Virus record (IMG/VR): IMGVR_UViG_3300021431_004524
Coordinates: 1 to 64,000 of that record
Reading direction: 5' to 3' (one strand)
From: a virus
Taxonomy: Duplodnaviria > Caudoviricetes
Length of the DNA: 64,000 nucleotides
Positions 1-64,000 of the stretch are shown here, piece by piece. Numbering within the stretch: the first letter of the stretch is position 1; each line of letters starts with the position of its first letter. The notes beneath the pieces were generated by a model that saw only the letters and a program-made list of their open reading frames with translations, was not told the origin of the DNA and did no database searches. Position numbers and translations under genes: made by a program.

Positions 1-783
1 GCTTGGGCAGAGTACGATTCACTCGAACTCGAAACTGAAATGGGTGAGGTTTCATTCCAGCTTACTTCAGTAACTGTTTCTGTTGAAGAGCGTAAACTTC
101 GTGCTACTTGGTCACCTGAACTTGCGCAAGATGTTTCCGCCTTTCACAATATAGACGCTGAGGCTGAATTGACCGCTATCCTTTCAGAGCAGATTGCTGC
201 CGAGGTTGACCGTGAGATTCTTCGTGACATCCGTAAAGCTGCTCCTTGGCAGGCACGTTGGGACTACAACGGTTGGCAGAGAATTGGTACTCCATCAACT
301 GTTTACACACAGAAAGACTGGAACCAGACTCTTATGACTAAGATTAACATGATTTCGGCACAGATTCAGAAATCTACACTTCGTGGTGGTGCTAACTTCA
401 TCGTTGTTTCTGCTGAAATTTCAGCCGTATTGAATGACCTTGAATACTTCCACGTAACAGACGCAAGTGCTGAGAGTGAGCAGTACAACATGGGTATCGA
501 AAAGATTGGTTCGCTCCAAGGTCGTTACCAAGTGATTGTTGACCCATATGCACCACACTGGTCATTGATTATGGGACATCACGGTACATCACTTCTTGAC
601 ACAGGTTACATCTATGCACCATATATTCCAATGGCTTTGACACCAACGATGTACAACCCATTCAACTTTGCACCGGTAAAGGGTATCGCAACTCGTTATG
701 CTAAGAAACTTGTGAACAACCGTTACTATGGCGCAATAAAATGCGATGGCCTCGTCCATTGGGATATAAACGAGTTGCGTTAA
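1..783 (+). CDS. major capsid protein, T4 gp23-like (3' part; frame open from base 1)
   Basis: RKLRATWSPELAQDVSAFHNIDAEAELTAILSEQIAAEVDREI and YAPYIP...NFAPVKGIATRY are hallmark gp23 motifs. Confidence 0.95.
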   Translation, partial: AWAEYDSLELETEMGEVSFQLTSVTVSVEERKLRATWSPELAQDVSAFHNIDAEAELTAILSEQIAAEVDREILRDIRKAAPWQARWDYNGWQRIGTPSTVYTQKDWNQTLMTKINMISAQIQKSTLRGGANFIVVSAEISAVLNDLEYFHVTDASAESEQYNMGIEKIGSLQGRYQVIVDPYAPHWSLIMGHHGTSLLDTGYIYAPYIPMALTPTMYNPFNFAPVKGIATRYAKKLVNNRYYGAIKCDGLVHWDINELR

Positions 784-820
784 GATATAACTATCTGAAA
801 ATTAGTTACTTACAATATTT

Positions 821-856
821 AATAAGGGGATTGTTAGTTCAATCCCTTTATTTTTG
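821..856 (+). terminator. intrinsic terminator after capsid gene
   Basis: aataaggggattg-ttagtt-caatccctttatt followed by T-run. Confidence 0.8.
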
Positions 857-912
857 TATATACTTTTTTATATTGGGATTTTAACGAAAATAACGTTTTT
901 TAACTAAAAATA

Positions 913-944
913 TTTGGAAAATACTCTAAAAAGTAGTATATTTG
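913..944 (+). promoter_or_regulatory. Bacteroidota-type housekeeping promoter (-33 TTTG / -7 TAnnTTTG)
   Basis: TTTG 913-916, 20-nt spacer, TATATTTG 937-944, upstream of 1036. Confidence 0.75.
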
Positions 945-1035
945 CAAAAGATTATTAAAATTAAAAATAAGCAATAGTAAATTGGTATTTTAATGAAAAA
1001 ATAAGATATTTATTATTATAATAAACAAATATATT

Positions 1036-3054
1036 ATGACAGAGGATAAATTTGATTTTTATGTTTATAAAGTAAAACAAAAGCATGGTGATGTATTTGA
1101 CTTTACCAAGGCTAATCCAAACACAGTTAAAGATAAAATGTGTGTTACATGCAAAAAGCACAATATAGATTTTGAAACTACATTTGATAGTTTAATTCAT
1201 AACAACGGAAATTGTCCGGTTTGTAGTGGAAAATACAGAGGCACGGAAGATTTTATAATTAAAATTAAAGAAATACATGGTGACAAGTATGATTTGTCAA
1301 AAGTGAAATACACAAATGCAAGAAGCAAAGTCACTGTTGTATGCCACGAAAATGATGAATTCGGTGATGAACATGGTGAATTTGAAATACGTGCTTGCAA
1401 CTTATTATATGGCATTGGCTGTCCTAAATGTGGCGGACATTATACGTATACACTTGATGAATGGAAACGTAAGGCAAATAAGGTACATAATGGTAAGTAC
1501 ATATATGATAAAGTGACCTCTACGAAAATAAAGGATAAAATAGAAATAATTTGTCCTATTCATGGTTCGTTTTTTCAAACAGCCGGTTCACATTTACAAG
1601 GGTGTGGCTGTCCTGAGTGTAATGGTGGAACAATAGGTAACAAAGAAGAATTTGTGGAAAAGGCTAATGAAGTTCATCACCATTATTATGATTACAAGAA
1701 TTTCATATATGTTAACCGTCGTACAAAGGGTGCTGTAACATGCCCTATACATGGTGATTTCTTGATTGAACCTGATAAGATTCTTCACGGTGTTGGTTGC
1801 CCTAAATGTAAGAGTTCTAAATTAGAAAACATACTTATTGCACGTTTCAATAAGGAGAATATTAATTATGAATATCAATCAAGTGTGTTAAAACTTGGCA
1901 GACAAACCGTTGATTTCTATCTAAAGGGTAAAAGCATAATAATTGAATGTCAAGGTGAGCAACATTATACTCCGGTCAGATTTACAAAGAAGATGACAGA
2001 TGATGATGCTAAGAATTTGTTTGAGGAACGTAAAAGACTTGATGCTGAAAAGTATGATAAAGCCAAGAAATTAGGCATTGAAATTATATATTTTGTAATT
2101 CCGTCGTATTTTATACAAAATAATGTATCAATAGATTTACCATTTTACAAAGATAAAAAAGTATTTACACAAGTAAATGAACTTGTTGAATATATTAATT
2201 CAATTGAAAACTACGAAGTTTGCGACAATTTCAAAAAGTTTGTAATTGACATTAAAAATCGTGTTACAAAAGACATCGTGCAATTAAAAAACAATATGTT
2301 TAAAAGTAAAGATTTTATAATACACTTTGTGCCTATTGAGCATAATGACCGTGATTCATTAAACAGTATATCAAGGATGTACCGTAAAAAAGGGATAAAT
2401 GTAATTCATGTGTTTGAAGATGAATATATTAACTGTAGAGAAATTGTCATATCAAAATTAATACATATATTAAAGACAAATACATCTTATAAAAAGGTTT
2501 TTGCAAGGAAGTGTATAATAAAAGAAATTGAATCCGTTGAAGCATTTGAGTTCCTTACTAAAAACCACATACAAGGTCCGGCCAAAGCAACTGTTCATTT
2601 AGGTGCTTATTATAATGAAACACTCGTTGGTGTAATGTCATTTTTATGCGGAAAAAATAATGCGTGGGAATTAGTCAGATTTGCAAGTGACAATAATTAT
2701 ATATGTTGTGGTATAGGTGGTAAGTTGTTCAATTATTTTGTTAACCATTATTCATATTCAGAAATAAAGTCGTTTGCAGATAAACGATGGACTTATAACA
2801 GTCTTGACAATATATACACTAAACTCGGTTTTGAACTTGACAGCACTTTAATGCCGGAGTATCGCTATTATAAGATTGGATGTGAAGATAAGACACGGCA
2901 TCATAAGTTTGGCTTCCGAAAACAGAAATTAAATAAGAAATATGGCTTGGATTTGAAGATGACTGAACTTGAAATGACTAAAAAACTTGGCTATGACCGT
3001 ATTTGGGATTGTGGTTTAATCAAGTATATTTATAGGAATCCGAACTATTTATAA
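1036..3054 (+). CDS. free-standing homing-endonuclease-like protein (Zn-ribbon repeats + Vsr/DUF559-like nuclease + C-terminal GNAT/Mom-like domain), copy 1
   Basis: repeated CxxHGxF...GCPxC modules; VDFYL...IIIECQGEQHY nuclease motif; C-terminal FARKC...NHIQG...ELVRFAS...SFADKRW...RIWDCG; paralogous to 35220..37103 and 50847..52520. Confidence 0.8.
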   Translation: MTEDKFDFYVYKVKQKHGDVFDFTKANPNTVKDKMCVTCKKHNIDFETTFDSLIHNNGNCPVCSGKYRGTEDFIIKIKEIHGDKYDLSKVKYTNARSKVTVVCHENDEFGDEHGEFEIRACNLLYGIGCPKCGGHYTYTLDEWKRKANKVHNGKYIYDKVTSTKIKDKIEIICPIHGSFFQTAGSHLQGCGCPECNGGTIGNKEEFVEKANEVHHHYYDYKNFIYVNRRTKGAVTCPIHGDFLIEPDKILHGVGCPKCKSSKLENILIARFNKENINYEYQSSVLKLGRQTVDFYLKGKSIIIECQGEQHYTPVRFTKKMTDDDAKNLFEERKRLDAEKYDKAKKLGIEIIYFVIPSYFIQNNVSIDLPFYKDKKVFTQVNELVEYINSIENYEVCDNFKKFVIDIKNRVTKDIVQLKNNMFKSKDFIIHFVPIEHNDRDSLNSISRMYRKKGINVIHVFEDEYINCREIVISKLIHILKTNTSYKKVFARKCIIKEIESVEAFEFLTKNHIQGPAKATVHLGAYYNETLVGVMSFLCGKNNAWELVRFASDNNYICCGIGGKLFNYFVNHYSYSEIKSFADKRWTYNSLDNIYTKLGFELDSTLMPEYRYYKIGCEDKTRHHKFGFRKQKLNKKYGLDLKMTELEMTKKLGYDRIWDCGLIKYIYRNPNYL

Positions 3055-3075
3055 TAAATACATAATTTAAAAACG

Positions 3076-3792
3076 ATGGCTAAAATTTCAGCAGACGATA
3101 TATTCAATGAAGTAAAAAGGGAAATATTCAATCTTAGGAATAAGGGTGAATTGAAAGTACCTATTGTTGCAGACAATTATACCGTTCCTACAGAGGACGA
3201 TATGTTAAAGGCATATTGGCAGGAGGAAAACAATATAACGGTAGCATATAGAGGTCAGAAAAGGTTAATTCCTTGTCCTATTACGGCTAAGAATGATGAA
3301 TACATTGCAAGGTGTATTATGCAGGGATTTGCCCAAATTTATCTTGGCCGTAACGAAAGCAAGAATATCAGCCGTGAGGATGCAATAAATGTAATGGAAA
3401 ATACAATTACAAGACTTGTGAATGAGGGCTTGATGGAAGTGGATGACAGTGCTGTTGGAGAGGGTGAAGATGAAGGAGAAGTTCACCTCATAACAGATAA
3501 CAACAGAATTATACTTAATGTATTACATGAATTGTGTGGAAATTATCCACATTATGTTACATGTGATATTGACAAATACGATGCTGTCGTTGATTTCAGT
3601 GATTTATACATTATTGTAAGTATGAATGACCAGGGTTATATCTATGTAAGCAAGGTTGAGGGAAGCGTACTTGACAATAAACAGTTTGCTGCTGAGTTAT
3701 GGAAAGAGGTTGGTGAATGTGTGAATAAGATAAACAATTTCAATCATAAATTAACAGATTTGAATATTAGCGGCAGAAGCAGTCGTTTTTAA
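3076..3792 (+). CDS. hypothetical protein
   Basis: 238-aa ORF, TATTTAT 23 nt upstream, terminator downstream. Confidence 0.75.
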   Translation: MAKISADDIFNEVKREIFNLRNKGELKVPIVADNYTVPTEDDMLKAYWQEENNITVAYRGQKRLIPCPITAKNDEYIARCIMQGFAQIYLGRNESKNISREDAINVMENTITRLVNEGLMEVDDSAVGEGEDEGEVHLITDNNRIILNVLHELCGNYPHYVTCDIDKYDAVVDFSDLYIIVSMNDQGYIYVSKVEGSVLDNKQFAAELWKEVGECVNKINNFNHKLTDLNISGRSSRF

Positions 3793-3801
3793 TAACAAAT
3801 A

Positions 3802-3835
3802 AGGACTACTCTTAATTGGGTAGTCCTCTTTTTTT
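3802..3835. terminator. terminator between convergent genes
   Basis: aggactactc-ttaatt-gggtagtcct followed by T-run. Confidence 0.7.
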
Positions 3836-4231
3836 GTATCTTAGCATATCATCCGAATCTACGTATAATCCGTCATAAAATTCCCAATGGTATTTTGTTG
3901 TTTCATGTATTCCGTTTATTACTATTTTATCCCAAATGATTTTCTTTTCAAACCCATTACGCCAACCAAGTTTTACATATTCCGAATATACTTTTTCAGC
4001 AGGATGATTAATGCGTTTTAAAAGCCATCTTTTTAAATATTTCTTTATTTTCTTCTGACTTAGATAGTCGTAGTCAGTTTCATCATATGGGTCATCGTAG
4101 GAAGTTTTACTGAATGGTACGAATTGTGAATTTTCCCATTTTTTCTTAACAAAATACCGGTCAAACTTATCGTGGCAGTTAACCACACAGTATTTGATTT
4201 TGTGTTTTAATTTATAATCTTTTTTTCTCAT
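3812..4231 (-). CDS. hypothetical basic protein
   Basis: 139-aa ORF with LKRWLLKRIN...EKVYSE...GLYVD pattern; preceded by leader ORF and hairpin. Confidence 0.65.
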   Translation of the reverse strand: MRKKDYKLKHKIKYCVVNCHDKFDRYFVKKKWENSQFVPFSKTSYDDPYDETDYDYLSQKKIKKYLKRWLLKRINHPAEKVYSEYVKLGWRNGFEKKIIWDKIVINGIHETTKYHWEFYDGLYVDSDDMLRYKKRGLPN

Positions 4232-4232
4232 T

Positions 4233-4283
4233 GTAGGTAAACTTATATATTACCTACCAGTGTTGTCTCTTGAATTGTTTCAT
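4233..4283 (-). promoter_or_regulatory. putative leader peptide MKQFKRQHW (4283..4254) whose stop lies in an 8-bp hairpin abutting the next ATG
   Basis: minus strand ATG AAA CAA TTC AAG AGA CAA CAC TGG TAG; stem gtaggtaa/ttacctac 4233-4257; ATG at 4231. Confidence 0.45.
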
Positions 4284-4286
4284 ACG

Positions 4287-5723
4287 CTAATTAAAATGTT
4301 CCTTAACATCATTTATTATATCAAATTCAAGCATATCCCTATGATATGTTTCCTCATAATCATACTTGGCTTTAATATCAATATAGTATCTCGATGGTAT
4401 TAAGTCATTAGTATTGATGAAGAAATAATTTGAGTTGTATGCTCTTTCGACTTTCGTGTATGAAATAACGTCTATTTCCCTTTCACCTTGCATTGTATAT
4501 AATCTATATTCAAGGTTATCGACGGCATAAATCTGATTTGTTGTGTAAGGTATTTTGCAATCAATTGATACTTTCCTTATATCTCCACGTCTGATTCTTT
4601 CAAGGTTATTGATACCATATAAGTATGGTTGGAATTTTACCTTTTCTGTTTCTTCTGAAGGAAGACCGAATGAGAAATATCCGGACGGTGATTTTGTCAC
4701 GAAACTCAATTCAACGTCAGGAATTTCATGTCCTTTGTATTTGATATTCTTCCATACATCATAGAGCATTGTATCCGGTTCATATTCTTCGGATGACAAT
4801 TTAATATCAATATAGTAAACACCTTTTGTCGCTTGTTTTGCGACGATTTCAGCCCCATTTACGTCGCAGATGGGTAATTCATCCAAATTAACGGTATTAC
4901 CGCCCACAGAGGCATAAAAATAGAGTTTATTGTCTTTATCAAGATAGAAGTCTGTGCGGTCATCGTCTATTGTCTCATCATATGTGGTTTCGATGTACGG
5001 TTCATAAAATGAATTTGTGTGTTGTGTAAAGAATCCGACATATTGTGACATATCAGTTTTTGTCTGTTCAAATGCGGGTGAGAATGCGATACCAATTCCA
5101 TAGTTGCACAATTCACCTGTAATGAATTTATTAAACGTGCCTGTTATGTCGAACACGATAGGTTCATTACCTACGTCAAAATGTTGATAACCAATAATGA
5201 CATTTGAAAGATTACCCTTCAATGAAGTGAATAAGTCAACTTCGTTTGATAGACGTTCTGTGCTATATATGCCTTCACTATCCCATTTACAATAATCCCT
5301 GAACTGATACCAACTGCAACCGTCTACTGATACAGAACGGTGGTCACTATCATATAAGTCTTGTGCATAGTCGAAACCTCTCCCGCTATCCCAATCGTTA
5401 GGTATAAGGAAGAAAATCAAGTCAAATGATACTGCACGTTTCTTATGATATTGATATTCGCTGTCTAATGTCGGACAGTTAATATTCTTGTCTCTTACAG
5501 AAGAGGCGTTGGTCATGTGCAATACATGTTTAAGTTTGGAAATATCAGGATATATTTTATCTTCAACCATTTGTTTTACTTTGTTATGGTCAAAGTAAAT
5601 CAATCCACGTGTAATCATCTTTCCGTAATTAAGTTCCATTACCGGATTGAGGCTTGTATTACACGGATTATCCTTTATAATGGTATTACTTTTACTGATA
5701 AAAGTCTTCGTATTTATTGCCAT
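4287..5723 (-). CDS. hypothetical protein, probable virion/baseplate component
   Basis: 478-aa beta-rich ORF, TATTTAT 21 nt upstream, next to gp5-like gene. Confidence 0.7.
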   Translation of the reverse strand: MAINTKTFISKSNTIIKDNPCNTSLNPVMELNYGKMITRGLIYFDHNKVKQMVEDKIYPDISKLKHVLHMTNASSVRDKNINCPTLDSEYQYHKKRAVSFDLIFFLIPNDWDSGRGFDYAQDLYDSDHRSVSVDGCSWYQFRDYCKWDSEGIYSTERLSNEVDLFTSLKGNLSNVIIGYQHFDVGNEPIVFDITGTFNKFITGELCNYGIGIAFSPAFEQTKTDMSQYVGFFTQHTNSFYEPYIETTYDETIDDDRTDFYLDKDNKLYFYASVGGNTVNLDELPICDVNGAEIVAKQATKGVYYIDIKLSSEEYEPDTMLYDVWKNIKYKGHEIPDVELSFVTKSPSGYFSFGLPSEETEKVKFQPYLYGINNLERIRRGDIRKVSIDCKIPYTTNQIYAVDNLEYRLYTMQGEREIDVISYTKVERAYNSNYFFINTNDLIPSRYYIDIKAKYDYEETYHRDMLEFDIINDVKEHFN

Positions 5724-5754
5724 TTAATTTATTGCTATATGTTTATAAATAGAC

Positions 5755-5782
5755 AAAAAATCCGATTAAAAATATAATCGGA
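5755..5782 (-). terminator. intrinsic terminator
   Basis: tccgatta-aaaata-taatcgga with A-run on plus strand (U-run on minus). Confidence 0.65.
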
Positions 5783-5783
5783 C

Positions 5784-6668
5784 TTAGTTTATTCTTATTG
5801 AATTTGAAAGCATTTCATCAAGATGTGACTTAGTGGTGAGTTTTTCCAGGTCCGGTTCTGTCAGACAAGGCTTATCCATTGGGAATGGGTGTGTGTGATT
5901 TAAGAATATCCTTATGAATTCCTTTATAAACGCTATTAATTCATCACCGTAAGGCAATTGGTGTGCATTCTGAAATACTTTTACCATTTCTTCCTCTGTG
6001 ATTAACTTTTCCGGGTCTGTCAAATTGAAATATGACCTTGAATCGTGTGACAAAAGATTAATTCTGTCCGCCACGATGTTTATAAGGCTTGAAAAATCAT
6101 TATTCTTATGGTCTTTCATATTCTTATATTTCATTTGGATGTAACCAAGGTCAACTTTATTGAATTTAAGGCAATCATTCTTGTGTGCAAGAGAGTTTTT
6201 CTTGAAACCACAACGTAGTCTTAATTCAGATGGTTTAAGTATAAGGTCAGAATTTCCCCTACCTTGAAAAGCAATGTCTTCCCTATCCGGCAATGTGCCG
6301 TTATTATCGGGGTCAAGGCTTGGTGCCGGAAGTGGTTTTGCAATCTGATTACCCATAAGAAGACTTTGTGCTGAATATGCATAAGCATCAAAATCCATTT
6401 TCTGAGGTTGTGAAATTACCGGTCCAATAAAGAATCTGTCACCTTTACCGTCACCCATGCTTTGGAGAAATACCAAGACCATTTCATTTTGTTTTGGATT
6501 AATGTGCGCAAATTTAGGTAATAAAGGGAAGACATAAGGTAACTCACTAATAGGTGCTTCACTGTCATCTACATATGGTATTCTTACCTTAATTCTAAGT
6601 CCTTCATTATCATCGAATACAGATAATACACGGCACAGATAAATTAGATTGTTATTAGTAATTTCCAT
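5784..6668 (-). CDS. baseplate hub/spike protein with gp5/VgrG-like N-terminal OB fold
   Basis: V..V.DD.EGLRIKVRIP...FPLLP...PKQNEMVLVF...RFFIGP; QGRGNSDLIL; C-terminal NHTHP. Confidence 0.7.
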   Translation of the reverse strand: MEITNNNLIYLCRVLSVFDDNEGLRIKVRIPYVDDSEAPISELPYVFPLLPKFAHINPKQNEMVLVFLQSMGDGKGDRFFIGPVISQPQKMDFDAYAYSAQSLLMGNQIAKPLPAPSLDPDNNGTLPDREDIAFQGRGNSDLILKPSELRLRCGFKKNSLAHKNDCLKFNKVDLGYIQMKYKNMKDHKNNDFSSLINIVADRINLLSHDSRSYFNLTDPEKLITEEEMVKVFQNAHQLPYGDELIAFIKEFIRIFLNHTHPFPMDKPCLTEPDLEKLTTKSHLDEMLSNSIRIN

Positions 6669-6850
6669 TAGTTATTTCCTTCCCTTTTATTTAACAAATC
6701 ATCTATCTTGTCATATTCCTCTTTAGCGGAAAGCATTAAAGCATATGCCTTTGCTATTACTGATTTCTGGTTTTCGAACTCATTAAGAAGTGTTCTTTTC
6801 CTCTCTTTAAGTTCATCATTACTCATCATTTCTATTTTTCTTGTTGCCAT
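6668..6850 (-). CDS. small coiled-coil hypothetical protein
   Basis: 60 aa, translationally coupled to neighbours. Confidence 0.65.
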   Translation of the reverse strand: MATRKIEMMSNDELKERKRTLLNEFENQKSVIAKAYALMLSAKEEYDKIDDLLNKREGNN

Positions 6851-6854
6851 ATTC

Positions 6855-7250
6855 CTATTCTATAATTCCTAATGTTCTTGTTATCATTGGATTCGTTGAA
6901 GTAACGACCACAGGACCGCCGGCATTAGAACCGGTTCCTATTGACATTATTATACCCGGTTCAATGACACTTGTAACCCTTGCATTGTCTTTAAATTCTT
7001 TGACAATTTCCTCTGATATTATTCTTACAAACCCATTAATTTTATTTGGCGAACCGTCGGCATTGACACCGGTTTCAATTCCTGCTTCTGGTAGTCTTCT
7101 TATTATGGCACTTGTTAAAGCAATAGCCGAAAGTCCTGGCCTTCTATATAATTCACATATAAGCAGTAATGGCGGTATCATCTTCAATGCCGGACGAATA
7201 CCACTAAATGCTTTTTCTATTCCTTGTGCAATACTTGTAATCCAACTCAT
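6855..7250 (-). CDS. hypothetical protein, possible baseplate spike-associated
   Basis: 131 aa, C-terminal GTGSNAGGPVVVT beta-strand pattern; operon context. Confidence 0.65.
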   Translation of the reverse strand: MSWITSIAQGIEKAFSGIRPALKMIPPLLLICELYRRPGLSAIALTSAIIRRLPEAGIETGVNADGSPNKINGFVRIISEEIVKEFKDNARVTSVIEPGIIMSIGTGSNAGGPVVVTSTNPMITRTLGIIE

Positions 7251-7265
7251 TCTTCTTTTTATTTT

Positions 7266-9281
7266 TTAACATTCATTATCAATTGGTTCTCCGACTTCTT
7301 CAAGAATATCAGCATAGTTCACATTATCGGTATTAAAGTCAAGGTCGCCTCTATTACTTCTGAAGCAGTCGATAAGTCTTCTGATTAGACGCATATAATA
7401 CTGCGCTTGTTCAACGGTAAGTTTTATTGCGACTTCCTTAGCCAAATCAGCAAGTATTTTCATCAGTTCATCCACAAGATATTGAATTAATGCGTCACGG
7501 ACGGCACGAATCATTTCAACAATCATTTGTCGGTATTTCTCAATAAAGTCACTTAAAGAGAAACTTGTACTTTGTCCTAAGATTTGGAGGTTTATCGCAA
7601 ATACCAAATACACTTTTGGTGAAAGTATTGACATCACTATCACGTAAGCGAGGTTATTCATAATATTTTCTATGAAGTTGATTTGCGCACCAAAATTAAG
7701 TTTATCCTTTTCTTCATAGTTTACATCAGAAATCATTCCGCTTATTTCAGTTAAAGCACCTTCAATTACAGTTTGAACGGTTTCCTTAGATGAGCCGGCA
7801 TTTATTGTATTAAGACTATTAAGAATTGATTCAGCATCTATTCTGACACCTGTTGGGTTATCAGTATCCATTGAATACAGACCTTCTCTTGTAAGTTCTG
7901 CTTTCTGCAACATCTTGTCATAGTCAGCATTAGTAAAAGTGAAGAAACAGTCACTTACGACACTATCATCACTTTCAATGACAGACTGTACCATTTTCTG
8001 TGTTTCGTATTTAATCAGAAGTTGCTCATATGACAAATTCAAATCAATAGATATACAACCGGTCAATGCATCGATTAATTGTGCTGCAAGAGTCTTTGAA
8101 TCGAATAATTTCAAAGACATAACGTAATCAGTATTGAATTCTATAAGAGTGTGATGGTAATAGTAATTTTGTTCAATTTTACGATAATTTGATGGATTAT
8201 CAAGGCTTGCAAGTTTACCTTTCAATTGACTTATCAGTGATAGTTTTTCACTAACTAAACTTGTAATTTCAGTTTGTTTACCTTCAATCTGAGTAGTCAA
8301 ATCTCCTTGTTCTTGAGTGAGTGAATCATATTCACTTAAATAGTACTCTTTGTCAACTATTTGTTCGGCGTATTGTCTTTGAAGTTCTTCTAAATCAATT
8401 GCTATACTTTCAAGTTCTGTTTGTAATTCTTCAATTTCTGCTTTTTTTTCTACAATCTCCTTATCTTTATTCGCAATTTTGGCTTCAAGTTTGTCTATAT
8501 CTGTCGTATCTTGTACGTTACCAAGAAAGACTTGCAGACAATGGTTATGTGGTGTCTGTAAATATGGTTCTTCACTTCCACGTCCAGTTCCATCAGATTT
8601 TCTTAAACTACTTGGTCTTTCACAGTATTGAATTGTAATGATACCATGCTTTTTTTTACATTTTTCTGGTCCCCGTGATGGTGGCTTTGAATAGGGGTCT
8701 TCAGGGTCAGGAATTTTTTGTACTATTTTACTGTTTCCCTCTTCATCCTCATAGGCTATTGAATTGACACCATACCATACTTGTCTTCTTAATGATTTAT
8801 TTTTCGTATGCCATAAGAATGCATTAAAGTCACCGGCCTTTACCAATTCATCAGTATATGTAAAACCATCACAGCCGAAATAGTAATATTGTCCTAATTT
8901 TTCAAGTGGACAATAACTAAGCATATTGATTAAATCAAGTGTCCTTAAATCAAAAACAATACCGTTTTTGAGAAGTTCTTCTGTGATAAACGGATTTAAT
9001 GAACACGTCAAAAGATTTTTAATGTTTGACAATAAAACACCCTTAACTGATATTTCAAGTGCAGGAAGAGCAGTTGCAAGAAAGGTGGATATAATTTTTA
9101 AGAAGATATTATATCCGGTTGTGCTTTTAAACAAATCCATCAAGAATGGGAATGGGTTTGTTGACCTATTAAAAGACAGGTTCGTATTTGTTTCATCAAA
9201 CTCAGGAAACCTATCTAATATTGTAAGCGCAGCATTAACTATCGCAAGTGCTTCATCCTTTGTCTTTTTGATGTCAGCCAT
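7266..9281 (-). CDS. hypothetical protein with central coiled coil
   Basis: 671-aa ORF, coupled to 9281..9691. Confidence 0.8.
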   Translation of the reverse strand: MADIKKTKDEALAIVNAALTILDRFPEFDETNTNLSFNRSTNPFPFLMDLFKSTTGYNIFLKIISTFLATALPALEISVKGVLLSNIKNLLTCSLNPFITEELLKNGIVFDLRTLDLINMLSYCPLEKLGQYYYFGCDGFTYTDELVKAGDFNAFLWHTKNKSLRRQVWYGVNSIAYEDEEGNSKIVQKIPDPEDPYSKPPSRGPEKCKKKHGIITIQYCERPSSLRKSDGTGRGSEEPYLQTPHNHCLQVFLGNVQDTTDIDKLEAKIANKDKEIVEKKAEIEELQTELESIAIDLEELQRQYAEQIVDKEYYLSEYDSLTQEQGDLTTQIEGKQTEITSLVSEKLSLISQLKGKLASLDNPSNYRKIEQNYYYHHTLIEFNTDYVMSLKLFDSKTLAAQLIDALTGCISIDLNLSYEQLLIKYETQKMVQSVIESDDSVVSDCFFTFTNADYDKMLQKAELTREGLYSMDTDNPTGVRIDAESILNSLNTINAGSSKETVQTVIEGALTEISGMISDVNYEEKDKLNFGAQINFIENIMNNLAYVIVMSILSPKVYLVFAINLQILGQSTSFSLSDFIEKYRQMIVEMIRAVRDALIQYLVDELMKILADLAKEVAIKLTVEQAQYYMRLIRRLIDCFRSNRGDLDFNTDNVNYADILEEVGEPIDNEC

Positions 9282-9691
9282 TAGTTAAGTTTATATTCAA
9301 TTTTTTCGTCTTGTTTATTGTTTGACTCGTTTCCGTTCTTATTGACCATATCCATCAATTCACTCCAATCTCCGACGGCTTCACTTTCCTCGAATGTCTT
9401 TGACACGTTACCATTGAACTTAAGTATTTCGGACATAAGTTTTGCAATTTCTATCTTACGTCCAATCGCCTTGTCCTTGTTGGTAATGAAATCATTCATT
9501 GCCTTTGCATATTTTGCCTTTGAGTCTACTATCTCATTATTGAGGTTTATTGAATTTGATAGTTTATTCATCTCATTCTGTATTGCCTCAATATTCTTAC
9601 AAGTCTCATTATACAATTCCTGCAAAAGTTCCTCTATTTTCTCTGCCGAATTTAATTTGAGTTTATAACGTTTAAGAGGTTTAACTGCCAT
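9281..9691 (-). CDS. hypothetical coiled-coil protein
   Basis: 136 aa, in operon. Confidence 0.75.
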   Translation of the reverse strand: MAVKPLKRYKLKLNSAEKIEELLQELYNETCKNIEAIQNEMNKLSNSINLNNEIVDSKAKYAKAMNDFITNKDKAIGRKIEIAKLMSEILKFNGNVSKTFEESEAVGDWSELMDMVNKNGNESNNKQDEKIEYKLN

Positions 9692-9715
9692 TTTACTAAT
9701 ACCTATATATTATAA

Positions 9716-10507
9716 TTACTCTTCTATGAGGTTTTGCTTTTCTTCAAAATAGATTGTTTTATATTTTTTCATTGCATCCCTCACATCTTTTGTTGATAAC
9801 TGTGTATATTCTTTGACAAAATAGAGGAATGATGTCTTATTGAATTTTCTGTCTGCCGAAAGGTTTGAGAATATTTGTTCCCAATTCATTAATATTTCGA
9901 GAAGCGCATATCCGACTTGTCGCTCTTTTTCATTAAGTTTTTCACCATTCTCAGGACTTAATATAAACTGTATTTTTTCAATATTGCGATTTATAAGTTC
10001 TGTGTTGAATGAAATTAAGGCTCTGTCTTTATCATAATCACTTCTATTGTCTCCGTTTCCACCAAACATTAATTCATATGAAAGGACCGTATCACGTTTT
10101 TTCATATCATTTGTCCTTTTAAGCAACAGATATCTTTTGCATACGGTTCCACAATATGAATATGCCTTGTATCCCTTTGAGAAATCAAAATTATTGACTT
10201 TTGTAATTAGGAATGACATAGTATCATTAAAGGTGTCTGAAAAGTCTTCAGATGGCGTAAAGAGTCCATATCTTCTAATTATGGACTCTATCATTTTTGT
10301 AAACGCCGGATACAGTTTCTGTCTGAAAATCCTATCCCTGAAACGTTTATCCGTACTTTCGACATATTGGCGGAATGCCTCTTCTTCTTCCTCATAGAAA
10401 TAGCCGTTTCTTTTTTCTGGATTAGGTTTTCGACCTCGTTTTTTTGGTTTGGTATCTGTTAAGTTTTCTTCATTTATATTTGCTGTTTCGTTTTTAATTT
10501 CACACAT
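9716..10507 (-). CDS. phage sigma-factor-like protein (gp55-like late sigma candidate)
   Basis: YFYEEEE..F..Y...LYPAFTKMIESIIRRY...FLITKVNNFDFSKGYKAYSYCGTVCKRYL resembles sigma region 2 (FD..KG.KAF.Y). Confidence 0.65.
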   Translation of the reverse strand: MCEIKNETANINEENLTDTKPKKRGRKPNPEKRNGYFYEEEEEAFRQYVESTDKRFRDRIFRQKLYPAFTKMIESIIRRYGLFTPSEDFSDTFNDTMSFLITKVNNFDFSKGYKAYSYCGTVCKRYLLLKRTNDMKKRDTVLSYELMFGGNGDNRSDYDKDRALISFNTELINRNIEKIQFILSPENGEKLNEKERQVGYALLEILMNWEQIFSNLSADRKFNKTSFLYFVKEYTQLSTKDVRDAMKKYKTIYFEEKQNLIEE

Positions 10508-10530
10508 TAAACCAAATAAAACATAAAAAA

Positions 10531-11358
10531 TTATTTCAGTTCTTCTTCCGCTACATTAATAATATCCTTGTTACGGTCAGTATCATAGACATACTCGCGG
10601 AATGCAAGTTCAAACCATTTGTTAATTTCCTCATCGGAAAGCGTTTTATTATAGGTATCTGTAAGGCTTCCCTCTCTTCCTACTTCATGTACATATCCCT
10701 CTTTAGGAACTACCATACACTTAAGTCCTTTGTTGGTAAGCCTAAGTAAAAGTTCATAATTGAATGCGACTTTTATTGATGGCTTATATTTTCCGACTTT
10801 TATGAAATCGTCACGATTAAAAATGGCACCTGTTAAATTAAAAACAGAACATTTCTCTATTCGTTTAAAATTGATAATACCGACATCATCTGTATCATCA
10901 ACATCATCGGTTATAAAGGCATTGGATAAACCGAACTCATTACCAAATTGCCAATTCTTATTACCTGTATGTATGACATTCAATGGCAGGAAAATACTTA
11001 TGCTTTCATTCCCATAGAAATAATCGTTTGCCAATTTAAACCATTTCTTACGATACGTGTCATCATATTCAAGAATTGAGAAATAATCGGTACTAATATT
11101 ATCTACACCGAAATTAATCATTGAACAGAAATCGGTATTACCTTCATTCCATATTATTTTTGTTTCCGGAATAAACTGACATATGTCTGAATGTGTAAGT
11201 ATATCATCAAGTCTCCTTGGTGCAACGATTACAACAGGAAGATGTCCGTCCTTAAATTCTTTTCGACAGTCAGACACGCTTTCCAATGCTTTTTTAAGCA
11301 ATGTATCTACTGTATCGTTATATTCATGAACCGGTATAATAATTGTTACGTCTTTCAT
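10531..11358 (-). CDS. glycosyltransferase family 2 (GT-A)
   Basis: DVTIIIPVHEY...ALESV...INFGVDNISTDYFSILEYDD (DxD-like)...YELLLRL. Confidence 0.85.
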   Translation of the reverse strand: MKDVTIIIPVHEYNDTVDTLLKKALESVSDCRKEFKDGHLPVVIVAPRRLDDILTHSDICQFIPETKIIWNEGNTDFCSMINFGVDNISTDYFSILEYDDTYRKKWFKLANDYFYGNESISIFLPLNVIHTGNKNWQFGNEFGLSNAFITDDVDDTDDVGIINFKRIEKCSVFNLTGAIFNRDDFIKVGKYKPSIKVAFNYELLLRLTNKGLKCMVVPKEGYVHEVGREGSLTDTYNKTLSDEEINKWFELAFREYVYDTDRNKDIINVAEEELK

Positions 11359-11361
11359 TGT

Positions 11362-12522
11362 CTATTCACCATTTAAAATCTTATTATTTTTCAAAGCCTC
11401 GAATTCCGTTACTCTCTTATTGAAGATATCTGTGATTATCTTATCAACATTTACTTCCCATTGTTCCAAAGAATATTCTTTGTTTGTCTTTTCAATTTCA
11501 TCATATAATGTTGGGGAAATATCATCTTCAATCCACTCATTAATAGCGGAAGCAAGAACATCCGGAATTTGGTTAATGTCATTGACCCAAAGGCCATTAG
11601 GCAACGGTACGCCATCTGCATCCATCATCCATTCAGGCTCTGTTTCCGGTATTTTACCGATAACAATATTACCGCACCTCATAGATTCAAGAGCATTATA
11701 CCCAAAGGATGAGTCATTGTCAACCCATATTGTTATTGCACCCTCTTGAAGCATTTCAGCATATTTTTCTCTTGGGAAATTAGAAAGGAAACGGAAAGGA
11801 ACAAAATTAAACAATGGATATTTCCAATAGAACATTTTAACAATGTGTTCCGCATCCTCTTTGGTCTTTGTAACTACATTAACAATGAGTTTCTTCGCTG
11901 TTAAGGGCTTTCTGAAATATTCCGGAATATATGGTGGCAAGATATATGTATTCACATATTTGAAAACTGACTTAACGAGGGCAGATTGTTTCTCTGTACA
12001 TACGATTGCATCAGTAATACCATATGTTGCCCATTGGTCTCCGAATGGAATAAACTCACTGATATGTCTGAAATTTTCAACGACTACATATCTTTTACAT
12101 GGTATGTGTTTTTGATATGTCTCTTTCATAAGGCTTGCGAATGCTTCCGGAATAAACAAGAAATCAGAAGGTGATACTTGCCATCCTCCGTTTGATATGT
12201 TTAAATGCTTCAATTTTCCATATTTTTCACCAAGCCATTCAGATACACCTATGAATTTTCTCCGTTCATCGGGTACACTGCCTTGTTTTGCAAAGTTTGC
12301 AAGTTCTTTTTCGGTATACTCATCTTCCAACTGATAAAGCATACACACGTTGTATTTTTTCTCATGTAGTGTGTAGGCAAGTTGATATATGTATTCCATT
12401 TTTGCGTTTGGAACATTCCTTGCATCAGCCACGAAAAAATAAAGTATAGATTCTTTATTTTTAACAGTATCAATGGCTTTATCGATACGTCCTATTATTT
12501 CTTGTGATTTGTTATTTTCCAT
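11362..12522 (-). CDS. GT-B fold glycosyltransferase-like protein
   Basis: DFLFIPE; C-terminal REKYAEML...SSFGYNALESMRCGNIVIG matches the GT-B E.FG...LEAM.CG pattern. Confidence 0.7.
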   Translation of the reverse strand: MENNKSQEIIGRIDKAIDTVKNKESILYFFVADARNVPNAKMEYIYQLAYTLHEKKYNVCMLYQLEDEYTEKELANFAKQGSVPDERRKFIGVSEWLGEKYGKLKHLNISNGGWQVSPSDFLFIPEAFASLMKETYQKHIPCKRYVVVENFRHISEFIPFGDQWATYGITDAIVCTEKQSALVKSVFKYVNTYILPPYIPEYFRKPLTAKKLIVNVVTKTKEDAEHIVKMFYWKYPLFNFVPFRFLSNFPREKYAEMLQEGAITIWVDNDSSFGYNALESMRCGNIVIGKIPETEPEWMMDADGVPLPNGLWVNDINQIPDVLASAINEWIEDDISPTLYDEIEKTNKEYSLEQWEVNVDKIITDIFNKRVTEFEALKNNKILNGE

Positions 12523-12534
12523 TGTAATATAAAA

Positions 12535-12891
12535 TTAATTTTTTGTTTCTTTAATTACGCCCTCATTCATAAATGTGGTAAAAATAATGCTTTGTCCAAG
12601 ACTAAAGTCATTTATGTTACTAATCGTTTTACCCTGAGGTGTTTGGTATGCTGCCAATATTTCATTTAGAAGACCATTAAGGAAGTCATATCTTAAACTA
12701 CATAAATGGTTGTTTAAATCAGTCTTATTGTCAACCATTTCCTTATTCATAATCTTTAATTCGCCGTTGGTATCTGGTTGCCATATTTCCGTAACCGTTG
12801 AATCAGTGTTTTTCTCGTTCTGACTTTTCTTAGTTACTAATTCAAAGAATTTTTCGAAATCAATACTGTATCTACTATTCATTTTCTTCAC
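12535..12891 (-). CDS. hypothetical protein
   Basis: 118 aa, in operon. Confidence 0.7.
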   Translation of the reverse strand: MKKMNSRYSIDFEKFFELVTKKSQNEKNTDSTVTEIWQPDTNGELKIMNKEMVDNKTDLNNHLCSLRYDFLNGLLNEILAAYQTPQGKTISNINDFSLGQSIIFTTFMNEGVIKETKN

Positions 12892-13489
12892 CGTTTAAAA
12901 TCTTTATCAAAGTTTCATTCTCATCATTTATAATGTCATTAAGTGATTTGAATGAATATTTACATTCCGCCATAACATTATAAGGCATTTCTATTTTAAA
13001 CACGATTTTACCTTCAGGTGCATTTTCAATTAAGTTAGGATTGGCCGTGATTAAGATATCACATCTGTCCCATATAGTTGAAGAGTCAACCGGAAAATAT
13101 ACTTCTCTTACATTTGAACTTATCTTTGATAAGAATGAATATGTAGATTGAATGGTCTTGCCAGCTTCGAACGGACTTACGAGCATAATTTCAGGTATCT
13201 TTTCTTTGTCAAGATTCCTTAATGTCTTTTGTGTCCAATCATTAAAGCGATATGGAAGCATCTTATCAGTTGCTTCGGCACGTCCATAGAGTTCAAACGC
13301 ATAATCCGCATAACGAAAAATGTTATAGCTATTTTTATCTTTAAACGGGAAGACTTCGTATAAATCGAATGAATTTATATCTTTATCCTCAATTTCAAAT
13401 GATGGGTCAATGGCCTTGATGTAATAATTTTTAAATTGGCCGGTAAAATCCCTTAATACGTCGTTAATATCAATTGCAATCTTCATCAT
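12875..13489 (-). CDS. HAD-family 5'(3')-deoxyribonucleotidase-like protein
   Basis: N-terminal KIAIDINDVLRDF (DxDxV variant); C-terminal FKIEMPYN. Confidence 0.7.
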   Translation of the reverse strand: MMKIAIDINDVLRDFTGQFKNYYIKAIDPSFEIEDKDINSFDLYEVFPFKDKNSYNIFRYADYAFELYGRAEATDKMLPYRFNDWTQKTLRNLDKEKIPEIMLVSPFEAGKTIQSTYSFLSKISSNVREVYFPVDSSTIWDRCDILITANPNLIENAPEGKIVFKIEMPYNVMAECKYSFKSLNDIINDENETLIKILNGEENE

Positions 13490-13932
13490 TAATCAACAAA
13501 AGCCTTTATTTCTTCACCTTTATCATTAAGGTATACAAGTCTTGGATAAGCATGTTCAAGATTTGCTTTGAATCCACATTCACATTCGTGTTTTGCAACC
13601 TTTTCCAAACTAAACGGATTATACATTACCGGCGACCTGCTGATGAGTTCCTTGCCACACTTAGGACAGAAAATGTGCTTAACACGGATTTTTACATCAC
13701 TAACAACTGAATTTCCGTTTTCGTCAAATTCCTTTTCTGTAATTCTTGGCCATTCCTTCTCGAACTGTTTATAAAGATTCTCCATATCATTAGGGTCTTC
13801 TTTAAGTTCCTTTACCTTGGCCGCAACGGCTCCCTTATCACCATTTACAGCAAGTTCATCCGGAATTTCATTAGTTTCATTTAATCTATCTTCTTCCAAC
13901 TGTTTTTTGTAATTGTCTAAAATACTTCCCAT
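13489..13932 (-). CDS. zinc-ribbon protein
   Basis: CPKCG...HECECG. Confidence 0.7.
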   Translation of the reverse strand: MGSILDNYKKQLEEDRLNETNEIPDELAVNGDKGAVAAKVKELKEDPNDMENLYKQFEKEWPRITEKEFDENGNSVVSDVKIRVKHIFCPKCGKELISRSPVMYNPFSLEKVAKHECECGFKANLEHAYPRLVYLNDKGEEIKAFVD

Positions 13933-13952
13933 AACTTTACTTTTATATTCTT

Positions 13953-14330
13953 TTATTTTTGATAGTCTAAGATGTTAAAATATCTGAAACCTTGGAAACC
14001 TTTCATCGGTATCTTAGTATCAAGATAATGGAAAGGTCCACTTCTCTCAATGAATTTACCACTATATTCTTTACCGGTGGTAGTACAAGTGAATTGTTTT
14101 TCTCTGAAGCCGATTATTTTCTGCCACCCTTTAACATAACCTTTATGAACAATATAACATTTGTCTCCACGATTTATACCTTTCGGGAAATTATAAACCT
14201 TGAAATTCATAACCTCGCTATAATCCTTAACTCTGTCAAGTTCTTTTTCATAGTCATGCCAGTCAATATTTGACGGCAATGTTACAATAATTGACCTGTT
14301 ATCCTTTTCAATCTCTTCAAGTATTCCCAT
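13953..14330 (-). CDS. hypothetical protein, possible ASCH/PUA-like fold
   Basis: GDKCYIVHKGYVKG...IPMKGFQGFRY; ATG 14330 preferred. Confidence 0.55.
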   Translation of the reverse strand: MGILEEIEKDNRSIIVTLPSNIDWHDYEKELDRVKDYSEVMNFKVYNFPKGINRGDKCYIVHKGYVKGWQKIIGFREKQFTCTTTGKEYSGKFIERSGPFHYLDTKIPMKGFQGFRYFNILDYQK

Positions 14331-14400
14331 AATATTCAGAACTTTAGCATTTTTACACATATAATATTAAACTATAAAAAACATGTTATATTTTCAATAT

Positions 14401-14910
14401 TTACTTAAAATAAACATCCTTTTCTTCTCCGTTTTTATCGACGAAACTAAAATGGAAATATTTTGGCTTTAGTACAACAAGTGGTGACAACATATCCTTT
14501 GTGTATTTGTTACCAACATCTTTTTTAAGGTATGCTATCGTAACGTGTGGGTTATAACCCTTATATTCGCTGTGCGTTGGAAACCTGCTTGTTATCTTTT
14601 TGTTGGTATCATGAAGAGCCATAGAACTGGCATCACATTTTAATACATCATAGTTTTCATTGTTTGTAAACATTGATACGTTGTTCAATATCAACACATA
14701 CTTGTCGAGTGGTAATAACATTTTCTTTAATTCCTCAATATTCACGTCGTTATCAAGACAAGGAACTAATGTTACGTGTGTTTCACGTTCTATGCCATAT
14801 TCTTTGCCATCCTCTGTGTATATTTCGTCATCAGTTAATAGATTATGTATATCCTTTATTATCTCAGGCGTGTCATAATCTATCATCAAAAAAGCATATT
14901 CTCTTCCCAT
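14401..14910 (-). CDS. 2H phosphoesterase, T4 gp57B/Acb1-like
   Basis: two HxT motifs: YGIERETHVTL and HSEYKGYNPHVTIAY. Confidence 0.8.
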   Translation of the reverse strand: MGREYAFLMIDYDTPEIIKDIHNLLTDDEIYTEDGKEYGIERETHVTLVPCLDNDVNIEELKKMLLPLDKYVLILNNVSMFTNNENYDVLKCDASSMALHDTNKKITSRFPTHSEYKGYNPHVTIAYLKKDVGNKYTKDMLSPLVVLKPKYFHFSFVDKNGEEKDVYFK

Positions 14911-14911
14911 G

Positions 14912-16072
14912 TTATTCTTGTTTATTCATATTATTTAGATATTTTTTAAGGCAATCGCTGCATAATTTTTTACCGAATGTCTGTTCTGAAATCTGCAAAT
15001 CCATATATGACATAACACTATTGTCATCTGATATTTCATCATCTGTTATATCACGCCCTAATGATGCTTGCATATTATCTATTGCTTCTGTATCATATTC
15101 TACGGTTTTTCCACATTCGGAGCAGACAAATGTCTTATGTTCATTACCTCCACTGAAAGCATCGATAACGACCTCCTTCTTCTCATTGTTACGGTATTTC
15201 TCATCCATTGATTTAGAATAGAATTCATCCGTCTGGTCTTTACCGTTCACATATGCATGTGCCTTGAATTTTAACACGTAATGACCATCATATTCTAAAA
15301 TACCTTTATAGTATATGTGGTCAAACCTAAATTCAATCATATCGTTAAGTCCGTATGCGTGAGATGTAACAAACGATACACGTGTCATTGAAATTATATC
15401 AGATTGCCTATATCCTGACATAAGTTTTTCAACTTCTTTAATGAAATAAATAGATTTCATATCCTTTTCTTGTGGATATTTACTAACATAAAAATCCAAT
15501 ATCATATTGTCTTCATCATCAAGTTTCTTTACGACCAATCTCGTGGTATAAGCCTCTAACTTGAATCTTGGCATGAAATCACGTTCAATCTCGATATTGT
15601 ATTTGTTTTCGACATCAAAATGTCCTAAGTTTATCGATACATTACCTTGGGCATCCACTAATTTAGCATTTAGAAAATCAACATCCTTTGTTCCGTCATA
15701 TATATTGGCAGTATTAGCATGATTAGGCTGTATGGTAATTAGTTCGAGATTGTCACTGTTATCATACTTCACGAATTTACTGTCTTGTTTGTCAAAACGG
15801 ATAGCCTTTGTCGGGGAAAAATATTCAAACTGTTTTGATTCTCTATCGACCTTATATGTTCTGTATCTAAGTTCTTCAACTTGTTGGGTCACTTCACCTT
15901 TAAGTAAATCCTTTGAGACACGATTTTCAGTTACCTGCTGTTGTATTTCAGTTCCTACGGAATTATCGATACCGGCTTGTGTAAAAACAGTGTCATTTGT
16001 ATCTTTCAAACCGTAGAATAATCCGACCCAATAGGCATTTATTCTATTACATAGTTTCTTTATTAGTTTCAT
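14912..16072 (-). CDS. hypothetical protein with C-terminal zinc finger
   Basis: CSECG...LCSDC; 386 aa. Confidence 0.75.
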   Translation of the reverse strand: MKLIKKLCNRINAYWVGLFYGLKDTNDTVFTQAGIDNSVGTEIQQQVTENRVSKDLLKGEVTQQVEELRYRTYKVDRESKQFEYFSPTKAIRFDKQDSKFVKYDNSDNLELITIQPNHANTANIYDGTKDVDFLNAKLVDAQGNVSINLGHFDVENKYNIEIERDFMPRFKLEAYTTRLVVKKLDDEDNMILDFYVSKYPQEKDMKSIYFIKEVEKLMSGYRQSDIISMTRVSFVTSHAYGLNDMIEFRFDHIYYKGILEYDGHYVLKFKAHAYVNGKDQTDEFYSKSMDEKYRNNEKKEVVIDAFSGGNEHKTFVCSECGKTVEYDTEAIDNMQASLGRDITDDEISDDNSVMSYMDLQISEQTFGKKLCSDCLKKYLNNMNKQE

Positions 16073-16265
16073 TACTTGAATCGATTTGTTTTAATCTTTT
16101 ATTAACTTCGTCGTATATCTTATTACGTAATCCCATTAATCTATCAAATTCATCATTGATTTCTTTATCGGGATTTAATTTTCTTTTAAGACCTATAAAA
16201 TCTAAGTACATTTCACATAACTTAAGATAAGAATAAAGTTCACTAATATTAATGGTTTCCAACAT
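16047..16265 (-). CDS. small hypothetical protein
   Basis: 72 aa, overlaps start of next gene. Confidence 0.55.
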   Translation of the reverse strand: MLETINISELYSYLKLCEMYLDFIGLKRKLNPDKEINDEFDRLMGLRNKIYDEVNKRLKQIDSSNETNKETM

Positions 16266-16387
16266 TTGTTTAAATTTGTATATTAGTCAATATATATATT
16301 CAATTAATAAAAATAAACAAAAAACTGCGAACATTCATATAAAAATGAACATCCGCAGAAAAAATATAAACAACGAAGAAAAACAAT

Positions 16388-17407
16388 CTAACGACTCTGA
16401 TTGAACTGGTTGGAAGCATTGGTACTTAATACATTAAGTTCCGGTCCACCAATGAAGTACTTTATGTCATTTATACCGCAATAAGACATTGCTGATTTCA
16501 GATAATCAATAAACTCAGTAGTAAAACTCTGAATTGTTCCTTTGCATTTATTATAAATCGTCTTACCTTCAGGGGTTCCTTTCTTTCCAAGCATTGCCAT
16601 ACCCTTTTCAGAAGCCATCCCGTAATATTCTTTTACTTTGCCTTGAACAAGTTTACCTGTTTCTTCATCTATGACCATACGTGGAATGATTTCACCGGCA
16701 CTATCTTCAAGTTTATTCAATGTACTTCCCAACATAATGTAATCAGCACCTAATGCAAGTGCCTTTATCATACGTCGGTAACTTGAAAGACCGCCGTCAG
16801 CAACGATTTTTGTTTTAAATCCATAATCTGTTTTAATTCTATAACAATCATCAATAAGTGAGGCCATAGGATACAATAGTCCAATCGAAGTTGCTGTTAT
16901 ACATGCCTGACCACTTCCCACACTACATCTTACGTAGTCGACACCAATTTTACAGAATTTTTCAAAAGTCTTTGGATTGGCTACATTCCCGACCATCAAT
17001 TTCATTCTGTCACCATAGTATTCCTTAGCCTCTTTGGATAAGTCATATAACTTCTTCATATTACCATTAGCAATATCAATCAGAATATACAAATTTGAGT
17101 TTTCAACCTTTCTTTCTATGAATTTATTCTCGAATTCAGAAAGTGAAAAAGCACACCATCGTTTATCACAATTATATAGTCTTACACCAATATCTTCTGT
17201 TCTTGGAAGTATTGCATTAATGCCATATTCTTCAAATCTGCTATATGTATTAGAGTCTACTACACAAGGCATAGGTGCTGTGAAAATCGGAAGTTTTCCA
17301 TCCTCGTAATATGGGTTACATTCACTACGATGTTCAATTGCTGAAATTGTGGCCGGCATAATGGCCACGTCCTTTAGACTATAAAGTACATTTCTTTTAT
17401 TTAACAT
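16388..17407 (-). CDS. GMP reductase / IMPDH-family oxidoreductase (no CBS domains)
   Basis: PIFTAPM, IDIANG, MVGNVA, GSGQACIT (catalytic Cys loop), IVADGG...KALALGADYIMLGS, YYGMAS, LKSAMSYCG. Confidence 0.85.
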   Translation of the reverse strand: MLNKRNVLYSLKDVAIMPATISAIEHRSECNPYYEDGKLPIFTAPMPCVVDSNTYSRFEEYGINAILPRTEDIGVRLYNCDKRWCAFSLSEFENKFIERKVENSNLYILIDIANGNMKKLYDLSKEAKEYYGDRMKLMVGNVANPKTFEKFCKIGVDYVRCSVGSGQACITATSIGLLYPMASLIDDCYRIKTDYGFKTKIVADGGLSSYRRMIKALALGADYIMLGSTLNKLEDSAGEIIPRMVIDEETGKLVQGKVKEYYGMASEKGMAMLGKKGTPEGKTIYNKCKGTIQSFTTEFIDYLKSAMSYCGINDIKYFIGGPELNVLSTNASNQFNQSR

Positions 17408-17420
17408 AGTTTAAAATCAA

Positions 17421-17981
17421 TTAGTTCTTACCGCTACTACCATAACCGTTACCACCACGCTCAGTATCTTTTGTTATCTCGTTAGTCTTTTTCAAATTAA
17501 CGAGGTATGAATTGTAAACAGGACATAATACTGCTTGTGCAATTCTTTCGCCATCCTTTATTACAATCTTTTTGTCCGATAAGTTGATTGCCAGCACACA
17601 CACTTCGTTTCTGTAGCCTTCGTCTACCGTGCCGGGCGAATTGATAACCGTCAAACCTTCTTTTATTGAACATCCACTACGTGGTCTTACTTGTATCTCT
17701 GTGAATGCAGGGAGTTTGAAATACAAGCCTGTATGTATCATCCTACGCTCAAGTGGTTTTAACGTAATGAAGAGTTTGTTGTCCTCTTTATCAATTTTTG
17801 CGCCGTCTTCTTCCTTTGTAATCCATGCACGTAAGTCAAAACCGCTGTCACCTTCATATTCGTAATATGGGTCTTTATTTGGTGACATGTTTACAAATTC
17901 AAGTTCTTGTTCATCTAAAATGAGTTTTGGGTCTACGTACCCATTGTAACTACTCCAAATTTTAACTCTTTTTCCAAACAT
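17421..17981 (-). CDS. dut: trimeric dUTPase
   Basis: SGFDLRA, QVRPRSG, NSPGTVDEGYRNE, GERIAQAV, TERGGNGYGSSG. Confidence 0.95.
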   Translation of the reverse strand: MFGKRVKIWSSYNGYVDPKLILDEQELEFVNMSPNKDPYYEYEGDSGFDLRAWITKEEDGAKIDKEDNKLFITLKPLERRMIHTGLYFKLPAFTEIQVRPRSGCSIKEGLTVINSPGTVDEGYRNEVCVLAINLSDKKIVIKDGERIAQAVLCPVYNSYLVNLKKTNEITKDTERGGNGYGSSGKN

Positions 17982-18595
17982 TATTCCTCTATTGTTTCTT
18001 TTTGTTTATTATTAATATATTTCTGTCTCATTTCAGTCGCAACAAATTGGTTGGCCGCTTTCACTATTGAACATAACGGATTCATATAAAACATGATTTT
18101 ATCATCATCTGTTTTATCGATAATCCTAATTGCCTCATATTCTTCTTCCGTAAGACTGATACCATATTTCTGACAAAGATAAAGTGAGCGTTCACCTAGT
18201 TTCAAAGCAGACTTAATATTCGGATTAAATTCGTATAGCACCCCCTTGTTTATTTTCCATGTCTCTCTTGTATCAATAAACATTTCGGCTTTTGATATGT
18301 GTTGAAGCAAAAGCACCCTCATCAACATATCAATATTAACCCTCATTGAAGAGAATTTGCTATTAGTACCGAATGCGACCTCATTAATACTGTAGGCAAT
18401 TGAACAAAGATGATTCAATACGATATCTATTAATGAACCTTGATACGCTGAACCACTGTCATTATTCAATGAGAAACTACAATTCTTTAATTGTTCTCCT
18501 AGGTCATCAATCATTTGTTCTGAGTAACAATTGTATTTTTTTAACTTGTTACAGAACGTGATGTAATTTAAATTAATTTTTTCTACTGTTAGCAT
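17981..18595 (-). CDS. HD-domain-like protein (degenerate HD motif)
   Basis: AYQGSLIDIVLNH...LLQHISKA...LGERSLYL...GISLTEEEYEAI follows phage HD-hydrolase layout. Confidence 0.55.
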   Translation of the reverse strand: MLTVEKINLNYITFCNKLKKYNCYSEQMIDDLGEQLKNCSFSLNNDSGSAYQGSLIDIVLNHLCSIAYSINEVAFGTNSKFSSMRVNIDMLMRVLLLQHISKAEMFIDTRETWKINKGVLYEFNPNIKSALKLGERSLYLCQKYGISLTEEEYEAIRIIDKTDDDKIMFYMNPLCSIVKAANQFVATEMRQKYINNKQKETIEE

Positions 18596-18624
18596 AATAT
18601 TCTTACATTTATTTCTGACATTTG

Positions 18625-18654
18625 CAAATATACTGCTTTTATTGAGAAAACAAA
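18625..18654 (-). promoter_or_regulatory. Bacteroidota-type promoter for the nucleotide-metabolism operon
   Basis: minus strand TTTG-N18-TATATTTG(CA), about 30 nt before ATG 18595. Confidence 0.7.
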
Positions 18655-18711
18655 AATAAAAATGAGGAAATAATCGTATTTCCCCATCAAATTTATCTTT
18701 TTTTTAGTGTT

Positions 18712-19395
18712 TTACTGCTTTTTAGATTTGTTTTTTCCCTTATATACCATTTGGCATTCAAATATATTATTGTCAGAATCAAGGAAAAGGAATTTGTCAG
18801 ACATTTTCATCACCTTTAATGAAGCCTCGTTATTTCTTTGTGCATTACTGCGGTTGATTGATTCATTAAGTTCATTGGCAATTTCATTTTTCATTGACTT
18901 GACAGCGTTTTCGACAATACTTTTAATCAAACCATAGTCAATTGTAACATCAGTACGTTGTATATTCTCTGCTATTGTAGCCTTTCGTGCATTTTCAATC
19001 TCTTTATCCCTTTCATCCAACTGATTTATAATGCTTTCTGTTTTCTGAATACCTTGAACGGCAGCGAGTTTAGCGGTAAAAGCATCCATCTTCGGGTCAA
19101 CAGGTGTCATTACAAGTGGATTTCTTGCAATGGCTTCCTTAATTGCAGACGGTAGTTTACAACTTTGTATTTTTTCTTGTGATATTCCCTCTTTAAGCAT
19201 GTCCATTTCGGCTTTTGCATTATATGCCGGTTGTCCAGTTCCATCATCTATCAAACGGTTGCCGAAAACTTGTTCAGTAAGGTCATCGACATTACCGACA
19301 AAAGTCTGAACATTCTGCCTTGGTATCATCCTTTCAGTAATATCATTACCGCTTGCTATACTTTTGGCCGTATTTAATTTATCCTTTAAATTCAT
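18712..19395 (-). CDS. hypothetical protein
   Basis: ORF; ATG 19395 (MNLKDK) preferred over 19431. Confidence 0.75.
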   Translation of the reverse strand: MNLKDKLNTAKSIASGNDITERMIPRQNVQTFVGNVDDLTEQVFGNRLIDDGTGQPAYNAKAEMDMLKEGISQEKIQSCKLPSAIKEAIARNPLVMTPVDPKMDAFTAKLAAVQGIQKTESIINQLDERDKEIENARKATIAENIQRTDVTIDYGLIKSIVENAVKSMKNEIANELNESINRSNAQRNNEASLKVMKMSDKFLFLDSDNNIFECQMVYKGKNKSKKQ

Positions 19396-19447
19396 TTCAT
19401 TAAATAAAATATATAATAAAGATAATATCAATCTTTTAAAATGTCAA

Positions 19448-20350
19448 TTATCTTTTAGGTAATTTTGATAAATCTATCTTTTTTGGGTTTTCCAACTGTT
19501 TCCTAAGATTATCTAATCCACGTTCCGTAGGTGTCTTGTATGGTTCTTCCTTTGGTGTGGCTGATAATCTGTTATTAAGGTCTTTCATTTTTATCGGATT
19601 TGATGTATCGCCAAGTTTAGACCTCAAATCTTCTATTTCCTTTCCTTGATTCGGTAAATTATCTAAGTCAATCTTACGAGGATTTTGTAATTGCTGTTTA
19701 AGCCTTTCCATACCACGCTCAGTAGGTGTACGATACAGTTCCGTTTCCTTATTTGGCTCTTGTTTCAGTTTAGGACCGGTTTCTTGTGGCTGTTTTGTGT
19801 AATCCTTAAATCCGTTCTTCGTCTTAATGTCTGAAAGTTTAATCGGATTCATTACTTGCTGCTTAAGCCTTTCAAGATTCTTCTCAGAATCAGTCTTGAA
19901 TAAGTTGCCTTTAAGTTTAGGATTAGTATTCTTTACGATTTCATCAGACATTTCTTCGTCATCACCGAATGTTGCAATTTTGTAGACTATACTCATAGTT
20001 TTATCATCATCCGGATTGAAGTCACCTAATCCACGATATATTTCAGATGCAGGACGGCTGAATGTCTGACCGGTATCTTCCCAAGCAGAAATACGGTCTA
20101 GTCTGAAAAATTTCCAAGATGGAACTTTTGTTGTAGTATCACCATAAGGCTGAAAAGCCCTTATTACAGGATTACCGGCTTTCGTAAGGCCATACGCATA
20201 TACTTCAATGACACGTGCGCCAGTTGCAACGTCTTCACCTTTGGAATGATAATTGATTATTACCCTCTTATGGTTATCCATTGCATCATCGATGTCATTG
20301 ACCGAAACACTTTCTTTAAGTAATATTTCCTGTAATAATTCCGTAAGCAT
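19448..20350 (-). CDS. stand-alone WYL-domain protein with C-terminal repeats
   Basis: RVIINY...GARVIEVYAYG.TKAGN..IRAFQ...WKFFRLDRI; three T..E..L..L..Q..NP.K..L repeats. Confidence 0.7.
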   Translation of the reverse strand: MLTELLQEILLKESVSVNDIDDAMDNHKRVIINYHSKGEDVATGARVIEVYAYGLTKAGNPVIRAFQPYGDTTTKVPSWKFFRLDRISAWEDTGQTFSRPASEIYRGLGDFNPDDDKTMSIVYKIATFGDDEEMSDEIVKNTNPKLKGNLFKTDSEKNLERLKQQVMNPIKLSDIKTKNGFKDYTKQPQETGPKLKQEPNKETELYRTPTERGMERLKQQLQNPRKIDLDNLPNQGKEIEDLRSKLGDTSNPIKMKDLNNRLSATPKEEPYKTPTERGLDNLRKQLENPKKIDLSKLPKR

Positions 20351-20369
20351 ATATTGTTGAATATATAAA

Positions 20370-20397
20370 AAGGTCATTCAAAACTCAAATGACCTTA
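20370..20397 (-). terminator. intrinsic terminator
   Basis: aaggtcatt...aatgacctt inverted repeat with flanking A-run. Confidence 0.6.
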
Positions 20398-20416
20398 AAT
20401 TATAAGTTACTCCATA

Positions 20417-20782
20417 TTAGGGTACTCTGTACTGGCCTTCACGAACATTCAAGGAAGTATCAATAAGTCTTGCTGAATACTGATTGTCATATCTATAAAG
20501 ACTTCTTGCCATAGCAACCTCACGTGTCTCATTATCAACATCAGTACCGGCCATACTTGCAGGATTTGTATCAAAGTTTGAATAATTTATCATACCGATT
20601 GTTCCATTGCAATTTGGAAGCCAGAATGTGTGTCCGCCATGTCCGGTTCCTCTACCAAGTTTTCCACCTGCTAAAGCATCCTCATGTGTTGCACTATATT
20701 GATTATCCCTATTGTAGTCACTTCTAACAATCTCATTATGTCTCTCGTCAATTGAGCGTTTTTCTAAACAACTTTGTGCCAT
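20417..20782 (-). CDS. hypothetical protein, probable virion protein
   Basis: 121 aa, GKLGRGTG, TATTTAT upstream. Confidence 0.7.
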   Translation of the reverse strand: MAQSCLEKRSIDERHNEIVRSDYNRDNQYSATHEDALAGGKLGRGTGHGGHTFWLPNCNGTIGMINYSNFDTNPASMAGTDVDNETREVAMARSLYRYDNQYSARLIDTSLNVREGQYRVP

Positions 20783-20858
20783 TATAATATATTATTATAT
20801 CGTTATTTATCAAATAAATATTATCTTTCTACTATTTTATCAATTATTACTTTGGGTT

Positions 20859-21944
20859 TTATTTTAATTTAACTCTTGATTTGAAGTCTTTAAGACAAGC
20901 ATTCTTATCATAATCAATATTACCTATTGCTTTTTCTATTTCGTCTTCCGGTATATTTTGTGTTTTAAGAAATTCCCTATCCTCATCACCTTGTGCAAAT
21001 GCTGAGTTGTTTTTCCTATTAACCGCATTACCATAGATAGGAACATAACCTCTGAATTTAGAACCATCCCAATACATAAAGAAAAGCACAGGACATTCCC
21101 AATCCCCACCGGCATAAGCCATGACATATGAAATGCCGTTAGTAACTTTTACTTCATTATCTATTGAATCACAATTTTCAAAATCAAAATTAACTTTCTT
21201 TAAGTCTTTGTGTAATTCACTTAATTCAGGAATATTTTTGTAAGGTCTGCAATATCTGTATACGAAATTCGATATGGAAAATTTCCCGCTATACTTATCT
21301 TGGTATTTATCCCATATCTCTCTGAGTTTGTTTTCAAATTCTTTTGGGGAAATCTTACCGGCTGTTCTGCCTTGTTTTGCAGGCTCAATATCGAGATTGA
21401 CGGTATAATGTTTATTTTCGGTGGTTAATTGCCTATAAACATTTTCACTGATATAGATTACTCTTCTTTCTTTATGTTCAAACCTTATAGCATTGTTATC
21501 ACCTATTTTCTTTGCCACATCTTTTGACTGTATTTTTGCTTGTGTGGGTTTATCTTTCCTTATTTGTCTCTGTTTTTCATGTGGTTTGATAAATGCGTTG
21601 GACATGCCGGCATCCTTTTTGGCTTGCTTGAAATCTTTAACAGCCTTTGTTGCTGTATTAAGCGTGTTATTGACCCAAGTCATCATTGGTTCTCCACCGT
21701 TAAGGACAAACTCTGCTGATTTTGGTGTGCCTTTATAATTGTCGAAGAAGTTCTTAATACGTTTCATTTCTTGGTAAGAAATCGTGTTCATGTCCAAAAC
21801 GTTATTAAGACGCTTATAACCATCCACGGTTTTATCACCGGAATAGTTATCCAATGTATTCTGTAAATGGGTTTTGACACCTTTTGGTAAAGGGAAAGTC
21901 CTATTATTCAGTTCTTGGTTTCCTTCAAATATAAGATGCAACAT
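20859..21944 (-). CDS. hypothetical two-domain protein
   Basis: 361 aa; internal RVIYISENVYRQLTTE linker resembles the shared N-terminal tag. Confidence 0.75.
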   Translation of the reverse strand: MLHLIFEGNQELNNRTFPLPKGVKTHLQNTLDNYSGDKTVDGYKRLNNVLDMNTISYQEMKRIKNFFDNYKGTPKSAEFVLNGGEPMMTWVNNTLNTATKAVKDFKQAKKDAGMSNAFIKPHEKQRQIRKDKPTQAKIQSKDVAKKIGDNNAIRFEHKERRVIYISENVYRQLTTENKHYTVNLDIEPAKQGRTAGKISPKEFENKLREIWDKYQDKYSGKFSISNFVYRYCRPYKNIPELSELHKDLKKVNFDFENCDSIDNEVKVTNGISYVMAYAGGDWECPVLFFMYWDGSKFRGYVPIYGNAVNRKNNSAFAQGDEDREFLKTQNIPEDEIEKAIGNIDYDKNACLKDFKSRVKLK

Positions 21945-22465
21945 TAATGTTTACCTTGTTTTTTGTTTATTTTGAGGCGAAGTTCCTTTAGCCATGAATA
22001 CGGTATTGAAGACAAATCGAAACTTTCAATAATCTTGTTAAGGACGATAGCCTGTTGTTTTGGTGAAAGCATTTGCATAGAATCTATTAACAAATTCATT
22101 TTACGTTGTACGCTTTCCGGTATTTTTACAAGGTCATCGTTTGTATCTCCATTACCTAAAGTATCTAATTCGGCATTGTTATAAAAATCATCAACACCAT
22201 CATTGTTTATGTCGTTTTCTCTTAACGTATGTGGTTTTAATGCAAAGCCGGCATAGCGATTATAGGTTTGAGATGTTATTTTACTCGCTGTATCATCACT
22301 TGTTTTTGGCTCTGCGTCTTCTTCATCATTTTCCTTGCCGCCTACTGATATTTCAGATTGACCGTTATATTGTTTGAAGTCACCATTATCGAGATAACTG
22401 AAGGCGTTTTTTTCAGCCTCCATTAATTGTTGTTCGGTTATTTTAATTATACGCTTCTTTTCCAT
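21944..22465 (-). CDS. hypothetical protein with N-terminal IIKITEQQL tag
   Basis: 173 aa; TATTTAT 29 nt upstream. Confidence 0.75.
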   Translation of the reverse strand: MEKKRIIKITEQQLMEAEKNAFSYLDNGDFKQYNGQSEISVGGKENDEEDAEPKTSDDTASKITSQTYNRYAGFALKPHTLRENDINNDGVDDFYNNAELDTLGNGDTNDDLVKIPESVQRKMNLLIDSMQMLSPKQQAIVLNKIIESFDLSSIPYSWLKELRLKINKKQGKH

Positions 22466-22515
22466 ACTATAAACGATATTTACCTCTATTTATTATAAAT
22501 AGTGTTTATTTGTTA

Positions 22516-24492
22516 ATGGGTAATATTTTCAATCATAATAGGCTACCTTTTAATTTCAGACTTGACAGAAGTGAGTACTGGGATTTTTATCTGAGTCAAC
22601 CAAGTTACGGCTCGGATTACACTGATGGCTTATCAGATAGGTGCTTAATATCCTTTATTGATACAACTGACCCTGAATGCGTATGGTTTGACAGCCTTTA
22701 TAGTAAACCAAAATATTATTGGGAAGATGCTGTCAATAATGGTATAAGTCTTAAGAACATAGGTTATACCGGCGTTGATAACGGACTCATACACTATGAA
22801 AAAGACAGAATAAGCAATAAGGAATTTTTGAAATTATATAAAGATTCAGAAATAAAGATAGAAAAAGACGACTTACGTTTATTATTGAATAAGGTATACG
22901 GAAATAATCAGATTTTTTTCTATGGAAACGACATCGTTGAAGAAGACGGCATGCTTGTGTCAAAATTAAACGGTGGTTTTTGGCAGGGATTTTTCAAGAC
23001 TGACGAAAATTACAGAGTATTACCGAAAAATATCGGAAACGGTTTGACATTTGAGGTGGTATTAAAGAAACATGATTTTGATAAGGATGATAAATACAGA
23101 CTGAATGACAGGCATTCGGACAATAAGGGTATTTTCCTTTATCTTGGCACAAGGGCTGAAAATAAATGGTGGAAGGAATATATTTCTGAATATAGTCCGT
23201 CAAAGGTGGATAATGGTTTTATAGTTGACGGTTATGTTAATTCAGGTTATACAGGAGAGGATAGTTTGAATGACGATTACATAAAACCATATAAGGATTT
23301 ATATGCTGTTGATGAATATTTCGCTGATGGTTATCTGACTGATAAATGTGAGGAAAACTGCTGCTGTCCAAAAGATAGTAAGGATGATGGAGGCAGTCAT
23401 AGAAAATCATCAATGCCTAAGTTCACATATCCGGAAGCATTGAATGTATATGAGGACAATGCAGTGTGGTTTGACCAAGACGGGCACCTTTGGATTGAGA
23501 ATGAAATGTTTACAACCGGTTTAAACTCAGGAAATAACGGTGGTAGTTCAAAAAGAAAGTGCAATTGTACCGATTATTTTGCTGACGAATATATAACTGA
23601 TGATTACTATGACAACTATTGTGATTGTACAATTTATTTCAAGGAAGATTATCTTAATCCGGAAACAAAAATAGATGAAAACGAAGAATTAGTCATGAAA
23701 GACGGTTATAGTGTCAGACAAACCAATATAAGGGAGTATAGAAGTGACAATAAGTTTCTTCTTTTTGACAGGACATGTGAAGGCTATACAACTGAAAATT
23801 GGGTCGATGGTAGTGAAGTAATCATAACAGATGTATTGACACCCAAGATTAAGAATTATTTCCTTTTGTTTAACCGTACATGCGGGGGATATACAACAGA
23901 TACAATAGGCAGTCTTATCGATGAGGAAAGCAGAAAATATGATATACTTAATGATTTATACCGTAACGCCATTGCATTTCAGATTGATGATGACGGAAGA
24001 ATAGGTTATAAGTATTTTGTAAAGGATTGTGATACGGATGATGGCTACAAGATTGAGAGTGAATGGTCTTCAATTGGTGTCGTAAAGGATGATAAATGGT
24101 ATACAGTAACAATAAAATTACTTCCTATTGGCAAAAAATATGATGAATGCGCCGAAAATACAAGTTCATCAGACAAAATGATAATCGTAATTTATGTTAA
24201 CGGCAAATTAAAATTCAAGTCAAAAGAACTTCCAATACTTAATTTAAAGAAATTAAACGATATGTATAGTAAACAGGAAGGAGTGCCGTTTAACATTTCA
24301 TTAGGCGGAGGGACACAAGGCTTGTCCGACGTAATTTATCTAAATTACCGCAAATTACCTGAATATGAATTGCCTATTGAGAAGGAATTTGCGGGTACGT
24401 TTATTGGCTTTGTTAAGGCATTACGAATATATAATTGTGGCATTTCATTCTCAGAAATTACCCAAAATGTAATTTTTGACGGCTATTTCTAA
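22516..24492 (+). CDS. LamG/concanavalin-like domain virion protein with Cys/Asp-rich insertion
   Basis: WYTVTI...IVIYVNGKL...ISLGGG...FIG....LRIYN...SEITQN LamG pattern; ATG 22516. Confidence 0.65.
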   Translation: MGNIFNHNRLPFNFRLDRSEYWDFYLSQPSYGSDYTDGLSDRCLISFIDTTDPECVWFDSLYSKPKYYWEDAVNNGISLKNIGYTGVDNGLIHYEKDRISNKEFLKLYKDSEIKIEKDDLRLLLNKVYGNNQIFFYGNDIVEEDGMLVSKLNGGFWQGFFKTDENYRVLPKNIGNGLTFEVVLKKHDFDKDDKYRLNDRHSDNKGIFLYLGTRAENKWWKEYISEYSPSKVDNGFIVDGYVNSGYTGEDSLNDDYIKPYKDLYAVDEYFADGYLTDKCEENCCCPKDSKDDGGSHRKSSMPKFTYPEALNVYEDNAVWFDQDGHLWIENEMFTTGLNSGNNGGSSKRKCNCTDYFADEYITDDYYDNYCDCTIYFKEDYLNPETKIDENEELVMKDGYSVRQTNIREYRSDNKFLLFDRTCEGYTTENWVDGSEVIITDVLTPKIKNYFLLFNRTCGGYTTDTIGSLIDEESRKYDILNDLYRNAIAFQIDDDGRIGYKYFVKDCDTDDGYKIESEWSSIGVVKDDKWYTVTIKLLPIGKKYDECAENTSSSDKMIIVIYVNGKLKFKSKELPILNLKKLNDMYSKQEGVPFNISLGGGTQGLSDVIYLNYRKLPEYELPIEKEFAGTFIGFVKALRIYNCGISFSEITQNVIFDGYF

Positions 24493-24533
24493 AAAAAATA
24501 CAATATTTATTAATAAATAAACTATTACATACA

Positions 24534-26813
24534 ATGAATAACAAGGGAATAACATATTTTAGACTGAATTCACCTTACGAGGGTGATATCACTAAGAATT
24601 GTGCCTTGGACGGATATGAGGTTGATAACAACTTTTTTACGTTAGAGGGTAGAGATATCGCTTCTGTTTATGTTGAAAACGACCAAATTAAAGTTGGTTT
24701 GCTGAATGGTGATACGATAACCTCTGGTGAAGTTTTTGATAAATTCGCACAGAATTTGTCATTTGATTTCGATAGTGAAAATGGTATTTTGTATATCAGC
24801 ATGAACGGTACCGTCAAGAAGATTGAAGGCTTCGTGACTGTTCATAATGATGAGAATGCTGTGGCTACTGATAGTACCATTATTGGTAACGGAAAACCAT
24901 CAAGCCCACTTTCAATTTCACCAGTTTATAAAACCGGTACATATGAACCTGTACTTGGCTTTATAGACATGGTTAATGACAATAAGAAACTTCCATGTGG
25001 AAAAGACGTACTTCCTGGTGACAGATACCTTGTTTATACTCAGAATAGCGATTACGGCTTGCTCTATGACTATGAGGGGATTAAAAGAATTGCTTGTGAC
25101 CTTGTACAAAGTCACTCTGAGTGGAGAATTCCGACTAAGGAGGATTGGGATGACATGTTGAATGCTGTTGAGCCTTGTGTTGAGGACAGGGACCATTCAA
25201 GTGCATCGTCTAACAAATATCTTGGTAGATTTGCCGGTAAATTCCTTAAATCAAAATATTTGTGGAAACCGGAAAGACATTGCTGCACTACTGAAGAAGA
25301 TAACGAAACATGCATAAACTATCCAGATTCAAATACTAACAATTGTGGTTGCTATCAACACAATCAAAATAATGCAGCACAAGAAAATGGTTGCACATGT
25401 GGTAAGCCAATTATATGTGAACCTATGAATTGTGGCGAATATGAACATTGTCCACATAGGCCATGCAAACCAGATAATAGGGGTATTGACAAGTTCGGAT
25501 ACACTGTAACACCAGCAGGATACGCCGATGATGGTGATATGTACGGATACTTTGGTGAGAGGGCTTGGTATTGGACTGCCACAAATTCTCACAGTGGTGC
25601 AAGCGCATACACAAAGAGATTTGAATACAATAAGTCAACCGTATATCAGGATATTGTCCCTGCACGTTTCCACCTTTCACTCAGATTGGTAAAGGATTAT
25701 AACGGAAATAATTTCTTGGAGAGAGAACACATCCTTTGTGATACATATCCAACAGTACTTATGCCTTCTTTGAAGAGTGGACATAAAGTATGGACAAGCG
25801 TAAATGTCGCACTCGCAAACAGATGCTACAAAGGAATGCAGCCAAATGACGGACAAGGCATAACAATGAGAAAGAAATATCTCATTTATGAATGGGACGG
25901 ACACAGATGGCTCGTTAATGAACTCAAAGAGGGTGAATCTGTTGTTATACTTGATGCACCTAATAATAGATATAGTTCTGCTTATAAGGTAATCAACGGT
26001 GAACTTATCGACTTAGACCTTAGAACTGTCAATAACGTTCTGAATATCATTCAACCAAAACTCGATAATCTTGAATGTCTTATAAATACTGAAAGAGATA
26101 GAGCTATTGCCGAAGAAGAAAGACTCGCAGCTGCAATTGACAGCACAACAGCACGTCTTGATAACGAGATACTTGAAAGACGTGCAGCCGATGCAGAACT
26201 TGATGCCAAGATTTTGGCTGAGAAAGAAGCACGCGAGACTAAGGATGCAGAACTTGAGCAAGCAATCGCAGATGAAGCCGCAGCACGTACTGCTGCCGAT
26301 GAAGCACTCACAGCCGCATTGGAACAAGAGGCATTGCAGAGGGCAGAAAAAGACGCAGAGTTGGAGCAGGCTATTGCTGATGAAAAGGCTGCAAGAGAAA
26401 CCAAAGACGCTGAGTTAGAACAGGCAATCGCAGATGAAGCCGCAGCACGTGAAGCCAAAGATACCGAGTTGGAGCAGGCTATTGCTGATGAGGCCGCAGC
26501 AAGAGAAGCGAAAGACGCAGAACTTGAACAGGCTATTGCTGACGAGGCTGCTGCAAGAGAGGCTAAGGATGCTGAATTAGAACAAGCCATTGCTGACGAG
26601 GCCGCTGCAAGAGAAGCCAAAGATGCCGAGTTGGAGCAGGCTATTGCTGACGAGGCCGCAGCAAGAGAAACGAAAGACGTTGAAATTGAAGGTAAACTTC
26701 TTACAGAAGAGGGTACTGAGTTTGACAAGGAAAATGGTATTCTTACGTTGAAGAGTGCTGCCGGAACAAACGATATAACAGTTCAGTTCAGTTTCAATTT
26801 CGGAGAAATCTAA
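24534..26813 (+). CDS. fibre-like protein with Fib_succ_major (FISUMP)-like domain and 18-aa coiled-coil repeats
   Basis: YGLLYDY...WRIPTKEDW...AGKFLKS...DKFGYTVTPAGY...FGERAWYWTAT...LSLRLVKD. Confidence 0.75.
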   Translation: MNNKGITYFRLNSPYEGDITKNCALDGYEVDNNFFTLEGRDIASVYVENDQIKVGLLNGDTITSGEVFDKFAQNLSFDFDSENGILYISMNGTVKKIEGFVTVHNDENAVATDSTIIGNGKPSSPLSISPVYKTGTYEPVLGFIDMVNDNKKLPCGKDVLPGDRYLVYTQNSDYGLLYDYEGIKRIACDLVQSHSEWRIPTKEDWDDMLNAVEPCVEDRDHSSASSNKYLGRFAGKFLKSKYLWKPERHCCTTEEDNETCINYPDSNTNNCGCYQHNQNNAAQENGCTCGKPIICEPMNCGEYEHCPHRPCKPDNRGIDKFGYTVTPAGYADDGDMYGYFGERAWYWTATNSHSGASAYTKRFEYNKSTVYQDIVPARFHLSLRLVKDYNGNNFLEREHILCDTYPTVLMPSLKSGHKVWTSVNVALANRCYKGMQPNDGQGITMRKKYLIYEWDGHRWLVNELKEGESVVILDAPNNRYSSAYKVINGELIDLDLRTVNNVLNIIQPKLDNLECLINTERDRAIAEEERLAAAIDSTTARLDNEILERRAADAELDAKILAEKEARETKDAELEQAIADEAAARTAADEALTAALEQEALQRAEKDAELEQAIADEKAARETKDAELEQAIADEAAAREAKDTELEQAIADEAAAREAKDAELEQAIADEAAAREAKDAELEQAIADEAAAREAKDAELEQAIADEAAARETKDVEIEGKLLTEEGTEFDKENGILTLKSAAGTNDITVQFSFNFGEI
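26244..26675 (+). repeat. 8 x 54-bp coding tandem repeat (DAELEQAIADEAAAREAK)
   Basis: 7 near-identical peptide units plus 1 degenerate unit; synonymous divergence at DNA level. Confidence 0.95.
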
Positions 26814-26872
26814 CAGTATAAAAAATAAGTCTAAATAAATTTGAAATAAAATTTTATACGATATAAAATAAC

Positions 26873-29800
26873 ATGAATAACGATTACAGATTGCAATTAC
26901 TGAGTCATTCTGAAATCTTCCCTACCAAAGAAGAGGCAATGGAATACATAGAGGACAACTTTAAAGGTGTCGCTTTATGGGGAGAGCCAGCATTATTCTT
27001 CTACGGAACTGAAAGAGAGCCTAAGATGATTCTCGCAGTTGGTGCAAGTCATGATACAAGAAAACCACGTATTTGTGTCATTGATGATGCCGAACTTAGA
27101 GAACTCATTCAGGAGGTAAAGGATGCAACAGACAAAAATACTGAAGATATTGCAAAGGCCGCTGAAAGGATACTGAATATCGTCAATTCCGTTGGTCTTA
27201 CACTTGATGAAAATAAAATCAAAGACCAAATTTCTTATGAACCTGATAGAAGTGATGAACTTATCGGTGAAGCAAAAACTGTTGCCGAAGCCATTGCAAT
27301 CATATCTACGTTTGTACAGAAGAAATTCGCTGAAATGGAACTTACCGTTGAAGACGGTGAATCTATTGATTTTACTTTCGATAAGACTGATGAGGGTTCT
27401 ACTCTTACCGGTGAGGTGAAAATCTCAACCGAGGGTTCTGATGATGATTTGTTCTTCAACAATAATATTGTAGGTATCAAATCAGACGGACTCTTTGCTT
27501 CTTGTAATATTGAATATGATGCCGAAAGAAATCAACTCATTTTCACGACATCCGGTGTTAAGAACGGACGTTTTGTAACTGATGCTAACAAGAAAATCAT
27601 CGATTTCGGTGCTCATACAATCTATGTAGCCGATAATGAAGACCATAATGTAGCCGTTACAATTAATCAGGAACGTGGTACGATTTCAGCAGACGTTAAA
27701 ATTTCATCCGATGATGACAACTTGTTGGTTTCAAAGGATGGAAAGATGTATGTGTCTGGTCGTGCAAAGGATATTAAATACAAGGACACAACGGTTGCCG
27801 CAAAACTCACATCTATTGATAAAGCCGTTTCTGATATTCTTGACAAGATACATGTTCTCACTATTGAAGACCTTATTCAAGGTGATGAGAGTGATTCAAT
27901 TCTTACCAAGGCTATCAAGAACCAAAACGGTGGATACACGGTAACTGCTGATGTCAGACTTAGTAGCGATGAATCTATTCAGATTGGTAATGGCGGCATT
28001 AGGGCTAATATCGATATCGAAGTTGATAGTACCAATAACAAACTTGTATTAAAGGTTGGTAACACACAGAAATCAGTTTCACTTCCCGGTATAAGCATTC
28101 TTGACGACATCTATTACGATAGCGTAAATAAGTGTATTGTCATCACATGGAAAGACGGTACACAACAGACTGTAATTCCAGTAGCCGATATGCTTAAGAC
28201 TTGGGTAGTAGCAAACAACCCATCAAGCCCTATCGTTCTTACAAAGTCTGAAAGTGCTGCTTCCGGACAACCAGATACTCTTTCTGCCGACATCAAACTT
28301 GCACCAACAGATAACTTAATCGGAAAAGATTCATATGGTCAACTTTATGTGAAGGCTTCTGATATTGATAATAAGGTTGCTGCTGAGGCTTCTGCAAGAC
28401 AGGCCGCAGATGCAGAACTTAACAGTGCAATACAAAACGAGGCTAACACACGTCATTCAGAAGATGATATTTTGAAGGATTCTATTAACGCTGCACGTGA
28501 AGAGGCCGCAAATGCACTCGATGCAAAGGCTACCGAAATCTACGCCAGAATTGACGAGGATGAAGATAAAATCAATCAAGCATTTGATGATGCTGCCGAA
28601 GCAAAGTCACTCGTTGAACTTACAAATGCTAACTTGACTGCTGAAATTAACCGTGCGCAAACTGCCGAAGGTGTAAATGCAAACGCTATTGCCAATGTTA
28701 CCACACGTGTAACTGCCGTTGAAAGCGGACTTGCAACCGAAATAGAAACAAGAAGTACAGCAGATGCAGTTCATGATGAAAAGATTTCTAATCTTCGTGA
28801 TGCCGTTACTTCTGTTGAGACTTCACATCAGCAGGATATTGAAAGACTTTCCGGTGAGATTGCTGGCAACGCAAGTGCAATTAGCATCCTTAATGGTAGT
28901 GAAAACACTAACGGTTCTGTAAGAGAAACCGTAAAAATTGCAAAGGATGAACTTACTATTGCAATTAATAACGAGAAAACACGTGCCGAGGGTAAAGAGG
29001 GTGAACTTGCTGCTGACATTGCAGAGGAAGTTTCAAGAGCAACTGCTGCTGAAGCAACGACTCTTGCTAACGCAAAGGCTTATACAGACGATAAGACTGC
29101 TTATGTACAGCATCTTGCAGAGGATTATACCAACGCTGCAAAGGCTGAGGCAATCCAGACATCTAAGGATTATACAGACTCTAAGGTTGTTTCCACGACT
29201 GCTGATGCCAAGGCTTATACAGATAATGCCGTTGCTAACGAACAAGCACGCGCACAGGCTGCTGAAACCGCAAATGCAAACGACATCGTAGCACTTAAAG
29301 CAAAGGATATCCAAATCGACGGAGAACTTGCCAATAAGGTTGAAAGTGTAACCATTGTTAAGAGTACCGCAAGTGATTATCAGTATATTCTTAAGGTCGA
29401 TGGTGTTGATGCAGGTGAAATTAACATTCCTGAAATCGACATGCTTCAAGAGGTTAATTACGACCCAACAAGCAAGAACTTGAGATTTATCTTCCGCACA
29501 ACCGACGGTTATGCTGAAACTGTTATCAATATCGCAGACCTTATTGATACCTATCTTGCAGGTAATGGCTTGACACTTACTGACAATGTATTCTCTGTGA
29601 AGATTAACCCAGCAAGTGAGTTCATTTCAGTGGATGAAAACGGTATCAAGGTAAGTGGAATCAGCACTGCACTCCTTACAAAGGCTAATGTCGGTGACTC
29701 ATATACAAAGGCTGAATCCGATGCCAAGTATTTGACACAACATCAAGACGTATCGATGTTCGCTGAAAAGACTTACGTTGATGAAAAGGATGCTGAAATC

Positions 29801-31354
29801 AATACACGTCTTAATAATGTAGAAATTAAGACCGATGAGAACGCTGCCAATATTGCAGTAATTAACGGTAATGAGGCACAGGAAGGCTCAATCAAAAAGG
29901 CTTTGAAAGATGCTAAGGGCTATACTGATGCAGAAGTTGCTACTGAAAAGAACCGTGCTGTTGCCGCCGAAACGGCTAATGCCGATGCTATTGCAGTAAT
30001 TAACGGTAACGAAGCACAGGAAGGTTCAATCAAGAAGGCTTTGAAAGATGCTAAGGATTATGCTGACACTGCTGTAGCAGATGAGAAAACCGCACGTGAG
30101 GCTGCTGATATTGAAATCAATGCCGCTATTGACCAAAAGGCTAATAAGAGTGAGGTTTACACCAAGAGTGAAATCGAAGGTAAGGGCTATTTGACTTCAA
30201 CTGACATTGCCACACTTGCAACTAAGGAAGAAGTAAATGCTGAAAACACAAGAGCCGTGGCTGCCGAATCTAACCTTGCTACCGATATTGCTGCTGCAAA
30301 TGGTAAAATTGCAACTAACACAAGTAATATTGCTGATTTACAAGCAGAAGCCGCAAGACTTAACTTGATTGTTGATGAAACAAATACTGTTAAACTTATA
30401 AAGAGTAAGGATAATACCGGTACTGAACTTGCAGCAAACGTTAAACTCGATGCTACGAGCACCAATATCATCAAAGTTAGTGGAAACGGTATCTATGCTG
30501 ACGTTGAAATGAGTTACAGTCAGTCAACAAACAAGATTACATTCTCTAACGGTTTGACAACACAAGAGTTTGAACTTGCAGGCGCTTCACTTATTGAAGA
30601 CGGTTACTATAACTCAACGACAAAGCAAATCGTACTTATTACAAGACTTGCTGATGGTACAACCAAGGAAATCAAGATTGATGCAGAAGCATTGATTCAT
30701 ACTTTGAAGGTTGATAACGGTACAAATAACCCAATCAAACTGACTAAGACAACAGACGGTGACGGTGTTGATGTAATCAGTGCAAGGCTTGACATTTCAA
30801 CGGAAAGTCATAATCAAATCCTCAATAATAACGGCACGCTCTACGCAAGTAATGAGGCTACACAACATACAGCTCTTTGGAACGGTACTGAAAAGACCCT
30901 TCAAGAAGTAATTGAGATTTTGAAGACTACCGCTGAGGAAGGTGGACAAGCCGCGCAAGAAATTGCAGAAGTCAAAGCAGAACTTCAAGAAGTTGAACGT
31001 AATCTCAGAACAATGGAATCAACAGTTTCTGCTCTTTCTACAAGAGTCAGTGAAAATACAACTGCCATTGCTACGAATACCGGTTCTATTAACACACTTA
31101 CCACTCAGGTAAGCGACCTTAATGGTAGAGTTACGAACCTTACTAACGACTTCGACGAACTTGATAGAACTGTACAGTCTTACGAAACAAGAGTTTCAGC
31201 ACTCGAAAATGACAACACTAACAATAAGACCAATATCGCAACCCTTATTAATGAGGTAGATACCATGCAGACACAACTTGGTGATATTAGCGGTTTGAAG
31301 ACTGTTGCACAGAGACTTGAAGAACTTGAAGAATTTGATTGCGGTACTTATTAA
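26873..31354 (+). CDS. long fibre/whisker-like virion protein
   Basis: 1493 aa; repeated (L/I)SAD(V/I)K(I/L) beta modules, E..RA..AE and AK.YTD coiled-coil motifs; ends FDCGTY. Confidence 0.75.
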   Translation: MNNDYRLQLLSHSEIFPTKEEAMEYIEDNFKGVALWGEPALFFYGTEREPKMILAVGASHDTRKPRICVIDDAELRELIQEVKDATDKNTEDIAKAAERILNIVNSVGLTLDENKIKDQISYEPDRSDELIGEAKTVAEAIAIISTFVQKKFAEMELTVEDGESIDFTFDKTDEGSTLTGEVKISTEGSDDDLFFNNNIVGIKSDGLFASCNIEYDAERNQLIFTTSGVKNGRFVTDANKKIIDFGAHTIYVADNEDHNVAVTINQERGTISADVKISSDDDNLLVSKDGKMYVSGRAKDIKYKDTTVAAKLTSIDKAVSDILDKIHVLTIEDLIQGDESDSILTKAIKNQNGGYTVTADVRLSSDESIQIGNGGIRANIDIEVDSTNNKLVLKVGNTQKSVSLPGISILDDIYYDSVNKCIVITWKDGTQQTVIPVADMLKTWVVANNPSSPIVLTKSESAASGQPDTLSADIKLAPTDNLIGKDSYGQLYVKASDIDNKVAAEASARQAADAELNSAIQNEANTRHSEDDILKDSINAAREEAANALDAKATEIYARIDEDEDKINQAFDDAAEAKSLVELTNANLTAEINRAQTAEGVNANAIANVTTRVTAVESGLATEIETRSTADAVHDEKISNLRDAVTSVETSHQQDIERLSGEIAGNASAISILNGSENTNGSVRETVKIAKDELTIAINNEKTRAEGKEGELAADIAEEVSRATAAEATTLANAKAYTDDKTAYVQHLAEDYTNAAKAEAIQTSKDYTDSKVVSTTADAKAYTDNAVANEQARAQAAETANANDIVALKAKDIQIDGELANKVESVTIVKSTASDYQYILKVDGVDAGEINIPEIDMLQEVNYDPTSKNLRFIFRTTDGYAETVINIADLIDTYLAGNGLTLTDNVFSVKINPASEFISVDENGIKVSGISTALLTKANVGDSYTKAESDAKYLTQHQDVSMFAEKTYVDEKDAEINTRLNNVEIKTDENAANIAVINGNEAQEGSIKKALKDAKGYTDAEVATEKNRAVAAETANADAIAVINGNEAQEGSIKKALKDAKDYADTAVADEKTAREAADIEINAAIDQKANKSEVYTKSEIEGKGYLTSTDIATLATKEEVNAENTRAVAAESNLATDIAAANGKIATNTSNIADLQAEAARLNLIVDETNTVKLIKSKDNTGTELAANVKLDATSTNIIKVSGNGIYADVEMSYSQSTNKITFSNGLTTQEFELAGASLIEDGYYNSTTKQIVLITRLADGTTKEIKIDAEALIHTLKVDNGTNNPIKLTKTTDGDGVDVISARLDISTESHNQILNNNGTLYASNEATQHTALWNGTEKTLQEVIEILKTTAEEGGQAAQEIAEVKAELQEVERNLRTMESTVSALSTRVSENTTAIATNTGSINTLTTQVSDLNGRVTNLTNDFDELDRTVQSYETRVSALENDNTNNKTNIATLINEVDTMQTQLGDISGLKTVAQRLEELEEFDCGTY
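29851..30056 (+). repeat. internal duplication, period 138 bp (IAVINGNEAQEGSIKKALKDAK x2)
   Basis: 29851-29918 and 29989-30056 nearly identical. Confidence 0.9.
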
Positions 31355-31364
31355 AAAAAAATAA

Positions 31365-31398
31365 AATTATCGGGAAATGAAATACTTTCCCGATAATT
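31365..31398 (+). terminator. hairpin/terminator
   Basis: aattatcgggaaa...tttcccgataatt. Confidence 0.65.
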
Positions 31399-31451
31399 CA
31401 AAATATTTATTATTAAAATTAGAAAATAAAACTTTATATATATAATTGATA

Positions 31452-32975
31452 ATGGCTAATAAAACAATTCAATTTTTAAGAAATACTTCCCTTTTTGGAA
31501 GTCATGAACTTGCTATTACTGGCATAAAGGCACAACTTGCTTCAGCACCTGATGGTTCTGCTGTTATTGCTCGTTATACTGACGAAAAAGGTGAAGAGCG
31601 TACTTTGTTCGGTATTGCAGGTAAAACCGCTGGAAAGTATGAAATTTTCGACAACCAAGGTGGTAACGACGCAATTAAGGCTGCTATTGAGGCTCTTGAT
31701 GTAAAGGCAATTACCGCAGGTGACGGAGAATTTATTAAGAGTGTTTCTGAGACTGATGGTAAAATCAGCGCAACAACTGCTGAAATGCCTACTGTTTCTG
31801 CAATAAGTGTAACTGGTAAACCTATTGTTAGTGTAAGTCAGACAAAGGGTACAGTTGCTGCAAGTGCTGGTAATATTGCTGCTCAATATGTAAATGTTGC
31901 TGATGATAACGAGAAATTTGTTGCAACAAATGTTGAAGGTGCCCTTGAAGAGTTGGCTGATAAGATTACGGCAAATGCTGTTGATTCTAATGATAACAGT
32001 ATTATAATCAACACAGAAGGTGCTAATACAGACCTTGCTGTAAACGTTGATGGTACTACAATTGTTAAAAATAGCGGTGCTTTGAAGGCTAACCTTACTC
32101 TCGCAAAGTTAACTGCTGATGAAGTAACTGCACTTGCAGATGCTAATGTAAAAGAAGCATATAAGATTATCTATGCAACCGATAGCAACCGTACTGCCAT
32201 TGGTGATACTGTAAAGATTTATAAAGATAGTGCATTGCATAGTGTTTATCTTGGTCACGTTGATGATGCTGTTAAAAGTACAACCGACCCAACTGTTGTT
32301 CCTGGTACTGGTGATACTGCACTCTGCTTCATTTATCAGAAAGCTGATGGCACATATGAACTTATTGCTGTCAATGTTGAAAGTTTCTTACAGGAAAGTG
32401 AATTTGCAGATGGCTTGCAGGTGAACAATCACGTTGTTTCTGTAAAATTAGATTCTAATTCTGAAAGATTCTTGACTGTTGGTACAAATGGCGTTAAGTT
32501 AAGTGGCGTACAGGATGCTATTGCTGCTGCTGTTGCAGATTTAGATGCTACTCCTTCTCAGACTGCTGGTACTGATGGTCTTGCTTTGAGTCTGACTGAA
32601 GTTAATGGTGTTGTAACTGCTATCAGTGGTTCTATTGCTGCTAACACATATGATGCATACGGTGCTGCTGCTGCTGCAAAGAGTGAGGTTATTGGTGAAA
32701 GCACTGATGCTTCTTCTGCTGACACTATCAATGGTGCTAAGAAGTATGCTGCCGAGGCTGTTGCTGCTGCCGTTGAAGGCCTTGATGTAACTGACGCTGC
32801 CGTTGCTAATCAGTTCGTTACTTCTGTTTCTGAAACTGATGGTAAAATTTTTGTAACACGTGCTCAGCCTGCTGCTGTCGGTGTAACTGTTGCTGATGAC
32901 GATGGTTACTTCAGTGCAACAGATGTTGAAGGTGCTCTTGTTGAACTTGCAGCATTTGATTGCGGTACTTATTAA
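31452..32975 (+). CDS. fibre-like virion protein
   Basis: internal repeats SVSETDGKI x2 and VADD...F.AT.VEGAL.ELA x2; ends FDCGTY; ATG 31452. Confidence 0.75.
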   Translation: MANKTIQFLRNTSLFGSHELAITGIKAQLASAPDGSAVIARYTDEKGEERTLFGIAGKTAGKYEIFDNQGGNDAIKAAIEALDVKAITAGDGEFIKSVSETDGKISATTAEMPTVSAISVTGKPIVSVSQTKGTVAASAGNIAAQYVNVADDNEKFVATNVEGALEELADKITANAVDSNDNSIIINTEGANTDLAVNVDGTTIVKNSGALKANLTLAKLTADEVTALADANVKEAYKIIYATDSNRTAIGDTVKIYKDSALHSVYLGHVDDAVKSTTDPTVVPGTGDTALCFIYQKADGTYELIAVNVESFLQESEFADGLQVNNHVVSVKLDSNSERFLTVGTNGVKLSGVQDAIAAAVADLDATPSQTAGTDGLALSLTEVNGVVTAISGSIAANTYDAYGAAAAAKSEVIGESTDASSADTINGAKKYAAEAVAAAVEGLDVTDAAVANQFVTSVSETDGKIFVTRAQPAAVGVTVADDDGYFSATDVEGALVELAAFDCGTY

Positions 32976-33012
32976 TAGATTATTTGAAAAACAATAACTT
33001 ACATAAAAATTA

Positions 33013-33047
33013 ATTCCTGAGTATTAAAAGTTACTCAGGAATTTTTT
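33013..33047. terminator. bidirectional terminator
   Basis: aattcctgagta-ttaaaagt-tactcaggaatt between convergent genes. Confidence 0.8.
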
Positions 33048-33049
33048 GT

Positions 33050-33532
33050 TTATAATAGTAATATTGTCATTGCCACTGCTATATATGAAATAACTTCAAA
33101 TATGAATGTGTATTTTTCTTTTTGGAAAAATGTCCATATACCACCAAGTAATGCAATTAGACTTAATGTAATCCATTGTCCCATTAATAATAACCAAGCA
33201 AGACCGGTAGCAAATGCAACCATTCCTGAAGTATAATGTATAGTACTCTCAAATTTTTCTTTAAATAATGGAGAACATCCTGCAAATATCATTCCACTAC
33301 ATGAAAGGAACACGACAAATTGGTAAAACTCCTGTGTAACGGTTATCCACAATGGAAATATGCACACTGCTGAAATAAAGCATATAGCCGTGAACGGCCA
33401 CATAACACCGAATTTATTTTTCGATATGTATGATGTTTCACTGATTGACTCCGGAACTCCTTTATTTAACCATATAAAGAAAGCGTTGTATAATACAAAA
33501 ATTATAAGTCCGACAATAAGTAATATCTTCAT
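33050..33532 (-). CDS. multi-pass membrane protein
   Basis: about 5-6 hydrophobic segments; PESISETSY and IHY motifs. Confidence 0.75.
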   Translation of the reverse strand: MKILLIVGLIIFVLYNAFFIWLNKGVPESISETSYISKNKFGVMWPFTAICFISAVCIFPLWITVTQEFYQFVVFLSCSGMIFAGCSPLFKEKFESTIHYTSGMVAFATGLAWLLLMGQWITLSLIALLGGIWTFFQKEKYTFIFEVISYIAVAMTILLL

Positions 33533-33556
33533 TTTTAATATGTTATATAATAATAA

Positions 33557-35161
33557 TTAGTATGGAAAATCATTCTCAATTTCTTCAGCGTTAACTGTAA
33601 AATCATGGTCAATAATGTCAAATATATTGCCAATTACAACATTGTATTTCTTTGACACGAAATTATTGGAGTCTGTATCCTCATCAACAATTGCAAGTAT
33701 TCTATCCGGTATAACCCCATCCTCAATAAACTCATCAACCTCACTTTCAGTAAGTTGGTTAATTGCATTGTTGTACATTGTCAATTCAAGTTGAATTTCC
33801 TCTTTTTCCAATTGTTTCTGTCTTTCAAAGTAGTCAGCCTTTATCTTTTCCCAATCCATTCCTATTTCCTTGGCATATGGTGGAATCTTATCAACAGTTG
33901 TCCAGAATTTAATCTCCTTGTCTTCCATTGTCATAAGTTGTTCATATGTATCTTGGTCTGTCGGATTGTAAGGTTGGCCGGATACAAGTTGACATTCATC
34001 ATCAGTAAATTGTTTTCTGTCATCCGGATTACTTATCAAAATATTAGACACTTCCTTACCCTTTTCGTTTATCTTTGTACGGATATCACGTGAGAAACAT
34101 ACCAGCAACGGCTTGATTTTCTTATTGAACATTTCAACGTATTTATCTACGTTATATTCGAAATTATCATCACAGAAATGGTCATCCTCATCCTCAACAA
34201 TATCATTTGAAAGAAGAATACAATTGAATATAAGCCTATCTTCCTCTTTGAATGAATGTCCATATTGTATTTTACCGAAATCAGACTTCGTAATCCATTT
34301 CCCATTAGGCTGTTTCATTTCGTCTGGACGGTCTTTTTTTGCTTTGGTGTACAATCTTTCCAACTCCTTTGTAATATTGGCTTCTTGACCGTCTATTTCA
34401 GCGAAATAGTCAGTTACACGCTTCACATCAGAGTCACCTTTCTTTGAACCGGTGTTAATGTAGTAAATACTGTCACCCATGTTCACGTTTAGGTTATGTT
34501 TGATTGCGAGTTCATACCATGCTTGGCGTGCTTTTTTAGTACCGCCGGCTGTAAGTTGCTTGCAGTTCTCCTTGTAATTGGCAATTGATGTCTTGATTTT
34601 ACCAACTGTTGCAATATCTTTAAGCGGTATCTGAAGGTTGTATATCTTTTCTACATAATCATAGTATGCTTCAAGAAACTCCTTTCCTTTTCCTTCAAGT
34701 AACAGACGAATACCCTTATCAAAGAATTTCTCAATGTAAATTGGCATTTTCTTGGATTTAATTGAATTACCAACGAGTTTGATTTTACCATCCGGCATTA
34801 AGTCAGCATAGTTCTTACGTGAAAACTGTATGCACGCTTGGCAATACTCATCAACACCGAGTCCGTTCTTTAATATACCACCGTTATATGCTTCATACAT
34901 ATAAGTGTCTTCAAATTCCGCAACATCTGCTTCGACACGTGTATATTCTTTTCCTTCTTTCGTGTTACGACCCTTTCCTTTGCCTATATAGGGATGGTCT
35001 TTTGTATAACGGAAATTTTCTTCTTTTGGCATTTGGAAGTTGAAGCCATCGGTATTGGATATAACATTCATTCCAAGGGCGTTTACAACTGTACCGTCCA
35101 AAGAAATGTCATATACAACACCGACTTCCTCCTTTCCTTTAATTTTTTTACTGTTCAACAT
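33557..35161 (-). CDS. DNA polymerase B, C-terminal half, preceded by 36-aa split-intein C fragment
   Basis: IntC ...VYDISLDGTVVNALGMNVISN then extein TDG (motif C), RKNYA, KLVGNSIKSK, GDSIYYI. Confidence 0.9.
   Translation of the reverse strand: MLNSKKIKGKEEVGVVYDISLDGTVVNALGMNVISNTDGFNFQMPKEENFRYTKDHPYIGKGKGRNTKEGKEYTRVEADVAEFEDTYMYEAYNGGILKNGLGVDEYCQACIQFSRKNYADLMPDGKIKLVGNSIKSKKMPIYIEKFFDKGIRLLLEGKGKEFLEAYYDYVEKIYNLQIPLKDIATVGKIKTSIANYKENCKQLTAGGTKKARQAWYELAIKHNLNVNMGDSIYYINTGSKKGDSDVKRVTDYFAEIDGQEANITKELERLYTKAKKDRPDEMKQPNGKWITKSDFGKIQYGHSFKEEDRLIFNCILLSNDIVEDEDDHFCDDNFEYNVDKYVEMFNKKIKPLLVCFSRDIRTKINEKGKEVSNILISNPDDRKQFTDDECQLVSGQPYNPTDQDTYEQLMTMEDKEIKFWTTVDKIPPYAKEIGMDWEKIKADYFERQKQLEKEEIQLELTMYNNAINQLTESEVDEFIEDGVIPDRILAIVDEDTDSNNFVSKKYNVVIGNIFDIIDHDFTVNAEEIENDFPY
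35054..35161 (-). mobile_element. split intein C-fragment (IntC, 36 aa)
   Basis: block F VYDI and terminal Asn followed by Thr+1 of the polymerase TDG. Confidence 0.85.
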
Positions 35162-35178
35162 ATTGTTTATATTTTATA

Positions 35179-35210
35179 CAAAGATACTATTTACTTTTTA
35201 AAAATACAAA
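35179..35210 (-). promoter_or_regulatory. Bacteroidota-type promoter dedicated to IntC-PolC
   Basis: TTTG-N20-TATCTTTG between endonuclease stop (35220) and ATG 35161. Confidence 0.75.
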
Positions 35211-35219
35211 TTTTGAGCG

Positions 35220-37103
35220 TTAATCTTTCTTAAACCACTTATAGACAGCAGTTCCACAATCATAAATTCTATACCATTTTTGTTGTTTACAAAATTCACT
35301 TTCGCTCATATCTTCAGGACACCCATATTTTTTTACAAGGACACTTTTTCTATAATTGAATCTGTTTTTTCTTACATCACCAATTACGTAATAATAGTTT
35401 GGTTTAGAAAAATGACTAAATGTAAATCCAAGATTCTCATATAAGTTTCCCTTTGACCATCTTCTGTCTGCGTATGATACCACATTACTAGGATGATATT
35501 TTTCTATAAAATACTTAAATAATTTTGATGCCCCACCTATGACTTGTGTATTGATTTTATTACAAAATCTTAATAATTCATATTGCATCTTACCGTCACC
35601 AATAAAATGCCTTGATTTACCGAATGTCATTAATGATACTAATTCATCGCTATAATATAAGCCCAATTTAATTTGGCTTGGACACCATCCTTGTATGTGA
35701 TTTTTATTAAGAAAATCTGTACATTCTTTTGTCCCTATTTCTTTAACAATACACTTTCTTGCATATATTTTATTATCAGTTTTATTTAAAAGATTAGAAA
35801 TCATAGATTTCCATATCTCTTTTTTATAAATCCATTCGTCTTCAAATATATGAATTAATCTAATACCATGTTTTTCACATTCTAATGTTTTCCACAAATG
35901 ATAATCATTTGGTCTGTTATTTTCATTATGCCAGAATACACCGTCGAATTCAAAAGCCATTTTCATAGATGGAATGTAAATGTCGAGTTCTTTTCCATCA
36001 AGAATAGTTCTATCATTATTGTAAATGTCTGTATATCCAAGTGTTTTAATAAATTCAGCGATTTCCTTTTCTTTTGAAGATGAGTTACAATTATGATATG
36101 GACAGCCATGACCTTGTAAGAATGAATTAGCCTCAATAGAAAATGTACGTCCGCATTCATTACATTTTACTTCAACTTTCTTATCTGATGCTATATATTT
36201 ACTCAATACTGTGTATTTATTATCTCCATGTATTAGTTCAGCATCTTTTATAAACTGTTCTGTCGTTTTTGTTTTATTTTTAGCAATAAGGATTTTATTA
36301 CATTCCGGACATGGGTCTCCTTTTAAGGAATTATTAAAAAATGTGTTTGCTTTTCTTGTAAATTCATGACCGCATGTTCGACATGTACACTTCATTGGTT
36401 TCATTGTGCCGTCATATGATGTATAATCCACCATTATTGACGGATATAGTTCATTCATTCGTTTTTTAACTTCTTCTAAAGGTAAACGTTGTTTTGCACC
36501 GCTTTTTCTACCGGCGCATTTTTTACAGGAATAAACACCAATCAAAATGTTAGAAATCTTTTTAAAATCTTCTTTACCACAGGTTTTACATTTAACTGAA
36601 ACACGGTCTTTTTTTATATTTTTTTCTCCTTCAAATTGTTCAATATCAAAACCTTCAATTTTTTCTATCAATTCATTATATGAAATGGTTTCTTTTGGCA
36701 ATTCTTTACACCAACACCCGCCTGTTTTAGAACTTACAAAATCACAAGCGATTTTTACAAAAGTTTTACCACATAAATTACATTTAACCGTTATTTTACT
36801 ATGACTGTTTTCATATTCTTTATCTATATTAGGAAAAGAATACCGGTCACCAAATCGTTCCTTAGCCGTTTGAACAAAATTTTTCCATTTATTTTTAGAA
36901 TATGTTGCGGCATATTTTTTACCACACTCAGGACAACCTTGACCTTGTAAATGATTATGCGGTGTCTGCTGAAATCGATAACCACATTTTTTATGTGTCA
37001 TCCACATTTTAATTTTAGTTTTAATATAACTGTCTGGTTCATAGATATATTCATCCCCATGAACTTCACGTGCTTTATTTTCAAACCATTCGTAATTGTG
37101 CAT
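35220..37103 (-). CDS. free-standing homing-endonuclease-like protein (Zn-ribbon + Vsr-like + GNAT/Mom-like), copy 2, inside fractured polB
   Basis: CxxC repeats; ELDIYIP...AFEFDGVFWH...IHIFEDEW; YARKC...NHIQG...ELLRFC...SYADRRWS...RIYDCG. Confidence 0.85.
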   Translation of the reverse strand: MHNYEWFENKAREVHGDEYIYEPDSYIKTKIKMWMTHKKCGYRFQQTPHNHLQGQGCPECGKKYAATYSKNKWKNFVQTAKERFGDRYSFPNIDKEYENSHSKITVKCNLCGKTFVKIACDFVSSKTGGCWCKELPKETISYNELIEKIEGFDIEQFEGEKNIKKDRVSVKCKTCGKEDFKKISNILIGVYSCKKCAGRKSGAKQRLPLEEVKKRMNELYPSIMVDYTSYDGTMKPMKCTCRTCGHEFTRKANTFFNNSLKGDPCPECNKILIAKNKTKTTEQFIKDAELIHGDNKYTVLSKYIASDKKVEVKCNECGRTFSIEANSFLQGHGCPYHNCNSSSKEKEIAEFIKTLGYTDIYNNDRTILDGKELDIYIPSMKMAFEFDGVFWHNENNRPNDYHLWKTLECEKHGIRLIHIFEDEWIYKKEIWKSMISNLLNKTDNKIYARKCIVKEIGTKECTDFLNKNHIQGWCPSQIKLGLYYSDELVSLMTFGKSRHFIGDGKMQYELLRFCNKINTQVIGGASKLFKYFIEKYHPSNVVSYADRRWSKGNLYENLGFTFSHFSKPNYYYVIGDVRKNRFNYRKSVLVKKYGCPEDMSESEFCKQQKWYRIYDCGTAVYKWFKKD

Positions 37104-37176
37104 ATATATTTGTGTTATATTAATAAATATATACCAATGTGTAATTATTCATCAATATTTAATTCTTTTTAATGAC

Positions 37177-39681
37177 TTATATACAACTCCTTAAATATAA
37201 TATACCGGCAATTAATGTTTTGCATTCCGAAACTTTGGATAAATCCATTTTTGAAAGAAATTCTTTTTTACATTCGACTGTAGCATTAAGCAAATCAATT
37301 GGTATTGCATTAAGTCTACCGTTTGATAAAAGTTTTGAATATTTATCTATTCGTATTTCATCTATTACAATCTGATTATTTGAAATATTGTTATTATAAT
37401 ATTCTAATTTTGTATCAGAATTAATTTCAGATGGTTTGATTTTTTCTTGTTTTTCATTAAACAAACTATGGTCTTCAGTAACATCAATACTCATTTTAAC
37501 TTCATCGTCGCTAATTCTGTATATGGGTTTTGTGGTTTTATGACGGTAGATATAAGATGGTTCTACCCACCCGCTTCTGCAAAGCACTTTGAAATCTTTT
37601 TTTGAATAATCATATTCTCTACCTAAACCATCAAATTCTATTTTATCTTCATTAACAAGTTCTGAGATTGGTTTAATGTCAATTAATCCACTATTATTGT
37701 ATTTTATAAATAATGGAGTGTCCTCTGTAAATGAATCTCCCACTATTGGGGTATAACCAATATTTGTAAAATGAGAAATCATAAGACGAAGCATTTGTCG
37801 ACCAGTACAAGTTGTTTCCTCTGCACATTCAAGGTCAGACCAAGGAAATATGCCACCCGAACCATAAGACCCAAAAAAGCCGTTCCCCACAACCTTCAAA
37901 GGTAATTGCATCTTATCATTACGCATCTTAAGCATTTTGGCTGTTTGCTGCTTATCTTTCAGGTCGTTAAGCATTGCTTCTGTAAGTCTATCTATCTCTT
38001 CTTTAATACGTTTTGCTATTTCATCAGCCTCATCACCATATTTACCTTTAAGTTCTTTATAGTATTCACGTTGAGTAAGAATATAGTTAAGAAGAGCAGA
38101 CATCACATCCATAAGGTCAATTTCAGACCTAATCCCAAACGTGAGAATAATTGACGGATAAAGTGAATTATAGTCAAGTTTTACAATTCTATCAACATAG
38201 CCGACTTTAAGTAATCGGGACAAACCGCCAGTAAATGCTTTCTGTTGAATTAATTCAGGTACAGCCAAGTTATTTTCATAACTCCATGCAAGCATAATAT
38301 ATTTCCAAATAGCGGCAGTACCCATTGTACACATCTTTTCATAAGATACCGGAAGCATCTTACCTACAAGATAGTTAGACTGATTGTATCGTAATTCAAT
38401 TTTATCAGTTTCCCACAAGTCATCAAGAAGATAACGTTGTACTACATATCTACCGGTGACAAATTCAAATTTTTCATCATTTTCATTGTCAATGAGCATT
38501 TGTTTACCGTCTTCCTCATACCTATTATATCTTAATTGACCATCAGAAGTTGTTTTGGCAAGTAATTTTTCATCGACTTTGAACCAATGTCCGTTTTCAT
38601 CATTAAATGCATAGTCCGGATTTAAATCTTCCCATGTCGTGTTAATTATTTTACCCGGAACATAAACACGATTCTTCTTGGCAATATTTGAATATTTGGT
38701 TACATATTTCAATGTTGCCGATTTCATATTTGAATCGAGTGCTTGAGCACGTCTTACAGCAAACAATGAATCAGTAAGGTTTGTTCCCCACATTACAGTT
38801 GGGAAGTAATATTCCATTTCACCGCCAAGTTTAAGGACTTGCTGTTTCTTTTTCTTATATACACCCTTTCTGAAATATTTAAGAGTGAAATCACCCATTT
38901 TAATATCAGCAAGACTAAGACGGACATCAACAAAATTCCAGTCAAAGTTTTCTGTGTTATGCCCGGTTATGATATCCGGTTGTAATTCCTTGATTATTTC
39001 AAAAAATTCACATATTGCCGCTAATTCGTTCTTACGTTTTTCCTTACCTGTACCGGTAACTGTGATGATTTTCTCAAATCCTTTGTTTGTCCTAATACCA
39101 ATTTGGCTGATTGCATGGATTTGTGGGTCAAGTCCTTCCGTCTCCAAGTCCCATTCCATTCGTAGAAGGTCATCATAATCATCATATCCTTTAAACATTC
39201 TACGTCCGGTTTGTATCATATACTGTTCAACAGGAGAAACAGCAATATATTCCTTTAATCCGTAATTTTTATCACGTTGTCTAGGATATACCGGTCTTCC
39301 CGCTTTTTTGAAAAAATCCATGAATTTAGAATAGGTCATAGGAACTTTTGCATAGAACATAAGTTTATAACCATTCTTCATGCGTTCCGGTTCTGAACCG
39401 TCATCACGTGTAGTTCTTAATGCTTTTACACCGATTCCATATTCAGACAAGTTAAGTCTTATCTGTTTTCTGTCACCATTGAATAAGTTTTGTGCGGTTG
39501 TTTCTTTACACCATATAAAAGGGAAGAAATTGTCTCTTTTAATACGTTTTTTCCCTTGTTCGTCACGATAGATAATACTTACCTTATCATCATTGTATTC
39601 ACATTCTATCTTAATAATCCTTTCCATTGGGTCAGAACCAGATAAAAATGCATCAATCTGTTCTTTTGTAACTTTTGACAT
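37177..39681 (-). CDS. DNA polymerase B, N-terminal half (3'-5' exonuclease + motifs A,B; 649 aa) fused to 185-aa split-intein N fragment
   Basis: WDLET (ExoI), GHNTENFDW (ExoII), LDYNSLYPSI (A), KVVGNGFFG (B), ends IVGD then intein SFTEDTP. Confidence 0.92.
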   Translation of the reverse strand: MSKVTKEQIDAFLSGSDPMERIIKIECEYNDDKVSIIYRDEQGKKRIKRDNFFPFIWCKETTAQNLFNGDRKQIRLNLSEYGIGVKALRTTRDDGSEPERMKNGYKLMFYAKVPMTYSKFMDFFKKAGRPVYPRQRDKNYGLKEYIAVSPVEQYMIQTGRRMFKGYDDYDDLLRMEWDLETEGLDPQIHAISQIGIRTNKGFEKIITVTGTGKEKRKNELAAICEFFEIIKELQPDIITGHNTENFDWNFVDVRLSLADIKMGDFTLKYFRKGVYKKKKQQVLKLGGEMEYYFPTVMWGTNLTDSLFAVRRAQALDSNMKSATLKYVTKYSNIAKKNRVYVPGKIINTTWEDLNPDYAFNDENGHWFKVDEKLLAKTTSDGQLRYNRYEEDGKQMLIDNENDEKFEFVTGRYVVQRYLLDDLWETDKIELRYNQSNYLVGKMLPVSYEKMCTMGTAAIWKYIMLAWSYENNLAVPELIQQKAFTGGLSRLLKVGYVDRIVKLDYNSLYPSIILTFGIRSEIDLMDVMSALLNYILTQREYYKELKGKYGDEADEIAKRIKEEIDRLTEAMLNDLKDKQQTAKMLKMRNDKMQLPLKVVGNGFFGSYGSGGIFPWSDLECAEETTCTGRQMLRLMISHFTNIGYTPIVGDSFTEDTPLFIKYNNSGLIDIKPISELVNEDKIEFDGLGREYDYSKKDFKVLCRSGWVEPSYIYRHKTTKPIYRISDDEVKMSIDVTEDHSLFNEKQEKIKPSEINSDTKLEYYNNNISNNQIVIDEIRIDKYSKLLSNGRLNAIPIDLLNATVECKKEFLSKMDLSKVSECKTLIAGILYLRSCI
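37180..37734 (-). mobile_element. split intein N-fragment (IntN, 185 aa)
   Basis: block A SFTEDTPLFIK, YIYRHK, block B VTEDHSLF; no block F/G before the stop. Confidence 0.88.
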
Positions 39682-39753
39682 GATTATTTTTAATTAATTC
39701 TTATTTAATCCAGTTAAGCCACACCTACATGGGCATCATGGATATTTCTACGG

Positions 39754-39785
39754 CAAATATACTGTAAATATTCTATATTTCCAAG
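39754..39785 (-). promoter_or_regulatory. Bacteroidota-type promoter for PolN-IntN
   Basis: CTTG-N20-TATATTTG(CC) about 70 nt before ATG 39681. Confidence 0.65.
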
Positions 39786-39883
39786 TAATTAAATGTTAAA
39801 TTTATATAATATTTATAATTGATATGAATATTATATTAATGGTAAAGTAGCACAAAAGAGAATTGTAATACAGAAGAAATAAA

Positions 39884-40285
39884 CTATTTTTTTATCCCAC
39901 TGTCACTTATAGTAATAATCAAATCTTCGGCAATTGGTGCAATTAATTCGCCTTTTGGAAAAGTCATTCCATCAATTGAAATATTATCATCGAATTTAAT
40001 CTTAAATTGTCCTATATAGTTACCGGGGGTATCTGTATCACGTTTGTTCCAACGATATTCAATTACATAGGCTTCTTCACAACCAGTATCTTCTTTTTCC
40101 ACTACATATGCTTTTGCATTGGCAATTTTCTTAACGCCTGTTTCCATATTGGTCATCGTAAATGTAACTGTTGCTGCTTGAAGCGCAAGATAAGCCTTGC
40201 GGAAGTCGTTTCTTCCGTCGTTTATTACCTCCATACGTAAATTTGGAAGAGTTGAGTTTTTTGCTAAAAAGAAATATTGTGCCAT
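39884..40285 (-). CDS. BppU-N/Ig-like small virion protein
   Basis: ATVTFTM...IEYRW...DTDTPGNYIGQFKIKF pattern; TATTTAT upstream. Confidence 0.6.
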   Translation of the reverse strand: MAQYFFLAKNSTLPNLRMEVINDGRNDFRKAYLALQAATVTFTMTNMETGVKKIANAKAYVVEKEDTGCEEAYVIEYRWNKRDTDTPGNYIGQFKIKFDDNISIDGMTFPKGELIAPIAEDLIITISDSGIKK

Positions 40286-40306
40286 ATCAAGTTAATTCTA
40301 TTTTAG

Positions 40307-40318
40307 ATAAATATTTAT
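40307..40318. promoter_or_regulatory. palindromic double TATTTAT (ATAAATATTTAT), putative bidirectional late promoter
   Basis: 21 nt from ATG 40285 (-) and 23 nt from ATG 40342 (+). Confidence 0.65.
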
Positions 40319-40341
40319 TAAAATAAAGATAATATGAAAAT

Positions 40342-41505
40342 ATGGCGTTAAGCAAGGAAAAAGAAAAACTTTTCAGACAAGTAAGGACACGTTTGGGTGT
40401 TAAGGTACGTTCAGTTGAACTTACCGATGACATGTTGTGTGATTTACTTGAGCAGGCCGTTGGTGATTATACGGAAAAAGTACAGAATTTCATTATAGAG
40501 TCAAACTGGGCACAGTTATACGGAAAGAATTTCAACAACGAAATAACAAATCAAGATATAGCATACGCCTTAACAACACGTTCTCTTGATATGATGAAGG
40601 ATTTCGGTGATTGGTTTTCAAAACAAGTTGGACTTCAGCAACACGGTAAATGGGAACTTAAAAAGGATTTCTTCAAAATAGAAGAAGGAAGACAAGTGTA
40701 TTTAGTTCCTGCCGGTAGGGAAATAAATAAGGTACTTTGGATTACCCCGCCAACCACGCACACTGCTTTATGGGCTAACTATGGTGGTTTTAGTACCGCT
40801 TTTGGCGGCGGAGTTCAAGGTCAGATGGGTCTTGGTGCTGCAAGCATTTTCGGTGGCATAGGTAGTGGCTATGGTATGGGTGTCGGTATGTGGGCATTAC
40901 CAATGGCTGATGTGGCTACTATGGCAGCAGATTTATCATTCAAGAACCAGATGATACGTAGTGACCTTGTTTATAAAGTAACCGCAGGTCCTGATGGTTC
41001 ACATTTAATACATCTTTTATCAACACCAGGGAGTAAACTCACATTTGGTGCAGGTGGTATGCCAGGTATGTATTCATTAAAAGACTGTTATGTGTGGTAT
41101 ACATACTATGATACTAATCCAAGTAATGCGGATGAATGTAGAAAGGATAATCCGTTTGTGATTCTTTCACCGGACCAAGTACCAATGGATGAAATTGACT
41201 ATGAATTGTTAAACACACCATCAAAGAATATTGTTCGTCAATTATTAGTTGGCTTGGCTGCTGAGACATTAGCATTGATACGTGGAAAATTCAGTGGTTC
41301 TATAAATATGATTAGCAGTCCGTTACAAATGGATTATGGCCAATTGATGACTCTTGGTAATCGTGAGAGAGATAATGCTATGAATGACTTGAAAGAACGT
41401 CTGTTACGTATGTCCCCTTATGAAATAATGAAGAAAAATGCAGATATGGCAGATGATTTAAGACGTTTACAAAAGAGTGTTCCATTAGGAATTTATCGAC
41501 ATTAA
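40342..41505 (+). CDS. neck/head-tail adaptor protein, T4 gp13-like
   Basis: VRTRLG...VELTDD...LEQAV; C-terminal IRGKFSG...MDYGQL...ER. Confidence 0.7.
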   Translation: MALSKEKEKLFRQVRTRLGVKVRSVELTDDMLCDLLEQAVGDYTEKVQNFIIESNWAQLYGKNFNNEITNQDIAYALTTRSLDMMKDFGDWFSKQVGLQQHGKWELKKDFFKIEEGRQVYLVPAGREINKVLWITPPTTHTALWANYGGFSTAFGGGVQGQMGLGAASIFGGIGSGYGMGVGMWALPMADVATMAADLSFKNQMIRSDLVYKVTAGPDGSHLIHLLSTPGSKLTFGAGGMPGMYSLKDCYVWYTYYDTNPSNADECRKDNPFVILSPDQVPMDEIDYELLNTPSKNIVRQLLVGLAAETLALIRGKFSGSINMISSPLQMDYGQLMTLGNRERDNAMNDLKERLLRMSPYEIMKKNADMADDLRRLQKSVPLGIYRH

Positions 41506-41523
41506 TAGGAAATACAATTACTT

Positions 41524-42228
41524 ATGAGAATTATTAAATTAACAGAAAGTCAATACGATGATATTTGGAATGACCCATTGTTGGATGATAAAAACGTGTT
41601 TTCATATGAAACACTTAAAACAATGGATTGGAAGAATGGCATAGAGCTTGATGCCTATTGTCAGAGGTGTGGATTATCTAAAATAGGTGAAGGTATTGGT
41701 CGTAATGTATATGCAATTGATGATAATCTTGTAATAAAGGTTTCAAAGAAAAGCCATGACCAAAACGAAGGTGAGGTATTTGCTTATCGTAATATGTCAG
41801 ATGAATTGAAAGAAATGGTTCCGACTATCTTTGCGTATGATAAAAAGAATATCAGACCAATGTGGATTATTACAGAACGTGTACTTCCGGCAAGTTATGC
41901 GGATTTTCAGAAACTATTAGGTATCGATTTCGGTAGTTATGAAAGTCAGCAAGATATGAAGGATATGAAAAATGATTTGGAGACATATAAAAAGTATCCG
42001 AGCAATAAAGGAAACGGACTTAATCTGATGATGTTCCTTGAAGATTACGGAGATGGCGACATATCATTATATATGAACGATTTGAAACACAACGGATGGT
42101 TAAATACATTATGTAAGATGTTGAACCAAGGTTTCGTGTCTTATTGGGAACTTGAAAATATCGCAAATTGGGGGTTGGTTCATAGAAATGGTAAAACGAA
42201 TATCATAATTCTCGATACAGGTATGTGA
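41524..42228 (+). CDS. protein-kinase-like fold protein with N-terminal IIKLTESQ tag
   Basis: IGEGIGRNVY (Gly loop), VIKV, QNEGE, ITERV, ELENIANWG, IILDTG. Confidence 0.65.
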   Translation: MRIIKLTESQYDDIWNDPLLDDKNVFSYETLKTMDWKNGIELDAYCQRCGLSKIGEGIGRNVYAIDDNLVIKVSKKSHDQNEGEVFAYRNMSDELKEMVPTIFAYDKKNIRPMWIITERVLPASYADFQKLLGIDFGSYESQQDMKDMKNDLETYKKYPSNKGNGLNLMMFLEDYGDGDISLYMNDLKHNGWLNTLCKMLNQGFVSYWELENIANWGLVHRNGKTNIIILDTGM

Positions 42229-42233
42229 ACTAA

Positions 42234-42662
42234 TTATACGAACCTCATTCTGATATCACGTTTTGCAAACATTGATTCAACATCGTCAATCTTATCACCA
42301 AAGTGTATTACAATTCGGCATGGTTCCGGATATTCCTCGGCATCATCCAAGTTCTCATATGCCAATGCTATAATTTGGTCTCTACAGTCTTGCATACTGT
42401 AACAGCAATTATCTTGTGCAAGGTCAAGTTTGATATATGTTTTAACCTCTTTAATATAATCATACATGTTGTCGGCAATCATCAAAGTTTCAAGTTTCTC
42501 ATTACAACTTGGTTTTTCAGACCATCCGTCAGCAAATGTGTCTTCAGTGTTTTCCGACAAAAGAAAATGATATATATTAAATCCATCACTGTCACGACCT
42601 ATATATAATATGAATACCACTTTTAAGTTTGAGGTATCAATGAAATCTAAATCTGAAATCAT
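42234..42662 (-). CDS. hypothetical protein
   Basis: 142 aa, coupled to exonuclease gene. Confidence 0.75.
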   Translation of the reverse strand: MISDLDFIDTSNLKVVFILYIGRDSDGFNIYHFLLSENTEDTFADGWSEKPSCNEKLETLMIADNMYDYIKEVKTYIKLDLAQDNCCYSMQDCRDQIIALAYENLDDAEEYPEPCRIVIHFGDKIDDVESMFAKRDIRMRFV

Positions 42663-42663
42663 A

Positions 42664-43170
42664 TTAATCAGTAAGTAAGTATTTTTCTCTTATTTTAGAA
42701 TATATTTCACCACATGCCCTTGCATCGTCTAATGCATTATGATGGTGTTTTAACCTTATTTTTAAATATCTGCACACAGTGTCCAATTTGTGATTGTATA
42801 ATTTTTTAAAATAATTTCTGCTTAATTTTAATGTGTCGATAAATTCATAGTCACACTTTGTGCCAAATTCTTCGTTACAGGCAATTAAGCAACTCTTCTC
42901 AAAGCCTGCATTATGCGCAACAATAGGGCTATCACCTATCATTTTATCTATTTTTTCCCACACTTCCGGAAATTTAGGTGCATCCTTTACGTCATTATAA
43001 TGTATTCCATGTATTTTAACACAATGATATTCCTCTAATTTCGTAGGCGGACATACAAGACTGTAAAATTCGTCTACAATCTTACCGTCCTCAAATATCA
43101 CACATGACGCAGAACAAACCGAACAACGCCAATGTTCAAGTGTTTCAAAATCTAATGCCGCATATCTCAT
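42664..43170 (-). CDS. DEDDh 3'-5' exonuclease (DnaQ/epsilon-like)
   Basis: ALDFET, VAHNAGFE, IDTL, HHNALDDA. Confidence 0.9.
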   Translation of the reverse strand: MRYAALDFETLEHWRCSVCSASCVIFEDGKIVDEFYSLVCPPTKLEEYHCVKIHGIHYNDVKDAPKFPEVWEKIDKMIGDSPIVAHNAGFEKSCLIACNEEFGTKCDYEFIDTLKLSRNYFKKLYNHKLDTVCRYLKIRLKHHHNALDDARACGEIYSKIREKYLLTD

Positions 43171-43171
43171 A

Positions 43172-45181
43172 TTATTTATCTTTTTCAGCCTTTATTGTTT
43201 CATCCATTACAAGTCCCTTACGTAATACTTTTTCAAACATGTCTTGCGAAATTGAATCTGTAAACAATTGATATATACACAATGCATCCTCTTTCTGTGT
43301 TATACGGTATATACGGTCTTGCATCTGTCTGTTTGATGTTTCAAGCCAACTGTAACTGTTGAATATCATTATATGTGACGCAGTAAGGGTTAAGCCTACA
43401 CCGGCTGATTCAATTTGTCCGATAAACACCTTTATCTTAGGATTTTCCATAAATTCTTTTTCAGACTTATCCTTTTGTTTGGGTGTCATTTTACCGTCAT
43501 ATACGACTGCTTGCTTACCATAATATTCTTTAAAGGCATTGATTTCACTTGTAAAGTTACATGCAATGATGACTTTTTCACCATCCTCAATGTAATCATT
43601 TGCAAGTTCAATCGTATTAGGAACCATTTCCCTTGCAAGGAACTGTCTTACCAATGTTCCTTCGACCAATTGTCTGTATTCTTCATTTGTATTATCACCG
43701 TTTTCCTCTTGTGCTTCAACATATTCGTCCCACAATCTGTCATATTCTTCTTTCTGTCTATCATCAAGGTCATAATACCTTGTATCAAGACTTTTATTAA
43801 CCATTCCGGGAATATCAGATGAAAGTCTTCTTATATATACATGTTTGATTTTTTCCCTTAATTCATTAAGATTTGTAGAACCTTGTGGTATTATAAGACT
43901 ATCGGCATTTTCATCAATATATTTTACGGCATCTTTTCTTTTTTCGTTATTCATTGAAGCCCAACTTGTTCCATGTGTATATTCATATTTTGCAAGCCAT
44001 TTCTTCCATTCTCCGGGTTTATATAACTTTTTACCATCACAGTATGTGTTTATATAGTATTCATAGTCTTTTGTTACATCAGCATCAATAAGCCTAAGAA
44101 TGTAATATAAATTCATTGGTGTATTAGTCAAAGGTGTGCCGGTTAAAAGGAAAACATGTTTTATGTCTGATTTTCTTAAGAAATCATAAATAACTTTATA
44201 ACGGTTGGAAGTGTTGTTTGAAAGTTTCTGTGCTTCGTCAATAATTACACAGTCGAAGTTAGAGGTAAACAGCGGACTATTGAGTAAAGCCTTTTTTATA
44301 TCATTTTTCTTATTTGACTTTACTTGTTTATTTACCATCTTACCCGTCTTCTTATCTTTAATCATGACAGGCACTTTAAGTTTCTCAACTTCACCGTTCT
44401 TTCCTTGTATTTCCTCAATTTTATACTCATTTTCATACGGTATCTCATAGTAATTCTGAACAATATCATAGTTGATTATAGTGAATTTACCAGTTGAACC
44501 GTCCCATTTTGAACCTTTAATCACAACAATATCTTCAGGTTTTTCAAATAAAGAAACCTCACGTTTCCAAGTTGATTTCAAAGAGGCTGTCGTGATAACA
44601 AGGATTTTCTTGCAACCGCTTTCCAATGAACTTACGATTGCTTGAATCGTTTTTCCTAATCCCATTTGGTCTGCTAAGACACACTTTTTATTACCGACAA
44701 GGAATTTAATACCATCTTCCTGGTGTTGTTTTAGATTCATTCCATACTCAGAGAGTTTATTGTTATATGGAGTGAAATCTATGTCAATTGATTTATAATC
44801 AACAACGTGTATCGGTGTAAGTATTTGTTTCTTACTCAAAAACATTAATGCCGGTGGTATGGAATTTCTGTATTGTGCATAGCAATGATAAGAGTTTTTC
44901 ATTTCACCGATTATTGTAGTTATCCTTAATTTTTCCGGAGTAAAATCAATATCGTATTTCTCTTGAAGTTTTTCCCCAAGTTGTTTTGATATTTTAACTA
45001 TCTTATTGACGTTATCTGATATATAATCCTTGTTCTTGATTATGTATTCGGTTTCAAACCCATCTTCAGTCAAGATGAGTTTGTGCAGTTCATTCATTCT
45101 TTTGTAGTAAAGAATCTGATTGTTTGTTCCGCAGTATTCTTCAAGTATTCTATATGCTTTACTTATCGGGCTTTCTTTCAT
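43172..45181 (-). CDS. SNF2-family helicase/ATPase
   Basis: LADQMGLGKT, IIDEAQ, LTGTP, GVGLTLT, QMQDRIYRITQ. Confidence 0.92.
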   Translation of the reverse strand: MKESPISKAYRILEEYCGTNNQILYYKRMNELHKLILTEDGFETEYIIKNKDYISDNVNKIVKISKQLGEKLQEKYDIDFTPEKLRITTIIGEMKNSYHCYAQYRNSIPPALMFLSKKQILTPIHVVDYKSIDIDFTPYNNKLSEYGMNLKQHQEDGIKFLVGNKKCVLADQMGLGKTIQAIVSSLESGCKKILVITTASLKSTWKREVSLFEKPEDIVVIKGSKWDGSTGKFTIINYDIVQNYYEIPYENEYKIEEIQGKNGEVEKLKVPVMIKDKKTGKMVNKQVKSNKKNDIKKALLNSPLFTSNFDCVIIDEAQKLSNNTSNRYKVIYDFLRKSDIKHVFLLTGTPLTNTPMNLYYILRLIDADVTKDYEYYINTYCDGKKLYKPGEWKKWLAKYEYTHGTSWASMNNEKRKDAVKYIDENADSLIIPQGSTNLNELREKIKHVYIRRLSSDIPGMVNKSLDTRYYDLDDRQKEEYDRLWDEYVEAQEENGDNTNEEYRQLVEGTLVRQFLAREMVPNTIELANDYIEDGEKVIIACNFTSEINAFKEYYGKQAVVYDGKMTPKQKDKSEKEFMENPKIKVFIGQIESAGVGLTLTASHIMIFNSYSWLETSNRQMQDRIYRITQKEDALCIYQLFTDSISQDMFEKVLRKGLVMDETIKAEKDK

Positions 45182-45204
45182 TATCAGTTTATACCTCTTA
45201 TATG

Positions 45205-45235
45205 CAAATATACTACATTTGTTTTAAACCACAAA
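45205..45235 (-). promoter_or_regulatory. Bacteroidota-type promoter for helicase-exonuclease operon
   Basis: TTTG-N19-TATATTTG(CA); back-to-back with TATTTAT at 45237-45243 on plus strand. Confidence 0.7.
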
Positions 45236-45262
45236 CTATTTATAGATATATTTTACTGGAAT

Positions 45263-45787
45263 ATGCCAAATAATTTACGTACACCGATTACAAGAAACGA
45301 TAAATTCTATTCAGAGGAAGACTTTGAATACGAAACAGACTTGCTCATGGAATATCTTGAGGAAGACTTAAATCAAACTGTGGTCGTGTATGAAGTTGAT
45401 AGACAGAAAACTAATATTAATGCCGTTTATAAAGAAGCAAAGGACGGACAAATAAGATTTAAAGCACCAAAGGAAATACCTTGTATGTATGAACTCAAAG
45501 ATGCTGATATTAAAACTTATGATTCAAAGACGAATACGGGTGTTTATGTGGTTAATGGTAATCTTATATTGCATGTAATGCCTAAAATCCTCGAAAAATA
45601 TAAATGTGATATAAGAAGAGGTGATTATATCGGCCTTCAAATTGATACCAACAGAATGGTCTATTTCTCCGTTGTAAATGACGGAAAGGTAAATACAGCC
45701 AACAGATATCATGTCGGGGCATATAAGATTGCATGGAGAGAAATTACATGTGCCCCCGTACCGGAAAATGAATTTAAAGGAGAGTAA
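45263..45787 (+). CDS. head-closure/neck protein (gp14-like candidate)
   Basis: ATG 45263 (MPNNLR), 19 nt after TATTTAT; VYEVD...NAVYKE, DIRRGDYI; position before tail genes. Confidence 0.55.
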   Translation: MPNNLRTPITRNDKFYSEEDFEYETDLLMEYLEEDLNQTVVVYEVDRQKTNINAVYKEAKDGQIRFKAPKEIPCMYELKDADIKTYDSKTNTGVYVVNGNLILHVMPKILEKYKCDIRRGDYIGLQIDTNRMVYFSVVNDGKVNTANRYHVGAYKIAWREITCAPVPENEFKGE

Positions 45788-45789
45788 TA

Positions 45790-46926
45790 ATGCGTAAAGG
45801 ACAACCGAAAAAGAATATCGTACCCATAAGATTTAAAGATAAGTCATTTGGTAATGAAAGACGTAGGAATTTTCCAAGGGAGATTCTTTATAAGGAAACT
45901 GAATTGCCAAAACCTTTGAACTATGATGACATAGATTCTTCTTTTGAAGAATTTGTGAAGGAAGAAGTCGCAAAATTCAACAATACCATTTATCCGGTCT
46001 TTACCCTTTACAGCAATCAGAGATTCAGTGAGTATTCTCAGAATTGGGAACATACGGATGAGGATGGTAATCTATTACTCAATTTTGTTACAGTCAACAG
46101 AGATAGTAACCCAAAACCCGGTTCTAACCAAGGTGAACTGTGGAACATACCGGGAGACAGATACTATACAATGCTTATAAAGGATGTGCTTGATGACAAC
46201 GGAACGGAAAGTTATGAGATATATTCGATGAAACAGCCTTATGCAGTCGATTTGAGTTATCGTATAAATTTTATGACTTCAACCTATGAAAACATCAATG
46301 ATTTCAATAACCGTATTAATGAACTGTTTAAGGCAAGACAATGTTATATAAGACCTAATGGTCATTTTATACCTATGATTGTAGAGGAAATAAATGATGA
46401 AACGTCTTATAGTATAGACGAACGTAGATTCTTTCTTCAATCGATAGGAATTAAGGTGATGGCATACATCATCAATAAAGAGGATTTTAAAGTTGAGAAG
46501 AAACCAAAACATATAATGATGTTTATGGAAGGCGATGCAAAAAGACCTACTCCAACAGTCGATATTGATGAATATGAAGGAAATAACCCATTAGAATACC
46601 GTTCAGTTGACCTTACAGTTAATTTCAGTGAATATTATGAAAAGGTTGAATTTGATATTGATAGTGATTTAGTCGTTGAAACGACATCAAAGACAAATGT
46701 CAGAAGTATGAGACTCTTCGTTAATGATACTATGTACTACATTGACAAAGGATTTAAGTTGAAGAACGGTGATAATATTAAGATAAAAATAAATAAATAC
46801 GACATATCTGATAAGGCAACCATTGTTTTCAATGGATATAATCCGAATTATGTCTATAACACTGAAGTTACTCCAGAAAAGGTGAGTGATGAAGTCGTTA
46901 AGCATGAAGAGATAAATATTGATTAA
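45790..46926 (+). CDS. tail completion/terminator-like protein (gp15-like candidate)
   Basis: 378 aa; QPYAVDLSYRI...INDFN; position upstream of sheath. Confidence 0.5.
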   Translation: MRKGQPKKNIVPIRFKDKSFGNERRRNFPREILYKETELPKPLNYDDIDSSFEEFVKEEVAKFNNTIYPVFTLYSNQRFSEYSQNWEHTDEDGNLLLNFVTVNRDSNPKPGSNQGELWNIPGDRYYTMLIKDVLDDNGTESYEIYSMKQPYAVDLSYRINFMTSTYENINDFNNRINELFKARQCYIRPNGHFIPMIVEEINDETSYSIDERRFFLQSIGIKVMAYIINKEDFKVEKKPKHIMMFMEGDAKRPTPTVDIDEYEGNNPLEYRSVDLTVNFSEYYEKVEFDIDSDLVVETTSKTNVRSMRLFVNDTMYYIDKGFKLKNGDNIKIKINKYDISDKATIVFNGYNPNYVYNTEVTPEKVSDEVVKHEEINID

Positions 46927-46966
46927 TATTAATTCGTTGTTCTATCTTTATTTTGAGGTTATGACA

Positions 46967-47053
46967 GTCCCAGGACCTTGTCTACAATATGTCTACTACC
47001 AGAAATTTTTTATTTAATTAAAAATAAAAAATTAGTTTCTGGGACCTAGGTCC
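46967..47053. other. structured intergenic element with nested inverted repeats
   Basis: gtcccag/ctgggac, ccagaaa..tttctgg around an AT stem, palindrome ggacctaggtcc. Confidence 0.5.
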
Positions 47054-47094
47054 AAAAAGATAAGAAAATATATAAAAGAAAAGAAAAAGGTAAA

Positions 47095-47451
47095 ATGAAG
47101 AAGACTTCTCAGATTTACAAGTTCATTGAAGCGAACCGTTCATTGGATAAACTCATGTCTCAGAATTTGGAATATCCTATAAAGACTGCGTACAACATCG
47201 TTAAATCAAAGAAAGAGTTGGATGAAGCAATTGACTATGTTATGGAAAGGTTCGGTATCGTATGTGGCAATAATGTTGATTTTGAAAATATCTCAGATGA
47301 ACAGAACGTTATTTTAAACGGAATATTGTCACAAGAGATAGAGATAGATTTACCGGATATACCAATAAATGATATTGTTTCAAACGATAATGTAACTGTA
47401 TCAACCTCCGACATAGAAAATATAATGTTTCTCTTTGGAAAAAACGACTAA
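47095..47451 (+). CDS. hypothetical protein
   Basis: 118 aa. Confidence 0.65.
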   Translation: MKKTSQIYKFIEANRSLDKLMSQNLEYPIKTAYNIVKSKKELDEAIDYVMERFGIVCGNNVDFENISDEQNVILNGILSQEIEIDLPDIPINDIVSNDNVTVSTSDIENIMFLFGKND

Positions 47452-47528
47452 TAAATATCAGTTACAAGTACTTTTAGGTTTTGAAATGATATTTATTATA
47501 AAATAATTTGTTAAACAAAATAGAATAA

Positions 47529-50500
47529 ATGGCAAATACGAATAATAATAACGCAAGACAGACACACGTAAGTCCGGGTATATACACAAAGGAAACCGAC
47601 CTGACTTACGCATCAAAGTCTCTTGGTATTACTACTTTGGGTCTTGTTGGTGAAACCTTAAAAGGTCCCGCATTTCAGCCAATAACAATCGAAAATTGGA
47701 GACAGTACCAACAGTATTTCGGTGGAACAAGTACTGAGAAATACAGAGGAAGCCAATATCCTAAGTATGAATTACCTTATATTGCACAGTCGTATCTCAA
47801 ACAGTCAAATCAGCTTGAAGTATGCCGTGTTCTTGGTCTTTCTGGTGTTAATGCCGGACCTGCTTGGATTGTAACGGCTAAGAAAGAAAATGGAACATAT
47901 GATGATATGGTCGTGTTCGTACTTCGTTCAAGAGGTGAACACAAAAAGGCTGCTTTCTTACGCCATCCAACTGAGGAAGATAAGAAAAACGGAATTTGTA
48001 GTGATGTTTATGAGAATGACGGAATTGTGTATTATACCTCAGCAGTTTCACTTGATGTAAGCAAAACACTTGAATTCGGTAACGAATGTAGTCCAAGTCC
48101 AACGACCGAATCCGGCGACTTTAAAGTGAATGTTAATAACTACGGACGTTTTACGATTGTTGTAACCACTAATACAGGTGCTATAAAAAAATACTCCGTA
48201 TCACTTAATCCGGGTGAAAAGAACTATATAATTAATGTTCTTGGCACGAATCCTGAAATCGGTGAATCTGAGGTTTATGTTGAAGAACTTTATGATGTTG
48301 CATTGGAGCAATTAATTGAAAGAGGTGAAATTGATAGTATTAATCACATACCTACTGAATATAAACTCACATACATAGTACCTAAGTATGATGAAGTGGA
48401 TGATATTCTTACTTACGAGGAAGATTTGCTTACAAGAAAAGACGTTGGCAAACGTTTCCTTTACAGTTCATCACTTTCAAAAAATGGTAATGATGCTGCA
48501 ATTAATGTGCATGTATCTACTGATGATGGTAAGACTTGGACTGAAATGGCCGGTAGTGTAGGACATATCTATACTGTTATTCCATTCACAACTTCAGAGG
48601 GTACACGTAAATACTACTATGGTGAATACAATAGTACAGGTGATGGGTCGAATACGGAAATTCTTACTACTGATAGAACAGTTGACCCGACAAGTCATAT
48701 TTTTGATAATGCCGTTAAGGTTAGGTCTTATGAGTCGTTCTTTGTCCTTGAAGATGGTGATGTTAAACCGGTTACTCTTGATATGAACAACTATAAGGAA
48801 CAGTTCAGATATGCTTCGACACCTTGGATATTGTCAGAAATGAAGGGTGATGCTGAAAACATTGAGATTAACAGACTTTTCAGATTCCATACTATTTCTG
48901 ACGGTAATACTGCAAATACGGAAGTTAAGGTTTCTATTGAGAATATTGACCCTGAATATGGTACGTTCGATGTAATTGTACGTGATTTCTATGATACTGA
49001 TAACGCACCTGTTGTATATGAAAGATATAAGGGTGTTAATCTTATCCCTGGTGACAAGAACTATATCTCATTAAGAATCGGTTCATTCGATGAGGAATAT
49101 GAAAACATGTCTAATTACATTACTGTTGAGGTAAATGAAAATGACAAGACAAAGCAGTCAATTCCTGCCGGTTTCATGGGCTATCCGGTAAGAAATTATG
49201 AGAACGGTATTACAATACAGAATGTTTCAACAAAACCAAAAAAACCATTCTTCCAATATAATACTAATGTAGATGCCGACATAAGAATCAATAAACAGTA
49301 TTTTGGTATTTCTAATATTACCGGTATTGATGAGGATATCTTGAAGTATAAGGGCGTTGAGGCATATGATGAGGAACCAGATGGACTTACACCATGTTTC
49401 CACCTTGATTCACGTATTCTTGAAACTGCTTATAAGACGAAATACGACATTATACAAAATGTAACGATTGATGGCGTTGGCGGTTATGAATGGGTTACAG
49501 TAGGTGCTGAAAATCAGACTATGTTCGGTATCGAACCAAGAATCGGTGACTTAGAAACCATGATGGGCACAATCTATGAGGATAAGAGATACCGTAAGTT
49601 CACTCTTGCTTTCTGCGGTGGTTTCGACGGATGGGATTATTACCGTACCTCAAGAAGTAATTCAGATGACTTCAAATATACAAAATACAAGGGAAAGATT
49701 AATAGACAGAGTGGAATTGGTACAATGCTTTCTGTAATTAAAGACCCTGAGAATTATGGCTTCGGTGGAGGCGATAAGGTTTTGAACTCAGACTTCTATG
49801 CCTATCTTTCCGCTTACAGGCAGTTTGCTAATCCTAAGACAATTGACATTAACGTGTTTGCAACACCCGGTATCGATTATGTTAATCAGAATGCACTTGT
49901 CGGTGAAGTCATAACAATGATTGAAGAGGAACGTGCAGACTCAGTATATGTCGTTACGACACCTGATAAGCCTTATGGTGCAAGTGATGCTGAAGGTGAC
50001 ATGTTTACACCGTCTGATGCTGTTGATAATCTTGATGATTCTGAAATCGATAGTAATTACACTTGTTCATATTATCCTTGGTGTAAATACTTTGATGAAG
50101 AAAATAACAAATATATTTATCTGCCACCAACACGTGACGTAGTACGTAACTTTGCTTATACTGACAATACTAAGTATCCTTGGTTTGCAGCAGCAGGTTG
50201 GTATCGTGGTGAGATTGAGGACAAGGGTGTTAAGCCTAAGAAGTCTTTGAAACTCGGTGAACAGGACGTGCTCTATGCCGGACGTTTGAACTTCATTAAT
50301 ACTTTTGCAAAAGAAGGTATGAAGATTTGGGGTGATAAGAACATGCAGGTTCGTGAGAGTCAGATGAATAGGATTTCTAAGAGAAGATTGCTTATCCGTA
50401 TTAGAAAACTTTGCTCTATTGCTTGTATCGGTCTTATTTTCGACCCGAACGACAACACAACGAAGCAGTCATTTGAAAGTGCAATCACGCCAATCCTTGA

Positions 50501-50678
50501 CAATATCATGGCAAATCGTGGTATTACCGATTGGAGACTTGAAATCGATGACAGTCAAGAGGCACGTGACAGACTTGAGTTACCTGCTAAGATTTATATC
50601 AAACCACAGCCTAACCTTGAATATATAGATATTAATTTCGTTATTACACCACAAGGTACAAACTGGGACGATATTTAA
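47529..50678 (+). CDS. contractile tail sheath protein (gp18-like)
   Basis: SPGIYTKETDL, GETLKGPAFQP, INVFATPG, PWFAAAG..RG, IWGDK, RISKRRLL, IKPQPNLEYIDINF. Confidence 0.95.
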   Translation: MANTNNNNARQTHVSPGIYTKETDLTYASKSLGITTLGLVGETLKGPAFQPITIENWRQYQQYFGGTSTEKYRGSQYPKYELPYIAQSYLKQSNQLEVCRVLGLSGVNAGPAWIVTAKKENGTYDDMVVFVLRSRGEHKKAAFLRHPTEEDKKNGICSDVYENDGIVYYTSAVSLDVSKTLEFGNECSPSPTTESGDFKVNVNNYGRFTIVVTTNTGAIKKYSVSLNPGEKNYIINVLGTNPEIGESEVYVEELYDVALEQLIERGEIDSINHIPTEYKLTYIVPKYDEVDDILTYEEDLLTRKDVGKRFLYSSSLSKNGNDAAINVHVSTDDGKTWTEMAGSVGHIYTVIPFTTSEGTRKYYYGEYNSTGDGSNTEILTTDRTVDPTSHIFDNAVKVRSYESFFVLEDGDVKPVTLDMNNYKEQFRYASTPWILSEMKGDAENIEINRLFRFHTISDGNTANTEVKVSIENIDPEYGTFDVIVRDFYDTDNAPVVYERYKGVNLIPGDKNYISLRIGSFDEEYENMSNYITVEVNENDKTKQSIPAGFMGYPVRNYENGITIQNVSTKPKKPFFQYNTNVDADIRINKQYFGISNITGIDEDILKYKGVEAYDEEPDGLTPCFHLDSRILETAYKTKYDIIQNVTIDGVGGYEWVTVGAENQTMFGIEPRIGDLETMMGTIYEDKRYRKFTLAFCGGFDGWDYYRTSRSNSDDFKYTKYKGKINRQSGIGTMLSVIKDPENYGFGGGDKVLNSDFYAYLSAYRQFANPKTIDINVFATPGIDYVNQNALVGEVITMIEEERADSVYVVTTPDKPYGASDAEGDMFTPSDAVDNLDDSEIDSNYTCSYYPWCKYFDEENNKYIYLPPTRDVVRNFAYTDNTKYPWFAAAGWYRGEIEDKGVKPKKSLKLGEQDVLYAGRLNFINTFAKEGMKIWGDKNMQVRESQMNRISKRRLLIRIRKLCSIACIGLIFDPNDNTTKQSFESAITPILDNIMANRGITDWRLEIDDSQEARDRLELPAKIYIKPQPNLEYIDINFVITPQGTNWDDI

Positions 50679-50698
50679 TATTAGTCATAGAAATAAAA

Positions 50699-50735
50699 TT
50701 AAAGAGGGATTTCTTAAAGAAGTTCCTCTTTTTTA
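50699..50735 (+). terminator. intrinsic terminator after sheath
   Basis: aaagagggatttct-taa-agaagttcctctttttt. Confidence 0.75.
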
Positions 50736-50754
50736 GTTATTTTAACAGAAAAAA

Positions 50755-50786
50755 TTTGGTTATTTGGAAATAAAGTAGTAAATTTG
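50755..50786 (+). promoter_or_regulatory. Bacteroidota-type promoter of endonuclease copy 3
   Basis: TTTG-N20-TAAATTTG. Confidence 0.65.
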
Positions 50787-50846
50787 AATGTAATTTTTAA
50801 AAATCACGATTCGATTGCTATTATATCGCTGAATATTATTGCAAAT

Positions 50847-52520
50847 ATGAAAAAAATAAGGTCATTTGAGGAAACTGTTAAATTGTTCAGAGAAGTTCAC
50901 GGTTACAAATTTGAATATTATCCAGAGACATATCACGGTAGTGCATATAAGATGAAAATGCATTGTAATATTTGTGGATGTGATTTTGAACAAACCCCTA
51001 ATAAACATTTATTAGGAAGAGGATGTCCTGAATGTGGCGGGACTAAAGTTTGGGACAAAGATAAATTCGTTAAAGAAACTGAGAAAATATTTCCAAAACA
51101 ATTTTCTTTTGATGAAACAAATTATGTTAACCAAAGGACACCTCTTATTGTGACTTGTAAAAAACATGGAAATATTGAAGTTATTCCTAAAACATTTCTG
51201 AAAGGTTGTGGGTGTCCATATTGTAAAGAAGAAAAAAATAAAAAATTTGCTGATAGTTTTGAAGAGCGTGCAAGAAAAATACATCCTGTGGAGGAATGTT
51301 TGGATTACGGTGAAAGTTGTTATGTAAATATACATACACCATTGAAGATAATATGTCATAAGAAAGATGAATATGGTGTGGAACATGGTGAGTTTTGGCA
51401 AACGCCAGCACATCACCTAAGTGGTCAAGGATGTCCTAAATGTAATGGCAATTTCAAAATGACTGGTAAGGAATTTGAAATAAAATCTAAGAAAATTCAT
51501 CAAGATAAATTTACATATTTTACTGAAAAATATAATGGTTATAATGAAAATGTGGAGATTAAATGCAATACATGTGGTAAAATATTTTTTCAAACTCCAC
51601 ACAATCATTTAAAAGGTGAAGGTTGTCCATATTGTGTTGGTAATATATCTAAACCGGAAACCGATATTGCTGAATTTATTTCACAATATACATATATAGA
51701 TACAAATAATAGAAAAATATTAGACAATTCAAAGGAAATAGATATTTTAATTCCTGACAAGAAAATTGCATTTGAATATGATGGGTTGGTGTGGCATTCA
51801 GAAAAATTCGGAAAAGACCGAAATTACCATCTTAATAAAACCGAAGAATGTAAAAATAAAGGAATAAAATTATATCATATATTTGAAGATGAATGGGTAT
51901 TTAACAGAGAAATTGTAGAGTCAAGAATAAAGAATATACTTGGTGTAACAGAAAATAAAATATATGCAAGAAAATGCAGTATAAAAGAAATAAGTGATAA
52001 TGATGCAGAAATATTTTTGAATAATAATCATATACAAGGGTATTGTAAGTCAAAATATAGATACGGTTTGTTTTATAATAATGAATTAGTGTCTGTTATG
52101 ACATTTGGGCATCTTCGTAAGAATTTAGGCAGTATAGGAAATAACGACGAATATGAACTACTTAGATTCTGCAATAAGCTTGATACTACTGTAACAGGCG
52201 GTGCTTCTAGACTACTTAAGTGTTTTATAAACAAAGTACATCCAAACAGAATTATAAGTTATGCTGATAAAAGATGGAGTAATGGTAATCTTTATGAAAA
52301 GTTAGGATTTAAACATGTAAAGGATAGTCAACCTGGATATTTCTATATTATAGGACAACGCAGAGAAAATAGATTTAAATATAGAAAGGATAAACTTGTT
52401 AAAGAAGGATATGACAAAAATAAAACCGAACATGAGATAATGATTGAACGTGGAATATATAGAATATATGATTGTGGAATGATGGTTTTTGAGATGATAA
52501 TAAATAATCCCGATGAATAA
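50847..52520 (+). CDS. free-standing homing-endonuclease-like protein, copy 3 (between sheath and tube)
   Basis: same architecture: CxxC repeats, EIDILIP...AFEYDGLVWH...HIFEDEW, YARKC...SYADKRWS...RIYDCG; ATG 50847 preferred. Confidence 0.85.
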   Translation: MKKIRSFEETVKLFREVHGYKFEYYPETYHGSAYKMKMHCNICGCDFEQTPNKHLLGRGCPECGGTKVWDKDKFVKETEKIFPKQFSFDETNYVNQRTPLIVTCKKHGNIEVIPKTFLKGCGCPYCKEEKNKKFADSFEERARKIHPVEECLDYGESCYVNIHTPLKIICHKKDEYGVEHGEFWQTPAHHLSGQGCPKCNGNFKMTGKEFEIKSKKIHQDKFTYFTEKYNGYNENVEIKCNTCGKIFFQTPHNHLKGEGCPYCVGNISKPETDIAEFISQYTYIDTNNRKILDNSKEIDILIPDKKIAFEYDGLVWHSEKFGKDRNYHLNKTEECKNKGIKLYHIFEDEWVFNREIVESRIKNILGVTENKIYARKCSIKEISDNDAEIFLNNNHIQGYCKSKYRYGLFYNNELVSVMTFGHLRKNLGSIGNNDEYELLRFCNKLDTTVTGGASRLLKCFINKVHPNRIISYADKRWSNGNLYEKLGFKHVKDSQPGYFYIIGQRRENRFKYRKDKLVKEGYDKNKTEHEIMIERGIYRIYDCGMMVFEMIINNPDE

Positions 52521-52537
52521 CACATCGGGATTATTTA
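52504..52537. terminator. bidirectional terminator
   Basis: ataatcccgatg-aataaca-catcgggattat. Confidence 0.75.
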
Positions 52538-52564
52538 TTATAATTAATATTTAACTTACTCTTA

Positions 52565-53053
52565 TTAGAAACTCAAAATACAATACTGAGGACGTAATGT
52601 AAGTGTCCATGTGGCCAAAGAGTCATCATCATAGCTCAATTCACCGCCACTTGCAGATACAATCATTGCTGATTTAATAATCCATTGCGATACGGCAGTT
52701 CCGGTAGGATCCAGCATCTCTAATATCAAATCTCTTTTATATGCAGCAGCATAACCTTGACGTCCAGTAACTGATTCTGAATGAAGACGTACCCATTCCA
52801 TGATGGCTTGTGATGCTGATGGACCGATTGGGTCACGTAACTCGCATGTAATTTGTTCCCACAAGTAACGTCCAACTACCCAGCTTGAAGTATTAAGGAA
52901 TTGGATTTCTGTTTCATTTTGTGTAATTGTAGGACGTGAGCATGATGCTACCCACCATTCCTGTATTCCTAAATCAGATGGGAATCTGAGCAAAAATCGA
53001 TTTTTCCGGAGTGGCTCGTATTCAACCGGCATCTTCAAAAGTAAATCGGACAT
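52565..53053 (-). CDS. tail tube protein (gp19-like)
   Basis: EPLRKNRF, RPTI, WEQIT..LRDPIGPS, MEW, YKRDL.LEMLDPTG..V..W, GELSYD. Confidence 0.9.
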   Translation of the reverse strand: MSDLLLKMPVEYEPLRKNRFLLRFPSDLGIQEWWVASCSRPTITQNETEIQFLNTSSWVVGRYLWEQITCELRDPIGPSASQAIMEWVRLHSESVTGRQGYAAAYKRDLILEMLDPTGTAVSQWIIKSAMIVSASGGELSYDDDSLATWTLTLRPQYCILSF

Positions 53054-53138
53054 CTTGTATGTAAGTCAATTATAATTTTTATTTTTATATTCTCTTTTAA
53101 TCTTTTTCAACTATAAATATGCTAAAAAATGTTTTTTA

Positions 53139-53241
53139 TTTGTTTTTTTTTCAAAAAAATTGTAGTATTTTTGCAAATGGAAGTAATATATAATGGGATT
53201 GTGGTTTATTAAAATATGTATGGAAAAAGGAGACTGTTTGA
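53139..53241 (+). pseudogene. remnant of a fourth endonuclease-family gene (promoter + last 15 codons)
   Basis: TATTTTTG(CA) -7 box at 53166-53173; 53194-53241 reads WDCGLLKYVWKKETV-stop, matching RIWDCGLIKYIY of copy 1. Confidence 0.7.
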
Positions 53242-53254
53242 TTAGCCTCCTTTT
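53224..53254. terminator. bidirectional terminator
   Basis: aaaaggag...ctcctttt. Confidence 0.6.
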
Positions 53255-53258
53255 AATG

Positions 53259-53711
53259 TTAGTCTTCACCATAAAAAGTTGATAATTGTTCTCCTTTGTA
53301 AGCCCTTTTATAATCATGACTTGTTTCAACATTTTTTTGCTTTAACCTATTGATTTCAAATTTTGCAAAATCAATTAAACGTTTATCGCCTGGCTGTAAT
53401 GTGTCCGGGTTAACATTATACCTTTCTATAAAATCTTGCCGGCATTGATTAATAATTTGATGGCGTGTTACTGATTGATATCCAAATAGACCGAATTGTG
53501 CAGTGAGTAAACTACACATTAGTGTCATAAGTGTACCATAAGTAATATCTTCACTATGTTGTTTTATTTTATGCCAAAAGTCACTTATTTTACCTTCATA
53601 AATCTGTTGTTTTTTTCTATTTTGAATGGACATTTCATTCAAAGTTTTTATTACCGACTCCTTTACTATATTGCGGAGTTGTGATTCTGTAAGACTGATT
53701 TGTTTCTTCAT
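53259..53711 (-). CDS. hypothetical protein with N-terminal ISLTESQL tag and one hydrophobic segment
   Basis: MKKQISLTESQLRNIVKESVIKTLNE; TM-like TYGTLMTLMCSLLTAQFGLFGY. Confidence 0.7.
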   Translation of the reverse strand: MKKQISLTESQLRNIVKESVIKTLNEMSIQNRKKQQIYEGKISDFWHKIKQHSEDITYGTLMTLMCSLLTAQFGLFGYQSVTRHQIINQCRQDFIERYNVNPDTLQPGDKRLIDFAKFEINRLKQKNVETSHDYKRAYKGEQLSTFYGED

Positions 53712-54121
53712 ACTGTTTGTGTATTATTTTGTGGCTTATTAGCACTTTCTGCTGCTTTATCTACTGTTTGCCAAATTTTCTTAAGCAGTTGATAACTTTC
53801 AGAAGTTGGGTTATTTGCAAGTTTTGCAACACCTTTAAGTGCCAATACTCTTATTTGGTCAATTAAAGGTTTAATTTCAGCATCGATTGGCGATACATTC
53901 TGTGCTACCTTTTCATCTTCTGCCGACTGGAATGGTGTCGTATCAGCTGTTGGTGATGGTTGATTATTACCGAGGTTAGCCTTTGGGGGCAGTTGGTCAA
54001 CATCTGCCATAGGGTCGTTATTTTCTCCGAAGACGAGGCTTTCAACTGTCAGAGAAGGTGTTTTATCTCTGAGAATAAGTTTCATTTCCTCAATCAGATT
54101 TTTATTATCTTTTGTATTCAT
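53708..54121 (-). CDS. hypothetical protein
   Basis: 137 aa, TATTTAT 30 nt upstream. Confidence 0.7.
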   Translation of the reverse strand: MNTKDNKNLIEEMKLILRDKTPSLTVESLVFGENNDPMADVDQLPPKANLGNNQPSPTADTTPFQSAEDEKVAQNVSPIDAEIKPLIDQIRVLALKGVAKLANNPTSESYQLLKKIWQTVDKAAESANKPQNNTQTV

Positions 54122-54210
54122 ATCTTTAAAAACGTTCTTAAATTATATATAATAAATATGTGTGAAAATTAAAATTTCTGTAATTATAATATATAAAATG
54201 GATAAAGATT

Positions 54211-55197
54211 ATGGGTGATTTAGAAATATATGAAATGAGTGATGCTTGTCTGGAAGATTATTGTTATAGTTTAGATAAACTTGATGAAACTATTTGTCAT
54301 GGTATTAATAATTTAATTTATGAAGAAAAGGGTGTTAATGAAACTGTAAGATATAACTGTTTTATTTTATTTAATCAAATATTAGAGCATGCAAAAAATA
54401 CTGAACGTGTAAAAATCGAAAATTTTTACGGTGTTTTTAAAAGAAAAGGCAGTTTTAGATTTAAAATGGATATTTCTCCCAATGAAATTATAGATATAAA
54501 AGTACCAAAAGAAAAAATATTAATTTCATATACTTTTTATAATTTCAAAGATAAACAATGTAAGGATATATTTGATAAGAATGACCATAATCACACATAT
54601 GGATGTGAATGTAATTGCAATGGCATGGGTTATCTTAATATAATTGTTCTTAATTTTTATATGATAAGTGGCCATGCAGACATTTCGAAATGGGCTGATT
54701 CTATTCAGCATGGATTAAGTCATGATTTTGAAATAACGAATCGGGGAAAACCATATATTAATGATTTAAATAAAATAGGTTTGAATCTAATGAGTTCAAA
54801 CGATATATGTGTGAAGAGTATAGGATATATACTTTATGCATCTGATAAAACTGAGATAAGAGCATATGCAAATGGCTTATATGCTTATTTATCAAGTAAA
54901 AATATTATTATGCCGAAATATACTAATTTGCGACATTCTGATTTTTTTAAAATATTAAAGGAACTTAATAATTCGCTTGCTTTTATAAAGGGTAATAAGA
55001 ATAATAAAGAATTGTTAGAAAAAATAAATTTATATTTAGAAAAGTATCATATTAAATATGATAAATTAATAGAAATTGGTGAAAATACGATTAAAAAATG
55101 GAATAAGGAGGCAATGAGAACAATCAACAAATATACTAAGGATGCACAAATTAAATTTGATTATTGGACAGATGCCCCATTACCAAGATTTATTTAA
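54211..55197 (+). CDS. hypothetical protein, degenerate zincin-like motif
   Basis: IQHGLSH...TEIRAY; very AT-rich. Confidence 0.6.
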   Translation: MGDLEIYEMSDACLEDYCYSLDKLDETICHGINNLIYEEKGVNETVRYNCFILFNQILEHAKNTERVKIENFYGVFKRKGSFRFKMDISPNEIIDIKVPKEKILISYTFYNFKDKQCKDIFDKNDHNHTYGCECNCNGMGYLNIIVLNFYMISGHADISKWADSIQHGLSHDFEITNRGKPYINDLNKIGLNLMSSNDICVKSIGYILYASDKTEIRAYANGLYAYLSSKNIIMPKYTNLRHSDFFKILKELNNSLAFIKGNKNNKELLEKINLYLEKYHIKYDKLIEIGENTIKKWNKEAMRTINKYTKDAQIKFDYWTDAPLPRFI

Positions 55198-55206
55198 AGA
55201 AAAAAT

Positions 55207-55787
55207 ATGAAGCAACCAGTAAAAGGTGGAAAGAAAATAAAAAGAAAAGTAAATACTGTTAAAAACGGTAGTCACAATCCATTTCGTAAGAGGAATCATA
55301 CGCAGGAATACGGAACTTCAAAATTGGAGTATGACTTTGCACGTGATTTCTTGGATAAATTGGGATTAAAATACGTGTATCAATATGAGGCAAAAGATAT
55401 TAAGAGGTTTTTTGATTTTGCAGTTACTGCTGAAGAGAATTATCCTTACAAATATGTTTTAAAAGAGGGTATTAACAGCATTGACCAAGATGCACAATTA
55501 TTTATTCCTAATTTCATCATTGAGGTGGATGGTGACTACTGGTGACAAAATGTCATTCAAATCCATTGTTGGTTAAGGAAAACGAACTTAATCCTATGCA
55601 GAAACATAACAAGTTTGTCGATAAATTAAAGGATGAGTGGTGTGGTATGCATTGTATTCCTTTATTGAGAATATGGGAGAATGATATAAGGAAAAAACCA
55701 AAGAAAGTCATTGACATGATTTGTGAGTATTCATTGGCTGCTAGGAAAAGACAAATGATAAAGGAGAATAGGAAAAGGCCACATTAA
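55207..55787 (+). CDS. DUF559/Vsr-like nuclease interrupted by an 11-nt stop/hairpin insertion (ORFs 55207..55545 + 55542..55787)
   Basis: TSKLE..F...FDF...IIEVDGDYW | HSNP...NKFVDKLKDEW...LLRIWENDI; removing 55543-55553 restores one ORF. Confidence 0.75.
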
Positions 55788-55849
55788 ATGTTGATATTCA
55801 TTTAATTGTATATTAGGTTTATATTAAGATAAATTTTAATTGATACGAA

Positions 55850-56443
55850 ATGAGAGCAGTATTATATGTGCCATACAGTAATGGTGATGCAAGGAATGGT
55901 TTCAAGTATGACAAAGAGATAAGTCAGAAAGAATACGCCAATGCTATGGTTGAATATTATAATCAGCATAAGGATGGTATTGACAGTGTATTCATGAGTA
56001 AGGGTTTAGGCCGTAATATTGCTGTTAATCCATTTAGGAAAGAAAAGGTAAAATACAACCAACAGACATTCTATTATCAGCCGGTTGAAGCAAAAGTATT
56101 TGATATTGATGGAAAAGATGAGAAAATAGACGAATTAATACAATTTTACAAGACTGGTGAACAGTTCATTGTGATTATTGCATTACTTAATCTTTCTTCT
56201 GCTGATGAAAGTGGTGAACTTGAAAGCGATATAAAGGCTTGGACAAGGGAAAGTGTTAAGATAAACAGAACCAATAAGATGACGGAAGATGAAAAGATAA
56301 AGAGTCTTTCAAAGAAAAGCCTTAAACTTAAGTTCAAGGATTCTAAGTCAAGTGCAATCTTAAAGAATTGCAAGATGATTGAGGTTTATTCAAGAAACAA
56401 GTTTGCGTTACTTGTTGAGAGTATAGATTTTGTTCAAGAATAA
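55850..56443 (+). CDS. hypothetical protein
   Basis: 197 aa. Confidence 0.75.
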   Translation: MRAVLYVPYSNGDARNGFKYDKEISQKEYANAMVEYYNQHKDGIDSVFMSKGLGRNIAVNPFRKEKVKYNQQTFYYQPVEAKVFDIDGKDEKIDELIQFYKTGEQFIVIIALLNLSSADESGELESDIKAWTRESVKINRTNKMTEDEKIKSLSKKSLKLKFKDSKSSAILKNCKMIEVYSRNKFALLVESIDFVQE

Positions 56444-56482
56444 CGTTATAAAATAAGATATATCTTAAAAAATTAAAAGAAC

Positions 56483-58021
56483 ATGGATGTAATTAACAGT
56501 AATGGCAAGATGACACCGGAGGAATTTGCCGAAAGAAGAAAGAGGGAATTGGCTATACTTAAGGCTTCAAATCAGATGTTGGAAGATGCCAAGAATAATC
56601 TTATTTCAATGAATGAGGAAGACATTGACATTATGAAATATGCCGGCACACAGGAATTGTCAAAGAGTGATAAGATAAAGGCTATTGAAGAGGCTCAGAA
56701 AGAGAATATAGCAGCCGGTGAAGCATATTACGGTGCTTCTGAAAAGGAAATTAATGACGCAACTTATTTTGAGCCGGATAAGGCTGCTGTAAAGGCTTAT
56801 GAAAGAAGACTAAAAATGAAAGGTATTACTGATGAACAGTTACATAATAAAAAGTTGAATACTGCTTCTTATTCAAATGAAGACACGCCCGATGATGGCC
56901 TTATTGAAGATTATACCGGAAGTGGTAAGAAGAAAACAACAAGACGTAAGAGAGTAACTAAGAGGACAAAAGAAGAAGAAACAAGTCAATATGAAGAGAA
57001 AGCACCGGAGATTACGGTATCTCAGAAAGAAACAATCGAGGTGGCGAAACCGGAACCGGTTGATGTGAAGAAGGAGACCGAAATTGTTACAAATGAGAAT
57101 ATTGAAGATGACTCTTATGATTTTGATGTTAATAGCATTCCAGATTATGTACAATATGATGTTATTCCTTTACCTTCAAACGGACAATGTTATAAGCACA
57201 AGAAAGGCAGAGTACCGGTTGCTTATCTGACCGGTTCTGACGAGAATATTATCGCCTCTCCAAACATGTATCGTGATGGTAAACTGATTGACATTATTTT
57301 GAAGAGAAAAATACTTGATAAGACCATTAACGTTGATGAATTAGTAGCCGGTGATAGAGATGCAATTACCCTTTGGTTAAGGGCAACGGCATACGGTCCG
57401 GAGTTCCCAATTACTGTGACAAATCCAAATAACGGTAAACAATATGATACTTCTGTCGATTTGTCGAAGTTCAAATTCAATGATTTTAATTTGAAAGGTG
57501 ATGAAAATGGTTTGTTTGAATATAATGTCGGTAAAAATGTAATTAAATTTAAGTTTTTGACTAAGAATGATGAAAACGAACTTAGGGAGAAACTGATGAA
57601 TCAGATTTCAGACAGTGAGAAAATAAGTATACTCCGTGATGTAATGTCGATTAAGGAGTCTCTTGCAAGGGTTGATATTGATGATGAGGAACGTAAGAAC
57701 CTTAATGAAGATATTGAAGAAATTAGGGAAGTAATCGGTGAATCGGTCAATGAGAATGAAGATGCTGATGTCTATCCTAAGACTGTTACCGAACAGATGA
57801 TTATGCATACTGTTTCAATTAATGGTAATACTGATGAGGAATACATTAGGAACTTCATTGAGAATATGAGAGCCGGTGATGCAAGAAAATATCGTGACTA
57901 TATTGTTAATAATCGTCCGGGTGTTGATTTCAATATAAAGATTGACGTACCTAAGAGCGATGGAGGTGGCTCTTTCAATACGTTTCTTAGAATCGACGAT
58001 TCTATTTTCATCACCTACTAA
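56483..58021 (+). CDS. baseplate hub / tail assembly chaperone (gp26-like) with long charged N-terminal extension
   Basis: DVIPLPSNGQCY...YLTGSDENII.SPN...GDRDAITLWLRATAYG; just upstream of tape measure. Confidence 0.7.
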   Translation: MDVINSNGKMTPEEFAERRKRELAILKASNQMLEDAKNNLISMNEEDIDIMKYAGTQELSKSDKIKAIEEAQKENIAAGEAYYGASEKEINDATYFEPDKAAVKAYERRLKMKGITDEQLHNKKLNTASYSNEDTPDDGLIEDYTGSGKKKTTRRKRVTKRTKEEETSQYEEKAPEITVSQKETIEVAKPEPVDVKKETEIVTNENIEDDSYDFDVNSIPDYVQYDVIPLPSNGQCYKHKKGRVPVAYLTGSDENIIASPNMYRDGKLIDIILKRKILDKTINVDELVAGDRDAITLWLRATAYGPEFPITVTNPNNGKQYDTSVDLSKFKFNDFNLKGDENGLFEYNVGKNVIKFKFLTKNDENELREKLMNQISDSEKISILRDVMSIKESLARVDIDDEERKNLNEDIEEIREVIGESVNENEDADVYPKTVTEQMIMHTVSINGNTDEEYIRNFIENMRAGDARKYRDYIVNNRPGVDFNIKIDVPKSDGGGSFNTFLRIDDSIFITY

Positions 58022-58196
58022 TTTTGAAAGGAATCTCAAAACCGAAATGTGGCTTTGCCATGAGCATATGAATTTGTCGATGACTGACATATATAATATG
58101 CCGGTAGCAGACAGGAAATCATACATTGCCATACATAATAGGGAGATTGAGAAACAAAAGGAAAAACTTAAAATAAAGAAACCGAAAGGTAAATAA
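58005..58196 (+). CDS. small tail assembly chaperone segment (gp51/GT-like), possibly a frameshift extension of the previous gene
   Basis: EMWLCHEHMNLSMTDIYNMPVADRKSYI; overlaps upstream stop in +1 frame; start uncertain (ATG 58047 alternative). Confidence 0.6.
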   Translation, partial: FSSPTNFERNLKTEMWLCHEHMNLSMTDIYNMPVADRKSYIAIHNREIEKQKEKLKIKKPKGK

Positions 58197-58271
58197 TAAA
58201 GAATATAGTCCAATTATCAGATAAATAATGGTATTTGGACTATTTATGTTTATATGAATTAAAAGCATTTA

Positions 58272-61200
58272 ATGGCCATTAAAAACGACAATAATAATTT
58301 AGATAAGAAAATAGATAAACTTATTAATGCTATGGAACTTCTTGTCGATGCTGTAGAGCGTGGCAAGGGGGATAGTGGCTATATGTCTGGCTCAAGATTT
58401 GCAAGAAGAATTAAAGACGGTGGTAATGATTATTTGTATAGAGAGTTTGATGAACTTGGTAAAGATGAAGTGAGTAATATAAGAAATCATCTTACTGGTG
58501 GATTTAGAAAAAGAATAAAAGAATTAGAAGATGATTTAAAGAAAATTGATAAAGAATTAAGCAGTTCATCAATATCTAAAACAAAAAGAAAAAAACTTAA
58601 CAAACAGAGGGAAGAGAAAAGTAAGAAATTAGATAGAAACCGTGCTTTAAGGGATGAACGTTCTGATGAAAACTATATCCGTGATTATTATGATAGAAAT
58701 CGTGAAGATAGTGACCGTTCATTAAAAAGAAGATGGAGGATGCTATCCAATGATGACCGTATGAATTATCGTGATAGAGAAGATTTTATTAAAAGTGAAC
58801 GCCGTAAATTTTCTTATCACCGAAATTCAAATAGCCGTGATGACTTAAGAAGAAGACTGGCTAATAGTGGTATTGGTGATACTGCTTTTGGCCGTTATGG
58901 ACAAAGAATGTTTGACCGTCAACAACGTGCAGCAGACCTTGGTAATTTTGCCAATTATCTTGGTCATGGTGGTGCGAAGAAACTTGGTTTCGGAATGTTT
59001 GGTAACGGTTCAGTTGGTAAGAATGTCGTTGCTGGTCTTGGTAAATTTTCTAAAGGTCTCGGTTTTGCTTCTAAGTTGTTGGGCGGCCCTTGGGTACAAG
59101 CCATTTTAATTGCCATTGATGCTCTTAAAATGATTGGTGATGCTGTCGGTGATTGGAAAAAATATACGGCAGAAATGACCAGATTCCAGATGCAAGAAGA
59201 ACAGTTACAATATGAAAATTCTAAACGAATTGCCACTATTGCAACTGAAAGTGCTGTTGAAGATGTAAAATACAATGGTGACATCCAACTTAAAATGATG
59301 GATGTTCAATCACAGAATTTAATGGATGCTGTTGCATTAAGTAATGACCAATATGTAACGGCTGTACAGACAGCACTCGGTCCGATGATGCAAGGTATAA
59401 ATGCAAGCGCATATCAAGCGGCAGAAAGTAGAATTTCAGCAGCAGCACAATATCAGAAGAATCTTAATGTAAAAGAATTACGTGAAGAATCTTTTGGACG
59501 TTATGAAAAAATGCGTGGTTCTGAATATAGAGCTTCAAAAGCATCTTTGGCAGCGGAAGAAAACATTGCTAATGTTGAGTATACAACAAAATCTGCTGAG
59601 AATGCACTTAAACAAGAACAATATAGAGGGCAGCATGCTTTGCAGAGTGCAGTAAGAAGTGATGATGCACGTCAAGCCGGTGCGACTGTAACTCAAGGTG
59701 GAAACACGCTTCAAGCAGATATGAATGGTAATGCCGGGAGTACAAATAATCTGTGGACCGGTGAAGCATATAAGGGCGTTGGCCGTTATAACAATAATAG
59801 TCTTGGTACTGATGTTACTAATGTATTGCGTAATGCGTTGAGTGATAATTTGAGAGAAGGCGTACAAGCGGAAGCAATGGCGAATCTTGAATATGCTAAT
59901 CAGACTTTACGTAATCAGGCTGATATGCAAAAAACCGACATTGAGAACCGTTTTAAATTAACTAACACCGAATTACAGTATGCAACTGATATTGCTGATA
60001 AACAACAGGAAGTGTCAGTAGAGGTTAGAAATAAGTTTATCGAGGCTGCTGAAGCCGTAGAAAAAACTTGGTTGAAATTAGCCCAACAAAATGAACAATT
60101 CCTTGATAAGTTAGACGCGGTTACAAACAATACCGGTTTAAGTATGGGCCTTACAAATCAAGGGCAATTGCATTATTTCCAAAAAATGCTTATGACACAA
60201 ACAATAGATGTCGCAAGCAAATATGGAAAAAATGCAGAAGATGTATCTAGGGCGCAGCAATCATATATTGAAGCAACTGGACGTAATAAGACATTAGGTA
60301 AACATGATTATGGACAGTTATTCGGCTTAGGTACTTATCTTGGTGATGATACCCTTGCAGCAGGCTTTGGTTCTGAAATGGAAATTTTCAATCACGGCAT
60401 TGCTGAAAGTGTCGATATGTTGGATGATGTACTGAAGGATGTAAATAAAATTGGGCTTAATGGAAGAAAGTATACAAAAGACTTAGTGAATAACTTAAAA
60501 TTAGCACAAAAGTATAATTTTAGGGGTGGTACTAAGGAACTTATGCAAATGGCTAAATGGGCGCAACAAACACGTTTTAACCTCGGTAGCCTTAGTGGAA
60601 TAATTGATAAAGTACAAGAAGGTGGACTTGAAGGTGTTATTACACAAGCGGCTGGTTTCCAAGTTCTTGGCGGTCATGCGGCACTTAACAGTGACCCACT
60701 CGGAATGATGTTTGATGCATGGGCAGACCCACAGGCGTATGCAAAGAGAATGCAGGATATGACAAAGGGTTTCGGAAGATTTAACAGTAAAACCGGTGAA
60801 ACTGAATTTAATATTAATGAAAGTATGCAGATTGCACAGATGGCAAAGCTTCAAGGTCGTAGTCCGGAGGAACTTCGTCAAGAAATTATGCAAAGAAATA
60901 AGGCAACACAAGTTGAAAGACAACTTGGTGCTTATAACTCATTTGACCAAGACCAAAAGGCTATGATAACTAACAAAGCCGAATTTAAAGATGGCAGATG
61001 GGTTGTTAAGATGAAAGGCGGTGAAACAAAGGATATATCTCAATTGTCAAAAGAAGATTTAAATGAACTTATGCCTATTGACCATAATGAGAGAATGGAA
61101 GATTATATGGAAGATGTTGTAACGGCTTTGAATAAACTTACCGGTGAAGAGACACGTGAAAAAACTGTTCTTGCCAAAGAATCATTTGATGAGTATTATA

Positions 61201-61850
61201 AGGCTTACGAAGAACGACAGAAACAGGCATTTGATTCTTTTGAACAAAATCGTGATAACTACATACAAGAGACTAAAAGCGGTATGGATGCTGCAACAGC
61301 CGCTTTTCAAGATTATATCAAAATTTTCGAAGATGGAAATCAAAATGTTGATGCTGCAAGAGCAAAAATAGACGCACAAGCCAATAGTATAGCAGATGCA
61401 TTATCTAATACTGCCTTGATAATAAATGAAGCAAATCAAAGATTAGGATTATCTTCTGGTGGTCGTCGAGTTGCATCACCAATAATGCCTACTGTATCAG
61501 CCGTTAGCACTTTAGATAAATCATCTACGCCTCACACTCATGTTAAAAATAATGTTAATACTGATAATGTGAGATTTGATTGGACGCTACCTGAATATAG
61601 ACCTAACACCCCGTTTGGTGATAATACAAATGGTGGTAGTGGAGGTAATTCGTCATCAAATCTCAGTCTTAACATTAATGGAAAAATAGAATTAACAGGT
61701 GAAAATGGTCAAGCCATTAATATTATAGAAGAAATGAAACGTAATCCGATGTTTGTACGTCAGATTACTGAAATGGTCGTGTTGCAGATGAATAATAATA
61801 CACATGGTGGAAGAAATGAATTATTCCATAACAGATATAGTCATGGTTAA
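58272..61850 (+). CDS. tape measure protein
   Basis: 1192 aa, helical Ala/Gln/Gly-rich, follows chaperone genes, TATTTAT 24 nt upstream. Confidence 0.75.
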   Translation: MAIKNDNNNLDKKIDKLINAMELLVDAVERGKGDSGYMSGSRFARRIKDGGNDYLYREFDELGKDEVSNIRNHLTGGFRKRIKELEDDLKKIDKELSSSSISKTKRKKLNKQREEKSKKLDRNRALRDERSDENYIRDYYDRNREDSDRSLKRRWRMLSNDDRMNYRDREDFIKSERRKFSYHRNSNSRDDLRRRLANSGIGDTAFGRYGQRMFDRQQRAADLGNFANYLGHGGAKKLGFGMFGNGSVGKNVVAGLGKFSKGLGFASKLLGGPWVQAILIAIDALKMIGDAVGDWKKYTAEMTRFQMQEEQLQYENSKRIATIATESAVEDVKYNGDIQLKMMDVQSQNLMDAVALSNDQYVTAVQTALGPMMQGINASAYQAAESRISAAAQYQKNLNVKELREESFGRYEKMRGSEYRASKASLAAEENIANVEYTTKSAENALKQEQYRGQHALQSAVRSDDARQAGATVTQGGNTLQADMNGNAGSTNNLWTGEAYKGVGRYNNNSLGTDVTNVLRNALSDNLREGVQAEAMANLEYANQTLRNQADMQKTDIENRFKLTNTELQYATDIADKQQEVSVEVRNKFIEAAEAVEKTWLKLAQQNEQFLDKLDAVTNNTGLSMGLTNQGQLHYFQKMLMTQTIDVASKYGKNAEDVSRAQQSYIEATGRNKTLGKHDYGQLFGLGTYLGDDTLAAGFGSEMEIFNHGIAESVDMLDDVLKDVNKIGLNGRKYTKDLVNNLKLAQKYNFRGGTKELMQMAKWAQQTRFNLGSLSGIIDKVQEGGLEGVITQAAGFQVLGGHAALNSDPLGMMFDAWADPQAYAKRMQDMTKGFGRFNSKTGETEFNINESMQIAQMAKLQGRSPEELRQEIMQRNKATQVERQLGAYNSFDQDQKAMITNKAEFKDGRWVVKMKGGETKDISQLSKEDLNELMPIDHNERMEDYMEDVVTALNKLTGEETREKTVLAKESFDEYYKAYEERQKQAFDSFEQNRDNYIQETKSGMDAATAAFQDYIKIFEDGNQNVDAARAKIDAQANSIADALSNTALIINEANQRLGLSSGGRRVASPIMPTVSAVSTLDKSSTPHTHVKNNVNTDNVRFDWTLPEYRPNTPFGDNTNGGSGGNSSSNLSLNINGKIELTGENGQAINIIEEMKRNPMFVRQITEMVVLQMNNNTHGGRNELFHNRYSHG

Positions 61851-61932
61851 TTTTTCATATAATAAGATGAATGAATTAGTTTAAAAAAGCAAATTTAAAC
61901 TATATATTTATAAAGATTGGTAATAATATATA

Positions 61933-64000
61933 ATGGCGTTAAAAATAGGTAGAGGCGATATAACCGCCGGTTTTAACTATGGTATTGATGTAATTAACAA
62001 TGCTGTTAGGGATATCAGAGGCGTGACCGATGAGTTCATCAATAATGCTCTTGGCATGAAAATTGATGAAAGGGTTGATTTTAATGACTTGAACTACAGA
62101 TTTATGCAAAAGTTCATGGCCGTTAATATCAACGAACGTGATATTACCATGTCTATTCTTGGTCAGGACGCACATTTGTTTGGAAATCCTAATGCCATTA
62201 GTGGTCAAGCACAAAGACCTTCATATGCCGACGGAATGAACTATATTGATGAGTTTGTAACTACGGCAGGTGGTAATGAAAAAGGTGGCATAAATACAAC
62301 AAGGTCTTCTGATTTAATCGGTCCGAATAACCCTTATAAGAAGATTACCAATCTTTATCCTGATGAACTTGATTCCGGATACGGTAAGGATTTCCATAAA
62401 TGGGATTTGGATGGAAATGTAAATTCGATATTATATAAGACAAAGAAACTGTTTGCCGATAAGAAGATAAACAGTATCATATCTAAGTTTGGAACTGTTG
62501 CTGATGGTGGTGGCTCAAACGTAGGAAGCCCTGGTGATGTAGTAACCGGTGAATATGGTATGTCACACGGTAGAAACCTTTTAAAGAGGGGTGCTGAAGA
62601 GAATGGAGAAAGATATGAAATAAATGGATATAACAACCCTTATTGTCGTGTTTGGACACACCATTATCAATATGATAGACTCAATAAATTAATAAGACCT
62701 TTTGTTAGCGAGGAGGGAAGTGAAGGATTTTCTGCTTTTGAGGCTTTGGAAGGCCTTCATCTGTGGAACGGTTTTGAACAGCAAGCCGAATACATAGAAA
62801 GAAAGATTAAGAATGATAAAGGTGAAGAAACGACTGAATATATTCAGAAACAAGCCGCAGGATGGAAAAGTAAGGTTGAAAATGATGGTGGATGGAAAAA
62901 ATCAGTTTTAAATAATAACGGTTTTGTTAATATTACACCTAAATTTCTTGGTGGCGGCAAGAAGAATATACATACAAAAGACTGTATGTTTTCAATAGAA
63001 AACCTTGCGTGGAGGGGTTATGACCCTTATTCTTTCGAGAATGCATTATCATGGGAACAGAGAGGACCACTTGGGGGAAGAATAATGTGGTTTCCACCTT
63101 ACGGTTTGTCATTTAATGAAACAACACAAGCCAATTGGTCATCCAATTCATTTATTGGACGAGGTGAGGATGTATATACCTATGTTAATACTGTAAGAAG
63201 TGGTACATTAAGTTTTATTATGCTTACAGACCATCCGTCAATCATTGACTATGCAAACTGGTATGATAAGAAATCAGACAACGATTTAAAAGACACTGAC
63301 TTACTTAGATTTTTTGCCGGTTGTGATAAGAGTGCTGTTTTAGATGCTGTTAAACCAACACCATTAACTGATGAATATACTCAGAAGATAACAGAAGAGG
63401 AAGAAATTAAGAAATTAAATCCTACTCCTGAGCCTACGCCAGAACCTGAAATACCTGATGTTGAGAAAACTATACAGTTCTATGTGTTCTATCCGAATAA
63501 CTATTCCGGTTGTTATGACATGCCATCTTCAACTTCACCGGTTCATGCCATTGCTTATCTTTTATTCGGAAAGGGTTGTAACAAGAAATTTGATGGGACT
63601 GATGAAAACTTTGGGAATGATTTAAGTTTAGATTTTAATTTGGATAATGGTGACTATGAAAGCAACATGGGTAATGGTTATGAAATGGTTGGTAATGGCG
63701 TAAGTGTTAATGAAGATAGTTCTAAAAATTATATCGAAGGTTCTGAATTAAGATGGGCTGCTTATAAAGGTAAGAAATATAAAGCAACCGATAAACGTAA
63801 GTGGTTCTATCGTATAGATGGTGAATATAAGATACCCCAAAAAGCAGATAGAAATAAGAATACATACGACCAAATAATACAAACACCGAATTATGTGGAC
63901 CGTAAGTCGTTTGGTTTGAATTTACAATCAAGTGTGGTTAAAAGCAGTGGGTTGGTTGGTGAGGATGTTGAATTGTATTCATTGGCTGAAGTTGCTGCTG
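61933..64000 (+). CDS. large baseplate/tube-initiator-like protein (runs off window; absent from ORF track)
   Basis: ATG 61933 MALKIGRGD..., frame spot-checked in register to 64000; CMFSIENLAW...GPLGGRIMWFPPYGLSFNE...W....FIGRGEDVYTY.NT.RSGTLSF. Confidence 0.75.
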   Translation, partial: MALKIGRGDITAGFNYGIDVINNAVRDIRGVTDEFINNALGMKIDERVDFNDLNYRFMQKFMAVNINERDITMSILGQDAHLFGNPNAISGQAQRPSYADGMNYIDEFVTTAGGNEKGGINTTRSSDLIGPNNPYKKITNLYPDELDSGYGKDFHKWDLDGNVNSILYKTKKLFADKKINSIISKFGTVADGGGSNVGSPGDVVTGEYGMSHGRNLLKRGAEENGERYEINGYNNPYCRVWTHHYQYDRLNKLIRPFVSEEGSEGFSAFEALEGLHLWNGFEQQAEYIERKIKNDKGEETTEYIQKQAAGWKSKVENDGGWKKSVLNNNGFVNITPKFLGGGKKNIHTKDCMFSIENLAWRGYDPYSFENALSWEQRGPLGGRIMWFPPYGLSFNETTQANWSSNSFIGRGEDVYTYVNTVRSGTLSFIMLTDHPSIIDYANWYDKKSDNDLKDTDLLRFFAGCDKSAVLDAVKPTPLTDEYTQKITEEEEIKKLNPTPEPTPEPEIPDVEKTIQFYVFYPNNYSGCYDMPSSTSPVHAIAYLLFGKGCNKKFDGTDENFGNDLSLDFNLDNGDYESNMGNGYEMVGNGVSVNEDSSKNYIEGSELRWAAYKGKKYKATDKRKWFYRIDGEYKIPQKADRNKNTYDQIIQTPNYVDRKSFGLNLQSSVVKSSGLVGEDVELYSLAEVAA

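Follow-up and report, generated by a model that had tools for sequence, protein, structure and literature searches.

Three paralogous genes beside conserved phage genes

The window analysed here, a 64,000-nucleotide stretch of IMG/VR record IMGVR_UViG_3300021431_004524 from an uncultured phage with a 236-kb genome, contains three paralogous open reading frames (ORFs) at the positions where an earlier note had placed a family of mobile genes (Table 1). The three proteins, referred to here as copies 1-3, have a common domain order of four to five zinc-finger repeats, a Vsr-like nuclease and a C-terminal domain of about 190 aa. Pairwise identity across the whole proteins is 33-35%, with the C-terminal domain far better conserved than the rest, and the motifs previously read in this domain (ARKC, NHIQG, ELxRF, GG, S[YF]ADxRW, LYxxLGF and RI[WY]DCG) were all found. 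The N-terminal repeat unit is about 65-75 aa long with the pattern C-x2-(C/H) ... C-P-x-C, and the repeats match Pfam DUF4379, a treble-clef zinc finger (E 1e-9 to 1e-12 for copies 2 and 3). Full-length matches were obtained to PHROG 559 (E 1e-153, 1e-141) and to PHROG 3339 ('homing endonuclease'). No further copies of the C-terminal domain were detected in the whole 235,653-bp record, six-frame search included.

The siting beside core genes described in the earlier note was reproduced, the flanking genes being those for a gp23-type capsid protein, the two halves of polB, and the sheath and gp19-type tube proteins. Judged from sequence, every copy appears to have its own promoter; the promoter-like boxes upstream of copies 1 and 3 have GTAGTAnnTTTG in common, and that of copy 3 stands 3' of a terminator-like hairpin of the sheath gene. 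The likely start of copy 3 is the ATG at 50847, and an alternative longer frame, beginning with TTG at 50784, runs into the promoter-like box.

Table 1. Features at the three sites; strand and remarks are given where available (HEG, homing endonuclease gene)
Feature	Position	Strand	Remarks
gp23-type capsid gene	ends at 783		precedes copy 1
Capsid-gene terminator hairpin	821-852		precedes copy 1 promoter-like box
Promoter-like box TTTG-N20-TATATTTG	913..944	+	upstream of copy 1; putative function
Copy 1, putative HEG	1036..3054	+	672 aa; four zinc-finger repeats at aa ~1-258
Copy 1 complete Vsr-like nuclease	aa ~255-393		motif D..IECQGEQH..D..K
Copy 1 small nuclease-like remnant	aa ~395-481		without Hef catalytic Glu/Gly/Trp-His
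Copy 1 Mom-like GNAT domain	aa ~482-672		Gly at Mom Ser114 position
C-terminal split-intein part and polB C-extein	33557..35161	-	intein part 36 aa, ends VISN; C-extein starts TDGF
Copy 2, putative HEG	35220..37103	-	627 aa; five zinc-finger repeats; between split-intein halves of polB
Copy 2 EDxHD/Vsr-like nuclease	aa 344-449
Copy 2 Mom-like GNAT domain	aa ~450-627		all five Mom key residues
polB N-extein and N-terminal split-intein part	37177..39681	-	N-extein 648 aa, ends ..IVGD
polB N-terminal split-intein part	186 aa		SFTEDTP.., TEDHSLF
Sheath gene	47529-50678		precedes copy 3
Promoter-like box TTTG-N20-TAAATTTG	50755..50786	+	upstream of copy 3; putative function
Copy 3, putative HEG	50847..52520	+	557 aa; four zinc-finger repeats
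Copy 3 EDxHD/Vsr-like nuclease	aa 270-375
Copy 3 Mom-like GNAT domain	aa ~376-557		all five Mom key residues; AF2 pLDDT 92
gp19-type tube gene	53053-52565		adjoins copy 3

Nuclease and Mom-like domains

A Vsr-like nuclease had been proposed for the whole family; it is present in all three copies but not as one shared type, the nuclease of copy 1 being unlike those of copies 2 and 3. The latter belong to the EDxHD family (I-Bth0305I, Hef): the only significant sequence match of their profile in the PDB was the I-Bth0305I catalytic domain (3R3P, E 1.2e-4), and residues E28, D30, E41, G44, H48 and E78 are invariant across 39 relatives, with D79 conserved in >90%, all of them being retained in copies 2 and 3. 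The modelled nuclease of copy 1 (pLDDT 90.7) aligned with Vsr 1CW0 over 116 residues (Z 9.5, rmsd 3.5), with 1VSR at Z 9.0 and with 3R3P at Z 9.0 (96/98 residues). The D, E, G, H, D pattern is kept in this nuclease in the form D..IECQGEQH..D, which does not vary among 42 relatives. Behind it lies a second, Hef-type nuclease region in which E41, G44, W47 and H48 are gone. Copy 1 is a hybrid, in which a second complete Vsr-like domain precedes the decayed remnant of a Hef nuclease, with the Mom domain last.

The suggestion that the C-terminal domain is GNAT/Mom-like found support: the domain has a GNAT fold and resembles Mom in particular. The AF2 model of the copy 3 domain (pLDDT 92.3) had Mu Mom (8BV8) as its top Foldseek match (E 7e-8, TMq 0.65), with generic GNATs ranking lower. 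In the VIA structural comparison 8BV8 aligned over the most residues (162, Z 13.9; model residues 9-192 against chain residues 35-227), other GNATs aligning over about 125-146 residues with tied Z. PHROG 1384 'Mom-like' matched copy 3 (E 1.5e-10), and a precomputed match to Pfam Mom (PF25680) is present on several close homologues. Copies 1-3 matched PF25680 at E 5e-5 to 2e-3, with 18.1, 19.8 and 23.4 bits, respectively, and a best six-frame score of 26.0 bits; because these scores stay under the curated cut-off of 27.1, the domain is termed Mom-like, a distinct branch rather than a Mom orthologue.

When aligned to the Mu Mom sequence by hhalign, ELxR paired with MELNR, GGAS with SES, SYADxR with SFADER and LY with VY, which places them at R101, S114, D139, R141 and Y149 of Mom (231-aa numbering), all required for its activity (10.1101/861617; PMC13219725). 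The S124A substitution of the inactive Mom mutant used for the crystal concerns the same residue as Ser114 in another numbering. Copy 1 retains the R, D, R and Y. Across 337 domain instances, conservation was 100% for R101, 76% for S114, 94% for D139, 78% for R141 and 99.7% for Y149. Three short helices (145-170) lie between strands of the model and include R145, R149 and K150, which are invariant or near-invariant.

Mu Mom is a Gly-tRNA-dependent GNAT that modifies adenine at N6 and acts on double-stranded DNA (PMC13219725). The reading considered most likely, at a little less than even odds, is that the domain is an active, locally tethered DNA-adenine-modifying enzyme. The Gly of copy 1 at the Ser114 position and the absence of an Arg141 equivalent from about a fifth of the family count against it. 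Related HEGs that share the repeat array (L001 8349-9371 and a 375-aa gene elsewhere in the genome) also lack the domain, which elements of this kind therefore do not require for their persistence.

Alternatively, the proteins could still be homing endonucleases whose Mom-like domain modifies no DNA and serves as a constant structural module, for dimerisation or for DNA-clamping/base-flipping, that would hold two nuclease domains in place for cleavage of both strands. Mu Mom is dimeric and binds DNA tightly (10.1101/861617), I-Bth0305I needs dimerisation to cut both strands (PMC3239194), and conservation among the paralogs peaks in this target-independent domain; Gly takes the Ser114 position in copy 1 and in the majority of its subfamily (52/61), and the R141 equivalents missing from 22% of members would fit as well. 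The basic R145, R149 and K150 sit in a helical insertion, possibly the counterpart of the helix-turn-helix-like insertion required for Mom activity (PMC13219725). However, the R101 equivalent is found in 337/337 instances and that of Y149 in 336/337; together with D139 these residues line the Mom catalytic cleft, where Y149 and S114 touch the cofactor (10.1101/861617), and such conservation of a pocket exceeds what a scaffold would need. Moreover, the copy 1 subfamily keeps R, D, R and Y in 61/61 members although the adjacent Hef nuclease has decayed. We consider a purely structural role unlikely.

Variable occupancy of the three sites

The same three sites in related phages are empty, held by other lineages or occupied more than once, and the genes, being patchy across relatives, are hence mobile. 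Two observations that would have spoken against the earlier proposal, fixation at these loci and a C-terminal domain without the GNAT fold, were not what we found. The sheath-tube interval was compared in 27 relatives: it is empty in L006, L016 and L020 (120-165 bp) and in L025 and L026 (about 500 bp), while occupied intervals hold between one and three HEGs, which belong to different lineages and in some cases lack a Mom domain. A Mom-bearing HEG was present downstream of the capsid gene in 12/60 loci; a screen of the 3' end of that gene for HEG-linked substitution gave no clear signal either way.

At the third site, polB is uninterrupted in 11 relatives (L039-L044, L047-L049, L051, L053), in which the two extein tblastn alignments are separated by a 3-nt gap. 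L029, with exteins 97-98% identical to those of the window, carries a contiguous in-frame LAGLIDADG intein at the very point of the split, which presumably documents the ancestral state. Other relatives have a split intein plus one or two HEGs, and in L046 only a 40-aa Mom remnant is left. In the window, joining of the polB exteins rebuilds motif C, GD-TDG. Pfam intein models gave no match to the polB halves at E <= 0.01, and the intein assignment consequently draws on motifs and the L029 comparison. Split-intein halves around a Vsr-like HEG form the published 'fractured gene' layout of Dassa et al. 2009 (PMC2677866), reproduced here as N-extein and N-intein, short spacer, copy 2, C-intein and C-extein, all on one strand. 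The host gene differs, being a B-family polymerase split at motif C, whereas those reported in 2009 were gp41, IMPDH, DnaE, NrdA, NrdJ, ligase and terminase (PMC2677866).

Close homologues with 73-99% identity were found on other contigs. This argues against copies 1-3 being decaying passengers that cut and modify nothing any more, as do the intact, full-length state of all three ORFs and the nuclease catalytic residues, which copies 2 and 3 retain, as does copy 1 in its first nuclease domain. HEGs often degenerate once fixed, copy 1 harbours a decayed nuclease remnant, and remnants of such genes occur at the polB site in L046 and L035; even so, we regard decay of all three as highly improbable.

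Known relatives and a proposed homing model

Databases label proteins of this type Hef-like, in agreement with the earlier note: tblastn found the same C-terminal domain in 414 isolate-phage records, annotated mostly as hef, Hef-like or homing endonuclease. One of the matched records is labelled 'nuclease/acetyltransferase'. 'Hef-like homing endonucleases' occur in Campylobacter, Acinetobacter, Klebsiella (RaK2), Pseudomonas jumbo, Dickeya LIMEstone and other phages, likewise as free-standing genes beside conserved genes, and F-LimVIII of LIMEstone adjoins the tail tube gene, as copy 3 does (PMC3296691). They differ from copies 1-3 in sequence, with only 30-47% identity in the C-terminal domain (one uncultured phage record reaches 60%), and copies 1-3 carry long zinc-finger repeat arrays. 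I-Bth0305I, the EDxHD prototype (3R3P), similarly has an N-terminal DNA-binding region followed by the nuclease, but it is intron-encoded, has NUMOD/HTH motifs in place of zinc-finger repeats and lacks a Mom-like domain. Mu Mom is matched by the ELxR, S[YF]ADxR and Y motifs (R101, D139, R141, Y149), and the Mom-like domain has a helical insertion with many invariant basic residues that may correspond to the one in Mom, but identity is only 16-18%, and Mom stands alone whereas in copies 1-3 the domain shares a chain with a nuclease and a DNA-binding array.

Iyer et al. 2021 (Viruses 13:63, section 3.4.7; PMC7824862) described this fusion from the same kind of genome, as the Mom-REase fusion of jumbo phages, and made an identical cut-and-protect proposal. 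There the nuclease was read as restriction against host or superinfecting DNA, whereas the site-specific and patchy placement of the present genes points to homing. As single-chain restriction-modification-like weapons, the genes would attack host or superinfecting-phage DNA generally, with the Mom domain guarding the phage genome globally; this was predicted in print for those fusions (PMC7824862), and elsewhere in the genome a Mom-less nuclease relative shares 14 nt with a DNA methyltransferase gene, an overlap that resembles a nuclease-modifier pairing. The genes are, however, placed exactly at conserved-gene junctions, one of them at polB motif C, flanked by the split-intein halves, and in near-identical phages the same sites are filled, vacant or taken again by different lineages; such precise siting and variable occupancy are the signature of site-specific homing and not of a general defence gene. 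Three diverged copies with their own long DNA-binding arrays also suit three specific targets better, and Hef itself, from T-even phage U5, is a proven homing endonuclease that cleaves nrdB (PMC2988022). We judge general weaponry to be improbable as the genes' function, although it is compatible with homing because marker exclusion by HEGs harms competitors too.

The novelty implied in the earlier note is not supported: Hef-type enzymes have been counted in the Vsr-like/EDxHD family since 2011 (PMC3239194), and the cut-and-protect idea for Mom-REase fusions dates from 2021. The gene type is common and already described, with nothing new in kind, and the hybrid make-up of copy 1 is the new addition of the present analysis.

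Overall, copies 1-3 are best explained as free-standing Hef-type homing endonuclease genes, with a probability of about 85%. The zinc-finger repeat array presumably keeps the enzyme on DNA and may also set its target specificity; in I-Bth0305I, the one characterised EDxHD enzyme, specificity stems mostly from the nuclease dimer and not from the N-terminal DNA-binding region (PMC3239194). With the Vsr-like (EDxHD) nuclease as the putative cutting module, the enzyme would, in a mixed infection, cleave a related phage's allele that lacks the HEG, and repair templated by the HEG-bearing genome would copy the HEG into the cut genome. Copy 2 would have entered the endonuclease region of the polB intein and split it in two, after which trans-splicing would restore polB from the split halves. 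Insertion of a free-standing HEG leaves the resident genome's own target copy undestroyed; the Mom-like domain, which by analogy with Mu Mom would use an aminoacyl-tRNA, would shield that copy through DNA modification. Homing of this kind in mixed infections would account for the patchy filling of the same three sites by several lineages.

Domain architecture of the three genes

An earlier note on this DNA had claimed three diverged paralogs with shared C-terminal motifs; the three open reading frames are real and intact, and those motifs lie in the last ~190 residues of all three copies, the only ones of this C-terminal domain within the whole 235,653-bp record, of which the window makes up the opening 64 kb. 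Overall identity among the copies is 33-35%, with the last ~190 residues far closer. They adjoin a gp23-type capsid gene (copy 1), two pieces of polB (copy 2), and the sheath gene plus a convergent gp19-type tube gene (copy 3). The N-terminal regions hold 4, 5 and 4 repeats (copies 1, 2 and 3), each about 65-75 aa long with a C-x2-(C/H) and a C-P-x-C knuckle, and Pfam matches on them were DUF4379 (treble-clef Zn finger), DUF723 and CapR.

Coordinates of the genes, promoter-like boxes and associated sites in the window
Feature	Position	Strand	Remark
Copy 1 (P0001, 672 aa)	1036-3054	+	intact ORF
Copy 2 (P0002, 627 aa)	35220-37103	-	intact ORF
Copy 3 (P0003, 557 aa)	50847-52520	+	intact ORF
Terminator-like hairpin	821-852		confirmed by scan
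TTTG-N17-21-TAnnTTTG box	913-944	+	before copy 1
TTTG-N17-21-TAnnTTTG box	50755-50786	+	before copy 3
TTTG-N17-21-TAnnTTTG box	35210-35179	-	before C-terminal polB piece
TTTG-N17-21-TAnnTTTG box	18654-18625	-	before another gene; sequence pattern
TTTG-N17-21-TAnnTTTG box	45235-45205	-	before another gene; sequence pattern
polB region with the motif C site	33557-39681	-
Tail tube gene	52565-53053	-

Copies 2 and 3 matched PHROG 559 and PHROG 3339 (named "HNH endonuclease" and "homing endonuclease") along almost their whole lengths (E 1e-110 to 1e-153), and the C-terminal domain alone matched 17,501 clusters (50% identity); as genes, the three copies are ordinary, further members of a very large family. 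The domain is also present in 414 isolate-phage records, whose annotation is in most cases "hef", "Hef-like homing endonuclease" or "homing endonuclease" and in one case "putative nuclease/acetyltransferase". A Hef-type nuclease profile built from 39 homologous domains of the copy 2 and 3 type returned a single significant match among PDB sequences, the catalytic domain of I-Bth0305I (3R3P, E 1.2e-4), and the acidic and His residues are invariant across the 39 domains; phmmer with the N-terminal 450 aa as a single sequence yielded nothing meaningful among PDB sequences. Taylor et al. 2011 assigned the Hef-type enzymes to the EDxHD, Vsr-like homing endonuclease family, of which I-Bth0305I is the prototype; most of the specificity of I-Bth0305I comes from the nuclease dimer (PMC3239194).

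The Mom-like domain and the hybrid copy 1

An AlphaFold2 model of the C-terminal domain, built on 40 sequences (pLDDT 92.3), retrieved the crystal structure of the phage Mu DNA-modifying protein Mom first in Foldseek (8BV8, E 7e-8, TMq 0.65); ordinary GNAT acetyltransferases ranked next. On VIA re-alignment the GNATs all tied at Z 13-14, with the longest alignment to Mom (162 residues vs about 125-146 for other GNATs). PHROG 1384 ("Mom-like DNA modification protein") matched copy 3 (E 1.5e-10), and the Pfam Mom model scored 18-23 bits on the three copies, below its curated cut-off of 27.1 bits, for which reason we call the domain Mom-like rather than Mom. Against PDB sequences, phmmer with the single domain sequence found nothing meaningful, and the 40-sequence profile did not reach 8BV8, its one marginal match being a GNAT, glyphosate acetyltransferase (E 0.055). 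In hhalign with the Mom sequence of the phage Mu record, ELxR, GGAS, S[YF]ADxR and LY of the domain paired with MELNR, SES, SFADER and VY of Mom, corresponding to Mom R101, S114, D139, R141 and Y149, which two studies found to be needed for activity (10.1101/861617; PMC13219725, numbering +10). Over 337 domain instances, the equivalents of these residues were conserved at 100, 76, 94, 78 and 99.7%, respectively. All five are present in copies 2 and 3, and copy 1 has Gly at the Ser114 position; S124A (Ser114 in the +10 numbering) is the inactive Mom mutant used for the crystal structure, and the profile in that 2026 study drew on 500 sequences with Mom domains only (PMC13219725). Taken together, the Foldseek, VIA, hhalign and conservation results show that the earlier note, working from bare motifs, was right to recognize a Mom-like GNAT domain.

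Copy 1 departs from the other two in its nuclease region. The Hef-type profile aligned weakly to P0001 at residues 381-491, where the catalytic columns carry S, F, H and F instead of E41, G44, W47 and H48, and residues 255-393 contain D..IECQGEQH..D..K, invariant in 42 relatives. The model of residues 255-495 (pLDDT 90.7) forms two subdomains, the first resembling Vsr (1CW0, Z 9.5) and I-Bth0305I (Z 9.0), and the second, which is small, resembling generic endonuclease-like folds only (splicing endonuclease, Z 7.2; Hjc, Z 6.5). The repeat array and first nuclease share 37% identity with a Mom-less 375-aa nuclease elsewhere in the same genome. This hybrid layout is common to about 60 database proteins, in which the Mom pocket R, D, R and Y are kept in 61/61 and Ser is replaced by Gly in 52/61. 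We infer that recombination joined a Zn-finger nuclease lacking Mom to a Hef-type gene, whose old nuclease then decayed and whose Mom-like domain stayed under selection.

Residues 255-481 of copy 1 comprise tandem nuclease-like subdomains, one intact and one decayed; the C-terminal FEDE(Y/W) motif of the decayed one is still invariant in the 42 relatives, and in function this stretch may be part of the Mom-like module and not of the nuclease. The 375-aa protein, encoded outside the window (G000:C1, about 208323-210282; locus L134, 324-2283, minus strand), combines four Zn-finger repeats of the same kind with an IECQGRQH Vsr-like nuclease and lacks a Mom domain. Its gene runs 14 nt into a downstream gene encoding a 281-aa DNA methyltransferase with SPPY and FDPFMGTGTTG motifs, a pairing with a modifier that could parallel the nuclease-Mom fusion or could merely be a homing endonuclease gene (HEG) beside a methyltransferase gene.

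Occupancy of the insertion sites among relatives

Among 25 related contigs, polB was uninterrupted in 11. Contig L029, with exteins 97-98% identical to those of the window, carries an intein that is contiguous and in frame, bears two LAGLIDADG motifs and sits at the same GD|TDG point, and the equally close L030 has a split intein and a different Hef-type HEG (31% and 60% identity for its two parts). Some other relatives have two HEGs, and in L046 only 40 aa of a Mom-like domain are left between the intein halves; no isolate phage matched the polB region in megablast. Split inteins flanking a Vsr-like endonuclease gene were described by Dassa et al. 2009 (PMC2677866), and the same split-intein anatomy surrounds copy 2 in the window's polB. 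The relatives (L029, L030, L046 and L039 among them) present a full series of states at motif C: uninterrupted, contiguous LAGLIDADG intein, split intein with one or two Hef-type HEGs, and split intein with a Mom remnant. At its tail (..KKEFLSKMDLSKVSE..ILYLRSCI), the N-intein part in the window looks similar to the region of the second LAGLIDADG block in the L029 intein, as though the endonuclease domain of the intein itself had been the HEG's point of entry.

Among 27 related contigs, nothing lies in the sheath-tube interval of L006, L016 and L020, which measures 120-165 bp, or in that of L025 and L026, of about 500 bp. Other contigs carry one to three HEGs there, which come from different lineages and in some cases lack the Mom-like domain; HEGs are present beyond the tube gene as well. 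Downstream of the capsid gene, a Mom-bearing HEG was found in 12/60 loci with enough flank, a Mom-less one in 3/60 and none in 45/60. Occupancy at the three sites is the distribution expected of homing elements. The genes had been proposed to be mobile, and they are indeed not fixed in all relatives; we rejected the idea of three fixed core genes because sites are empty in relatives.

In the window, as in about half of the relatives (L001-L027), the sheath and tube genes converge; in the remainder they are co-oriented, so the small tube segment was inverted during divergence of these phages. Either orientation can be seen whether or not HEGs separate sheath and tube, and the region is crowded with endonuclease genes. 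A search for HEG-linked capsid substitutions (candidate target immunity) over the last 783 nt of the gene, in 12 loci with a downstream Mom-bearing HEG and 41 without, gave as its best site position 327, a third codon position (9/12 vs 5/41, uncorrected P = 7e-5), which is borderline after about 800 tests, is confounded by relatedness and mixed HEG lineages, and supports no conclusion.

Copies 1 and 3 each follow a terminator-like hairpin of the upstream gene and are preceded by similar TTTG-N20-TAnnTTTG boxes. We take TTTG-N17-21-TAnnTTTG to be the Bacteroidota-type promoter consensus. The pattern is not enriched across the window (6 found vs 4 expected) and a sigma-70 scan around copy 1 did not exceed shuffled expectation; only the placement directly before copies 1 and 3 and the common GTAGTAnnTTTG are suggestive, the boxes usually ending in (G)TAGTAnnTTTG. 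These sequence patterns hint at autonomous expression of copies 1 and 3 and suggest the host phylum. The HEG may have brought in the box that precedes the polB C-half, in line with what Dassa et al. suggested for fractured genes (PMC2677866).

Probable homing and possible self-protection

The three genes are most likely Hef-type free-standing homing endonucleases, given their domain identities, intact catalytic motifs, site-specific patchy occupancy and, for copy 2, split-intein anatomy. The predicted enzyme would cut HEG-less alleles, and gene conversion would follow. Free-standing homing endonucleases leave their own target in their own genome. The nrdB gene is cleaved by Hef of phage U5 (PMC2988022).

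We put at roughly 45% the probability that the Mom-like domain is an active, locally acting adenine modifier protecting the resident target, a reading we favour because hundreds of diverged copies keep the pocket residues almost unchanged, also where the adjacent nuclease has decayed. By analogy with Mom, and more tentatively, the enzyme, tethered by the Zn-finger array, might place a bulky tRNA-dependent adenine adduct on the resident endonuclease target. The losses of Ser (to Gly) and Arg141, and the existence of Mom-less relatives, speak for the main alternative, a non-catalytic domain serving dimerization or as a DNA clamp, which we consider less likely. A general restriction-modification role (Iyer et al. 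2021) is compatible with homing but fits the gene placement less well.

The fold and family calls of the earlier note hold up; its candidate mechanism is plausible and already in print (Iyer et al. 2021). Our literature search found no paper testing the Mom-like domain of a Hef-type protein. The reaction of Mom, in which Gly-tRNA donates its glycine to adenine N6 (PMC13219725), and a structure of the protein have been known since 2023-2026, so self-protection by local modification is now directly testable with a nuclease-dead Hef-type protein. The three loci, with empty, singly and multiply occupied relatives, offer natural substrate pairs for such a test, polB being the best set with three states on 97-98% identical exteins.

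The value of these observations is modest, and lies in the Mom-like domain, the hybrid layout of copy 1 and a polB series of unusual completeness. They bear on how free-standing homing endonucleases avoid cutting themselves, and on why a Mom-type enzyme, with strong purifying selection on its catalytic pocket, is present in thousands of HEGs. If local protective modification is true, these would be the first homing endonucleases with demonstrated self-immunity through modification, one polypeptide would unite site-specific restriction-modification with homing, and the copy 1 subfamily, with its nuclease swapped and its Mom pocket kept, would show the modifier to be the indispensable half.

Follow-up and report, generated by a model that had tools for sequence, protein, structure and literature searches.

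A phage PolB gene broken within motif C, with split-intein halves at the break and an endonuclease gene between them

How would a phage obtain a working family-B DNA polymerase (PolB) from a gene that is broken inside its catalytic motif C? The question is raised by a locus in the window, the whole 64,000-nt stretch of viral DNA that was analysed, where a sequence-only reading had suggested two polymerase halves joined by a split intein. Our analysis makes it very likely that this is a fractured PolB gene, in which a split Ser1/Thr+1 intein in motif C is trans-spliced and a homing endonuclease gene occupies the break. The layout itself is real and probably functional.

Layout of the broken polymerase gene

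Two collinear ORFs on the same strand carry the polymerase halves, their ends at the break bear intein motifs, and a free-standing endonuclease gene lies between them, which is the layout of a fractured-gene locus (Table 1). On the minus strand we recovered exactly what the sequence-only reading had described: a 649-residue PolN that ends in GD, runs on into intein blocks A and B and stops; a 627-aa endonuclease gene in its own frame; a separate ORF in which a 36-aa IntC precedes TDG; and spacers of 73 and 58 nt, which we likewise consider too short for a ribozyme core. With a hyphen marking the break, ORF1 reads ...GYTPIVGD-SFTEDTPLFIKY...IDVTEDHSLF..., with its stop 185 aa past GD, and the N-terminus of ORF3 is MLNSKKIKGKEEVGVVYDISLDGTVVNALGMNVISN-TDGFNFQ. 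Because the ORFs lie in three frames, neither read-through nor a single recoded stop can join them. The sequence of the 73-nt spacer is kept in two other split loci (L004 and L005).

Table 1. Coordinates of the features of the locus in the window
Feature	Position	Strand	Description
Whole locus	33557-39681	minus	PolB halves and endonuclease; three ORFs in three different frames
ORF1	39681..37177	minus	834 aa: PolB residues 1-649 and 185-aa IntN
PolB N-extein, ORF1 aa 1-649	37735..39681	minus	exonuclease domain, polymerase motifs A/B; ends ...YTPIVGD
IntN splicing domain, intein aa 1-117	37384..37734	minus	Ser1, block A SFTEDTP, NX motif YIYRHKT, block B VTEDHSLF
IntN tail, intein aa 118-185 (IPIDLLNATVECKKEFLSKMDL...KTLIAGILYLRSCI)	37180..37383	minus	decayed second LAGLIDADG half; stop 37177-37179
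73-nt spacer	37104..37176	minus	IntN stop to endonuclease ATG
ORF2, free-standing predicted homing endonuclease gene (HEG)	37103..35220	minus	627 aa: Zn-ribbon repeats, EDxHD/Vsr-like nuclease, Mom/GNAT-like domain
N-terminal treble-clef Zn-ribbon repeats	about aa 1-335 of ORF2
EDxHD/Vsr-like nuclease	about aa 340-440 of ORF2		ELDIY...AFEFDGVFWH...FEDEW
Mom/GNAT-like domain	about aa 445-627 of ORF2
58-nt spacer	35162-35219	minus	endonuclease to IntC ATG
Bacteroidota-type promoter-like element	35179..35210	minus	TTTG-N20-TATCTTTG; in the 58-nt spacer, 18 nt upstream of IntC ATG
ORF3	35161..33557	minus	534 aa: 36-aa IntC and 498 aa of PolB
IntC, 36 aa	35054..35161	minus	own ATG, block F VVYDISLDG, block G NVISN
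PolB C-extein	33557..35053	minus	498 aa plus stop; starts TDGFNFQ

The N-extein matched DNA_pol_B_exo1 (E 4.9e-10) and DNA_pol_B (E 4.7e-10) in Pfam as well as phrog_262 DNA polymerase (E 1.2e-59), and it is collinear with the intein-less PolB of 11 loci. The C-extein is collinear with the C-terminal 40% of the same intein-less proteins (43-73% identity, 11 loci) and gave a tblastn match to a Salinibacter phage 'DNA polymerase elongation subunit' (E 8e-6). The GD that ends the N-extein supplies the first Asp of motif C, and TDGFNFQ carries Thr+1 and the second Asp. That the joined exteins (649 + 498 = 1147 aa) rebuild motif C, as had been proposed, was borne out by the 11 intein-less loci, in which one ORF of 1110-1203 aa reads ...P(I/V)V(G/M)D-TDG(F/V/I)(N/D)F... 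contiguously at exactly the same point; the pattern is therefore no accident. Extein dN was 0.15-0.48, with synonymous sites saturated, and the splicing domain was similar at 0.16-0.35; these substitution rates place the PolB halves, exteins and splicing domain together, under strongly purifying selection. A search for a second PolB found none in the 235.6-kb record, whose estimated completeness is only about 60%.

Intein halves at the break

The conserved motifs assign the intein to class 1, Ser1/Thr+1 (oxyester-type), split at the endonuclease-insertion position. S1, T86-E-D-H89, N36 of IntC and T+1 are invariant, as the nucleophile, block B, Asn and +1 residues of that class, and S1, R64, H65, T86 and H89 are 100% conserved among 118 IntN sequences with a median identity of 56%. 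The NX motif, YIYR64H65KT, has the His after Arg/Lys that is described for Ser1 inteins (PMC10189870). Alignment to PolB and intein HMMs, a check named in the sequence-only reading, succeeded for the polymerase, whereas on the intein side TIGR01445 (intein_Nterm) stayed below its cut-off at ORF1 residues 651-741 (E 0.0011, 19.9 against 24.5 bits) and PF14890 gave no match on IntN in the profile search. The TIGR01445 alignment spans positions 2-82 of the 83 in the model, exactly at the predicted place. In a relative with a contiguous LAGLIDADG intein (L001), PF14890 reached 25.7 bits against a cut-off of 35.8 bits; hhalign of the split IntN against this contiguous intein returned a probability of 99.6%. 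The IntN profile also matched PDB 9HTH, the Aes123 PolB1 split intein, although very distantly (E 0.004 over about 50 residues).

The tail of IntN aligns collinearly with VPEFILNAKKEVKKAFLDGFCCGDGQ...KSKVAMAGLYFLMKELG of the L001 intein, and solely to the second half of its LAGLIDADG domain. It has no Pfam match of its own and the acidic GDG is absent; a LAGLIDADG endonuclease domain was therefore rejected, and the tail is regarded as a remnant. Its dN is 0.64-0.92, except for 0.35 in the closely related pair L002-L005. In the IntN-bearing N-halves measured, IntN is 175-201 aa long, always retains the tail and is never cut down to the usual 100-120 aa. Within the tail, conservation is at least 95% at N150 and K172, and A176 does not vary across 12 aligned loci.

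IntC ends in Asn preceded by Ser, so that the window (VISN) lacks the penultimate His that block G often, but not always, has; S, T or A takes this position in most split alleles, and HN occurs in L001 and L024. V16-D22, A28, N36 and Thr+1 are invariant in 11 loci, in which the IntN stop and the IntC ATG are also conserved, and 113 of the 120 best database C-halves carry IntC at their N-terminus, mostly 33-37 aa long and ending (S/T/A)N-TDGF. Upstream of the IntC ATG, the promoter-like element belongs to a pattern that occurs 5 times in the window where 2.3 occurrences are expected, a count that is not significant by itself; 5 of 11 split loci have a -7 box at the equivalent place, and 10 of 11 have one before PolN. 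An interface model of IntN with its partner IntC gave an ipSAE of 0.92 against 0.00 for the best control, above a mark that 58 of 80 solved complexes attained, as did 2 of 110 mismatched pairs, although split-intein complexes have already been solved and the pass may reflect likeness to them. At least 89% of contacts are shared between the runs, partner pLDDT is at least 69, and K172 and A176 of the tail face the invariant Ala28/Leu29 of IntC. The model speaks to association and not to splicing chemistry.

Endonuclease gene, alleles and the proposed route to the polymerase

Homology and a predicted structure (pLDDT 89.5) place the product of ORF2 in the EDxHD/Vsr-like (Hef-like) family, with a Mom/GNAT-like tail. 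It matched phrog_559 (E 1e-153) and phrog_3339 'homing endonuclease' (E 1e-117), and shares 33% identity (E 8e-59) with the 'Hef-like homing endonuclease' from phage vB_Pa-PAC2. Among Pfam families DUF4379 was matched (E 1.3e-9), with MTES_1575, Vsr and Mom below cut-off. Profile searches retrieved I-Bth0305I (PDB 3R3P, E 2.8e-5) and a GNAT (E 3.7e-5), and Foldseek with the model retrieved Mom (8bv8, E 2.7e-7) and 3r3p (TMt 0.77, rmsd 3.6). Across 25 sequences, E345, E372, D374, E385, H392, D422 and E423 do not vary.

Intact, contiguous-intein and split alleles, which the sequence-only reading had proposed to look for among relatives, all exist, and one clade shows intein-less, contiguous, split, HEG-lost and multi-insert forms. 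The contiguous intein of L001 (355 aa; LAGLIDADG_3, E 8e-9) occupies the site of the break in the window, in a near-isogenic backbone (93-98% nt identity); the window, L001 and L002 share a common backbone with three different cassettes. Misassembly is excluded, because the three-gene split layout recurs on 12 independent IMG/VR contigs (the window and 11 other loci) and the protein database contains over 1,400 C-halves of the split form, along with thousands of N-halves. In L018 the HEG is lost and only 164 nt separate the halves, with stop and ATG intact. In L004 an 8-nt insertion, causing a frameshift, parts IntC from its extein, which means that not every split copy need be functional. The backbone of L004 is about 80% identical to that of the window, with patches of 94-96% in the IntN end and HEG and of 86-93% in PolC. 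Such mosaic identity patterns show a cassette that moves between phages, and around the cassette they indicate, indirectly, that the endonuclease may spread the split allele.

From these data we infer separate expression of the halves, trans-splicing and homing. PolB-N-IntN (834 aa) and IntC-PolB-C (534 aa) would be translated separately, the C-half in this sub-lineage possibly from its own host-type promoter-like element, and IntN and IntC would associate into a Hint fold. Ser1 would then undergo an N-O acyl shift, aided by Thr86/His89 of block B and Arg64-His65 of the NX motif; trans-esterification by Thr+1 would follow, and cyclisation of the terminal Asn would set free a 1147-aa polymerase in which motif C is whole again (IVGDTDGF). 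The conserved catalytic residues, the interface model and the lack of a second PolB in the incomplete record suggest that the polymerase would be made only in this way. The endonuclease probably cuts alleles that lack it near the insertion site, and recombinational repair would then copy its gene into them, together with flanking extein sequence.

Other routes to a polymerase were weighed against this one. RNA splicing could in principle recreate a contiguous intein or polymerase mRNA, and group I introns do occur in phage pol genes; it is nevertheless highly improbable here, as no Rfam intron family was found over 33000-40300 at permissive thresholds (E up to 1), the spacers leave too little room for a ribozyme core, the 5' spacer of 73 nt folds no better than shuffles (z -1.46), and the ORFs occupy three frames. 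The IntN stop and IntC ATG are moreover conserved in the 11 loci and in the 113 database proteins, and kept by L018 even without the HEG. A group I intron carrying the homing endonuclease was rejected for the missing Rfam match and the short spacers. We give equally little credence to a decaying pseudogene or assembly artefact of a defective phage with its real polymerase elsewhere: the incompleteness of the record and the frameshift at the C junction of L004 would fit it, but the recurrence of the layout on contigs and in database proteins, the strong purifying selection on exteins and splicing domain, and 235.6 kb without another PolB speak against it.

A somewhat less remote alternative, still unlikely, is that the intein halves no longer splice and serve only as a clamp, keeping two polymerase subunits together non-covalently; this would be comparable to gp43 of some T4-like phages, which is split without an intein, and to fossil inteins. 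An intein-less split PolB does work as two chains, according to work cited in PMC2677866. The association seen in the interface model would suit a clamp, as would an IntC that lacks the penultimate His and curated intein HMMs that stay below cut-off. Splicing is, however, known for inteins without this His, and the contiguous intein of Salicola phage SCTP-2 at this site ends in KN. Ser1, the block B Thr/His, the NX Arg-His, the terminal Asn and Thr+1 are invariant down to 47% identity, although a clamp needs none of them, and an unremoved intein of roughly 220 aa, lying between the catalytic Asp pair of motif C, would be expected to occupy the active site.

As for the origin of the trans-spliced split intein, the decayed second LAGLIDADG half that IntN still bears indicates descent from a LAGLIDADG-containing intein at this site. 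More tentatively, the Hef-like/EDxHD endonuclease gene may have displaced the LAGLIDADG domain and the leftover half may have been co-opted into the split-intein interface, a doubtful but conceivable outcome to which the untrimmed IntN, the conserved N150, K172 and A176 and the modelled contact of K172/A176 with IntC Ala28/Leu29 would point. If true, the window would carry a naturally split intein whose assembly draws on an additional element of endonuclease origin, and one homing system would have taken over another's site.

Comparison with known systems

Fractured-gene loci and split PolB inteins are known in phages, as the sequence-only reading had stated; published cases are those of Dassa 2009, MIJ3/PA5oct, and Aes123 PolB1 and PolB16, and the locus is one more member of a published, very large family. 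A closely similar layout is that of the Pseudomonas jumbo phage MIJ3, with a split PolB intein in motif C and a homing endonuclease (Imam et al. 2019, PMC6892783); the GenBank annotation of the PA5oct-like phage vB_Pa-PAC2 (PP408249) shows the same split arrangement. As in the window, the family-B polymerase of a jumbo phage is interrupted at motif C, Ser1 intein blocks A, N2, B and N4 lie at the end of the N-gene, blocks F and G open the C-gene, and a homologous 'Hef-like' endonuclease (Zn-ribbon, nuclease, Mom-like) lies between the halves. Unlike in the window (GD-TDG), the insertion is two residues downstream (YGDTD-S), IntN (about 108 aa) bears no trace of a LAGLIDADG domain, and IntC (about 85 aa) ends in VHN; the inteins are distantly alike in the block B region only, and the window comes from an uncultured, probably Bacteroidota-infecting clade rather than a Pseudomonas phage.

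The fractured genes of Dassa et al. 2009 (PMC2677866) likewise consist of two ORFs with split-intein halves and a same-strand free-standing GIY-YIG or Vsr-like endonuclease, to which the Vsr-like/EDxHD enzyme of the window corresponds, with the break at the endonuclease-insertion position. Their hosts are gp41, IMPDH, DnaE, NrdA, NrdJ, ligase and terminase, PolB not being among them, and their model begins with a mini-intein, whereas IntN in the window retains a decayed LAGLIDADG half. Aes123 PolB1, CP21 PolB1, LCGC14 PolB2 and PolB16 OarG from the Mootz laboratory (PMC11923092, PMC12707363, PMC10189870) are also naturally split Ser1 oxyester PolB inteins with an NX R/K-His, and trans-splicing has been demonstrated in vitro for the phage inteins Aes123 PolB1 and PolB16 OarG (PMC11923092, PMC10189870). 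Compared with these, the window has an unusually long IntN (185 aa), an IntC without the penultimate His, and non-catalytic cysteines; PolB16 differs further in its atypical split (15 + 168 aa) and its site (SGDTD-S). The PolB intein of Salicola phage SCTP-2 (MF360958; 35% identity over extein plus IntN) shares the site (YGD-TDS), Ser1, YIYRHKT, VTEDHS, VYDV and KN-T without the penultimate His, but is a contiguous mini-intein that lacks both an endonuclease domain and an endonuclease gene, and it comes from a 440-kb halophile phage. I-Bth0305I (PMC3239194), the EDxHD prototype, resembles the nuclease in profile and fold, and its crystal-construct positions D196A and H213A align with D374 and H392 of the window; it is, however, intron-encoded, with N-terminal NUMOD/HTH DNA-binding motifs and a C-terminal nuclease, whereas the endonuclease of the window has Zn-ribbon repeats before the nuclease and a Mom/GNAT-like domain after it. 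Against this background, what is modestly new is the split form at the GD-TD site, an IntN that keeps a decayed LAGLIDADG half, and the full allelic series.

Anatomy of the split polymerase locus

The sequence-only reading had proposed a PolB N-terminal part running into intein blocks A and B, a 627-aa endonuclease, and an IntC joined to the rest of PolB, separated by spacers of 73 and 58 nt; the three minus-strand ORFs (see table) bear out both layout and spacing. ORF1 is recognised as PolB by the Pfam exonuclease and polymerase domains and by phrog_262 (E 1e-59). Its polymerase part reaches ...GYTPIVGD and continues as SFTEDTPLFIKY...YIYRHKT...IDVTEDHSLF..., with a stop after 185 aa, and ORF3 begins with MLNSKKIKGKEEVGVVYDISLDGTVVNALGMNVISN, followed by TDGFNFQ.... 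The expected rejoining of motif C (GD-TDG, the hyphen marking the insertion site) agrees with 11 intein-less relatives, in which a single ORF of 1110-1203 aa reads ...P(I/V)V(G/M)D-TDG... without interruption. The observation is confirmed, and its interpretation as a fractured gene with a split intein is supported.

Coordinates of the polymerase locus and other features of the window
Feature	Position	Strand	Remark
ORF1 (PolB N-extein and IntN)	39681..37177	minus	834 aa
ORF2 (endonuclease)	37103..35220	minus	627 aa
Mom/GNAT-like domain of ORF2	35223-35771	minus	C-terminal ~180 aa
ORF3 (IntC and PolB C-extein)	35161..33557	minus	534 aa
Endonuclease paralogue (Zn-ribbon + EDxHD + Mom-like)	1036-3054	+	directly downstream of major head protein gene (1-783)
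Endonuclease paralogue (Zn-ribbon + EDxHD + Mom-like)	50784-52520	+	directly downstream of tail sheath gene (47529-50678)
AGTAnnTTTG promoter-like box	913-944		before first paralogue
AGTAnnTTTG promoter-like box	50755-50786		before second paralogue
Long fibre-like protein	26873-31354	+	1493 aa
Long fibre-like protein	31446-32975	+	509 aa

Two other ways of obtaining one polymerase were considered. Read-through or recoding of the stop codons into a single protein was rejected because the ORFs occupy three different frames. An intron was rejected on a permissive Rfam scan, which returned only two sub-threshold chance matches (snoRNA and GcvB) and no group I intron. For the split-intein reading, the unspliced polymerase would be expected to be inactive, since the break separates the two motif C Asp residues; no second PolB was found in the 235.6 kb of the record, which is estimated to be 60% complete.

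The window (G+C ~33%) is the first 64 kb of this 235,653-bp IMG/VR virus record and encodes jumbo-phage structural proteins, namely a major head protein, tail sheath, tail tube and long fibres. FDCGTY is the C-terminal hexapeptide of both of two neighbouring long fibre-like proteins. When the locus was searched by megablast in 50,697 phage records, nothing matched; the best tblastn matches were only distant Salinibacter phage PolB proteins (22-28% identity), and no cultured phage is close to the window phage.

Allelic states among relatives

Scanning IMG/VR with the N-extein yielded 25 loci, which were resolved by tblastn of the five parts and frame walking. Intact, contiguous-intein and split alleles, which the sequence-only reading had proposed to compare, were all found among them. 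The contiguous state is represented by L001, whose in-frame 355-aa intein lies at exactly the window's site, carries two LAGLIDADG motifs (Pfam LAGLIDADG_3, E 8e-9) and ends VCHN-TDG. The split form occurs in the window and twelve loci, counting L003, whose contig ends too early for judgement. The gap holds one endonuclease gene in the window, L002, L004, L005 and L022; in L006 and L010/L017 such a gene is accompanied by an additional ORF or an ORF-less stretch, and L008/L009 have two endonuclease genes in tandem. The break of L007 is a landing pad for mobile elements; its 5.6-kb gap (10497-16138) contains an endonuclease gene, a second but decayed copy of IntN (12381-12950), a fragment (12940-13239) and further debris of endonuclease and, on the opposite strand, a TnpB gene (OrfB_IS605 + TNB, 13208-14518). 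L024, the most divergent split allele (IntC end CCHN), has a 174-aa ORF in its gap (10474-10998) instead of the usual endonuclease; neither this ORF nor the extra 133-aa gap ORF of L006 matched Pfam or PHROG. L018, otherwise equal to L022, retains intact IntN and IntC around only 164 nt (10515-10678) with a 40-aa C-terminal endonuclease remnant, and represents 'endonuclease lost' in the fractured-gene model of Dassa et al. One phage clade shows every stage of that model (empty, contiguous LAGLIDADG intein, split with an endonuclease gene, two in tandem, lost, and a TnpB-colonised gap), some of them on nearly isogenic backbones.

In L004, an 8-nt insertion directly after the TDG codons (~12673-12680) introduces a stop and leaves IntC and the C-extein in different frames; the copy is either defective or wrongly assembled. 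The interval between the upstream gene and the polymerase is only ~200 nt in the window (39682-39883) and ~700-1080 nt longer in L001, L002 and L004; that of L001 contains a 211-aa opposite-strand ORF (7213-7848, minus).

A search of 5.8 billion proteins recovered 1,422 C-halves and 3,968 N-side relatives. IntC, mostly 33-37 aa and ending (S/T/A)N-TDGF, stands at the start of 113 of the best 120 C-halves, and IntN was present on 118 of the best 120 N-side matches, these being 814-875 aa long. The split allele is therefore the prevailing state in a widespread uncultured clade, and is neither rare nor artefactual.

A nucleotide backbone of 93-98% identity is common to the window, L001 and L002, which carry three different cassettes and differ only from ~90-340 nt into the intein to the IntC start. 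In L004 the backbone is ~80% identical, with patches of 94-96% over the IntN end and the N-terminal half of the endonuclease gene and 86-93% in the C-extein (protein identity 71% for the N-extein and 91% for the C-extein). Such mosaic identity would be the pattern expected from homing with one-sided co-conversion. The IntN splicing domains of the window and L001 are only 42% identical, against 98% protein identity of the backbones; contiguous and split alleles must therefore be old lineages exchanged by recombination, and neither arose from the other in situ.

Intein halves and their origin

Curated intein HMMs, a check proposed in the sequence-only reading, perform weakly on this family, and other lines of evidence are stronger. 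TIGR01445 aligned over ORF1 651-741 (E 0.0011), with 19.9 bits against a cut-off of 24.5 bits, and PF14890 (Pfam Intein_splicing) had no match in the window's own genome, for which reason we consider the latter model insensitive for this intein family; neither the endonuclease nor the C-half had an NCBIfam match. A split-IntN profile matched the contiguous L001 intein, itself collinear with PI-PkoII, with 99.6% probability in hhalign, and also matched PDB 9HTH, the Aes123 PolB1 split intein (PMC11923092). Ser1, Arg64-His65, Thr86 and His89 are 100% conserved in 118 IntN sequences whose identity to the window is 47-100% (median 56%), the R-H pair being the 'NX' motif recently described as the signature of Ser1 oxyester inteins (PMC10189870). 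Across 11 loci there is no variation in block F (VYDISLD), the terminal Asn or Thr+1. The window IntC has Ser in place of the penultimate His, and the contiguous intein of Salicola phage SCTP-2 at this site ends KN; inteins without the penultimate His do splice. When the interface of IntN (191 aa, 11-row alignment) and IntC (50 aa) was modelled, the score was 0.92 for the partner and 0.00 for the best control. Of 80 solved complexes 58 attain that mark, as do 2 of 110 mismatched pairs; contact agreement between runs is at least 89% and the partner pLDDT at least 69. Since split-intein complexes are solved, the modelled score shows likeness to these, not binding of this pair.

At 185 aa in the window, and 175-201 aa among those N-halves with an IntN that were measured, IntN far exceeds the usual 100-120 aa. 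Over residues 118-185 it is collinear with the second LAGLIDADG half in the L001 intein (window, IPIDLLNATVECKKEFLSKMDL...KTLIAGILYLRSCI; L001, VPEFILNAKKEVKKAFLDGFCCGDGQ...KSKVAMAGLYFLMKELG). This tail lacks the acidic GDG, had no Pfam match when searched alone, and evolves much faster (dN 0.64-0.92, and 0.35 between the close relatives L002 and L005) than the splicing domain (dN 0.16-0.35), which resembles the polymerase exteins (0.15-0.48). Synonymous sites are saturated and dN/dS is mostly not computable, so that only dN values are compared; where measurable, dN/dS of the tail is 0.2-0.6. The split intein is therefore the descendant of a LAGLIDADG intein with its endonuclease domain truncated at the place of the present free-standing gene.

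Upstream of the IntC ATG by 18 nt lies TTTG-N20-TATCTTTG, an element of the Bacteroidota -33/-7 type. Of 11 split loci, 5 have a -7 box at this place before IntC and 10 have one before the N-terminal polymerase gene. Because the pattern is not significantly enriched in the window (5 against 2.3 expected), this promoter-like element is only suggestive. A hairpin upstream of the endonuclease ATG, as reported in fractured genes (PMC2677866), was not significant here (z -1.46).

The endonuclease and known systems

ORF2 matches phrog_559 and phrog_3339 ('homing endonuclease'); Pfam recognises treble-clef Zn-ribbon repeats in it (DUF4379, DUF723), with REase/Vsr and Mom below threshold. The whole protein gave only noise against PDB in phmmer, and a profile of 25 homologues (residues 297-627) was needed to reach 3R3P (E 2.8e-5), the I-Bth0305I catalytic domain (PMC3239194), and a GNAT (E 3.7e-5). 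In fold, its AlphaFold model (pLDDT 89.5) resembles both Mom of phage Mu (8bv8, E 2.7e-7) and 3R3P (TMt 0.77). The invariant E345, D374, E385 and H392 fit the EDxHD pattern, D374 and H392 aligning with the D196A and H213A positions of the 3R3P crystal construct (PMC3239194). This Vsr-like family was first found in fractured genes (PMC2677866). The C-terminal domain has a Mom/GNAT fold and keeps a Q-x-x-G-x-A CoA-loop-like motif (QVIGGA); it may serve in DNA binding or in DNA modification. Two paralogues in the window, each preceded by a promoter-like box, follow structural genes directly, a position typical of free-standing homing genes.

As material, the locus offers thousands of natural variants in a very large family of Ser1/Thr+1 split inteins, which have an unusually long IntN and no penultimate His and are of interest as tools for thiol-independent protein ligation, an allelic series suited to measuring natural homing and co-conversion, and the uncharacterised Mom/GNAT-like domain.

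Fractured genes were defined by Dassa et al. in 2009, with PolB absent from their hosts (PMC2677866), and in 2019 Imam et al. reported that the jumbo phage MIJ3 has its PolB intein split, together with an endonuclease gene (PMC6892783). We confirmed the MIJ3-type layout in its relative vB_Pa-PAC2, a PA5oct-like Pseudomonas phage, where the 'Hef-like homing endonuclease' between the PolB halves is 33% identical to that of the window (E 8e-59) and also carries the Mom/GNAT-like domain; its insertion site (YGDTD-S), however, lies two residues downstream of the window's GD-TDG. SCTP-2 has the window's site, with a contiguous mini-intein. Trans-splicing has been shown for the Aes123 PolB1, CP21, LCGC14 and PolB16 split PolB inteins (PMC11923092, PMC12707363, PMC10189870). 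The arrangement itself has been textbook since 2009 and is already described for jumbo-phage PolB, so that it opens no new question; modestly new are the GD-TD site in split form, the retention by IntN of a tail derived from an endonuclease, and the complete allelic series in one clade.

Follow-up and report, generated by a model that had tools for sequence, protein, structure and literature searches.

An 11-nt segment that interrupts a putative nuclease gene of a T4-like phage is probably a miniature, mobile coding gap, which translating ribosomes would skip by a hop of peptidyl-tRNA-Trp triggered by a stop codon. The gene lies in a 64,000-nt stretch of DNA (hereafter referred to as the window) belonging to a 235,653-bp phage record with a GC content of 34.6%, and a baseplate hub gene is found at window position 56483. 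The N-terminal open reading frame (55207–55545, frame 1) terminates with the sequence ...FIIEVDGDYW. Reading in frame 0 after the gap gives CAT TCA AAT CCA, which encodes HSNPLLVKENELNPMQKHNKF... and stays open until the stop codon at 55785–55787 (Table 1). Deletion of the gap in silico joined EVDGDYW to HSNP within a 189-aa open reading frame that resembles the intact homologues. The closest of these, P0001, is 95% identical across the N-terminal half and has EVDGDYFHSNP at the junction, while two other intact loci read DGDYW|HSNP as well. A preliminary description of this DNA had stated that an 11-nt insert splits an active-site motif, that its removal restores EVDGDYW-HSNP and that both halves are intact; the open reading frames and the intact homologues bear out all three statements.

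Table 1. Features of the interrupted nuclease gene, in window coordinates.
Feature	Positions	Strand	Remarks
N-terminal coding segment, Vsr/EDxHD-like nuclease	55207–55542	+	112 codons, ends E-V-D-G-D-Y-W; from the list of open reading frames
Recombination patch (gap and about 60 nt upstream)	55483–55553	+	from a different gap-bearing lineage
Proposed take-off codon TGG (Trp112)	55540–55542	+	found before the stop in all gap-bearing lineages
Predicted hairpin GGUGACA / AAA / UGUCAUU	55541–55557	+	55541–55547 paired with 55551–55557; minimum-energy fold prediction
Coding gap TGACAAAATGT, 11 nt	55543–55553	+	begins with TGA (55543–55545); absent from 92 unique intact junctions
Proposed landing triplet TGT	55551–55553	+	last 3 nt of the 11-nt gap
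C-terminal coding segment	55554–55787	+	77 codons and TAA; first codon is that of the invariant catalytic-motif His

The interrupted allele is not an error of one genome. The exact protein of the N-terminal half is encoded on five contigs (from NCBI, JGI, Logan and ENA), its 90% cluster contains 112-aa and 189-aa forms together, and each of several other gap types was found again in two or three independent assemblies. Since the same alleles occur in independent assemblies and collections, the gaps are real, and a sequencing or assembly artefact, which the preliminary description had listed among its alternatives, has a negligible chance of explaining them. The phage genome itself holds no paralogue of the nuclease gene, and a search of the phage record collection with the DNA and the protein of the locus gave 0 matches.

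By fold matches of a structural model, the interrupted gene appears to encode a nuclease of the Vsr/EDxHD/DUF559 type. The N-terminal half has 611 metagenome homologues, the majority of which are uninterrupted proteins of about 189 aa. An AlphaFold2 model of P0001 (pLDDT 85) has a predicted Vsr-like restriction-endonuclease fold; it aligned with Vsr (Z 11.2, rmsd 4.0, 123 residues aligned), with I-Bth0305I (Z 10.9, rmsd 2.6, 97 of 98 residues) and with the DUF559 protein NGO0050 (Z 10.0, rmsd 2.0, 92 of 94 residues), and Foldseek matched it to 3r3p with a probability of 0.98. Neither of the two halves nor P0001 had a Pfam match above threshold (DUF559 was scored at E 0.12 and 12.6 bits, below the cut-off of 20.6), and searches of PHROGs and Pfam with the two halves yielded nothing useful. 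Thus, the family seems to be a distant branch that has not been filed in Pfam. It has the fold and the catalytic Asp...His arrangement in common with Vsr and the I-Bth0305I/EDxHD homing endonucleases (PMC3239194; PDB 3R3P, 1CW0). The phage family lacks NUMOD domains and is not intron-encoded; the likeness concerns only the protein that hosts the gap.

Across 43 intact homologues, E106, D108 and H113 do not vary and D135 hardly does. In Vsr and I-Bth0305I, the corresponding Asp is a metal ligand in catalysis and the His is the supposed general base (PMC3239194). Judging from the fold match, the Asp and His of the phage family are likely to be equivalent to D51 and H69 of Vsr. The gap thus sits in the four-residue loop between the presumed catalytic residues Asp108 and His113, directly 5′ of the His codon. 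The spacing between Asp and His is exactly four residues in 95 of 95 intact genes, with no sense insertion at this place.

We retrieved the DNA of homologues truncated at the Trp residue and compared their junctions. Many homologues, with identities of 50–86%, end exactly at ...DG[DGS]YW, and every retrieved carrier has the same layout: TGG, a stop codon, a few bases, CAY and an open remainder of the reading frame. The 106 unique junctions compared comprised 92 intact and 14 split ones, beyond which further split loci were added. Altogether, there are at least 15 distinct gaps of 7, 8, 9, 10, 11, 13 or 15 nt, all of them at the Trp|His codon boundary (Table 2). Even on backbones that are nearly identical, as in L175 and the window, the gap can differ in length (10 and 11 nt, respectively). 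Three more distant representatives of 50%-identity clusters, compared at the protein level (P0164, P0178 and P0181), end with ...DGDYW or ...DGGFW at the same Trp. Conservation of the insert in homologues had been named by the preliminary description as a way to check its proposal; the comparison places 15 variants at one and the same boundary, and the gap is not unique to this genome.

Table 2. Gap variants at the Trp|His boundary.
Locus	Gap sequence	Length (nt)	Remarks
Window	TGACAAAATGT	11	
L019	TGACAAAATGG	11	
L175	TGACAAATGC	10	
P0132	TGATAAAATGT	11	inferred from the protein
L177	TGACAACATGG	11	
L021, L176	TGAAATCATGT	11	
L023	TGAAATCATGG	11	
L020	TGAAAAATACTGT	13	
L027	TGAACATGC	9	
L025	TGAATATGA	9	
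L161	TGAGTGA	7	
L033, L138	TAGATTGG	8	
L071	TAAAATGG	8	
L013	TAAACAATAC	10	
L031, L149	TGACAAAACTAAAGG	15	

The split genes are easily lost in annotation, as indicated by the inconsistent calls of the C-terminal half, which gene callers render as 63, 72, 73, 81 or 85 aa with differing starts (clusters of P0121 and P0146). Gap-bearing genes end up split or discarded by annotation pipelines. Some members of the P0121 and P0146 clusters carry the JGI name ‘very-short-patch-repair endonuclease’.

The two ends of the gap are constrained. Its first triplet is a stop codon in all variants (TGA in 12, TAA in two and TAG in one), and the codon 5′ of the stop is TGG in 14 of 14 unique split junctions as well as in those added later. 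At the same codon, intact genes have TAT (30), TTT (25), TGG (15), TAC (12) or TTC (10); when phylogenetically independent pairs are compared, TGG is associated with the gap by 5:0, a test of low power (p about 0.06). At the other end, the triplet before the His codon is TGN in 13 of 15 variants, where 4% would be expected from the composition of the gaps (binomial, 2e-16, or 3e-6 with counting by length class). The pre-His triplets across the variants are TGG (6), TGT (4), TGC (2), TGA (2), AGG (1) and TAC (1). Thus, a match to the take-off codon is enriched at the landing site, often as a near-cognate only; TGT of the window matches TGG at two of three positions, and the poor matches are TAC in L013 and AGG in L031. 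The gap interior varies freely in length and sequence, resulting in frame changes of 0, +1 and +2, and three natural variants (9, 9 and 15 nt) are in frame.

The rest of the gene is kept intact. Both halves of the open reading frame are open in every carrier, and no break was found elsewhere in the gene among about 110 unique genes extracted. Within a stretch of at most 15 nt, the length of the gap has changed six or more times, and the 570 flanking coding bases have 0 frame-breaking indels in any carrier. Selection on the C-terminal half looks normal in the carriers: the median omega was 0.229 both in split–split and in intact–intact pairs, the codon differences among the window, L175 and L176 were 38 synonymous and four non-synonymous, and L031 and L149, which have the same 15-nt gap, differed in this half by nine synonymous and four non-synonymous codons. 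Between the latter two, dS was 0.32 in the C-terminal half and 0.08 in the N-terminal half. The constraints at the gap ends, together with the free interior and the absence of sense insertions, would be expected of a hop from UGG to UGN and not of a dead gene. The end constraints could partly stem from common ancestry.

In the mechanism that we consider probable, a ribosome with UGG (Trp112) in the P site would meet UGA in the A site, the peptidyl-tRNA-Trp would un-pair from UGG, and the mRNA would slide by 11 nt. The tRNA would then re-pair with the near-cognate UGU that abuts the His codon on its 5′ side, and decoding would restart at CAU. The predicted products are a 189-aa enzyme (...DGDYW-HSNP...) and a 112-aa termination product, and the tryptic peptide spanning the predicted junction would be EGINSIDQDAQLFIPNFIIEVDGDYWHSNPLLVK. 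Since the gaps change the frame by 0, +1 and +2, no one direction of frameshifting can serve all variants, whereas a hop can. The weak point of the hop model is that TGA is itself a UGN triplet, located at +3, and the model does not account for its being passed over. We infer from the compared sequences the hop itself, its efficiency and its role, which may be to limit the dose of the nuclease or to provide shielding from a homing nuclease; the throttling of a toxic nuclease that the preliminary description put forward is likewise conjectural.

Outside the window (G000:C1:134639-144082), the phage genome has genes for a tmRNA with the tag GETTYALAA and for 19 tRNAs, among them Trp(cca), His(gtg) and Cys(gca). 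Its tRNA-Trp has a normal anticodon loop of 7 nt according to ARAGORN. The D stem of this tRNA has a U-A pair in the ARAGORN drawing, where E. coli tRNA-Trp has U-G; we take this site to be that of the Hirsh UGA suppressor, which makes it a possible lead for the handling of UGA.

The preliminary description had already suggested a miniature hop from TGG over the stop to a near-matching triplet, with a hairpin as its signal. The hop is favoured by the 15 variants in three frames, all with TGG and a stop and 13 with TGN before His, but the hairpin did not stand as a signal. The stem TGACA-AAA-TGTCA exists, and the predicted hairpin pairs the take-off and stop codons with the landing and resume codons; its folding energy was not significant against shuffled sequences (z -0.98 for 44 nt and z -0.11 for 101 nt), a comparable stem is missing from most other gap variants, and covariation was not established. 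Significant local structure, in segments of about 100 nt, was found only in L013 (1786–1885; -31.1 kcal/mol, z -3.6) and L031 (1819–1923; -23.4 kcal/mol, z -3.1), the two variants with a poor landing match. In L013, the stem brings together the take-off and stop codons and the landing and His codons. With two cases, this pattern is no more than suggestive.

Lateral mobility of the gap was not anticipated in the preliminary description. Mapped onto a tree of 110 unique genes, the presence and absence of the gap require 11 or more state changes, eight of which are forced by well-supported branches, and split and intact sisters can be near-identical (the window with L001 and L002, L021 with L005, and L161 with L171). 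The 60 nt 5′ of the window gap are 97% identical to gap-bearing L019. When the window is compared with intact L001, the nearest 30 nt 5′ of the gap are only 70% identical, as against 87–97% otherwise. Similarly, L033 and L138 have 100% identity over the 30 nt 5′ of their common gap, compared with 50–80% elsewhere, and L176 combines a gap and flank of the L021 type with a backbone like that of the window; the patches of L175 and L176 are shorter than that of the window. These patchwork identities indicate that the gap is transferred together with a conversion tract of 20–60 nt on its 5′ side. Thus, tiny inserts can be mobile in phage populations. Recombination can also refresh the flanks, which blurs how long any gene has carried its gap, and, because the gap moves in this way, the intact halves and the low omega could in part reflect recent acquisition rather than selection.

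Directly upstream of the window nuclease is a 1,015-nt insert (54192–55206), which is absent from the closest intact relatives L001 and L002, in which 90 nt separate the anchor gene from the nuclease start. The insert contains an open reading frame of 328 aa (54211–55197) that had no Pfam or PHROG match and has homologues upstream of the nuclease not only in L175 and L020, which bear the gap, but also in L098, which is intact. L021 has a different upstream insert of about 650 nt. In L019, L023, L025 and L031, the gap occurs without an insert, the anchor gene being 82–113 nt upstream as in intact loci. As the gap occurs without the insert and the insert without the gap, there is no obligatory endonuclease cassette. 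A DUF723 gene is the direct upstream neighbour in 8 of 15 split loci compared with 26 of 95 intact ones, a weak association that is uncorrected for phylogeny. This upstream DUF723/DUF4379 gene, present in loci including L013, L027, L033 and L071, is a putative zinc-ribbon nuclease gene.

Much of the evidence for mobility would also fit a spreading null allele, in which a selfish or neutral patch moves by gene conversion between co-infecting phages, only the 112-aa fragment is made, and the halves look intact because every acquisition is recent. The scatter of the gap on the tree, the near-identity of split and intact sisters, the conversion tracts of 20–60 nt and the uneven dS of the two halves in L031 and L149 are all in keeping with such an allele, and nuclease genes of this kind are often dispensable. 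We nevertheless judge it rather improbable: a stop after TGG in 15 of 15 variants and TGN before His in 13 of 15, with an interior of varying length, would be left unexplained, as would the absence of a second lesion from any carrier and the spread of a knock-out patch without drive; also, omega in the carriers equals that in intact genes. The recent pseudogene entertained by the preliminary description is rejected on account of the recurring gaps and of the two halves that are open in all carriers.

A two-chain enzyme, for which ribosomes would terminate at TGA and re-initiate at the GTG that overlaps it (55542; GTGA coupling) so that chains of 112 and 81 aa assemble into an active nuclease, is unlikely. 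The overlap of GTG with the stop, correctly noted in the preliminary description, fits this reading in the window, in 10 of 15 lineages a potential start (ATG, GTG or TTG) precedes the His codon by a few codons, and gene callers annotate 81-aa products. The reading fails, however, in five lineages (L025, L027, L031, L071 and L161), which lack ATG, GTG and TTG from the nearest upstream stop to the His codon; L025 and L161 even have a stop directly before His in the His frame. The putative leaders of a second chain (VTKC, VIKC, MKSC, MTTW, MVDW and MVTTGDKC) are not conserved, and the cut would fall within the four-residue catalytic loop from Asp108 to His113.

We regard as less probable still a mixture of conventional recoding events, with -1 or +1 frameshifting or read-through according to gap length and two to five extra residues in the loop. 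Although TGA read-through would be possible for the in-frame 9-nt gaps and the phage has a tRNA-Trp of its own, three different mechanisms would be required, two of the in-frame variants hold two stops, and read-through would be useless for the out-of-frame gaps. No slippery heptamer or RF2-like motif is visible around TAC TGG TGA, and the loop length is invariant across the intact genes.

Four other candidates were tried and rejected. With an alternative code in which TGA is read as Trp, the frame enters nonsense and further stops, and the other open reading frames of the window are open under table 11. A tandem duplication of TGGTGAC, which is indeed repeated at 55530 and 55540 as the preliminary description said, does not serve as the origin: removal of 10 nt leaves the frame broken, and gaps other than those of the TGAC type with GGT GAC codons lack the repeat. 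The ATG found inside many gaps (A-TGN) would put re-initiated translation one base off the His frame, and gaps of 7–8 nt are too short for the known splicing motifs of a micro-intron.

Natural bypassing is known from very few systems, namely T4 gene 60 and its homologues, the byps of yeast mitochondria and the phiHau3 terminase candidate. Byps are structured elements of 27–55 nt. The mitochondria of Magnusiomyces capitatus contain many of these short mobile inserts, which ribosomes skip (cited in PMC5009743 and PMC10732093); byps are mitochondrial, whereas the nuclease gaps are in phages. T4 gene 60 has a 50-nt bypass from GGA to GGA with a take-off stem-loop, a nascent-peptide signal and a MobA cassette (bioRxiv 10.1101/2022.08.31.505936; PMC5462505), and closely paired genomes with and without its insert are known (bioRxiv 10.1101/2022.08.31.505936), a pattern similar to that of the nuclease gap. 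The nuclease gap resembles it in having a proposed take-off codon followed by a stop, a proposed landing triplet 5′ of the resume codon, mobility and a location in a conserved region. However, the gene 60 gap makes up the 3′ terminus of an HNH cassette, whereas the nuclease gap has 7–15 nt, would lead from UGG to UGN and comes without a conserved hairpin or an obligatory cassette.

In the large terminase gene of Streptomyces phage phiHau3, gaps of 10 nt (7 nt in a prophage) follow a rare UUA codon, and one site, in a UAA version, was shown by junction-peptide mass spectrometry to be bypassed in E. coli (PMC10732093). There, too, short gaps (7–10 nt) interrupt a conserved motif in a phage gene; homologues lack them, and the protein is restored upon their removal. 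The phiHau3 trigger is a rare sense codon with a developmentally limited tRNA, whereas that of the nuclease gaps would be a stop after Trp; unlike phiHau3, the nuclease gaps have many variants in all frames, move laterally and reside in a nuclease gene. In synthetic stop-hops in E. coli, peptidyl-tRNA jumps over a neighbouring stop and lands on a matching codon a few nt farther downstream (Weiss et al. 1987, reviewed in PMC5009743). Those sites were engineered, whereas the nuclease gaps are natural and include three in-frame variants; a recoding review of 2016 knew of no natural in-frame stop hop (PMC5009743). Among the papers searched, none was found to describe a gap in this nuclease family.

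What the nuclease gaps appear to have in common with the known systems is the logic of take-off, stop, landing and resumption together with mobility; their trigger of a stop after Trp, the size of 7–15 nt, the near-cognate landing, the in-frame members and the nuclease as host gene set them apart. As a more far-reaching and tentative possibility, which we think improbable at present, the gaps may be autonomous, laterally mobile ‘micro-bypass’ elements of 7–15 nt, the shortest natural gaps decoded by stop hops, in-frame ones included, which would be kept because they alter the site of a homing nuclease (possibly that of their own enzyme) with the wild-type protein still being made. If so, they would represent a minimal, cassette-free counterpart of T4 gene 60/MobA. 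The locus constitutes a natural mutational series, with a constant take-off codon and His resume codon (CAT or CAC), fifteen gaps, four classes of landing triplets, three frames and near-isogenic sisters without a gap; the rules of short-range hopping are therefore directly testable with simple reporters.

Two further features of the flanks were observed. An 8-bp stem (UCAUCAUU / GAUGGUGA) is predicted at window positions 55514–55535, just 5′ of the take-off codon; the 75 nt 5′ of take-off were slightly more structured in carriers, with a median z of -0.95 versus 0.1 in intact genes, although inconsistently across loci. On the 3′ side of the nuclease gene, the intact sisters carry about 450–500 extra bases (L001:2114-2560 and L002:2118-2616) that are missing at window position ~55831, a second indel polymorphism flanking this gene.
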